Origin: Clostridia bacterium
Lineage (GTDB): Bacteria; Bacillota; Clostridia; Christensenellales; Aristaeellaceae
Length of the DNA stretch: 32,000 bases
Direction of reading: 5' to 3'
Assembly: GCA_045599485.1 (NCBI GenBank)
Contig: JAZRWA010000040.1
Coordinates: 1 to 32,000, forward strand
The notes beneath the pieces were generated by a model. It ran no database searches. It was given only the letters and a program-made list of their open reading frames with translations, and was not told where the DNA came from. Numbering within the stretch: position 1 is the first letter of the stretch; every line of letters starts with the position of its first letter. Shown piece after piece: positions 1 to 32,000 of this stretch. The translations under genes and the position numbers were made by a program.

Positions 1-221
1 TGCTGTACGGCAGCGACGCCGCCATCAGCCGGGACTTTGTCTCCCACCCGGAACGGCACAGCGTGATCGAAAGAATACTGACCGAGGAAAGCGGCACCGA
101 AGCGCACTTTGTGGCCGAAACAGAGGGGCAGCACAAGGCACTCACGCATGACAAGCAGGATCGCGACGAGCAGGTGCTGATTGAGACCTTTGGCCGCGAC
201 AAGATCCAGATCGACGAGTGA
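1..221 (+). CDS. 3' end of a CDS entering from upstream of the window. 72 codons are visible in frame 3, with stop TGA at 219-221. The product cannot be assigned from this fragment.
   Basis: Frame is open from the window edge: ...SRDFVSHPERHSVIERILTEESGTEAHFVAETEG...VLIETFGRDKIQIDE*. Composition matches neighbouring genes. The tail is only faintly reminiscent of DnaX C-termini, from memory and not verifiable here. Confidence 0.45.
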   Translation, partial: LYGSDAAISRDFVSHPERHSVIERILTEESGTEAHFVAETEGQHKALTHDKQDRDEQVLIETFGRDKIQIDE

Positions 222-242
222 CGGGTGAACGAAAAAATTTCA

Positions 243-462
243 GGGGGGAGAGGTACGCTTTTCGATGCCGAAAAGCATGCCTCTCCCCCTGACCCCTTCT
301 CTGAGAAAAGGCAGTCAAATACAAACAGCAAAACACCCTTGCAATGATGAAAGTTCATTATCATCAAAGTAAGGGTGTTTGATATGAATGAAAAACAGCC
401 CTTTCTCGGGAGGGGTTAAAGGGGGACCCATGCTTTCCGGCTGCGGAAAGCGTGGGTCCCCC
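243..462. repeat. Composite nested-palindrome intergenic repeat, copy 1 (full length)
   Basis: Left hairpin 244-289: gggggagagg / cctctccccc with inner stem gcttttcg / cgaaaagc. Arm module 290-315. Central hairpin 334-377: cacccttgc..tgatga / tcatca..gtaagggtg. Mirrored arm module 395-420. Right hairpin 421-462: gggggaccca / tgggtccccc with inner stem gctttccg / cggaaagc. It aligns by eye with 21780-21998 and 23974-24152. Confidence 0.85.
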
Positions 463-470
463 TTGAATGC

Positions 471-2945
471 TTATTCGTTCATGGTCTCCGCAGCCTCGTC
501 GGGCTCTTCGGTCTGCTCCTCTTCCTTGTAGGCGCAGGTCACGGCCACCACGCGGCTGCCCTCGGCAACACGCATCATGCGCACGCCCTGGGTCGCACGG
601 CCGCAGGCACGGATGGTATCTGCCGCCATGCGGATGATGGTACCGTCATTGGTGATGAGAATGATGTCCTCATCCTCCCGCACCATCAGCTGTGCCGCCA
701 GCGGGCCGGTCTTATCGGTCAGATTCATGGCCGTCACACCCTGGCCGCCGCGTCCCTGCTCACGGAACTCCTCGGGGTCGGTGCGCTTGCCAAAGCCGTT
801 TTCACTGATGGCCAGCACCAGACGTTCGGGCTCCACCACGCACATGGAGACCACACGGTCCTCCTCGCTGCGCAGCTTCATGGAGCGCACGCCCATGCTG
901 CTGCGGCCCATGGAACGTATGTTCTTTTCGCTGAAGCGAATGGCACGGCCCATGCGGCTGCCCATCAGCAGCTCATCCTCACCGCTTGTCAGCTGCACGC
1001 TGACCAGCTCGTCATCATCACGCAGCACAATGGCGATCAGGCCGCTTCTGCGCAGGTGGGCAAACTCCTCCAGCGGGGTCTTTTTGATCAGGCCCTGCTT
1101 GGTGGCCATCATCAGATAGCGTCCCTCCACGCTTTCGGGCATGGCGATCATGTTGGTGATCTTTTCGCCCGACTGCAGGGGCAGCAGATTGATGATGGCT
1201 GTGCCGCGGGAAGTGCGTCCCGCCTCGGGGATCTGGTAGCACTTGATCATGTAGCAGCGGCCCAGATTGGAGAAGAACAGCACATCGCTGTGGCTGTGCA
1301 GGATGGCGATCTTTTCGGCATAGTCCTCTTCGCGCAGATTCTGACCCATCACGCCCTTGCCGCCGCGTCCCTGCGCGCGGTAGGTGGATTTGGACAGACG
1401 CTTGACATAACCGAAGTGCGTCAGGGTCACGACCATGTCGTCACGGGCGATCAGGTCGGCCACGTCGATCTCGCCTTCGACACTGCTGATCTCGGTACGG
1501 CGTTCATCACCGAACTTTTCACGCAGCGCGATCAGCTCGTCCTTGATGACGTTCATCAGCAGCGTTTCATCCGCCAGAATAGCCGTCAGACGGGCAATGG
1601 TATTCTGCAGTTCGTCGTATTCGGCCTGCAGCTTGTCGGATTCCAGATTGGTCAGGCGGGCCAGACGCATGTCCAGAATGGCCTGCGCCTGCTTGTCGCT
1701 GAAGGCAAAGCGCGCCATCAACTCATTTCTCGCCTCGGCGGTATCACGGCTGGAGCGGATGATGTGCACGATCTCATCAATGTTGCTGAGCGCCTTGAGC
1801 AAGCCCTCCAAGATGTGCGCACGGGCACGGCTCTTTTCCAGGTCATAACGGGTACGGCGGGTGACAACATCCTTCTGATGCTGCACATACCAGTACAGCA
1901 TCTCCTTGAGGGACAGCACCTTGGGCTGGCGGTCCACCAGTGCCAGCATGATGGCACCGAAGGTATCCTGCATCTGGGTGTGCTTGTAGAGATAATTGAG
2001 CACCACATTGGGCTGTACATCACGCTTGAGCTCAATGACGATGCGCATGCCGGTACGGTCGGATTCGTCGCGGATATCGCTGATGCCCTCGAGGCGCTTT
2101 TCGTGCACCAGCTCGGCAATTTTGGCCACCAGAGCGGATTTGCACACGCCGTAGGGAATCTCGCTGACCACGATGCGGCTGCGGTTGCCGTTCATCTCTT
2201 CAATTTCGGTCTTGGCGCGCACGGTGATGTGGCCGCGGCCGGTATGATAGGCCTCCCGGATGCCGCTGCGGCCCAGGATGATGCCGCCGGTGGGGAAATC
2301 AGGACCCTTGATGTGCTCCATCAGGTCATCCAGCGTGGCATCGGGATTGTCGATCAGGCAGATGACGGCATTGATGGTCTCGGTCAGGTTGTGGGGCGGA
2401 ATGATGGTGGCCATGCCCACCGCGATGCCCGATGAACCGTTGACCAGCAGGTTGGGGAAGCGGGCGGGCAGCACCACGGGCTGCATCAGGGTGTTATCAA
2501 AGTTGGGCATGAAATCGACGGTATCCTTGTCGATCTCCTGCAGCATGGCGGTGGCCAGCTTGGTCATGCGCGCTTCGGTATAACGCATGGCAGCGGCGCC
2601 GAAGCCGTCGATGGAGCCGAAGTTGCCCTGACCGTCGACCAGTGTATAACGCATGTTGAAGGGCTGCGCCAGACGCACCAGCGCGTCGTACACGCTGGCA
2701 TCGCCGTGGGGATGATATTTACCCAGCACATCGCCCACCACACGCGCGCTCTTGCGGTAGGGCTTATCGGGCGTCATATCCAGTTCGTTCATGTCAAACA
2801 GGATACGGCGGTGTACGGGCTTCAAGCCATCGCGCACATCGGGCAGTGCGCGGTTAATGATAACGGCCATGGAATAGGCGATGAAGGATTCCTGCATCTC
2901 CTTTTCCAGATTGACCGGAATAAGGCGTTCCTGAATTTCGCTCAT
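471..2945 (-). CDS. gyrA: DNA gyrase subunit A
   Basis: 824 aa ORF with RBS gaaaggaaa upstream. Canonical GyrA N-terminus, QRDR motif [16 protein letters not shown], catalytic-Tyr region [10 protein letters not shown], and C-terminal beta-pinwheel repeats. Stop is TAA. Confidence 0.97.
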
Positions 2946-2963
2946 GAAATTTCCTTTCTGCGC

Positions 2964-5042
<2,079 letters not shown>

Positions 5043-5060
5043 TTATTTATATGTTGTTTC

Positions 5061-5125
5061 AAAAAAATGCTTTTGCCCCCGTGCAGGGCAAAAAAAGAAG
5101 GGCCTTCCGTGTATCGGAAAGCCCC
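5061..5125 (-). terminator. Tandem intrinsic terminators downstream of degV
   Basis: Hairpin 5100-5125 (ggggctttcc..ggaaggccc on the minus strand) is followed by ttcttttttt. A second hairpin at 5073-5091 (ttgccc..gggcaa) is followed by aagcattttttt. Confidence 0.6.
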
Positions 5126-5140
5126 GCTTGTAAAGAGGAA

Positions 5141-5998
5141 TTATCGTGCTTTGCCCACAAAGAAGAGCGCCAGGGTGCCGGGGCCGGAATGCGCCCCGAT
5201 GACCGAGCCGACGGAGGTGACAATCTCCACCTGCGCGCCACATTTTTGTTCAATGGCGTGCTTGAGCGTTTCCACATCCTTCATGCAGTCACCGTTGGAA
5301 ATGTACACACGGCCGCCCTCCCAGGTATCCGCCATGTGCTGCGCCAGCGCCTGCACGGAGGATTTGCGTCCGCGCACCTGACCGACCTTGATGAGGTTGC
5401 CCTCGTTATCCACATGCAGCACGGGCTTGATATCCAGCATGCCGCCGATCAGCGCCACCGCCGCGCTGACACGGCCGCCGCGCTTCAGATAGACCAGATC
5501 ATCCACCGTGAACCAGTGGCAGATCCTGCCGCGGTTCTTTTCGACATAATCGGCAATTTCATCAATGCTCTTGCCCTCATCGCGCAGGTCCTTGACAAAG
5601 CTCAGGAGCAATCCGTAGCCGGCGGAGGCGCACAGGGAATCCAGCACCGCCACCTTGCGTTCGGGGTACTTTTCCTGCAGCTCACGGCCGATCATCAAAC
5701 CGGACTGAAAGGTGGTGCTCAGCGCGCTGTCGAAGGCCAGATAGCAGACATCATGTCCCTCGCTGAGGGCCTTTTCAAAAGCGGAACGCACCTGATCGGG
5801 GTTGACCGCGGCGGTCTTGGCCACGCGGCCGCTGCGCATCTGATCGTAAAACTCCTTGACAGAGCAATCCTTTTCGGTATGCACCACCGAGTCATCGGTG
5901 AACATATAGGTCAGGTCAAAGCATTCCACCTGCCATTCCTTGAGCATTTCAGGGGCGATATCGCAGGCGGAATCGGCAAACAATACAAAATCAGCCAT
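5141..5998 (-). CDS. DegV family fatty-acid-binding protein
   Basis: 285 aa with typical DegV organisation: N-terminal FADSACDI, ...GRVAKTAAVNP..., ...GSVIGAHSGPGTLALFF. The start lies 14 nt after the upstream AEC stop, so an operon is likely. Confidence 0.85.
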   Translation of the reverse strand: MADFVLFADSACDIAPEMLKEWQVECFDLTYMFTDDSVVHTEKDCSVKEFYDQMRSGRVAKTAAVNPDQVRSAFEKALSEGHDVCYLAFDSALSTTFQSGLMIGRELQEKYPERKVAVLDSLCASAGYGLLLSFVKDLRDEGKSIDEIADYVEKNRGRICHWFTVDDLVYLKRGGRVSAAVALIGGMLDIKPVLHVDNEGNLIKVGQVRGRKSSVQALAQHMADTWEGGRVYISNGDCMKDVETLKHAIEQKCGAQVEIVTSVGSVIGAHSGPGTLALFFVGKAR

Positions 5999-6012
5999 AA
6001 TTCAATCCTTTC

Positions 6013-6921
6013 TTAAACCTTCAGCAGCAGGCTCCAAACAAAGATGGCGGGAATGGAGCACAGGGTGGAGAAGATGACCATCTTGGTGGCAAACTCGGGG
6101 TCACGCTCATACTTGGCCGCCAGCATGGTGGTAGTGGCACCGGCGGGCATGGCCGCCAGAATGACGCAGATGCCGGTCGCCAAGGGGCTTACGGCAAGCA
6201 CCTTGCACACCGCCCATACCAACGCGGGAGCCACCACCAGGCGGTGCAGCGTAAACCACAGGATGGTTTTATCCACCAGATGTTTGAGATCAATCTGAGA
6301 CAGCACAAAGCCAATGACCAGCATGGAAAGCGGCGTGGTGCAGCCGCCGATGGAGGAGATGGGCGTCATCAGCAGCGTGGGGATCGATACGCCGCCGATC
6401 ATGCAGACGATGCCCAGCATGCAGGCAATGACGCAGGGATGGGTGACGACCTTGACGATCGATTTTTTGACGTCATTGACGCCCGAATACAGCGCCAGGC
6501 CCTCGGACCACATCATGATGCGCATGGGGATCAGATAAATGCTGGCCAGCATCAGACCGGTAGCACCAAACAGGCTTTCGGCAATGGCGTTGCCCAGAAA
6601 GCCCGCGTTGGAGCAGATCATGCCGTAGGCAAGGTTGACGCGGTGCTCCGGCCCCTGTTTGGGAAAGGCCAGCTTGCCGTACACCACCGCCAGCACCTGC
6701 ACACCAATCGAAACGAGCAGCACCATCACGCAATCCGCCGCCAGGCTGGACATATCCTTGCCGATAAAAGACTTGAAGATCTGGCAGGGCAAAACCACAT
6801 ACAGCACCAGATTGGTCATATCCTTCATGGCTTTTTCGGAAAGGATCTTCCACTTGCGAAGGATAAAACCCAGGGCGATCATGACAAAAAGGCTGAATTC
6901 CAGCGGCAAAAGCTTATCCAT
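6013..6921 (-). CDS. AEC (auxin efflux carrier) family permease
   Basis: 302 aa polytopic membrane protein with about 10 hydrophobic segments. N-terminal pattern LGFILRK...LSEKAMKDMTNLVLYVVLPCQIFKSF is typical of the AEC/MleP family. Confidence 0.75.
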   Translation of the reverse strand: MDKLLPLEFSLFVMIALGFILRKWKILSEKAMKDMTNLVLYVVLPCQIFKSFIGKDMSSLAADCVMVLLVSIGVQVLAVVYGKLAFPKQGPEHRVNLAYGMICSNAGFLGNAIAESLFGATGLMLASIYLIPMRIMMWSEGLALYSGVNDVKKSIVKVVTHPCVIACMLGIVCMIGGVSIPTLLMTPISSIGGCTTPLSMLVIGFVLSQIDLKHLVDKTILWFTLHRLVVAPALVWAVCKVLAVSPLATGICVILAAMPAGATTTMLAAKYERDPEFATKMVIFSTLCSIPAIFVWSLLLKV

Positions 6922-6968
6922 GATTCTCTCTTCTTTCCGGGTGAAAGCGGCACTTTCTCCCCATATAT

Positions 6969-6997
6969 ATCATAACACAATTCTTATCAAATAACAA
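6969..6997 (-). promoter_or_regulatory. Candidate promoter of the AEC-degV operon
   Basis: Minus strand reads TTGTTA-17 nt-TATGAT with TGt extended -10: ttgttatttgataagaattgtgttatgat. Confidence 0.5.
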
Positions 6998-7056
6998 GAA
7001 ACCGCCCTTCCGCGGCATTGTATTTGCTTTGTCCTTTCGGGGCTGCCAAAAAATGA

Positions 7057-7085
7057 TTGACGAACGCCCCAAAGTGTGTTATATT
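7057..7085 (+). promoter_or_regulatory. Promoter of the tRNA-Thr/tRNA-Pro pair
   Basis: TTGACG (7057-7062), 17 nt spacer, TATATT (7080-7085), located about 40 nt upstream of tRNA-Thr. Confidence 0.6.
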
Positions 7086-7125
7086 AAGCAATGCTGATAA
7101 CGGTTTTACCGTTTCGGCAGGGAAT

Positions 7126-7201
7126 GCCAATATAGCTCAGTTGGTAGAGCGGCTGATTCGTAATCATCAGGTCAAGGGTTCGAGTCCCTTTATTGGCTCC
7201 A
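7126..7201 (+). tRNA. tRNA-Thr (anticodon CGU), CCA encoded
   Basis: Hand-folded cloverleaf. Acceptor gccaata/tattggc, D arm gctc-agttggta-gagc, anticodon loop ttCGTaa, T arm aaggg-ttcgagt-ccctt. Closely resembles the E. coli tRNA-Thr(CGU) sequence. Confidence 0.9.
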
Positions 7202-7202
7202 C

Positions 7203-7279
7203 CGGGGTGTAGCGCAGCTTGGTAGCGCGTTTGGTTCGGGACCAAAAGGTCGCGGGTTCAAATCCCGCCACTCCGACCA
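7203..7279 (+). tRNA. tRNA-Pro (anticodon CGG), CCA encoded
   Basis: Acceptor cggggtg/cactccg, D arm gcgc-agcttggta-gcgc, anticodon stem tttgg/ccaaa with loop ttCGGga, T arm gcggg-ttcaaat-cccgc. It starts 1 nt after tRNA-Thr. Confidence 0.9.
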
Positions 7280-7282
7280 TTG

Positions 7283-7315
7283 AAACTCTTGAATCATCAA
7301 GAGTTTTTTTATTTT
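7283..7315 (+). terminator. Intrinsic terminator of the tRNA operon
   Basis: Stem aaactcttga / tcaagagttt with loop atca, followed by tttttttatttt. Confidence 0.8.
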
Positions 7316-7339
7316 CCATCGTCACCGTCCAATACAGAA

Positions 7340-7381
7340 GGGACCGCAAAAGAACACTGCACAGCATTCTTTTGCGATCCC
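7340..7381. terminator. Hairpin between the tRNA operon and the convergent small gene; probable terminator
   Basis: gggaccgcaaaagaa / ttcttttgcgatccc, a 15 bp stem with 1 mismatch, abutting the stop codon at 7382-7384. Confidence 0.5.
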
Positions 7382-7639
7382 TTATTCATTCCACCGGGGG
7401 CCATCGTGAAAATCGTGACGGCAGGCGTAGAAAAAAACCACGCACCACGACAGAACGATGGGGTACCCGATCAGGCAGAATTGTCCATCCTGAGTCATCC
7501 GCAGCCGGACACCGACAAACTGCCACACCGCCCAGCCGAGCAGCCCGGCAAGTATTCCGAAAAACAGGAACGCCGCCCGATATTTGGTCCCGGCAGTCCA
7601 GTGTTGTCTTTCCAGACAGGTCCACAGTTTTTTCATCAT
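7382..7639 (-). CDS. Small hypothetical membrane protein (85 aa, two predicted TM segments)
   Basis: ORF 7382-7693. Preferred start is the ATGATG at 7639, preceded by ggagggg. Hydrophobic stretches are AAFLFFGILAGLLGWAVWQFVGV and LIGYPIVLSWCVVFFYA. I recognise no family. Confidence 0.45.
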   Translation of the reverse strand: MMKKLWTCLERQHWTAGTKYRAAFLFFGILAGLLGWAVWQFVGVRLRMTQDGQFCLIGYPIVLSWCVVFFYACRHDFHDGPRWNE

Positions 7640-7708
7640 CTGTTTTTCCCCTCCGGAAAAAATATCGGCGTTTTTTGTAAAAAACAAAATCACCTCTCCG
7701 TAAGATTT

Positions 7709-7780
7709 CTGTAAAACACAGAAATTTTACCATTGCTTTACAAATACAACCTCTGTTGTTTTACAGTCATGCCTTATCCT
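7709..7780 (+). promoter_or_regulatory. Candidate Pho-box-like direct repeats and -10 element upstream of the Na/Pi cotransporter
   Basis: TTTACC (7726-7731), TTTACA (7737-7742) and TTTACA (7760-7765) are phased at 11 and 23 bp. An inverted copy tgtaaaaca lies at 7710-7718. A possible -10, TATCCT, lies at 7775-7780 with no good -35. This resembles the Bacillus PhoP TT(A/T/C)ACA repeats. Confidence 0.35.
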
Positions 7781-7817
7781 ACCGTACGGCATCAAAAAAC
7801 AAGTGAGGTGATACACC

Positions 7818-9593
7818 ATGGATCTGTTTGGCATACTGACTATGATCGGAGGGCTCGCCCTGTTTCTGTACGGGATGAATGTCATGGGAGACGGGCTGGT
7901 CATGCTCTCCGGCGGCAGACTGGAGCAAATACTTGAAAAACTGACAAAAAATCGAATCACTGCGCTGCTTCTGGGGGCGATGGTGACCGCGGTCATACAA
8001 TCCTCTTCCGCCACCACCGTGATGGTCGTAGGCTTTGTCAACTCGGGCATCATGAAACTGACACAGGCCGTTGGCATCATCATGGGTGCCAACATCGGCA
8101 CCACGATCACCTCCTGGATCCTGTCCCTGACGGGGATCAGCAGCGGAAACATGTGGGTCCGGCTGCTCAAGCCCAGCTCCTTCTCCCCCATTCTGGCAGC
8201 CATCGGCATCGTTTGCATGATGACCGGCAAGGATGGTTCCCGTAAAAAGACGATCGGCAGCATCCTGTCGGGCTTCGCGGTGCTGATGTTCGGAATGGAA
8301 ACAATGAGCGGCTCGGTCGCTCCTCTGAAAGACAGTTCCGCCTTTACGGGAATGCTGACCGCCTTTTCGCACCCCGTATTGGGAATGGCGGCAGGTGCCT
8401 TGCTGACGGCGGTGATACAAAGCTCCTCCGCGTCTGTCGGCATTTTACAGGCGCTGTGTCTGTCCGGCGCCGTCACCTATGGCACCGCCATCCCCATCAT
8501 CATGGGACAAAACATCGGCACCTGCGTAACAGCGCTGATCTCTGCTGTAGGGGGCGGACAAAACGCCAAGAGAGCGGCCTTCATTCACCTGTATTTCAAT
8601 CTGATCGGCACGATCCTGTTTATGGCTGTATTCTATCTGCTTCACCATTTTGTCTCTTTTACCTTCTTATCCGACATCGCCGGCGCGGCGAGCATTGCCC
8701 TGATCCACAGTTTGTTCAATCTGGGGTGCGCGGCGCTATTGTTTCCCTTTGCAGATCAGCTGGTGGCGCTTGCAAAGCTGACCGTCGGACATTCAAAAAC
8801 AGCTGTCCCCACCTTAACGCTGCCCGGGGAGCTGTCCGCCTTGGACGAACGCTTTCTGGACACTCCCTCCTTTGCCATTCAGCTTTGCAAAAACGCCGTA
8901 ACGAAAATGGCGGAGCATTCGCAAAAATCGATTCTTCTTGCCCTGGAGCTGCAAAGCGAATATGATGGTAAGAAAGCTGCTGAAATCATTTCGCTATAGC
9001 AGCTGGTCGATCAATTTGAGGACGCCGTCGGCACCTATCTTGTCAAGCTTGCGGGGCGCGATCTGAACACAGAGGACAGCCACATGCTGTCCGTGCTGCT
9101 CCACAGCATCAGTGATTTTGAAAGGATCTCGGACCACGCCGTCAACATTACCGAAGCCGTGGAAAAAATGCAGAAACAGGCCTTGTCGTTTACAGACAGC
9201 GGAAAACAGGAATTGGACGCGCTGGGCATTGCCATCCGTGATATAATGACATTAACGCGGGATGTGTTCACCTCCGGCAACACCGATGCCGCCGCCCATG
9301 TGGAACCGCTGGAAGAAGTGATCGATGATCTTGTGATGGAAATAAAACAGCGGCACATCCAGCGGCTGAGGAACGGCAGCTGTACCATGGAAACGGGACT
9401 GCTTCTGGAGGATATCATGACCAACTGTGAAAGGGTATCCGACCATTGCTCCAACATCGCCGCGGCACTGATCGAAATACAGGCCGATGAGCTTTCCATG
9501 CACCAGTACATCGATGTAACGGTCAAGGGCAGCGACCCCCATTTTCGGGAGGAGTACCTGCGTCTGAAGAACATTTACATTCTGCCTTCGTGA
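7818..9593 (+). pseudogene. Na+/phosphate cotransporter family protein (NptA-like) with a C-terminal PhoU-like domain. A single in-frame TAG at 8997-8999 interrupts it, so it is either a pseudogene or recoded/read through.
   Basis: ORFs 7818-8999 and 9084-9593 are in the same frame (offset 1266 = 3 x 422), and 9000-9083 has no stop. Duplicated Na/Pi motifs VIQSSSATT and VIQSSSASV are present. The PhoU-like helices (DAVGTYLVKL..., ISDFERISDHAVNI, CERVSDHCSNI) continue straight through the TAG. Confidence 0.85.
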
Positions 9594-9607
9594 GGAAAGG
9601 GATACAC

Positions 9608-10300
9608 ATGGCTCTGATCTATCTTGTGGAGGACGACCCCGGCATACGGGAAATTGAAACGATTGCCCTGAAAAACAGCAATTACATGGTGCAGGCGTTT
9701 GATCATGCGGCCTCCTTTTATGAAAAACTGGACAAAATCCTCCCCGACCTTATTCTGCTGGACGTCATGCTACCGGACGAGGACGGCTACCGAATCATCC
9801 GTCGCCTGCGAAGCAATCCCCGAACGAGACGGATCCCTGTGATCATGATCACCGCAAAGACATCTGAGATGGATATGGTGAAAGGCCTGGATGACGGTGC
9901 CGACGATTATATCCGCAAGCCTTTTTCCATACTGGAACTGCTCTCCAGGGTGCGTGCACTGCTGCGGCGATCCCGTGAGGAAGAAGCACCCGCACAGCTG
10001 CTGGTGGGCGGCATTCTGCTGGACCATGAGCGGCACACCGTCCTCTCCGACAGCAAAAACATCACACTCACCTTAAAAGAATATGAACTGCTCCGTTACC
10101 TGATGATCAATGAGAATGTTGTTCTGAGCAGGGAATCCATCATGCGAGCCGTCTGGGGAACGGAATTTGAAGGTGAAAGCCGCACCGTGGATATGCACAT
10201 CAAAACCCTGCGGCAGAAGCTGGGTGAAAACGGAAGGCAGATCTATACCATCCGGGGCGTGGGCTATTCCATCCGCAAAGAATGTGGTGAAGAGGCATGA
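9608..10300 (+). CDS. OmpR/PhoB-family response regulator
   Basis: 230 aa from the ATG at 9608 (RBS gaggaaaggg). Receiver domain (LVEDDP..., LILLDVMLPDEDG, ITAKT, KPF) plus winged-helix domain (LTLKEYELLRYL, VDMHIKTLRQKL, TIRGVGYSI). Its stop overlaps the kinase start (ATGA). Confidence 0.9.
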   Translation: MALIYLVEDDPGIREIETIALKNSNYMVQAFDHAASFYEKLDKILPDLILLDVMLPDEDGYRIIRRLRSNPRTRRIPVIMITAKTSEMDMVKGLDDGADDYIRKPFSILELLSRVRALLRRSREEEAPAQLLVGGILLDHERHTVLSDSKNITLTLKEYELLRYLMINENVVLSRESIMRAVWGTEFEGESRTVDMHIKTLRQKLGENGRQIYTIRGVGYSIRKECGEEA

Positions 10301-11613
10301 AGCGGAAGATCAATCTGCGGCTCGGCCTGATCGCGCTGATCGCCATCCTGATCGCCACAACGGGGATCACGCTTGTATATTACAGCCTGTTTCAAGATCA
10401 GGTGCGCCGCGACCTGAAGCAAAGCGCGATGCTGCTGGCAAAAACCGCACTGCTCGAAAATGCCGCTGTTTCCGGCAGGGAATCTTTTTATCCGGACAAT
10501 CTGAGGATCACCTGGGTGGAGGGCGATGGCACAGTACTGTTTGATAACGATGCCGATGCTGCCGTGCTTGCCAATCACGCGGACCGTCCCGAAATACGGC
10601 AGGCCCTGGAGCAGGGCGAAGGCGAAAGCACCCGACGCTCTGACACCATGAACATGCGCACCTTCTATTACGCCCTGCGTCTGGAAAACGGCACGGTGCT
10701 GCGTGTTTCCACTCAGGCCGGGACGATCGAAAGTGTGCTGCTCGCCGCGCTGCCGGTCATTGCGGCCCTGATCGTGCTCGTGCTCCTTTTGTGTATTGTG
10801 ATCGGGCACCTTCTGACACGCCAGCTGATGCAGCCCATTGAGGAAATGGCCGAGCATCTGGATGATGGCGTCAGCCGCCCTGTCTGCAGGGAGCTGGCAC
10901 CCTTTGCCGAAAAAATACGCAGCCAGCATGAAAACATCCTGGCTGCCGCCAAAAGCAGGCAGGATTTTACAGCCAATGTGTCGCATGAGCTGAAGACGCC
11001 GATCACCGCCATCACCGGCTATGCCGAGCTGATCGAAAACAGCGTGATAGACGGCAAAGCAGCGGTTCACGCGGCAGGATAGATCCGTCACAATGCGGAG
11101 CGTCTGCATTCTTTGGTGACCGACATCATTCAGCTTTCCGAGTTGGATCACAAAGAGCTGCCGAGACGATTTGAACAGGTCGACCTGCTTTCTGTCGCGA
11201 AGGAATGCGCCGGCGAATATCTGCCCATGGCGGCGCACAGAAATATCCATCTGACCTGCAGCGGAACCCCGGCCGGCATCACCGCCGACCGCGGATTGAT
11301 CCATGAAATGATCGGCAACCTGCTGCAGAACGCCATCCGCTACAACAAGGAAAACGGAAAAGTGGAGGTTCATGTCACGATTGAAGACCGGCACCCCCTG
11401 ATCACCGTGGCGGACACCGGCATCGGCATTCCCGCCGATCAGCTGGACAGAGTCTTTGAGCGGTTTTACCGGGTAGACAAAAGCCGCTCCCGTCAGACCG
11501 GCGGCACCGGTCTGGGGCTTGCCATTGTGAAGCACATCGCAGAGCTTCATTCCGCAGAGATCACGATACAAAGCACCATTGGTGAGGGAACGGTCATCAC
11601 CGTTCATTTTTAA
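10297..11613 (+). pseudogene. PhoR-like sensor histidine kinase. A single in-frame TAG at 11080-11082 interrupts it, so it is either a pseudogene or recoded/read through.
   Basis: ORFs 10297-11082 and 11113-11613 share a frame (offset 816 = 3 x 272), with no stop between them. There are two TM segments flanking an extracellular domain. H-box is SHELKTPITAITGYAEL. The TAG falls in HisKA helix 2 (...HAAG*IRHNAERLHSLVTDIIQLSELD). N box LLQNAIRYN, G1 DTGIGI and G2 GGTGLGLAIV are intact downstream. Confidence 0.85.
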
Positions 11614-11649
11614 GGAATGGGTTTGAATCGCACGACCGTCCATCATAAA

Positions 11650-11693
11650 GGAGCTGTGAACGCGTTTCCGCCTTCACAGCTCCCTTTTTTGTT
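11650..11693. terminator. Terminator between the convergent kinase and dehydratase genes
   Basis: ggagctgtgaa / ttcacagctcc (11 bp) followed by cttttttgttt on the plus strand. An A-run on the other side allows bidirectional use. Confidence 0.8.
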
Positions 11694-11698
11694 TATTA

Positions 11699-13408
11699 TC
11701 AGGTATCCAGCTTGCTGCTGTCCACAATGGCGCCGGTATCGGCACCGGTCACGAGGGTGGCGTACTTGGCCAGCGCGGTCAGGCGCGGCTTATGCAGCGG
11801 CTTCCAGCCCTCGCGGCGGCGGGCAAACTCCTCCTCGGAGACATCCACCGTCAGCGTACGGCCGGGAATATCGATGTGAATGATGTCGCCATCCTGCACG
11901 AAGGCGATGGGGCCGCCCTGCGCGGCTTCGGGGCAGATGTGGCCGATGCAGGGGCCGTGGGTAGCACCGGAGAAGCGGCCGTCGGTGACGAGGGCCACGT
12001 CGTTATCCATGCCGCGGCCCATGATGAGCGCGGTGGTGGACAGCATCTCGCGCATGCCGGGGCCGCCCTTGGGGCCCTCATAGCGGATGACGATGACGGT
12101 GCCCTTTTCGATGGTGTCACCGCTGACGGCGGCATCCGCCTCCTCCATGGAGTTGAACACACGGGCTTTGCCAGTAAAGGTCATCATGCTCTCCCGCACG
12201 CCGGACTGCTTGACCACCGCGCCCTTGGGAGCCAGATTGCCCCACAGCACAGCGATGCCGCCTTCCGCCTTCTGCGGATTCTCCATGGTTTTGAGCACGT
12301 CATCGGGGGCGGCGGTGTATTCACTCACCATCTCACGCATGGTTTTGCCGGTGCAGGTCATGACATCCATTTCCAGACGGGACTCAATGGTCTTGAGCAC
12401 GGAGGGAATGCCGCCGCTGGCATCGAGCGAGGAGATGGGATATTTGCCGGAGGGCTGCAGGTTGCACACAAAGGGCACCTTGCGGCTGATGCGGTCGAAG
12501 TCGTCCAGCTGCAGATCGACACCCGCCTCGTGCGCGATGGCCATCAGGTGCAGCACCAGGTTGGTGGAGGAGCCGGTCGCCATGGCTCCGGTCACGCCGT
12601 TGAGCAGCGTTTCACGGGTCAGGATATCGCGGGGCTTGATGCCCTTGCGCAGCAGCTCCATGACGGCACGGCCGCTGGCCTTGGCGATGCGCTTGCGCTT
12701 GTTGGAGGCGGCGGGGGCGGTACCGGAGCCCGGCAGACCCATGCCCAGCACCTCAGTCAGCATGCACATGCTGTTGGCGGTGCCCAGGTGCGCGCAGCTG
12801 CCCACGGTAGGCAGGGTGATCTTTTCGGCTTCCTTCATGTATTCGGGGGTGATGACACCGGCCTCGACACGGCCGGGGAATTCACGCAGCTCGGAAGAGC
12901 AGAACAGCGGGTTGCCGCCCACGTTGCCGGGCAGCATCGGGCCGCCGGGAACGATGATGGTGGGAATGTTGAGGCGGGCTGCTGCCATGATCATACCGGG
13001 GATGATCTTGTCACAGCCGCCCAGCAGCACCATGGCGTCAAAGTGATGAGCCTCGACCACCATTTCAATGCTGTCGCAGATGAGATCACGGCTGGCCAGC
13101 GGGTAACGCATGCCCTTGTGACCCTGGCACAGGCCGTCACAGATGGCGATGGTCTCGCTGCGTCTGGGCACGCCGCCGGCCTCGTAAATGCCGCGGCAGA
13201 CGCACTCAGCCAGTTCCTCCAGATGGGTATGGCCGGGCACCATCTCACTGAAGGAACCAATGACAGCCACGAAGGGCTTTTTCATGTCCTCTTCATCCAT
13301 GCCGGTGGCATACAGCAGGGCGCGCTGGCCGCTGCGGGCGATGCCGTTGGTCAGTTCGGAAGACCGCAGCGCGGGATCCTTGAAAATAAATTCGTCCTCG
13401 AAGTGCAT
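11699..13408 (-). CDS. ilvD: Dihydroxy-acid dehydratase (IlvD/Edd family). A role as a sugar-acid dehydratase is not excluded.
   Basis: 569 aa. Family motifs are [53 protein letters not shown] and [31 protein letters not shown] is aaaggagg. Confidence 0.85.
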
Positions 13409-13559
13409 GGGGGCATCCTCCTTTGAATAATGGATTCATTGTTCATCGGCTGCGCTCCCACATCCCTCGGGGACGTGTTTGCCACACCGGTTCATCTGTT
13501 GGAAAAACCGGTTCTTATATTCCGTTATGGGTTGGGGAATCGCTTTTCCCAACAGGATT

Positions 13560-13588
13560 ATATTACCATATCACCCGGCTGATTGCAA
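13560..13588 (-). promoter_or_regulatory. Candidate promoter of the dehydratase gene
   Basis: Minus strand reads TTGCAA-17 nt-TAATAT (ttgcaatcagccgggtgatatggtaatat). It leaves a 5' UTR of about 150 nt. Confidence 0.45.
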
Positions 13589-13624
13589 TAGGCTTTAAAA
13601 ATTTGTTTTTAATCAGAAGGACAG

Positions 13625-13664
13625 AACGGAAAACGGCGGGAAGCACGTTTTTGTGCCTCCCGCC
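13625..13664 (-). terminator. Intrinsic terminator of the rubrerythrin gene
   Basis: Minus strand has ggcgggaggcac / gtgcttcccgcc (12 bp, one G-U) followed by gttttccgtt. Confidence 0.7.
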
Positions 13665-13688
13665 GCTATGATCGGCGTTGGGTCAAAA

Positions 13689-14348
13689 TCAATAATTTTC
13701 GGCGTTGATCTCAAAATAGCTCTGGGGATGGGCGCAGACGGGGCAAACCTCGGGAGCCTTGGTGCCCACCATGATGTGACCGCAATTGCGGCATTCCCAC
13801 ACCTTGACCTCGCTCTTTTCAAACACCTGCTGCATTTCCACATTTTTGAGCAGGGCACGATAGCGCTCCTCGTGGTGCTTTTCGATGGCGGCGACCATGC
13901 GGAACTTGGCAGCCAGATCGGCAAAGCCTTCGGCTTCGGCGGTTTTGGCAAAACCCTCGTTCATATCGGTCCACTCGTAGTTTTCACCGTCGGCAGCGGC
14001 CGCCAGATTGGCAGCGGTATCGCCGATGCCGTTCAATTCCTTGAACCACATTTTGGCATGTTCCTTCTCGTTATCGGCGGTCTTGAGGAACATGGCAGCG
14101 ATCTGTTCAAAGCCTTCCTTCTTGGCCTTGGAGGCAAAATACGTATACTTGTTGCGGGCCTGGGATTCGCCGGCAAAGGCGGCTTCCAGGTTCTTTTCGG
14201 TCTGGGTTCCGGCATAGGGGTTGGCCTTGGGGGCTTCCTCTGCCTTCTTGAATTTGGAGGCAGGTACCTTGCACTTGGGGCACTTGAAATCGGGCGTCAG
14301 AGGGCCCTCATGCACATAACCGCAAACGGTACAGATCCACTTTTCCAT
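13689..14348 (-). CDS. Rubrerythrin-family protein with rubredoxin-like Cys4 motifs at both the N- and C-termini
   Basis: Start is the ATG at 14348 ([11 protein letters not shown]...) with AGGAGG upstream. N-terminal Cys motifs CTVC...CPKC. Ferritin-like di-iron helices include [23 protein letters not shown] and EKHHEERY. C-terminal Cys motifs CRNC...CPVC. Confidence 0.9.
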
Positions 14349-14385
14349 GATTCGATCCTCCTTAAACAATATTTTTTGTACTGTT

Positions 14386-14414
14386 ATTATATCAGCATTG
14401 AAATCCGCTGTCAA
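14386..14414 (-). promoter_or_regulatory. Consensus promoter of the rubrerythrin gene
   Basis: Minus strand reads TTGACA-17 nt-TATAAT exactly (ttgacagcggatttcaatgctgatataat). The imperfect inverted repeat aacagta-N7-tattgtt in the short UTR could be an operator. Confidence 0.7.
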
Positions 14415-14458
14415 ACAAGCAAAAGCCGCCTGACAGACATTGCAGTCTGTCAGGCGGC
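14413..14458 (-). terminator. Intrinsic terminator of the M28 peptidase gene
   Basis: Minus strand has gccgcctgacagac / gtctgtcaggcggc (14 bp perfect) followed by ttttgcttgttt. Confidence 0.85.
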
Positions 14459-14482
14459 GTACTTTGATCGTCGGAAGACCGA

Positions 14483-16618
14483 TTACTTGAGCAGCTCGGT
14501 CAGGCTGTTCATGGCAGCGATCTCAGCATTGAGCTCGGTGCCCAGCAGCTCCAGCTGCGCGGCACGCTCGGCGGTATACACCGTCAGCTCATCGGCAAAG
14601 TCCGCAGTCTCCTCTTCCGCCTTCATCAGCAGGGAAGCGGTGGCCGGCCAGGTGTTGGTGTACACAAAGCCCTTGCCCTTGCCCCACAGCTGGGCGTTGC
14701 CGCGGGCGGCATCGGCATGCAGCGCCAGGCAATCGGCAGATTCGGGCGTGAAGATGTAGTAGGCATACTCCGCCAGCGCGTTGAGGCCCCAGGCCAGGTC
14801 GAGGGCACCGGTCTCCTCCTCGTTGAACAGCTCGCCGTTTTCCAGCGCGGCGATGATGCCGTCCAGCAGGTACAGGTTATCCTGATAGCCCACATGGCGT
14901 TCCACCACGTCGCTGGAGAACTCGATGCGGATGAACTCATCCTGCACCATCTTGAAGGCGGCCAGGGTGGTCTTGTTCAGCAGCACGCCTTCGGCACGCA
15001 GAGCGTCCTTTTCCTCCTGGGTGTCAGCGGCGGCATAACGGGCGTTGAGGTCATCGATGCGGGCGTTGTGCTGCTCGCAGGCGGCGGCCATGGCAGCATA
15101 CGCTTCCTTCCAGGCTTCCACATGCACACCGGCTTCGGCGGCGTATTGCTCGTCAAAGGCGTCGATGAGGTCAGAGCAGGAATTGGTCAGGTCCAGGCGC
15201 AGGGCGGGCTCGGCATCGATGGAGAGCAGGATGCTGCCAAACACGGCGATGTTGTTGCGCATGGTGTTCTCGTCGTAGGTGGTCAGGTCATCGCTCTGGG
15301 TGTGATAGTGCAGCTGGCTCCAGCCGTAGGTATCGACAGGACGCAGCTCACCGGCACAGGTGTCGGTCACGTTGATGAAGTAAGGCACACCGGCATTGCG
15401 GTAGGAAATGCCGTCTTCCATGGTGGTGGTGTCAAAGGTCACGGGGTTCACGCCCTCGCGGCCCACCACGTTCAGCGCGTTGTTTTCCACCAGATCGGCC
15501 ACCAGGGTGCGGTACTCGGGCACGCAGCTGACAGCGAACACGTTGTTGCCGTCATCAAAGGCGCACAGCTCAAAGTTGAACAACGCCAAGGTCTTTTCCG
15601 CCCATTCGGGATGCACGTTGTTGATCAGCTCCCACGCGCCGCGGGTCCAGTCAAACTCGGTACCGCTGATGCCCCACTCTTCGGCACCGTGGGCAATGAT
15701 CAGCACATCGTTTTCGGGCTGCACGCCGCTGTCGAGGATGCCCTTGCCGATGGCCATGGCGCAGGCAATGGCGGAGCAATCATCCTGGAAGCCCTCGAAG
15801 TACATATCATAGTGGCCGGACACGATCATCTGCTGCTCGGAGGAGCGGCCGGGAATGCGGCCCACCACGTCATAGCTGACGCCGGTGCCGATCTCCATCA
15901 CGCTGTCCACGATGAGGGTGCACTGATTGTGGCCCTCGGCGATGGCGTTGATCATGGCATCGCCCATGGCCTTGGTGACGATCACGGTGGGCATCAGGTC
16001 CTCACAGCACACGTCCTGAATCTGATAAACATCATCGCTCCAGCGGCCATAGCCGTCGATGTCATAGCTGACCACGGCGGCAGCGCCCTGCACATAGGCT
16101 TCGGCGATGTACTGGCCGATCCAGGCTTCGTTCCACTGGTCCACGCCGATCAGCACGATCTTGCCCTGCACGTCCTTGCCCTCGTAATCATAGGCAAAGC
16201 CGGTGCCGCAATCCACGATCTCGGCGGTGATGCCCTCGGCAGAGGTGCCGTTGAGCATGTAGGAGACGGGCATCACGTTGATGTCGGTGCCCTCGATGGT
16301 CAGGGAAGCGCCGTTGAACTGCCACTTATCGACAGTGACGGGGATCAGTTCAACATCCTGCAGACCGATGGCACGCATTTCTTCGGCAATGAATTCGGCG
16401 GCACGATGCTCAGCATCGGAGCCGGCGGTACGGAAGCCCATGCTGTTATCATGCATGGATTTGTCGGTGGAAAGCTTCACCGCCAGCTCATAGGCATAGT
16501 TGACATCCATGGCGTTCAGATACGCCGCCACGGCGTCGGTGGTCTCTTCCGCGCTGACAAAGGAGGCAGCGCTGAGAATCATCATAAGCGCCAGAAACAG
16601 GGAAACGATCTTCTTCAT
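14483..16618 (-). CDS. Secreted M28-family metallopeptidase (aminopeptidase-like) with an inserted PA-type domain and a long C-terminal extension
   Basis: 711 aa. Signal peptide is [26 protein letters not shown]28 metal-ligand pattern is SGHYDMY...QDDCSAIA...[15 protein letters not shown] is aggagg. Confidence 0.8.
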
Positions 16619-16976
16619 GAGATATTTCCTCCTATTTGAGATTGCCGCAGGCTGGATGGGTAAAGAAAAGAGGTGATGTGCCTAAACACACATCACCCCG
16701 AAAGCATATGGTGATCGGGATAAGGATAGGTTGTCAGAGTCTATACAGTAATCGACTTACTTTTACTACTCTTATTGACCATTTCACTTCGGATGTGTGA
16801 AACCTGGCTTTTAACCAAATCAATGAGATAGCAGCAGAAGCTGCGTGCGAGTTTATACCCCGCATCGGCATTGGACCCGGCTGTCCGTCCGGCCTTATGT
16901 CCCTTCCCTTCGGAAGAAACAGGTCCTGTCTCTTACCCGGAATGACCCTTCTCATTCCTTATCTGCGACGCGACAA
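16619..16976 (-). promoter_or_regulatory. Long structured 5' leader (about 350 nt) of the M28 peptidase gene, with mutually exclusive terminator and antiterminator hairpins. The riboswitch or attenuator class is unassigned.
   Basis: Minus strand has terminator aggtgatgtgtg-tttagg-cacatcacct plus cttttcttt (plus coordinates 16661-16697). The segment ggggtgatg can alternatively pair with the upstream gatcacc (16692-16716). Further upstream hairpins include ggaatga-gaaggg-tcattcc and cttcc-gaag-ggaag. Confidence 0.5.
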
Positions 16977-17005
16977 AGTATATACGATATGCCGCTTTCT
17001 GTCAA
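16977..17005 (-). promoter_or_regulatory. Promoter driving the M28 leader
   Basis: Minus strand reads TTGACA-17 nt-TATACT (ttgacagaaagcggcatatcgtatatact). Confidence 0.6.
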
Positions 17006-17037
17006 CATAAAAACGAACAAAAATGCAAAAAATCTCT

Positions 17038-18690
17038 TTATTCCAGCGCGATATCAAAGGTCAGCGCGGCAAGATCCGCCGTCAGCACGGCGCTGTGTCC
17101 GCCGCATCTGCGGCACAGACGCAGGGTGTGACGATCGGCCAGCTCCGCACGGATGGAGGCATCCTCCCCAAAGGCCGGATGGGCCGCACGCAGGCGAAGC
17201 AGGTCCAGCTGCTTTTTCACGACCGTACGGTTCAGGCGCTTTGCCGCTTCGGCCTCATCGAGGGCACGGCGGTTGATCTCGCGGGCATCCGCCCCCGGAT
17301 CGCGTTCAAAGACCGTCAGGTCATTGGTCTCCGCCAGCAGATCGCCGTACCACACCTGCGGCACGCCGGGCATGAACAGCTGTACGGCACGGCACAGAAG
17401 CAGCGCCGCCTCGCTTTCCCCCAGCGCGCTGAAATAGGTGCCGCACATCTGATAGACCTCGTCCTTTTCACCGTGGATCCATTTGGCACGGCAGCCCTGC
17501 TCCTCCAGGGCGGACACGAGCGCATCGATGCGTTCATCGGGCAGAAGCCCCCGCAGATCGCGGATGGGAATGCCGTCATGGCAGCCCAGCATGTTGACGG
17601 TGCGATATCCGTTTTCGATCTGTTCGGTCGCCCAGCGGCAGAGGTAGGCGGCATCCTGATGCTGCAGCGCGTCCAGCAAAAGCCCGGGCAGGAAATAATC
17701 ATAGGTGCGGCATCCGCGCGCCGCGATGCGGGCATAAGCGCCCGTACGGTAGGGCATGTGTACCTCGGGCAGTACTGCCAGATCATGGGAGGCGGCCATT
17801 TCCTTCAGCTTTTCCAGCAGATCCCACGTTTCGGGCTCGTTGAGCACGTTGCTGCGGCCGCTTTCCTTGTGCAGGCGGGTGAAGGCATCCAGACGCACCA
17901 TGCCGGCACCGTATTTTTTGAGGCGGCCCATCGTTTCGTCATACCACTGCCACACGAGGGGACTGCGGGCGTTCAGGTCCATCTGTCCCATGTACTTGCG
18001 GTGGCTTTGCAGCCACGCGATGGACTTTTCGCGATAGTCCTCCAGCCCCGTGAAATCCATTTTTGCGGGCACGGTGCCGTTTTGCACCTGCTCCGCGACC
18101 GTTTCCGCAAGGCGGCAGGCGGCGGCATACTGACCTCCGGTGATGTCCAGCAGGTCCAGTGCGTCGGGGCTGGGATAGATGACCTGCTGATAAAAGGTGT
18201 TCCAGAAAGGCACCTCACTGCCGTCGGGCAGGCGGACCATCAGGATGGGCAGGCCCTTTTTGCGCAGATTGGCTGTCAGAAAGCAATCGGGGCGCGGAAG
18301 GATATACCCTTCCTCCGTCATGTCGCCCAAGCCCTGCCAGAAGCGGTTCCAGTCGATGAAAAAATCACGGAATGGAGAGCTGTCGCCGTTTTTGAGGATG
18401 TCCATGAACTGCGGGGACAGCACGGACAGGTGATTGAGGATCAGGTCGAAGGTGAGATCGATCCCCAAAGAACGCAGCGTTTCCAAGTCCTTTTCCTGCG
18501 CCAGCTGATTGCACAGCTCATAGGAGATGACCGAGAAGCCGCCGTCCAGATCGGTATTGAACACCGTCGGCAGGATGTAAAAGGAGCCGAAGGCCTCCTT
18601 CAGTTCCGGCAGGGACAAAAAACGGGTCATGGCCGCAAGATCCTTGCCGATGGAATTGGGGTACGCGTTGAACATGGCTCCCTGTTTCAT
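17038..18690 (-). CDS. Sucrose-phosphorylase-like GH13 (subfamily 18 type) glycoside phosphorylase
   Basis: 550 aa. GH13 catalytic signatures are VRLDAF (nucleophile), LPEVH (acid/base) and GCHDGIP, plus FMPGVPQVWYGDL, which is typical of sucrose phosphorylase relatives. RBS is gaaaggaaaa. The start lies 21 nt after the GH32 stop. Confidence 0.8.
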   Translation of the reverse strand: MKQGAMFNAYPNSIGKDLAAMTRFLSLPELKEAFGSFYILPTVFNTDLDGGFSVISYELCNQLAQEKDLETLRSLGIDLTFDLILNHLSVLSPQFMDILKNGDSSPFRDFFIDWNRFWQGLGDMTEEGYILPRPDCFLTANLRKKGLPILMVRLPDGSEVPFWNTFYQQVIYPSPDALDLLDITGGQYAAACRLAETVAEQVQNGTVPAKMDFTGLEDYREKSIAWLQSHRKYMGQMDLNARSPLVWQWYDETMGRLKKYGAGMVRLDAFTRLHKESGRSNVLNEPETWDLLEKLKEMAASHDLAVLPEVHMPYRTGAYARIAARGCRTYDYFLPGLLLDALQHQDAAYLCRWATEQIENGYRTVNMLGCHDGIPIRDLRGLLPDERIDALVSALEEQGCRAKWIHGEKDEVYQMCGTYFSALGESEAALLLCRAVQLFMPGVPQVWYGDLLAETNDLTVFERDPGADAREINRRALDEAEAAKRLNRTVVKKQLDLLRLRAAHPAFGEDASIRAELADRHTLRLCRRCGGHSAVLTADLAALTFDIALE

Positions 18691-18711
18691 GCTGCTGTTT
18701 TCCTTTCTGCG

Positions 18712-19701
18712 TCACAATGTCAGGCGGATATGCACTTCCGCCCCGCGGTCCACAAAGCGTTCTGTTACATAGGCATCCGTCAACGTATCGTTTTCATCGA
18801 GAAGGTGCTGTACCTCTTCCACGGGGTACGCACGGATGCGGTCCTTTTCGATCGTCAGCTCCAGCGGCAGCGACAGGCAGCCGACACATTTTTCGGGCTG
18901 ATAATGCCAGCCGCTGACCCACGAAATGAGAATGAGCCTGCCTTTATGATCGCGGAAGATCTGCCCGGCGTACTCATCCGGCCCTTTCTGAAAATGGGAG
19001 GTCAGGCGGGGCGCAAAGCGGTGCCCGTCAAAATCGCCCATCATGACATCAAAATACAGCGGCGCATCCTTGGGGCGGACGGATACCGCGATCAGACAGC
19101 CGTCGCTTGTGGGCACAATGGAGGGGCACTCGCAGCTGTCGGTGCCGGGATAATCCCGCAATACGCCCCGGTAGTGCCAGGACAAAAGGTCGTCACTTTG
19201 ATATAGCAGCAGGTTGCCGCCGCTGCCGTCGGGGTACGCCGAACCGATCAGCATATAGTAAGAGCCCCGATATTCGCACACCGCGGGGTCGCGGAAATCG
19301 GCACTGCCCTATGCGGGATACGCACTGATGATGGGATTGCCCGGATATTTTTCAAAGGTCTCGCCGTCACGGGAGACAGCCAAACTGATGGTCTGCCGTC
19401 CGTTTGCGTCCGCCGAGGAGTAAAAGGCATACAGCACGCCGTCCTTTTCGATGGCGGTGCCGCTCCACACGCCGCGGATATCATAATCACGGTCGTTGAC
19501 GATGGCGGGTGCTTTTTCCTCCCAGTGAAGAAAATCCCGTGTGACAGCGTGCCCCCACACCAGGGCGGGCGGGCGTTCGTTGGTCGGGGTATGCTGATAA
19601 AACACATGGTATTGCCCGCGGAAATCGATCAGGCCGTTGGGATCGTTGATCCAGCCGCGGGCGGGATGATAATGCCATTTCAGTTCGGCGTTGGAACGCA
19701 T
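18712..19701 (-). pseudogene. GH32 beta-fructofuranosidase / sucrose-6-phosphate hydrolase-like gene. A single in-frame TAG (19309-19311) interrupts it, and its C-terminal region is unusually short.
   Basis: ORFs 19309-19800 and 18712-19281 share a frame (519 = 3 x 173). Reading through gives ...NPIISAYPA*GSADFRDPAVCEY.... Catalytic motifs WINDPNG, FRDP and ECP are all intact. The likely start is the ATG at 19701 (MRSNAELKW). The total of about 329 codons compares with roughly 430-490 typical for the family. Confidence 0.8.
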
Positions 19702-19746
19702 GCTTTTCTCCGTTATGCTCAAAACAGGAGCTTTTTTATCACTTTC

Positions 19747-19775
19747 ATTATATGCGGTCTGTCTTTTGCGCGCAA
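19747..19775 (-). promoter_or_regulatory. Candidate promoter of the GH32-GH13 operon
   Basis: Minus strand reads TTGCGC-17 nt-TATAAT (ttgcgcgcaaaagacagaccgcatataat). The -35 sits inside the 10 bp perfect palindrome ttgcgcgcaa. Confidence 0.5.
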
Positions 19776-19882
19776 GGGCAAAATCAGCGACAAATATCAA
19801 CGAAAGTTAACGCTGCCGCGGCAAATTTGTGGTATAATGCTTCTTGCCCCGAAAGGGCTTGATATAGATTGGAGGTTTTATC

Positions 19883-21757
19883 ATGTCCGAAAACAGAAAA
19901 GGCAATATTTCCATCCATGCGCAGAATATCATGCCGGTCATCAAGCGCTGGCTGTATTCCGACCAGGATATTTTCATCCGTGAGCTGGTCGCCAACGGCT
20001 GCGACGCCGTGACCAAGTTCCGCATGACGGGCGGCACCGCCGAGGAAGAGCTGAAGGTGACCGTGACCGTGGACAAGGACGCGGGCGAACTGCGCTTTGA
20101 GGACAACGGCATCGGCATGAGCGCCGAGGAAGTGGAAAAGTACATCAATCAAGTGGCTTTCTCCGGCGCGGAAGAATTTTTGAAAAATTATCAGGGCAAT
20201 GAGGACGGCGGCATCATCGGCCATTTCGGCCTGGGCTTCTATTCCGCCTTCATGCCGTCTGACAAGGTGACCATCGACACGCAGTCCTGCAAGGCCGGGG
20301 AGGCGCCCGTCCGCTGGGAAAGCACCGATGGCATGGCCTATGAGATGAGCGAAAGCACCAAGACGGGCCGCGGCACCATCATCACCCTGCACATCAACGA
20401 GGAATCCAAAGAATTTCTGGATACCTACCGCGTGCGCGAGGTGCTGGACCGCTACTGCGGCTACATGGCGGTGCCCATCTATCTGGTGGATGTGAAGGAA
20501 GAAGCCCTCAAGGCGGAGGAAGTCGCGAAAAAGGCCGCCGAGGCAAAGGAGGACGGGGAAACCGAAGAAAGCAAGGTCCCCGCGCCCATCAACGATACGC
20601 ATCCGCTGTGGCTCAAGGCCCCCAAGGACTGCACCGAGGACGAATACAAGGACGCTTACCGCAAGCTGTTCAATACCTTTGAGGAACCGCTGTTCTGGAT
20701 CCATCTGAATGTGGATTATCCCTTCAACCTGAAGGGCATCCTGTACTTCCCCCGCATCCGCAAGGACTTTGGCGGTCAGGAAGGACAGATCAAGCTGTTC
20801 AACCGTCAGGTGTTTGTGGCAGACAACATCAAGGAGATCATTCCCGAGTTTTTGCTGCTGCTGCGCGGCGTGCTGGACTGCCCCGACCTGCCGCTGAATG
20901 TGAGCCGCTCCTTTTTGCAGAATGACGGCTATGTCAAAAAGCTGTCTGCCCACATCACCAAGAAGGTGGCGGACAAGCTGAACGCGCTGATGAACACCGA
21001 GCGCGAAAAGTACCAGACCTACTGGGACGACATCCATCCCTTTGTCAAATACGGCTGCCTGCGGGACAGCAAGTTTGATGAGTCCGTCAAGGGCAGCATC
21101 CTGCTGAAGACCACCGCCGGCGAATATTTCACGCTGGACGAGTACCGCTCCCGCAATGAGGGCAAGGCCGGCAAGAAGGTGTATTACACCACCGACGCCG
21201 CGCGTCAGGCGGCTTCCGTGGCGCTGTATGTCAGCCGCGGCATCGATGTGGCCGTGATGGACAGCATGATCGACATCAGCTTCATGCAGCATCTGGAAAA
21301 CCGTGAGGGGGCTGAAGGTCTGGCCTTTGCCCGCGTGGACGCCGATGTGGAAGGCCTGAAGGATGAGGAAAACGCCGGGGAAGCACCGGAGCTGGCGCCG
21401 CTGGAGACGCTCTTCCGCGAAGCGGTAGGCGATGACAAGCTGAACGTCAAGCTGCAGCCGCTGGCGGATGACACGCTGCCGCTGATGCTGCTGGAGGATG
21501 AGCAGATGCGCCGCTACCGTGAGATGTCGGCGATGTACGGCAACGGCTTCAAGCTGCCCGAAAAGCCCGAAGTGGTGCTCAACAGCCGCTGCGAAGCCGT
21601 CAAGGCACTGAGCGGCATGGAGGATGAGGAGCTGAAGAAGACGCTGGCAAGGCACTACTTTGACATTGCGCGCATGGCCTCCCGTCCGCTGGAAAATGAC
21701 GAGCTGAGCGCGTTCATCCGCGACAGCTACGCTCTGGCCGCCCGCCTGAGCAAGTAA
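19883..21757 (+). CDS. htpG: Molecular chaperone HtpG (Hsp90 family)
   Basis: 624 aa. GHKL motifs are FIRELVANGCDA, DNGIGMS and GHFGLGFYSAF. Middle-domain motif is LNVSRSFLQ. RBS is ggagg. An extended -10, TGgTATAAT, lies at 19830-19838. Confidence 0.93.
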   Translation: MSENRKGNISIHAQNIMPVIKRWLYSDQDIFIRELVANGCDAVTKFRMTGGTAEEELKVTVTVDKDAGELRFEDNGIGMSAEEVEKYINQVAFSGAEEFLKNYQGNEDGGIIGHFGLGFYSAFMPSDKVTIDTQSCKAGEAPVRWESTDGMAYEMSESTKTGRGTIITLHINEESKEFLDTYRVREVLDRYCGYMAVPIYLVDVKEEALKAEEVAKKAAEAKEDGETEESKVPAPINDTHPLWLKAPKDCTEDEYKDAYRKLFNTFEEPLFWIHLNVDYPFNLKGILYFPRIRKDFGGQEGQIKLFNRQVFVADNIKEIIPEFLLLLRGVLDCPDLPLNVSRSFLQNDGYVKKLSAHITKKVADKLNALMNTEREKYQTYWDDIHPFVKYGCLRDSKFDESVKGSILLKTTAGEYFTLDEYRSRNEGKAGKKVYYTTDAARQAASVALYVSRGIDVAVMDSMIDISFMQHLENREGAEGLAFARVDADVEGLKDEENAGEAPELAPLETLFREAVGDDKLNVKLQPLADDTLPLMLLEDEQMRRYREMSAMYGNGFKLPEKPEVVLNSRCEAVKALSGMEDEELKKTLARHYFDIARMASRPLENDELSAFIRDSYALAARLSK

Positions 21758-21779
21758 CGGGACGAAAAAGGAAAACATC

Positions 21780-21998
21780 GGGGAAGGCACGCTTTTCGTG
21801 CCGAAAGGCATGTCCTCCCCGAACCCCGCCCGGGAAAAGGCAGTTTTTCACATAGCAAAACACCTTTGCACTGATGACTGTAACAGACATCAAGGCAAAG
21901 GTGTTTTTGGGGGATCGTAATATACTGCCTTTTCTCTAAGAGGGGGTAAAAAGGGGGAGAGATATTCTTTTCGGCTTCGAAAAGAGTACCTCTCCCCC
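21780..21998. repeat. Composite nested-palindrome intergenic repeat, copy 2 (full length)
   Basis: Left hairpin 21780-21820 (ggggaagg..cctcccc, inner gcttttcg/cgaaaggc). Central hairpin is cacctttgc..gatga / catc..gcaaaggtg. Right hairpin 21953-21998 (gggggagag / ctctccccc, inner tcttttcg/cgaaaaga). It lies between convergent htpG and the surface-protein gene. Confidence 0.85.
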
Positions 21999-22033
21999 TA
22001 AAAATCGCTTTTTTAAGAGCCTTCGTTTGTTTT

Positions 22034-23836
22034 TTACTCGTCCTCGCCGGAGTTGGCGGAGGTGGTGTTGCGGCGCTGATACACACCGGCGTTGTCGGCG
22101 GCAGTCTCTTCCGCCTGACGGCTCAGATGATAAGCGCCGTTATCATGCATCTGCTGCGCGGGCGCGGGGGCCACGTCGGTCTCGTTGTTGGCAAACTCGG
22201 GAATCTCTTCCGTTCTGTCCTCCGCCGTTTCGGTGTAATCGCGGCGGGTTCCCACCTCAAAGCTGTCGATGGCACGGGCAGAAGCACCGCGGCGCACGGC
22301 ACGCACAATGGTCGCCACCAGGAACAGCAGGAACATGGCGGCGAAAAGACCGCCCAGAACGTAGATCACCTTAAGCAGGATGCCGCTCGTCTGCACTGCC
22401 ATGGGCTCCAGCACCTCAATGGGCGCGACCGTGACCGTGACCAGCGGAGCGACCGTCAGCATGGGCACGTCGGTGGGCGCGGCCGTGGGACGGGCATAGG
22501 TGATGTTCATCTCGTTGGATTCAAAGTTGTTGATGTTGCCCAGTTCATCCTTGACCGAGGCGGTGAAGCGGTACTTGCCCGCCTGCGACAGGGTAAAGTC
22601 ACGGGCGATGGTCACGCTGGCACCGGGCTCCAGGCTGGCGATGGTGTACACGGTGACCGTACCGTGCTTGACCGCCACGTTTTTGACGGTCTTGGCGGAG
22701 TTGTTGGTCACGGTGATGTTGAAGGTCATATCACCGGGCACGCGGGCAATGGTGTACGCGGCAGGCTCCGCGGCCACCGTCATGCGCAGCACCTGCGCGG
22801 GGTTGTAGGCGCTGATCTTCAGCTCGTTGCTGGTGACGGTCTTGGTGTTGCCGGTGTTGTCCGGCAGGGTCACCGTAAACTTGAAGGAAGCGGACGCATT
22901 GAGCGTGTACTGCTTTTCGCGGATCAGCGTTTCGCCGGGGTTCAGCGTCAGACCGCTGAAGATCTCACCGTAGGTGGGATCGGTCACCTTGATGTTGCTG
23001 TAGGTGATGTTGCCGTTGTTGACCAGCTTCAGGGTCAGGGTGACGGTCTCACCGATCTCGACAGCGGTGCTGTCGGCGGTCAGCATATCATCGGTCACCA
23101 GACCGGGCTTGGCCATGGGAATGGTGACAGCCGGCACCGTCATGCTGGTGCTGCCTTCACCGATCTTGTAGGTGATGGTGCCCTCGCTGGTCAGATCATC
23201 CTTGTAACCCATGGTGGCGGTAAACTTGACCGTTTTGCGCTCGCCGGGGGCCAGGGAAGCCACCGTCTGGGCAATGCCGCCGATGGAGGCGTTTTCACGC
23301 ACACGGATGTTGGTGATCTCCACATTGCCGGCGTTGACCAGCTCGTACAGCACGGTCACGGTTTCGCCGGAGCGCACGACCTCGGGCTCCACGGTGCGGT
23401 TGGCGGTCAGCTTGGCCTCCTCCGCCGCACGGGTGATGACCGCGGAAGCGGACAGGTCGCGGATGACGCCATCCTCACTGTAGGTCAGGGTGTAGGTCAG
23501 CTTGCCGTCGCTCAGCTGAGCCTCGCTGACGGCGCAGGTGTGCGTGCAGGTGACAAACTCACCCTCGCCCAGGATGGCCTGACCGCCGTCACCAAAGGAG
23601 GTGACCAGCTGGCCGTTGGGGTCATGCAGCATGACGGCGTTCTTCATCGCCGCCCCCTGATTGACCACACGGATGGAGACCGTGGTGGTGCCCGCGCCGC
23701 TCAAAGCGGCCGGCTCACAGGTCAAAGTCATTTCAAGATTGTTTTCCGCGCAGGCGGAAACGCCAAGCAGCAGCATAACAGCCAGCAAAGCAGCCATCAG
23801 CCAGCGGATTTTTGTGTTTTTGAGGGCAAAAGACAT
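22034..23836 (-). CDS. Cell-surface protein with a lipoprotein-type signal peptide, four to five CARDB/DUF11-like beta-sandwich repeats, a C-terminal TM anchor and an acidic cytoplasmic tail
   Basis: ORF extends to 23842. I prefer the ATG at 23836 because GGAGG lies 7 nt upstream. Lipobox-like sequence is LLLGVSAC. Recurrent repeat signatures are GETVTVLYELVNAGNVEITNIRV, GETVTLTLKLVNNGNITYSNIKV, GDMTFNITVTNNSAKTVKNVAV and TTTVSIRVVNQGAAMKNAVM. The TM segment is ILLKVIYVLGGLFAAMFLLFLVATIV. Confidence 0.7.
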   Translation of the reverse strand: MSFALKNTKIRWLMAALLAVMLLLGVSACAENNLEMTLTCEPAALSGAGTTTVSIRVVNQGAAMKNAVMLHDPNGQLVTSFGDGGQAILGEGEFVTCTHTCAVSEAQLSDGKLTYTLTYSEDGVIRDLSASAVITRAAEEAKLTANRTVEPEVVRSGETVTVLYELVNAGNVEITNIRVRENASIGGIAQTVASLAPGERKTVKFTATMGYKDDLTSEGTITYKIGEGSTSMTVPAVTIPMAKPGLVTDDMLTADSTAVEIGETVTLTLKLVNNGNITYSNIKVTDPTYGEIFSGLTLNPGETLIREKQYTLNASASFKFTVTLPDNTGNTKTVTSNELKISAYNPAQVLRMTVAAEPAAYTIARVPGDMTFNITVTNNSAKTVKNVAVKHGTVTVYTIASLEPGASVTIARDFTLSQAGKYRFTASVKDELGNINNFESNEMNITYARPTAAPTDVPMLTVAPLVTVTVAPIEVLEPMAVQTSGILLKVIYVLGGLFAAMFLLFLVATIVRAVRRGASARAIDSFEVGTRRDYTETAEDRTEEIPEFANNETDVAPAPAQQMHDNGAYHLSRQAEETAADNAGVYQRRNTTSANSGEDE

Positions 23837-23891
23837 GCCCATCCCTCCTCCCGATGCGCCATGGGCGCAAAAGCGGTACTATTCAGCCTCT

Positions 23892-23920
23892 ATAATAGCG
23901 AATCATGCCGATTCTGTCAA
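23892..23920 (-). promoter_or_regulatory. Promoter of the surface-protein gene
   Basis: Minus strand reads TTGACA-17 nt-TATTAT (ttgacagaatcggcatgattcgctattat). Confidence 0.6.
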
Positions 23921-23973
23921 GCAAAATCGGCGCAATTATTACAAAATTCTTTCATTTTTGTTAAGAGGAGGAC

Positions 23974-24152
23974 GGGGTTTCCAAACCTTCCGAGAAAAAG
24001 CAGTTTTTATTTCTATACAAAGGCACCCTTGCTTTGATGAAAGATATCATCATCAGGGCAAAGGTGTTATACTGTCTGATAAAAACTGCCCTTTCTCGGA
24101 AGGGGTTAAAGGGGAAACCATGCTTTCCGGCTTCGGAAAGCGTGGTTTCCCC
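23974..24152. repeat. Composite nested-palindrome intergenic repeat, copy 3 (left terminal hairpin largely missing)
   Basis: Arm module aaaccttccgagaaaaagcagt. Central hairpin is cacccttgc..tgatga / tcatca..gcaaaggtg. Mirrored arm is actgccctttctcggaaggggttaaa. Right hairpin 24111-24152 is ggggaaacca / tggtttcccc with inner gctttccg/cggaaagc. Only ggggtttcc remains of the left hairpin. Confidence 0.8.
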
Positions 24153-24186
24153 TTATAAAATCTTACGTCTCCACACGAAAGCACTC

Positions 24187-25044
24187 CTACGGCGGGGCGG
24201 TGAAGGTCATGCGTTCGCCCGTAGCGGGATGCGTGAAAGACAGCGAAAAGCTGTGCAGCATCAGCCGCGGCGCATGCGGCATGTTGCGGTTGCCGTAAAT
24301 AACATCACCCAGCACGGGATGATGAATGGAAGCCATGTGCACACGGATCTGATGCGTACGGCCCGTGATGATGTGCACATCCAGCAGGGCGCGGTCCTTT
24401 TCCTGCCGCACGAGCTTCCACAGCGTCAGGGACGGCCGTCCCTCCGGATCGATCGCCATCTTTTTGCGGTCATTTTTGCTGCGCGCGATGGGCTGATCGA
24501 TGCGCCCTTCGCTTTCCTTCATCACGCCTGCCACCCAGGCGTAGTAATGCTTTTCCATTTGTCTTTCGCTCAGCTGCAGACTGAGTGCCTGATGCGTCTC
24601 GTCATCCTTGGCGACCAGCAGGATGCCGCTGGTATCCTTGTCCAGACGGTGCACGATGCCGGGGCGCAGCTCGCCGCCGATGCCGGACAGCGCGTCCAGA
24701 TGATACAGAAGGGCGTTGACGAGGGTGCCGTCCGGGTTTCCCGCCGCGGGATGCACCACCATGCCCGCCGGCTTGACCACCACCGCCAGATGCTCATCCT
24801 GATAGAGCACCTGCAGGGGAATATCCTGCGCTTCGGCCTTGGCGGGCTTCAAGTCGGGCAGTGTCAGCACGATCTGTCCCGAAGCGGGCTTGGCGGAAGG
24901 CTTTGTTTCCGGCTTGCCGGCGACCGTCACCGCCCCCTGTCGGATCAATTCCGCCGCGCGGGAACGCGACAGAGACCCATCCCGGGATAAAAGCACATCC
25001 AGACGCGTGCCGTCTGCCTCAAGCACAATGTTTTCCATGGTCAT
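24187..25044 (-). CDS. rluD: RluA-family 23S rRNA pseudouridine synthase (RluD-like)
   Basis: 285 aa. N-terminal S4 domain (RLDVLLSR...SRSRAAELIRQG). Catalytic motif is HRLDKDTSG. HQIRVH is also present. It overlaps the lspA 3' end, the classic lspA-rluD arrangement. An alternative start is the ATG at 25038. It is the only gene here that terminates at TAG. Confidence 0.88.
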   Translation of the reverse strand: MTMENIVLEADGTRLDVLLSRDGSLSRSRAAELIRQGAVTVAGKPETKPSAKPASGQIVLTLPDLKPAKAEAQDIPLQVLYQDEHLAVVVKPAGMVVHPAAGNPDGTLVNALLYHLDALSGIGGELRPGIVHRLDKDTSGILLVAKDDETHQALSLQLSERQMEKHYYAWVAGVMKESEGRIDQPIARSKNDRKKMAIDPEGRPSLTLWKLVRQEKDRALLDVHIITGRTHQIRVHMASIHHPVLGDVIYGNRNMPHAPRLMLHSFSLSFTHPATGERMTFTAPP

Positions 25045-25462
25045 CCTTTCCGAAAAGCAGGCGTGCCGCCAGCAGGATCACCCCGAAGGTGACCGCGATG
25101 TCAGCCGCGTTGCAGATAAACAGCTTCATATCAATAAAATCGATCACATAGCCCAGAAACAGGCGGTCGAAGAGGTTGCCCGCCGCGCCGCCCAGCAGCA
25201 GCGCCAGCGCCGTACCCGTCAAGGTATCCCAACGGGTGCGGAAGCACACAACGACCAGCGCCAGGGTCAGTACCGCCGTGAGCAGCGTGATCAGCAGCGG
25301 GCTACCGCTCAAAAAGCTCAGCGCTGCGCCGGTATTGCGCGCGGGGTGCAATGAAAGCAGCCCCGGCAGCAGCTCCAGGCTGACGTTTTGCAAAAGCACC
25401 TTGCTCCCCCGATCCAGCAGGAACACCCCTGCCGACAGACATCCCATTGCGCGCCGCTCCAT
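25019..25462 (-). CDS. lspA: Lipoprotein signal peptidase II
   Basis: 147 aa. It has four TM segments and the motifs HPARNTGAALSFL, GGAAGNLFDRL, GYVIDFI and ICNAADIAV. RBS is gggaggaaag. Confidence 0.88.
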   Translation of the reverse strand: MERRAMGCLSAGVFLLDRGSKVLLQNVSLELLPGLLSLHPARNTGAALSFLSGSPLLITLLTAVLTLALVVVCFRTRWDTLTGTALALLLGGAAGNLFDRLFLGYVIDFIDMKLFICNAADIAVTFGVILLAARLLFGKDDHGKHCA

Positions 25463-25487
25463 ACTTTCCTCCCAGCTGTGATGCTAT

Positions 25488-25516
25488 ATTATAGGAAAAA
25501 ATTGCTTGCTTGTAAA
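25488..25516 (-). promoter_or_regulatory. Promoter of the lspA-rluD operon
   Basis: Minus strand reads TTTACA-17 nt-TATAAT (tttacaagcaagcaattttttcctataat). Confidence 0.6.
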
Positions 25517-25602
25517 GCACCGCCGGCAAATTGGATTTACGAACGTTCGCCAATTTGAAAAAACGGCAATGTACGCCCTTTGACATTTTTGAGCGTTTTG
25601 CT

Positions 25603-25637
25603 CACCGATCTGCAAAGGATCATCGGTGGTTTTCTTT
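25603..25637 (+). terminator. Orphan plus-strand intrinsic terminator in the lspA/guaB divergent intergenic region
   Basis: caccgat / atcggtg with a 12 nt loop, followed by gttttcttt. No plus-strand CDS lies upstream of it. Confidence 0.4.
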
Positions 25638-25799
25638 ATCCTGAATTTGCGGTTTTCTTTCCTTTATGTGGTGATGCTTGTCATATATTGCATAGTATAT
25701 TCTGCCATTGTGGTTTCTTCTGCTCATTTTGACTGTAACCCTGGGTTTTTATTCCGATACAAAAAAAGTACAAAACAGACAAAAATCCGAAATTTTGCC

Positions 25800-25828
25800 T
25801 TGACAACGTCCGAAAGATGGTTTAGAAT
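25800..25828 (+). promoter_or_regulatory. Promoter of guaB
   Basis: TTGACA (25800-25805), 17 nt spacer, TAGAAT (25823-25828). Confidence 0.65.
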
Positions 25829-25830
25829 AG

Positions 25831-27330
<1,500 letters not shown>

Positions 27331-27336
27331 TGATTT

Positions 27337-27377
27337 CAGCCGGGTCTCTTATTCAAAAGAGATCCGGCTGTTTTTTT
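27337..27377 (+). terminator. Intrinsic terminator of guaB
   Basis: cagccgggtctctt / aagagatccggctg (14 bp, one G-U) followed by ttttttt. Confidence 0.85.
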
Positions 27378-27388
27378 GCGTCCGATAG

Positions 27389-27417
27389 TTGACAACCAAA
27401 GGTTTCTGATATATAAT
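27389..27417 (+). promoter_or_regulatory. Promoter of tRNA-Leu
   Basis: TTGACA (27389-27394), 17 nt spacer, TATAAT (27412-27417). Confidence 0.7.
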
Positions 27418-27433
27418 AATCAAGCTGAAATCT

Positions 27434-27518
27434 GCGGTCGTGGCGGAATCGGCATACGCGCACGTTTGAGGGGCGTGTTGGGCAACCAGTACGAGTTCAA
27501 GTCTCGTCGACCGCACCA
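27434..27518 (+). tRNA. tRNA-Leu (anticodon GAG), class II with a long variable arm, CCA encoded
   Basis: Acceptor gcggtcg/cgaccgc, anticodon stem cacgt/gcgtg with loop ttGAGgg, long variable arm, T arm acgag-ttcaagt-ctcgt, 3' ACCA. Confidence 0.85.
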
Positions 27519-27523
27519 GCAAC

Positions 27524-27557
27524 AAAAAAGAGTCTGCATAAAGCAGGCTCTTTTTTT
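27524..27557. terminator. Bidirectional terminator shared by tRNA-Leu and the convergent GGDEF gene
   Basis: gagtctgc / gcaggctc with an A-run on the 5' side and ttttttt on the 3' side. Confidence 0.7.
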
Positions 27558-27560
27558 GCG

Positions 27561-28646
27561 TTATCGTCTGCGCCGGTCATGACCGCACTGGGAATAATAG
27601 GCGGTCTTATCGGCATACATCAGCTTATCGGCTTCCACCACCAGGCGCTCAGCCGTCAGACCGGGAAAATGCTCCACATCCGCATAGCCGCAGGAAAAGC
27701 TGAGCGTATCATTCATTTCGCCATGCCAGTTTTCCGCCATGTGACGCAGGCGCTGCAGCAGCGCCTCGCCGTTGGCACCGGGGTTGGTCACCAGCACCAC
27801 AAACTCATCGCCGCCCGTATGGAAGCACCGTCCATGATGACCATACACCTTTTTGATGCATTCCGCCGCCCCGCGGATGAGCTCATCGCCCGCCAGATGA
27901 CCTCTTTCGTCATTGGCGCGCTTGAGGCCGTTCATATCCAGCACCGCAACGCCAAAGATGCCCCTGCCGTCGCTGTGCTCCTGCAGCATCTGCTCATAGC
28001 TGAAGCGGTTGCGCAGCCCCGTCATACGGTCATGCGCCAGCAGATAATCGGTAATGCGCTCACTGTGAAAGCGTTTGGCCTTGATATTCATCATGTACAC
28101 GGCAACCACGATGCTGACAAGGCCAAAGATCAGCAGATTTTCCTGCCCGTCCAGCAGCATATCACCGCTGAGCTGAAACGGCAGCAGAAAGAACAGGGTG
28201 AGATTGCAGACCACCACCATCAGCGCGTAACCGGCAGGCGCCAGGCAGAACAAAGCCGGCAGCGCCATCAGAAGTGCCAGGTACGTCGCCGGTCCCGACT
28301 GGGAATCGATGCCGACCGCCAGATACATGCCCAGGCTCAGCAGGATCAGCATGAAGGCATAACAGCTGAGGCTTGTCACCACGGCGTTCTTTTTGCCCGC
28401 GGTATGATTGATGAGCAGAATGACCAGCAGTGCCGCGCCGCTCAACGCATAAAAGCGGCCTTCATCTTCCAGATTGCCAAAGCCCAGCAGCGCAAAAAGC
28501 GTCAGCAGCCCAAAGGCGGCCGCTCCAATGGCGGAAAAAAAGATGACGCTTTTGCGGTTGCCATCGTGGATCCTTTCCCGCACCAGCTCACATTCCGCAT
28601 GGCCGAGTCCCATAAACAAAAACAGGTCGCTCAGTTTTTTCAGCAT
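27561..28646 (-). CDS. Membrane-anchored diguanylate cyclase (GGDEF domain)
   Basis: 361 aa. The N-terminal half has about 6 TM segments. The C-terminal half has DRMTGLRNR, LDMNGLKRANDERGHLAGD and an intact GGDEF motif. There is no RxxD I-site 5 residues upstream of GGDEF. Confidence 0.88.
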   Translation of the reverse strand: MLKKLSDLFLFMGLGHAECELVRERIHDGNRKSVIFFSAIGAAAFGLLTLFALLGFGNLEDEGRFYALSGAALLVILLINHTAGKKNAVVTSLSCYAFMLILLSLGMYLAVGIDSQSGPATYLALLMALPALFCLAPAGYALMVVVCNLTLFFLLPFQLSGDMLLDGQENLLIFGLVSIVVAVYMMNIKAKRFHSERITDYLLAHDRMTGLRNRFSYEQMLQEHSDGRGIFGVAVLDMNGLKRANDERGHLAGDELIRGAAECIKKVYGHHGRCFHTGGDEFVVLVTNPGANGEALLQRLRHMAENWHGEMNDTLSFSCGYADVEHFPGLTAERLVVEADKLMYADKTAYYSQCGHDRRRR

Positions 28647-28671
28647 AACATCTCTTTCAGTCGGAATTTGT

Positions 28672-28722
28672 AAAAAAGGCAGAAGAAACGAGCCGTGAAG
28701 CTTTGTGCCTCACGTCTCTTCT
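28672..28722 (-). promoter_or_regulatory. Terminator-like hairpin plus U-run inside the 5' UTR of the GGDEF gene (possible attenuator)
   Basis: Minus strand has agaagagacgtgagg-cacaaag-cttcacggctcgtttcttct (about 15 bp with a 5 nt bulge), followed by gcctttttt. It ends about 25 nt before the start codon. Confidence 0.4.
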
Positions 28723-28742
28723 TTATGCAATTATGTTCGAAT

Positions 28743-28771
28743 ATCATAACATATTCCCGGTGATTTGTCAA
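28743..28771 (-). promoter_or_regulatory. Promoter of the GGDEF gene
   Basis: Minus strand reads TTGACA-17 nt-TATGAT (ttgacaaatcaccgggaatatgttatgat). Confidence 0.6.
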
Positions 28772-28791
28772 TTAAATCCATTTTGCTCCCC

Positions 28792-28828
28792 AAAAAAGCC
28801 CGTCCCTCCCTATACGGAAAGAACGGGC
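28792..28828 (-). terminator. Intrinsic terminator of the UPF0237/UPF0210 operon
   Basis: Minus strand has gcccgttc...ggacgggc followed by tttttt. Confidence 0.7.
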
Positions 28829-28847
28829 ATTTGCATATAAACGGCTG

Positions 28848-30200
28848 TCAGTTGCGGAGACTGTGCAGCGGGGCGGGAATGCGTCCGCCGCGGCGTACAA
28901 AATCGGCGCTGCTGAAGGGATGCACGGGGATGATGGGGGCATGACCCAGCAGACCGCCAAATTCGGCCTCGTCGCCCACCTTGGCACCGGGCACGGGAAT
29001 GACGCGCACGGCGACCGTTTTGTTGTTGATCATGCCGATGGCGGATTCATCGGCGATGATGGCGGCGATGGTCTCCTTGGTGGTGTCGCCGGGGATGGCG
29101 ATCATATCCAGACCCACGGAGCAGACACAGGTCATGGCTTCCAGCTTGTCCAGTGTGAGGGCGCCCTTTTCGGCGGCAGCGATCATGCCGATATCCTCGC
29201 TGACGGGGATGAAGGCACCGCTGAGGCCGCCCACATGGGAGGACGCCATGACGCCGCCTTTTTTGACCGCGTCGTTGAGCAGCGCCAGCGCGGCAGTGGT
29301 GCCGTGGGTGCCGCAGGCTTCCAGACCCATTTCTTCCAGAATGGCGGCCACCGAGTCACCGACAGAGGGCGTAGGCGCGAGGGAAAGATCGACGATGCCG
29401 AAGGGCACACCCAGACGGCGGCTTGCCTCCATGGCCACCAGCTGACCCACGCGGGTCACGCGGAAGGCCGTGCGCTTGATGGTTTCGGCCACGATATCAA
29501 AGGGCTCGCCGCGAACGCCCTCCAGCGCGGTCTTGACCACGCCGGGGCCCGAAACACCCACGTTGATGGCGCAGTCGCCTTCGCCCGGACCGTGGAACGC
29601 GCCCGCCATGAAGGGGTTATCATCCACCGCGTTGCAGAAGACCCCCAGCTTGGCGCAGCCGAGGGCACCGCAATCGGCCGTTTTTTCGGCGGTCTGCTTG
29701 ACGATATCGCCCATGAGCGCCACAGCGTCCATATCGATGCCCGCCTTGGTGGAGCCGACGTTGACGGAGGAGCACAGATACTCGGTGGTGCTCAGCGCTT
29801 CGGGAATGGAGAGCATGAGGCGCTTATCCGCCTCGGTCATGCCCTTCTGCGCAAGCGCCGAATAGCCGCCGATGAAATTGACGCCCGTGTTGCGCGCCGC
29901 ACGGTCCAGGGCGAGCGCCAGCTTTTCGGGGTGACGGATGCCGCCCGTGATCAGCGCCGCGGGAGTGACCGAAATGCGCTTGTTGACGATGGGCACACCG
30001 AATTCCTTTTCGATCTCCTCACCCGTGCTGACCAGCTTGGCAGCGCAGGTGGTGATGTGATCGTACACCTTGTCGCACAGGCGTTTTTCATCATCGGAAA
30101 CACAGCCGAAAAGCGAGATGCCCATGGTAATGGTGCGCACATCCAGCTTTTCGCGGTCGATCATATGCAGCGTGGACAGAATCTCGGAAGTGGTCAGCAT
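28848..30200 (-). CDS. UPF0210 / PFL-like (DUF711) family protein
   Basis: 450 aa. The N-terminus is [30 protein letters not shown]. The length and the pairing with an upstream ACT-domain gene are characteristic of the UPF0237-UPF0210 operon. RBS is aggaggga. Confidence 0.8.
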
Positions 30201-30214
30201 GGCTTTCTCCCTCC

Positions 30215-30490
30215 TCAGATCTGGTGCATCGCTTCAAAGATCTCGCTGCGCTGAATGCGGATCTGCAGACCCATCTCGCGGCCGAGTGCCGTCAGATCGG
30301 CCTCCAGCTGTTCGAAGGCCACGTGGGTGATGTCCACGATCATGATCATATGAAAGTAATCAGAACGGACGGTCTGAGAAATATCCAGAATATTGGTATC
30401 GTTTCGATACAGGACATTGCTGACGCGGGCGATGATGCCCTTGCAGTCAATGCCCAGCACGGTGACAACGGCTTTTTTCATCTCTTCCAT
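30215..30490 (-). CDS. ACT-domain protein (UPF0237 family)
   Basis: 91 aa with [33 protein letters not shown]...FHMIMIVD. It lies immediately upstream of the UPF0210 gene. The start could be the second ATG (M4). Confidence 0.78.
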
Positions 30491-30527
30491 TGCGGAAAAC
30501 CTGCCTTTTTTGCGGATTTACCGTTGC

Positions 30528-30578
30528 ATTGTAAGCTATTTGCGGTTTATTGTCAATGGATGCAGACCGTGATATAAT
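30528..30578. promoter_or_regulatory. Back-to-back divergent promoters with overlapping -35 elements
   Basis: Plus strand reads TTGTCA (30550-30555), 17 nt, TATAAT (30573-30578) for the isomerase gene. Minus strand reads TTGACA (30556-30551), 17 nt, TACAAT (30533-30528) for the ACT gene. Both -35 hexamers lie within ttgtcaa. Confidence 0.55.
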
Positions 30579-30613
30579 GACCGATAACGATAAAAAGAAA
30601 GCGGGCGAAGCGC

Positions 30614-31501
30614 ATGATTCCACAGCTGGGACTGTATCCCATCGAGCGGGAGGGGCTGTCCATCGCCGAAAACCTGCACATTGTCAGGACGGCGGGGTTT
30701 GATTATGTTTGTGTTCACAAAATGGCGCATCTGACCGCGGAAGGGCCGCAGAGCTTCCGCGCCGCGGCGGAGCGGGAGGGGCTGCCCATTGACAACATTC
30801 ATCTGACGGGCGACAACACCAACGCGCTCTGGCTGGAAGGTGTACTCGGAGACGAGGTGCTGGACCGATACTGCTGTGAAATTGAGACCGCGGCCCGTCT
30901 GGGCGTGCGCGTGGGCATTGTGCATGCCACCTGGGGCTTTGTCACGCCGCCGCCCTCCGAAACGGGGCTGCGCCGCTACGAGCACATGGTGCGCTGCGCG
31001 GAAAAGGCGGGCTTTACCATCGCATTTGAAAACTCCGCGGGAGTGGAGAACCTCTGCACTCTCCTGGACAACATCGACTCCCCCGCCGCCCGCTTTTGCT
31101 ATGACAGCGGCCACAACCATGTATTTTCACCGGGCAGCGATATTTTGCACCGCTATCGGGACCGGCTTGCCGTCACGCATCTGGATGACAACGACGGACG
31201 GCATGACCTGCACCTGATCCCCTTTGACGGCTGCGCCGATTTTGACGCGATTGCCCCCGACCTGAAGCGCATTCCGCGGCTGACGTTTGAGGTGTGCGGC
31301 ACCGGCGAGAAGCAGACGCGCTGCAATGCAGAAGGGCTTCGGGACAGCATGCGCCGCATCGCCATCCTCAACGATGAACGTCTGACGGAGATCGGCTGCG
31401 GCAGGTACCGTTTCTACGCCGCGCTCTCGCATGAGGAACATTTGGACCGCCTGATGACCGCTGCCCGGAAGCTGCGAAGCCGCATTGAAGGCGCGCCGTA
31501 A
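30614..31501 (+). CDS. Xylose-isomerase-like TIM-barrel protein (sugar phosphate isomerase/epimerase family)
   Basis: 295 aa. Family-typical segments are ...VGIVHATWG..., ...FTIAFENSAG..., ...FCYDSGHN..., ...AVTHLDDNDG.... The RBS is weak. Confidence 0.7.
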   Translation: MIPQLGLYPIEREGLSIAENLHIVRTAGFDYVCVHKMAHLTAEGPQSFRAAAEREGLPIDNIHLTGDNTNALWLEGVLGDEVLDRYCCEIETAARLGVRVGIVHATWGFVTPPPSETGLRRYEHMVRCAEKAGFTIAFENSAGVENLCTLLDNIDSPAARFCYDSGHNHVFSPGSDILHRYRDRLAVTHLDDNDGRHDLHLIPFDGCADFDAIAPDLKRIPRLTFEVCGTGEKQTRCNAEGLRDSMRRIAILNDERLTEIGCGRYRFYAALSHEEHLDRLMTAARKLRSRIEGAP

Positions 31502-31520
31502 ACGCAAAAATGCGCAACAA

Positions 31521-31549
31521 AAAACCGCCCTTCGGCGGTCTTTTGTTTT
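31521..31549 (+). terminator. Intrinsic terminator of the isomerase gene
   Basis: accgcc-cttc-ggcggt followed by cttttgtttt. Confidence 0.75.
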
Positions 31550-31666
31550 GGCACAACAGATTGATATTGATACAATCCGCCGCAGGTTCACCCGTACCCA
31601 TCACAGAAAGCGACTTGACTTCTGCTCCTTTCAGAACTAAGCTCGCCACCCGAAGGAAGTGATCGT

Positions 31667-31753
31667 ATGTCCGGAAAGAAGAAACCAACCGTACTCATGG
31701 GTGGCGAAGAACTCCGCACTACCATGGATGATCTGATTGGTCGTTCCGACTAA
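31667..31753 (+). CDS. Possible 28-aa micro-ORF (MSGKKKPTVLMGGEELRTTMDDLIGRSD) in the low-GC terminal segment
   Basis: ATG preceded by gaaggaag. A candidate promoter is TTGACT (31615-31620), 17 nt, TAAGCT (31638-31643). I recognise no homology and it is too short to be sure. Confidence 0.2.
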   Translation: MSGKKKPTVLMGGEELRTTMDDLIGRSD

Positions 31754-31757
31754 GTAA

Positions 31758-32000
31758 TCAGTCGGGTTTGTACAGATGAAAGCCATGTTCTCTTGAACAG
31801 GAAGGCCCTTTCGGGGTCTTTCCTGCCCAATCTCTTTCACTTTTGACTTTATCAAACAGGCGGAGAATATTCTGGCATTTAGCCTGCACATCCGCTCCAA
31901 GTTTCGGGCTGCACATATCCTGCCGAACGCTTTCACGTTCTTTCTCCCACATGCTATCCGATAAACCTTTGATCCATTCGAGGCTGTATTTTTCCGGAGG
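31758..32000 (-). CDS. 3' end of a minus-strand CDS continuing beyond the window, in lower-GC DNA. Function unknown.
   Basis: Frame is open from the window edge to TGA at 31758-31760 (...PPEKYSLEWIKGLSDSMWEKERESVRQDM...KCQNILRLFDKVKSERDW...). A hairpin at about 31797-31826 lies inside the last 25 codons, so the true 3' end is uncertain. Confidence 0.35.
   Translation of the reverse strand, partial: PPEKYSLEWIKGLSDSMWEKERESVRQDMCSPKLGADVQAKCQNILRLFDKVKSERDWAGKTPKGPSCSREHGFHLYKPD

Follow-up and report, generated by a model that had tools for sequence, protein, structure and literature searches.

In-frame TAG codons at glutamate positions in four chromosomal genes of an uncultured Clostridia bacterium, and their possible decoding

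Four genes with a single in-frame TAG

The window, a stretch of 32,000 nucleotides that was analysed as a whole, derives from an uncultured Clostridia bacterium of the gut or rumen. Its gene content is chromosomal and includes gyrA, gyrB, ilvD, guaB and htpG; phage genes were not found in the window. Four of the 21 annotated genes, encoding a Na/Pi cotransporter, a PhoR-like histidine kinase, a GH32 beta-fructosidase and RluD, carry one in-frame TAG each without any other lesion (Table 1). This gives 4 TAGs in 9,114 codons, about 1% of the GAG-type codons. Each truncated product has an exact match in a singleton entry that stems from an NCBI contig of 32,516 bp, which places the TAGs in the deposited assembly. 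Frameshifts were not observed in any of the 21 genes. When the open reading frames were bounded by TAA and TGA only, no hidden in-frame TAG appeared beyond the four sites and the TAGs of 5' untranslated regions. The genes gyrA, gyrB, guaB (IMPDH), ilvD, htpG and lspA had no in-frame TAG; with only about 0.6-0.75 TAG expected in gyrA and gyrB together, the power of this comparison is low.

The sites in the cotransporter, the kinase and the hydrolase had been noticed in a first-pass annotation of the window and were found at the same coordinates when the window was re-read. As it had claimed, the frames and family motifs continue unbroken: Pfam domains were detected on both sides of the TAG in all three genes, which contain neither a frameshift nor an in-frame TAA or TGA. 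In the hydrolase, the Glyco_hydro_32N match covers profile positions 1-122 and then 128-305 beyond the TAG. The cotransporter and kinase sites share one operon, which looks horizontally acquired. Full-length cotransporter homologues with more than 82% identity were absent from the collections searched.

The fourth site lies in rluD. This TAG had previously been taken as the sole TAG terminator of the window, with the following TAA as a back-up, which proved wrong since the homologues (288-292 amino acids) run across that column. About 120 homologues read through it. The window protein ends with ...TFTAPP[TAG]ECFRVET-TAA and that of the sister species with ...TFTALPEECFRVET-TGA, where the codon at the TAG site is GAG; after the TAG, the window gene keeps the last seven residues of the sister species and then stops at TAA. 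Since the homologues cross the TAG column and the tail matches the C-terminus of the sister protein, the in-frame TAGs total four. The window RluD product is the sole truncated member of its cluster, with 283 amino acids compared to 290-292. The TAG is so near to the gene end (8 codons) that termination there would be harmless.

Table 1. Positions of the in-frame TAG codons, the genes that carry them and further features of the window
Feature	Position	Strand	Remarks
Na/Pi cotransporter, C-terminal PhoU domains	7818..9593	+	Pfam Na_Pi_cotrans upstream of TAG, PhoU downstream; ends with TGA
TAG no. 1	8997..8999	+	start of first PhoU domain of the Na/Pi cotransporter; preceding codon CTA
Response regulator	9608-10300		same operon as the PhoR-like kinase
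PhoR-like histidine kinase	10297..11613	+	HisKA upstream of TAG, HATPase_c downstream; ends with TAA
TAG no. 2	11080..11082	+	within HisKA dimerisation helix of the kinase; preceding codon GGA
GH32 glycoside hydrolase	18712..19701	-	Pfam Glyco_hydro_32N on both halves; ends with TGA
TAG no. 3	19309..19311	-	five codons before FRDP motif of GH32; preceding codon GCA
RluD-family pseudouridine synthase	24163..25038	-	Pfam S4 and PseudoU_synth_2; TAG read through to TAA at 24163-24165
TAG no. 4	24187..24189	-	eight codons before true rluD end; preceding codon CCG
tRNAs of the window			tRNA-Thr(CGU), tRNA-Pro(CGG), tRNA-Leu(GAG)

Residues and codons at the TAG columns

An alignment of orthologues at the TAG sites, a check that the first-pass annotation had proposed, showed that all four TAGs align with glutamate columns. 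At the cotransporter site, glutamate is found in 80 of 81 related loci (45 GAA and 35 GAG), and the nearest relative (L001) reads CTT GAG. The kinase column is more mixed, with 35 Glu, 12 Arg and 6 Gln among 67 loci and CAG in L001. At the hydrolase site the sister species has CCG GAG, the close relatives show E, E, E and Q, and the solved GH32 structures have Glu (1uyp and 7vco) or Asp (7bwb). For RluD, five of five close relatives have glutamate. Taking the nearest relative in each case, the codon is GAG at three of the four TAG sites.

By the column frequencies, glutamate fits far better than glutamine. UAG might still stand for glutamine through a supE-like tRNA-Gln(CUA), possibly borne on a prophage as in phage code 15, since this is the common reassignment in phages and eukaryotes, a Glu-to-Gln replacement is conservative and a close relative has glutamine at two of the four columns (the kinase in L001, GH32 in an NCBI sister genome). 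We regard this as very doubtful. The cotransporter column is almost invariably glutamate, the close relatives of RluD have E or D but never Q, and a drift under a glutamine code should begin at CAG, whereas the relatives have GAG at three sites. The window is also without phage genes.

The first-pass annotation had found it unusual that all lesions are amber. This part did not stand, because a genome as rich in GC3 as this one should produce TAG more often than the other nonsense codons (calculated as about 64%), which makes the exclusive use of amber unremarkable in itself. What is surprising is that four genes out of 21 have a single lesion, each at a glutamate column. For random amber mutations, the probability of two definite Glu and two Glu-or-Gln sources was calculated to be about 0.006-0.03.

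Selection on the affected genes and the substitution pattern

The TAG-bearing genes are under normal purifying selection, also downstream of the TAG. Compared to the sister species, the dN/dS was 0.050 for RluD and 0.085 for GH32 (0.072 upstream and 0.094 downstream of the TAG), with 0.04-0.15 for the neighbouring genes. The cotransporter had no mismatch at 98 invariant columns and the kinase none at 67, together 0 in 165; downstream of its TAG, the cotransporter also matched at all 45 columns that are conserved to at least 90%. The probability that two nonsense hits precede any missense change at an invariant column is 0.015-0.033.

These data bear on the possibility that the TAGs are genuine nonsense alleles, that is, a recent loss of accessory genes, namely the fructosidase and the operon for phosphate transport and sensing, together with a harmless 8-residue truncation of RluD, with TAG as an ordinary stop. 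TAG being the likeliest nonsense codon, such alleles would mostly be amber. The sites are only found in non-essential genes or at the extreme end of a gene, and two of them lie in one operon resembling an acquired island, as expected once the operon had become dispensable. In addition, the genes are intact in the sister species and in all other relatives, and the window has no suppressor tRNA. However, the constraint is not relaxed, with the dN/dS at 0.05-0.09 even past the TAG and the invariant columns intact, and two nonsense changes would have had to come before the first missense change at these columns. Four nonsense lesions would also have arisen with zero frameshifts. The stops of pseudogenes usually go back to Gln or Trp codons that were changed by a transition (PMC8629427). 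Here the ancestral codon is GAG, from which TAG arises by a transversion; all four sites need or fit G-to-T at GAG, the second-rarest substitution class between the window and the sister species. If the lesions were recent and random, four of the few G-to-T events would all have fallen on the 1.8% of the G:C sites that open a GAG codon. We therefore consider genuine nonsense alleles somewhat unlikely.

The substitution pattern was followed over 19.5 kb of the window aligned to the sister species. The G-to-T class amounted to 160 changes compared to 223 for the reverse, and G:C-to-A:T to 528 compared to 625. Among 156 GAG codons of the sister species, two are TAG, one is AAG and one is CAG in the window. 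The G-to-T difference at fourfold sites is 3.4%, and GAG-to-TAG runs at about this neutral rate. G-to-T changes that yield TAG were only found in frame, at the GH32 site within the 12.8 kb scanned and at the rluD site, which was seen directly.

An assembly, consensus or sequencing artefact, caused by low coverage, by faulty polishing or by oxidative damage of the G-to-T type, is improbable. It would account for four changes of a single type, which is a known mark of oxidised guanine, in one assembly whose contig probably comes from a metagenome-assembled genome. However, G-to-T is not in excess, the 21 genes have no frameshift and there is no aberrant residue at the 165 invariant columns. Each of the four errors, if blind to codons, would have had to strike the first base of a GAG, and such bases make up 340 of about 18,400 G:C sites. 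Damage such as deamination or that of ancient DNA gives C-to-T, and G:C-to-A:T is not in excess either. Taken together, the normal dN/dS, the intact invariant columns and the lack of a G-to-T excess make neutral decay, random error and a mutator burst each less likely.

Several single causes for the four changes were also rejected. A G-to-T mutator or a burst of oxidative damage was rejected on the substitution asymmetry and the sequence context, and deamination or ancient-DNA damage on the missing G:C-to-A:T excess and the ancestral GAG codons. A tandem GG-to-AT mutation or a common DNA motif was discarded, since the preceding codons of the relatives are CTT, AGT and CCG and give no common precursor.

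Termination, decoding machinery and a possible reading of UAG

Among the annotated genes of the window, none ends with TAG. The earlier count of 12 TAA, 11 TGA and 1 TAG was corrected to 11 TAA, 10 TGA and 0 TAG for the 21 annotated genes. The first-pass remark that TAG is almost unused for termination is therefore right, but gives weak support for a changed code because relatives with ordinary genes also use it rarely: the sister species uses TAG in 0 of 18 genes, L086 in 1 of 20 and NK3D112 in 2 of 22, and a further count in relatives gave 5 of 54. Low use of TAG terminators is common to the clade and adds little as evidence.

The sister species has 87-93% nucleotide identity to the window, and none of its 15 orthologues has an in-frame TAG. 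The trait, if real, is therefore very young. The cluster mates are all sister-species sequences, 88-98% identical and with intact genes, and the large open reading frames of L100 were free of in-frame TAGs. A second sample of the same species was not found in the collections searched, so the evidence consists of four sites in one assembly. A contig scan for the same genome gave relatives of at most 80% identity, and with the sister FtsH as a query for an essential gene of this genome, nothing above 81% identity appeared except the sister species itself.

The base before the TAG is an A at three of the four sites, compared to 6.5% before GAG codons (P for at least three of four about 0.001); at the fourth, in rluD, it is a G. 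Genuine nonsense alleles would leave this bias unexplained. In yeast, in viruses and in mammalian cells, UAG is read through more readily after an A at −1 (PMC4615788).

Programmed recoding of the pyrrolysine or selenocysteine type is effectively refuted at these sites. Pyrrolysine is encoded by TAG, and pyl genes are present in some Clostridia. However, none of the four genes of Table 1 that carry a TAG encodes a methylamine methyltransferase, and the columns hold glutamate, not lysine or cysteine. Downstream of the cotransporter, kinase and hydrolase TAGs no SECIS- or PYLIS-like structure was detected (z-scores −1.1 to +2.3), and the window has no pyl genes. The Pyl-like option of the first-pass annotation was rejected on these grounds.

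As had been observed before, a tRNA with a CUA anticodon is missing from the window, which contains only the three tRNAs of Table 1. The window does not contain the RF1 gene prfA either. In 1.4 Mb of related loci, no suppressor tRNA was found. Pattern scans of metagenomes did show tRNA-Glu-like genes with a CUA anticodon, none of them tied to the clade of the window; their existence makes the proposed tRNA feasible. A tRNA-Glu(CUC) is present in a relative. Charging a CUA tRNA with glutamate is not trivial, since GluRS normally reads the anticodon.

The first-pass annotation had left suppression or reassignment, pseudogenisation and an artefact undecided. The glutamate columns and a constraint like that of the neighbouring genes now favour the first, whereas random pseudogenisation and artefact are disfavoured. 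The sequence data suggest, with a probability of roughly 0.55, that TAG is translated, most likely as glutamate, by a CUA-anticodon suppressor or in an early reassignment. UAG would then be read at least part of the time. The tRNA, charged with glutamate, may have arisen from a copy of tRNA-Glu(CUC) by the single anticodon change C36 to A, and would compete with release factor 1 at UAG or have replaced it. With UAG as glutamate, the first G of a GAG codon could change to T synonymously and the change could drift to fixation, which would leave lone TAGs at glutamate positions in genes that still function. The state would be young or partial, as the sister species is free of in-frame TAG, the codon is rare and three of the four sites have the A context that favours readthrough. 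Speaking against a translation of the TAGs, the affected genes are all dispensable or lose only their last 8 residues.

More tentatively, the lineage may be starting to decode UAG as glutamate chromosome-wide, as an early-stage and first natural case of bacterial amber reassignment, or standing suppression, to a standard amino acid; we would put this at slightly below even odds. At such an early stage, the sister species would still be without the trait, TAG would already be gone as a terminator and the internal TAGs would be confined to favourable contexts. In the literature searched, all bacterial stop reassignments concern UGA and none is chromosome-wide for UAG (PMC8629427; PMC13462651). 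No report of a bacterial chromosomal UAG reassignment was found, in agreement with the first-pass statement that none is established. All known cases of UAG reassignment are in phages, organelles or eukaryotes.

The bacterial UGA reassignments, to Trp in Mycoplasmatales, some endosymbionts and Eggerthellaceae and to Gly in Gracilibacteria and Absconditabacteria, resemble the present case in the in-frame stops of conserved genes, the one-residue columns and, for the 21 annotated genes of the window, the missing terminators. The mechanism expected for them is a new tRNA with a weakened release factor. In contrast, the codon here is UAG and the residue glutamate, there are 4 in 9,114 codons, and the sister species of about 90% identity has none. 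Phage code 15 of crAss-like, Lak and other gut phages would share UAG as a sense codon, the CUA suppressor tRNA (here a proposed one) and the gut or rumen habitat, but reads UAG as Gln, whereas the window has chromosomal housekeeping genes and Glu columns. In the nuclear code of peritrich ciliates, which is eukaryotic, genome-wide and ancient, UAA and UAG both encode glutamate; in the window TAA is still the main terminator (11 of 21). To our knowledge, the peritrich code is the only established one with UAG as glutamate. Strain-level amber suppressors of the supE, supF and supD type, as in E. coli K-12, likewise tolerate in-frame TAG alleles with RF1 still present, and their efficiency depends on the context; they insert Gln, Tyr, Ser, Leu or Lys, unlike the glutamate proposed here. 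We know of no natural glutamate-inserting amber suppressor in a Clostridia chromosome.

If UAG is indeed read as glutamate, this would be a new natural genetic code in a free-living gut or rumen bacterium and a rare snapshot of a reassignment under way. The near-absence of TAG from the clade is as the codon-capture model expects, and the context-restricted TAGs suggest a remaining competition by RF1, as expected from the ambiguous-intermediate model. Standard gene callers would split about one in five genes of such a genome, and pipelines for metagenome quality and annotation would misjudge it. The tRNA and synthetase pair could be of interest to genetic-code engineers.

Four real nonsense alleles would instead be an odd yet minor strain-level gene loss. 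With the nonsense pseudogenes of decaying genomes, the genes of the window have in common that a recognisable gene is broken by a stop. However, such pseudogenes gain frameshifts, mixed stops, missense changes and a raised dN/dS, none of which was found in the window genes. At TAG no. 1 only, the 8-bp palindrome GCTATAGC was observed, which we take as chance.

Residues aligned with the in-frame TAG codons

The NaPi cotransporter, PhoR-like histidine kinase and GH32 hydrolase genes each contain one in-frame TAG and no other stop or frameshift. In coordinates and domains this agrees with the first-pass annotation, which had described three in-frame TAGs with domains unbroken on both sides and no frameshift. 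By exact look-up, the shortened proteins from the interrupted genes were singleton database entries from the window's 32,516-bp NCBI contig, so the TAGs are present in the deposited sequence. The TAG of rluD, at 24187-24189 on the minus strand, had been taken for the sole TAG terminator. Instead, it is a fourth in-frame TAG, since homologues continue past this column: 120 RluD homologues (288-292 aa) read through it. The sister species, a relative with 87-93% nucleotide identity to the window, has GAG at this site and an RluD ending in ...TFTALPEECFRVET, whereas the window reads ...TFTAPP-TAG-ECFRVET-TAA. At 283 aa versus 290-292, the window product is the only truncated member of its 90% identity cluster. 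A scan of the window for ORFs bounded by TAA or TGA only revealed no further interrupted genes, and the remaining in-frame TAGs lay within 5' untranslated regions. In 5 of the 21 genes an in-frame TAG stands 15-70 nt ahead of the start codon, which may be due to chance.

Orthologues were aligned at the TAGs, a comparison that the first-pass annotation had suggested. Judged from these alignments, Glu is compatible with all four sites. Gln, to which UAG is assigned in a phage code, does occur in the kinase and GH32 columns, but by column frequencies it is a far worse fit than Glu, and we regard a reading of TAG as Gln as highly improbable.

Coordinates of the TAG sites and other features
Feature	Sequence	Position	Strand	Remarks
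In-frame TAG, NaPi	window	8997-8999		family domains continue across; E (GAA or GAG) in 80/81 loci, GAG in nearest
In-frame TAG, kinase	window	11080-11082		family domains continue across; 67 loci: E 35, R 12, Q 6; nearest CAG
In-frame TAG, GH32	window	19309-19311	minus	family domains continue across; sister species GAG; close relatives E, E, E, Q; structures: E in Thermotoga and 7vco, D in 7bwb
In-frame TAG, rluD	window			E in 5/5 close relatives; E or D in nearest ~70
TAG upstream of M28	window	16684		within 5' untranslated region, before ribosome-binding site and signal-peptide start
TAG upstream of htpG	window	19865
TAG upstream of DUF11	window	23881
TAG upstream of lspA	window	25486
TAG upstream of guaB	window	25828
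NaPi operon	window	7126-11613		region of the operon of NaPi, response regulator and kinase
End of synteny with sister species	window	7280
Gene order differing from NCBI sister genome	window	11699-18690		rubrerythrin and M28 peptidase between ilvD and GH13-like gene
SpF59 sRNA / ldcC RNA motif	window	16865-16926	minus	Rfam match
Beyond alignment with sister locus L083	window	31552-32000		alignment ends at 31552; sister has bioY and ftsH
CUA tRNA-Glu-like gene	L091	1476-1551		JGI metagenome contig
CUA tRNA-Glu-like gene	L097	697-771		JGI metagenome contig
CUA tRNA-Glu-like gene	L100	4425-4488		JGI metagenome contig
CUA tRNA-Glu-like gene	L100	8201-8267		JGI metagenome contig
CUA tRNA-Glu-like gene	L094	3691-3764		JGI metagenome contig
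CUA tRNA-Glu-like gene	L095	779-852		JGI metagenome contig

TAG termination and UAG avoidance

The 21 annotated genes end in 11 TAA, 10 TGA and no TAG. An earlier count of 12 TAA, 11 TGA and 1 TAG was correct about the scarcity of TAG but not about the single TAG terminator. TAG terminators numbered 0 of 18 in the sister species, 1 of 20 in a relative of 55% GC, 2 of 22 in the rumen strain NK3D112 and 5 of 54 in further loci with a GC content of 52% or more. Rare TAG termination is clade-wide, so its absence from the window's 21 terminators adds little. On the coding strand no trinucleotide was depleted more strongly than out-of-frame TAG, which was seen 7 times in the window (64.5 expected) and 8 times in the sister species (48.5 expected; loci L081, L082, L083 and L085). 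The reverse complement CTA reached 0.73-0.78 of expectation, and CTAG was found 0 times and TTAG 7 times in the 32 kb. This UAG avoidance is specific to the mRNA strand and common to the clade.

Mutation, decay and artefact

It had been thought unusual that all the interruptions are amber. From the window's codon usage and an empirical substitution spectrum we calculated that about 64% of single-base nonsense changes lead to TAG, and the pattern is not unusual in this respect. An alignment of 19.5 kb with the sister species gave 160 changes of the G:C-to-T:A class from sister to window and 223 of the reverse class; for G:C-to-A:T the counts were 528 and, in reverse, 625. There was no excess of G-to-T or G:C-to-A:T changes, which speaks against a mutator burst or a damage artefact. 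The only G-to-T changes that created a TAG were in-frame, in GH32 (12.8 kb context scan) and in rluD (seen directly). An artefact of any kind appears improbable to us.

The dN/dS of GH32 was 0.085 overall (0.072 before the TAG, 0.094 after it) and that of RluD 0.050, compared with 0.04-0.15 in neighbouring genes. In NaPi and the kinase, the window agrees at 165 of 165 invariant columns and at 103 of 104 downstream columns conserved to at least 90%. If substitution were unselected, two nonsense hits would precede the first missense hit in an invariant column with P = 0.015-0.033. The neighbour-like dN/dS and the intact invariant columns speak against gene decay.

Where the sister species has GAG (156 codons), the window has TAG twice, AAG once and CAG once. 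The G-to-T difference at fourfold-degenerate sites is 3.4% for both branches combined. GAG has thus turned into TAG about as fast as neutral G-to-T change proceeds, in the manner of a synonymous change; under the standard code no change would be more harmful. Recent random mutation would have to place four of the few G-to-T events on the first bases of GAG codons, which make up 1.8% of G:C sites. According to the Codetta authors, in-frame stops of pseudogenes arise mainly by transitions (PMC8629427). Those of the window would be transversions. Every gene with a TAG is dispensable or, in the case of rluD, loses only eight residues, and NaPi and the kinase share one operon. We consider real nonsense alleles unlikely, though they deserve to be kept in mind.

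The NaPi operon directly follows tRNA-Thr and tRNA-Pro genes, has 52-54% GC versus 57-60% around it, and finds its best homologues (80-82% amino-acid identity) in a rumen isolate of 45% GC. The operon was probably acquired horizontally, as an island.

Candidate decoding of UAG as glutamate

The best explanation is that TAG is translated, probably as Glu, to which we give a probability of about 0.55. UAG would be decoded, at least partly, by a tRNA with anticodon CUA that arose from tRNA-Glu(CUC), with RF1 weakened or still competing at UAG, and GAG-to-TAG changes would then drift as near-synonymous. A tRNA-Glu(CUC) was found in a relative, and genes resembling tRNA-Glu but with CUA as anticodon stand on the JGI metagenome contigs listed in the table; neither finding is tied to the window's organism. 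Two of the CUA genes lie inside tRNA arrays, and in contig L100, whose large ORFs contain no in-frame TAG, one lies close to a CUC twin. Glu-type amber suppressor tRNA genes thus exist in nature. The tRNAs within the window are tRNA-Thr(CGU), tRNA-Pro(CGG) and tRNA-Leu(GAG) only, none with a CUA anticodon, as the first-pass annotation had stated. Recoding as Pyl or Sec has next to no probability in our estimate. Our grades are not meant to sum to one, because reading TAG as Gln is itself one form of translated TAG.

The codon before the TAG ends in A at three of the four sites (CTA, GGA, GCA), while A-ending codons make up 7.5% of codons, GAG codons are preceded by A in 6.5% of cases, and CTA accounts for 4 of 9,114 codons. 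At least three of four TAGs would have A at -1 by chance with a probability of about 0.001, for a pattern noticed post hoc. The exception is rluD, with G at -1, which is also the site where termination would remove no more than eight residues. In yeast, viral and mammalian systems, which are other than this bacterium, A at -1 promotes UAG readthrough (PMC4615788). No RNA structure was found downstream of the three TAGs tested.

The window works like a stop-codon suppression or reassignment, although we do not claim membership of this class. Like reassignments, it has in-frame codons at one-amino-acid columns in genes kept under constraint; unlike them, no TAG was found in its essential genes (fewer than one expected) and the trait was not found in sister lineages, both comparisons being of low power. 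To our knowledge, peritrich ciliates are the only organisms in which UAG is known to mean Glu, and TAG-as-Glu would, if true, be the first for bacteria. The accepted bacterial chromosomal reassignments all concern UGA (PMC8629427; PMC13462651).

The window is a bacterial chromosome segment of 57% GC. Its annotated genes are gyrA, gyrB, degV, AEC transporter, NaPi cotransporter, response regulator, histidine kinase, ilvD, rubrerythrin, M28 peptidase, GH13-like glycosidase, GH32, htpG, DUF11 surface protein, rluD, lspA, guaB, GGDEF protein, DUF711, ACT protein and sugar-phosphate isomerase. The closest named isolate, NK3D112 (Erysipelotrichaceae bacterium), matches in the NaPi operon only, at 80% amino-acid identity. 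The sister species is represented by ENA assembly ERZ27247129, which holds the four sister loci, and by a metagenome-assembled NCBI 'Clostridia bacterium' genome with proteins MCQ2453993-MCQ2454391, whose protein numbering allows one gene only between ilvD and the GH13-like gene. The SpF59 sRNA / ldcC RNA motif scored 57 bits (gathering threshold 37.2) and stands ahead of the M28 peptidase gene, at a distance of about 250 nt.
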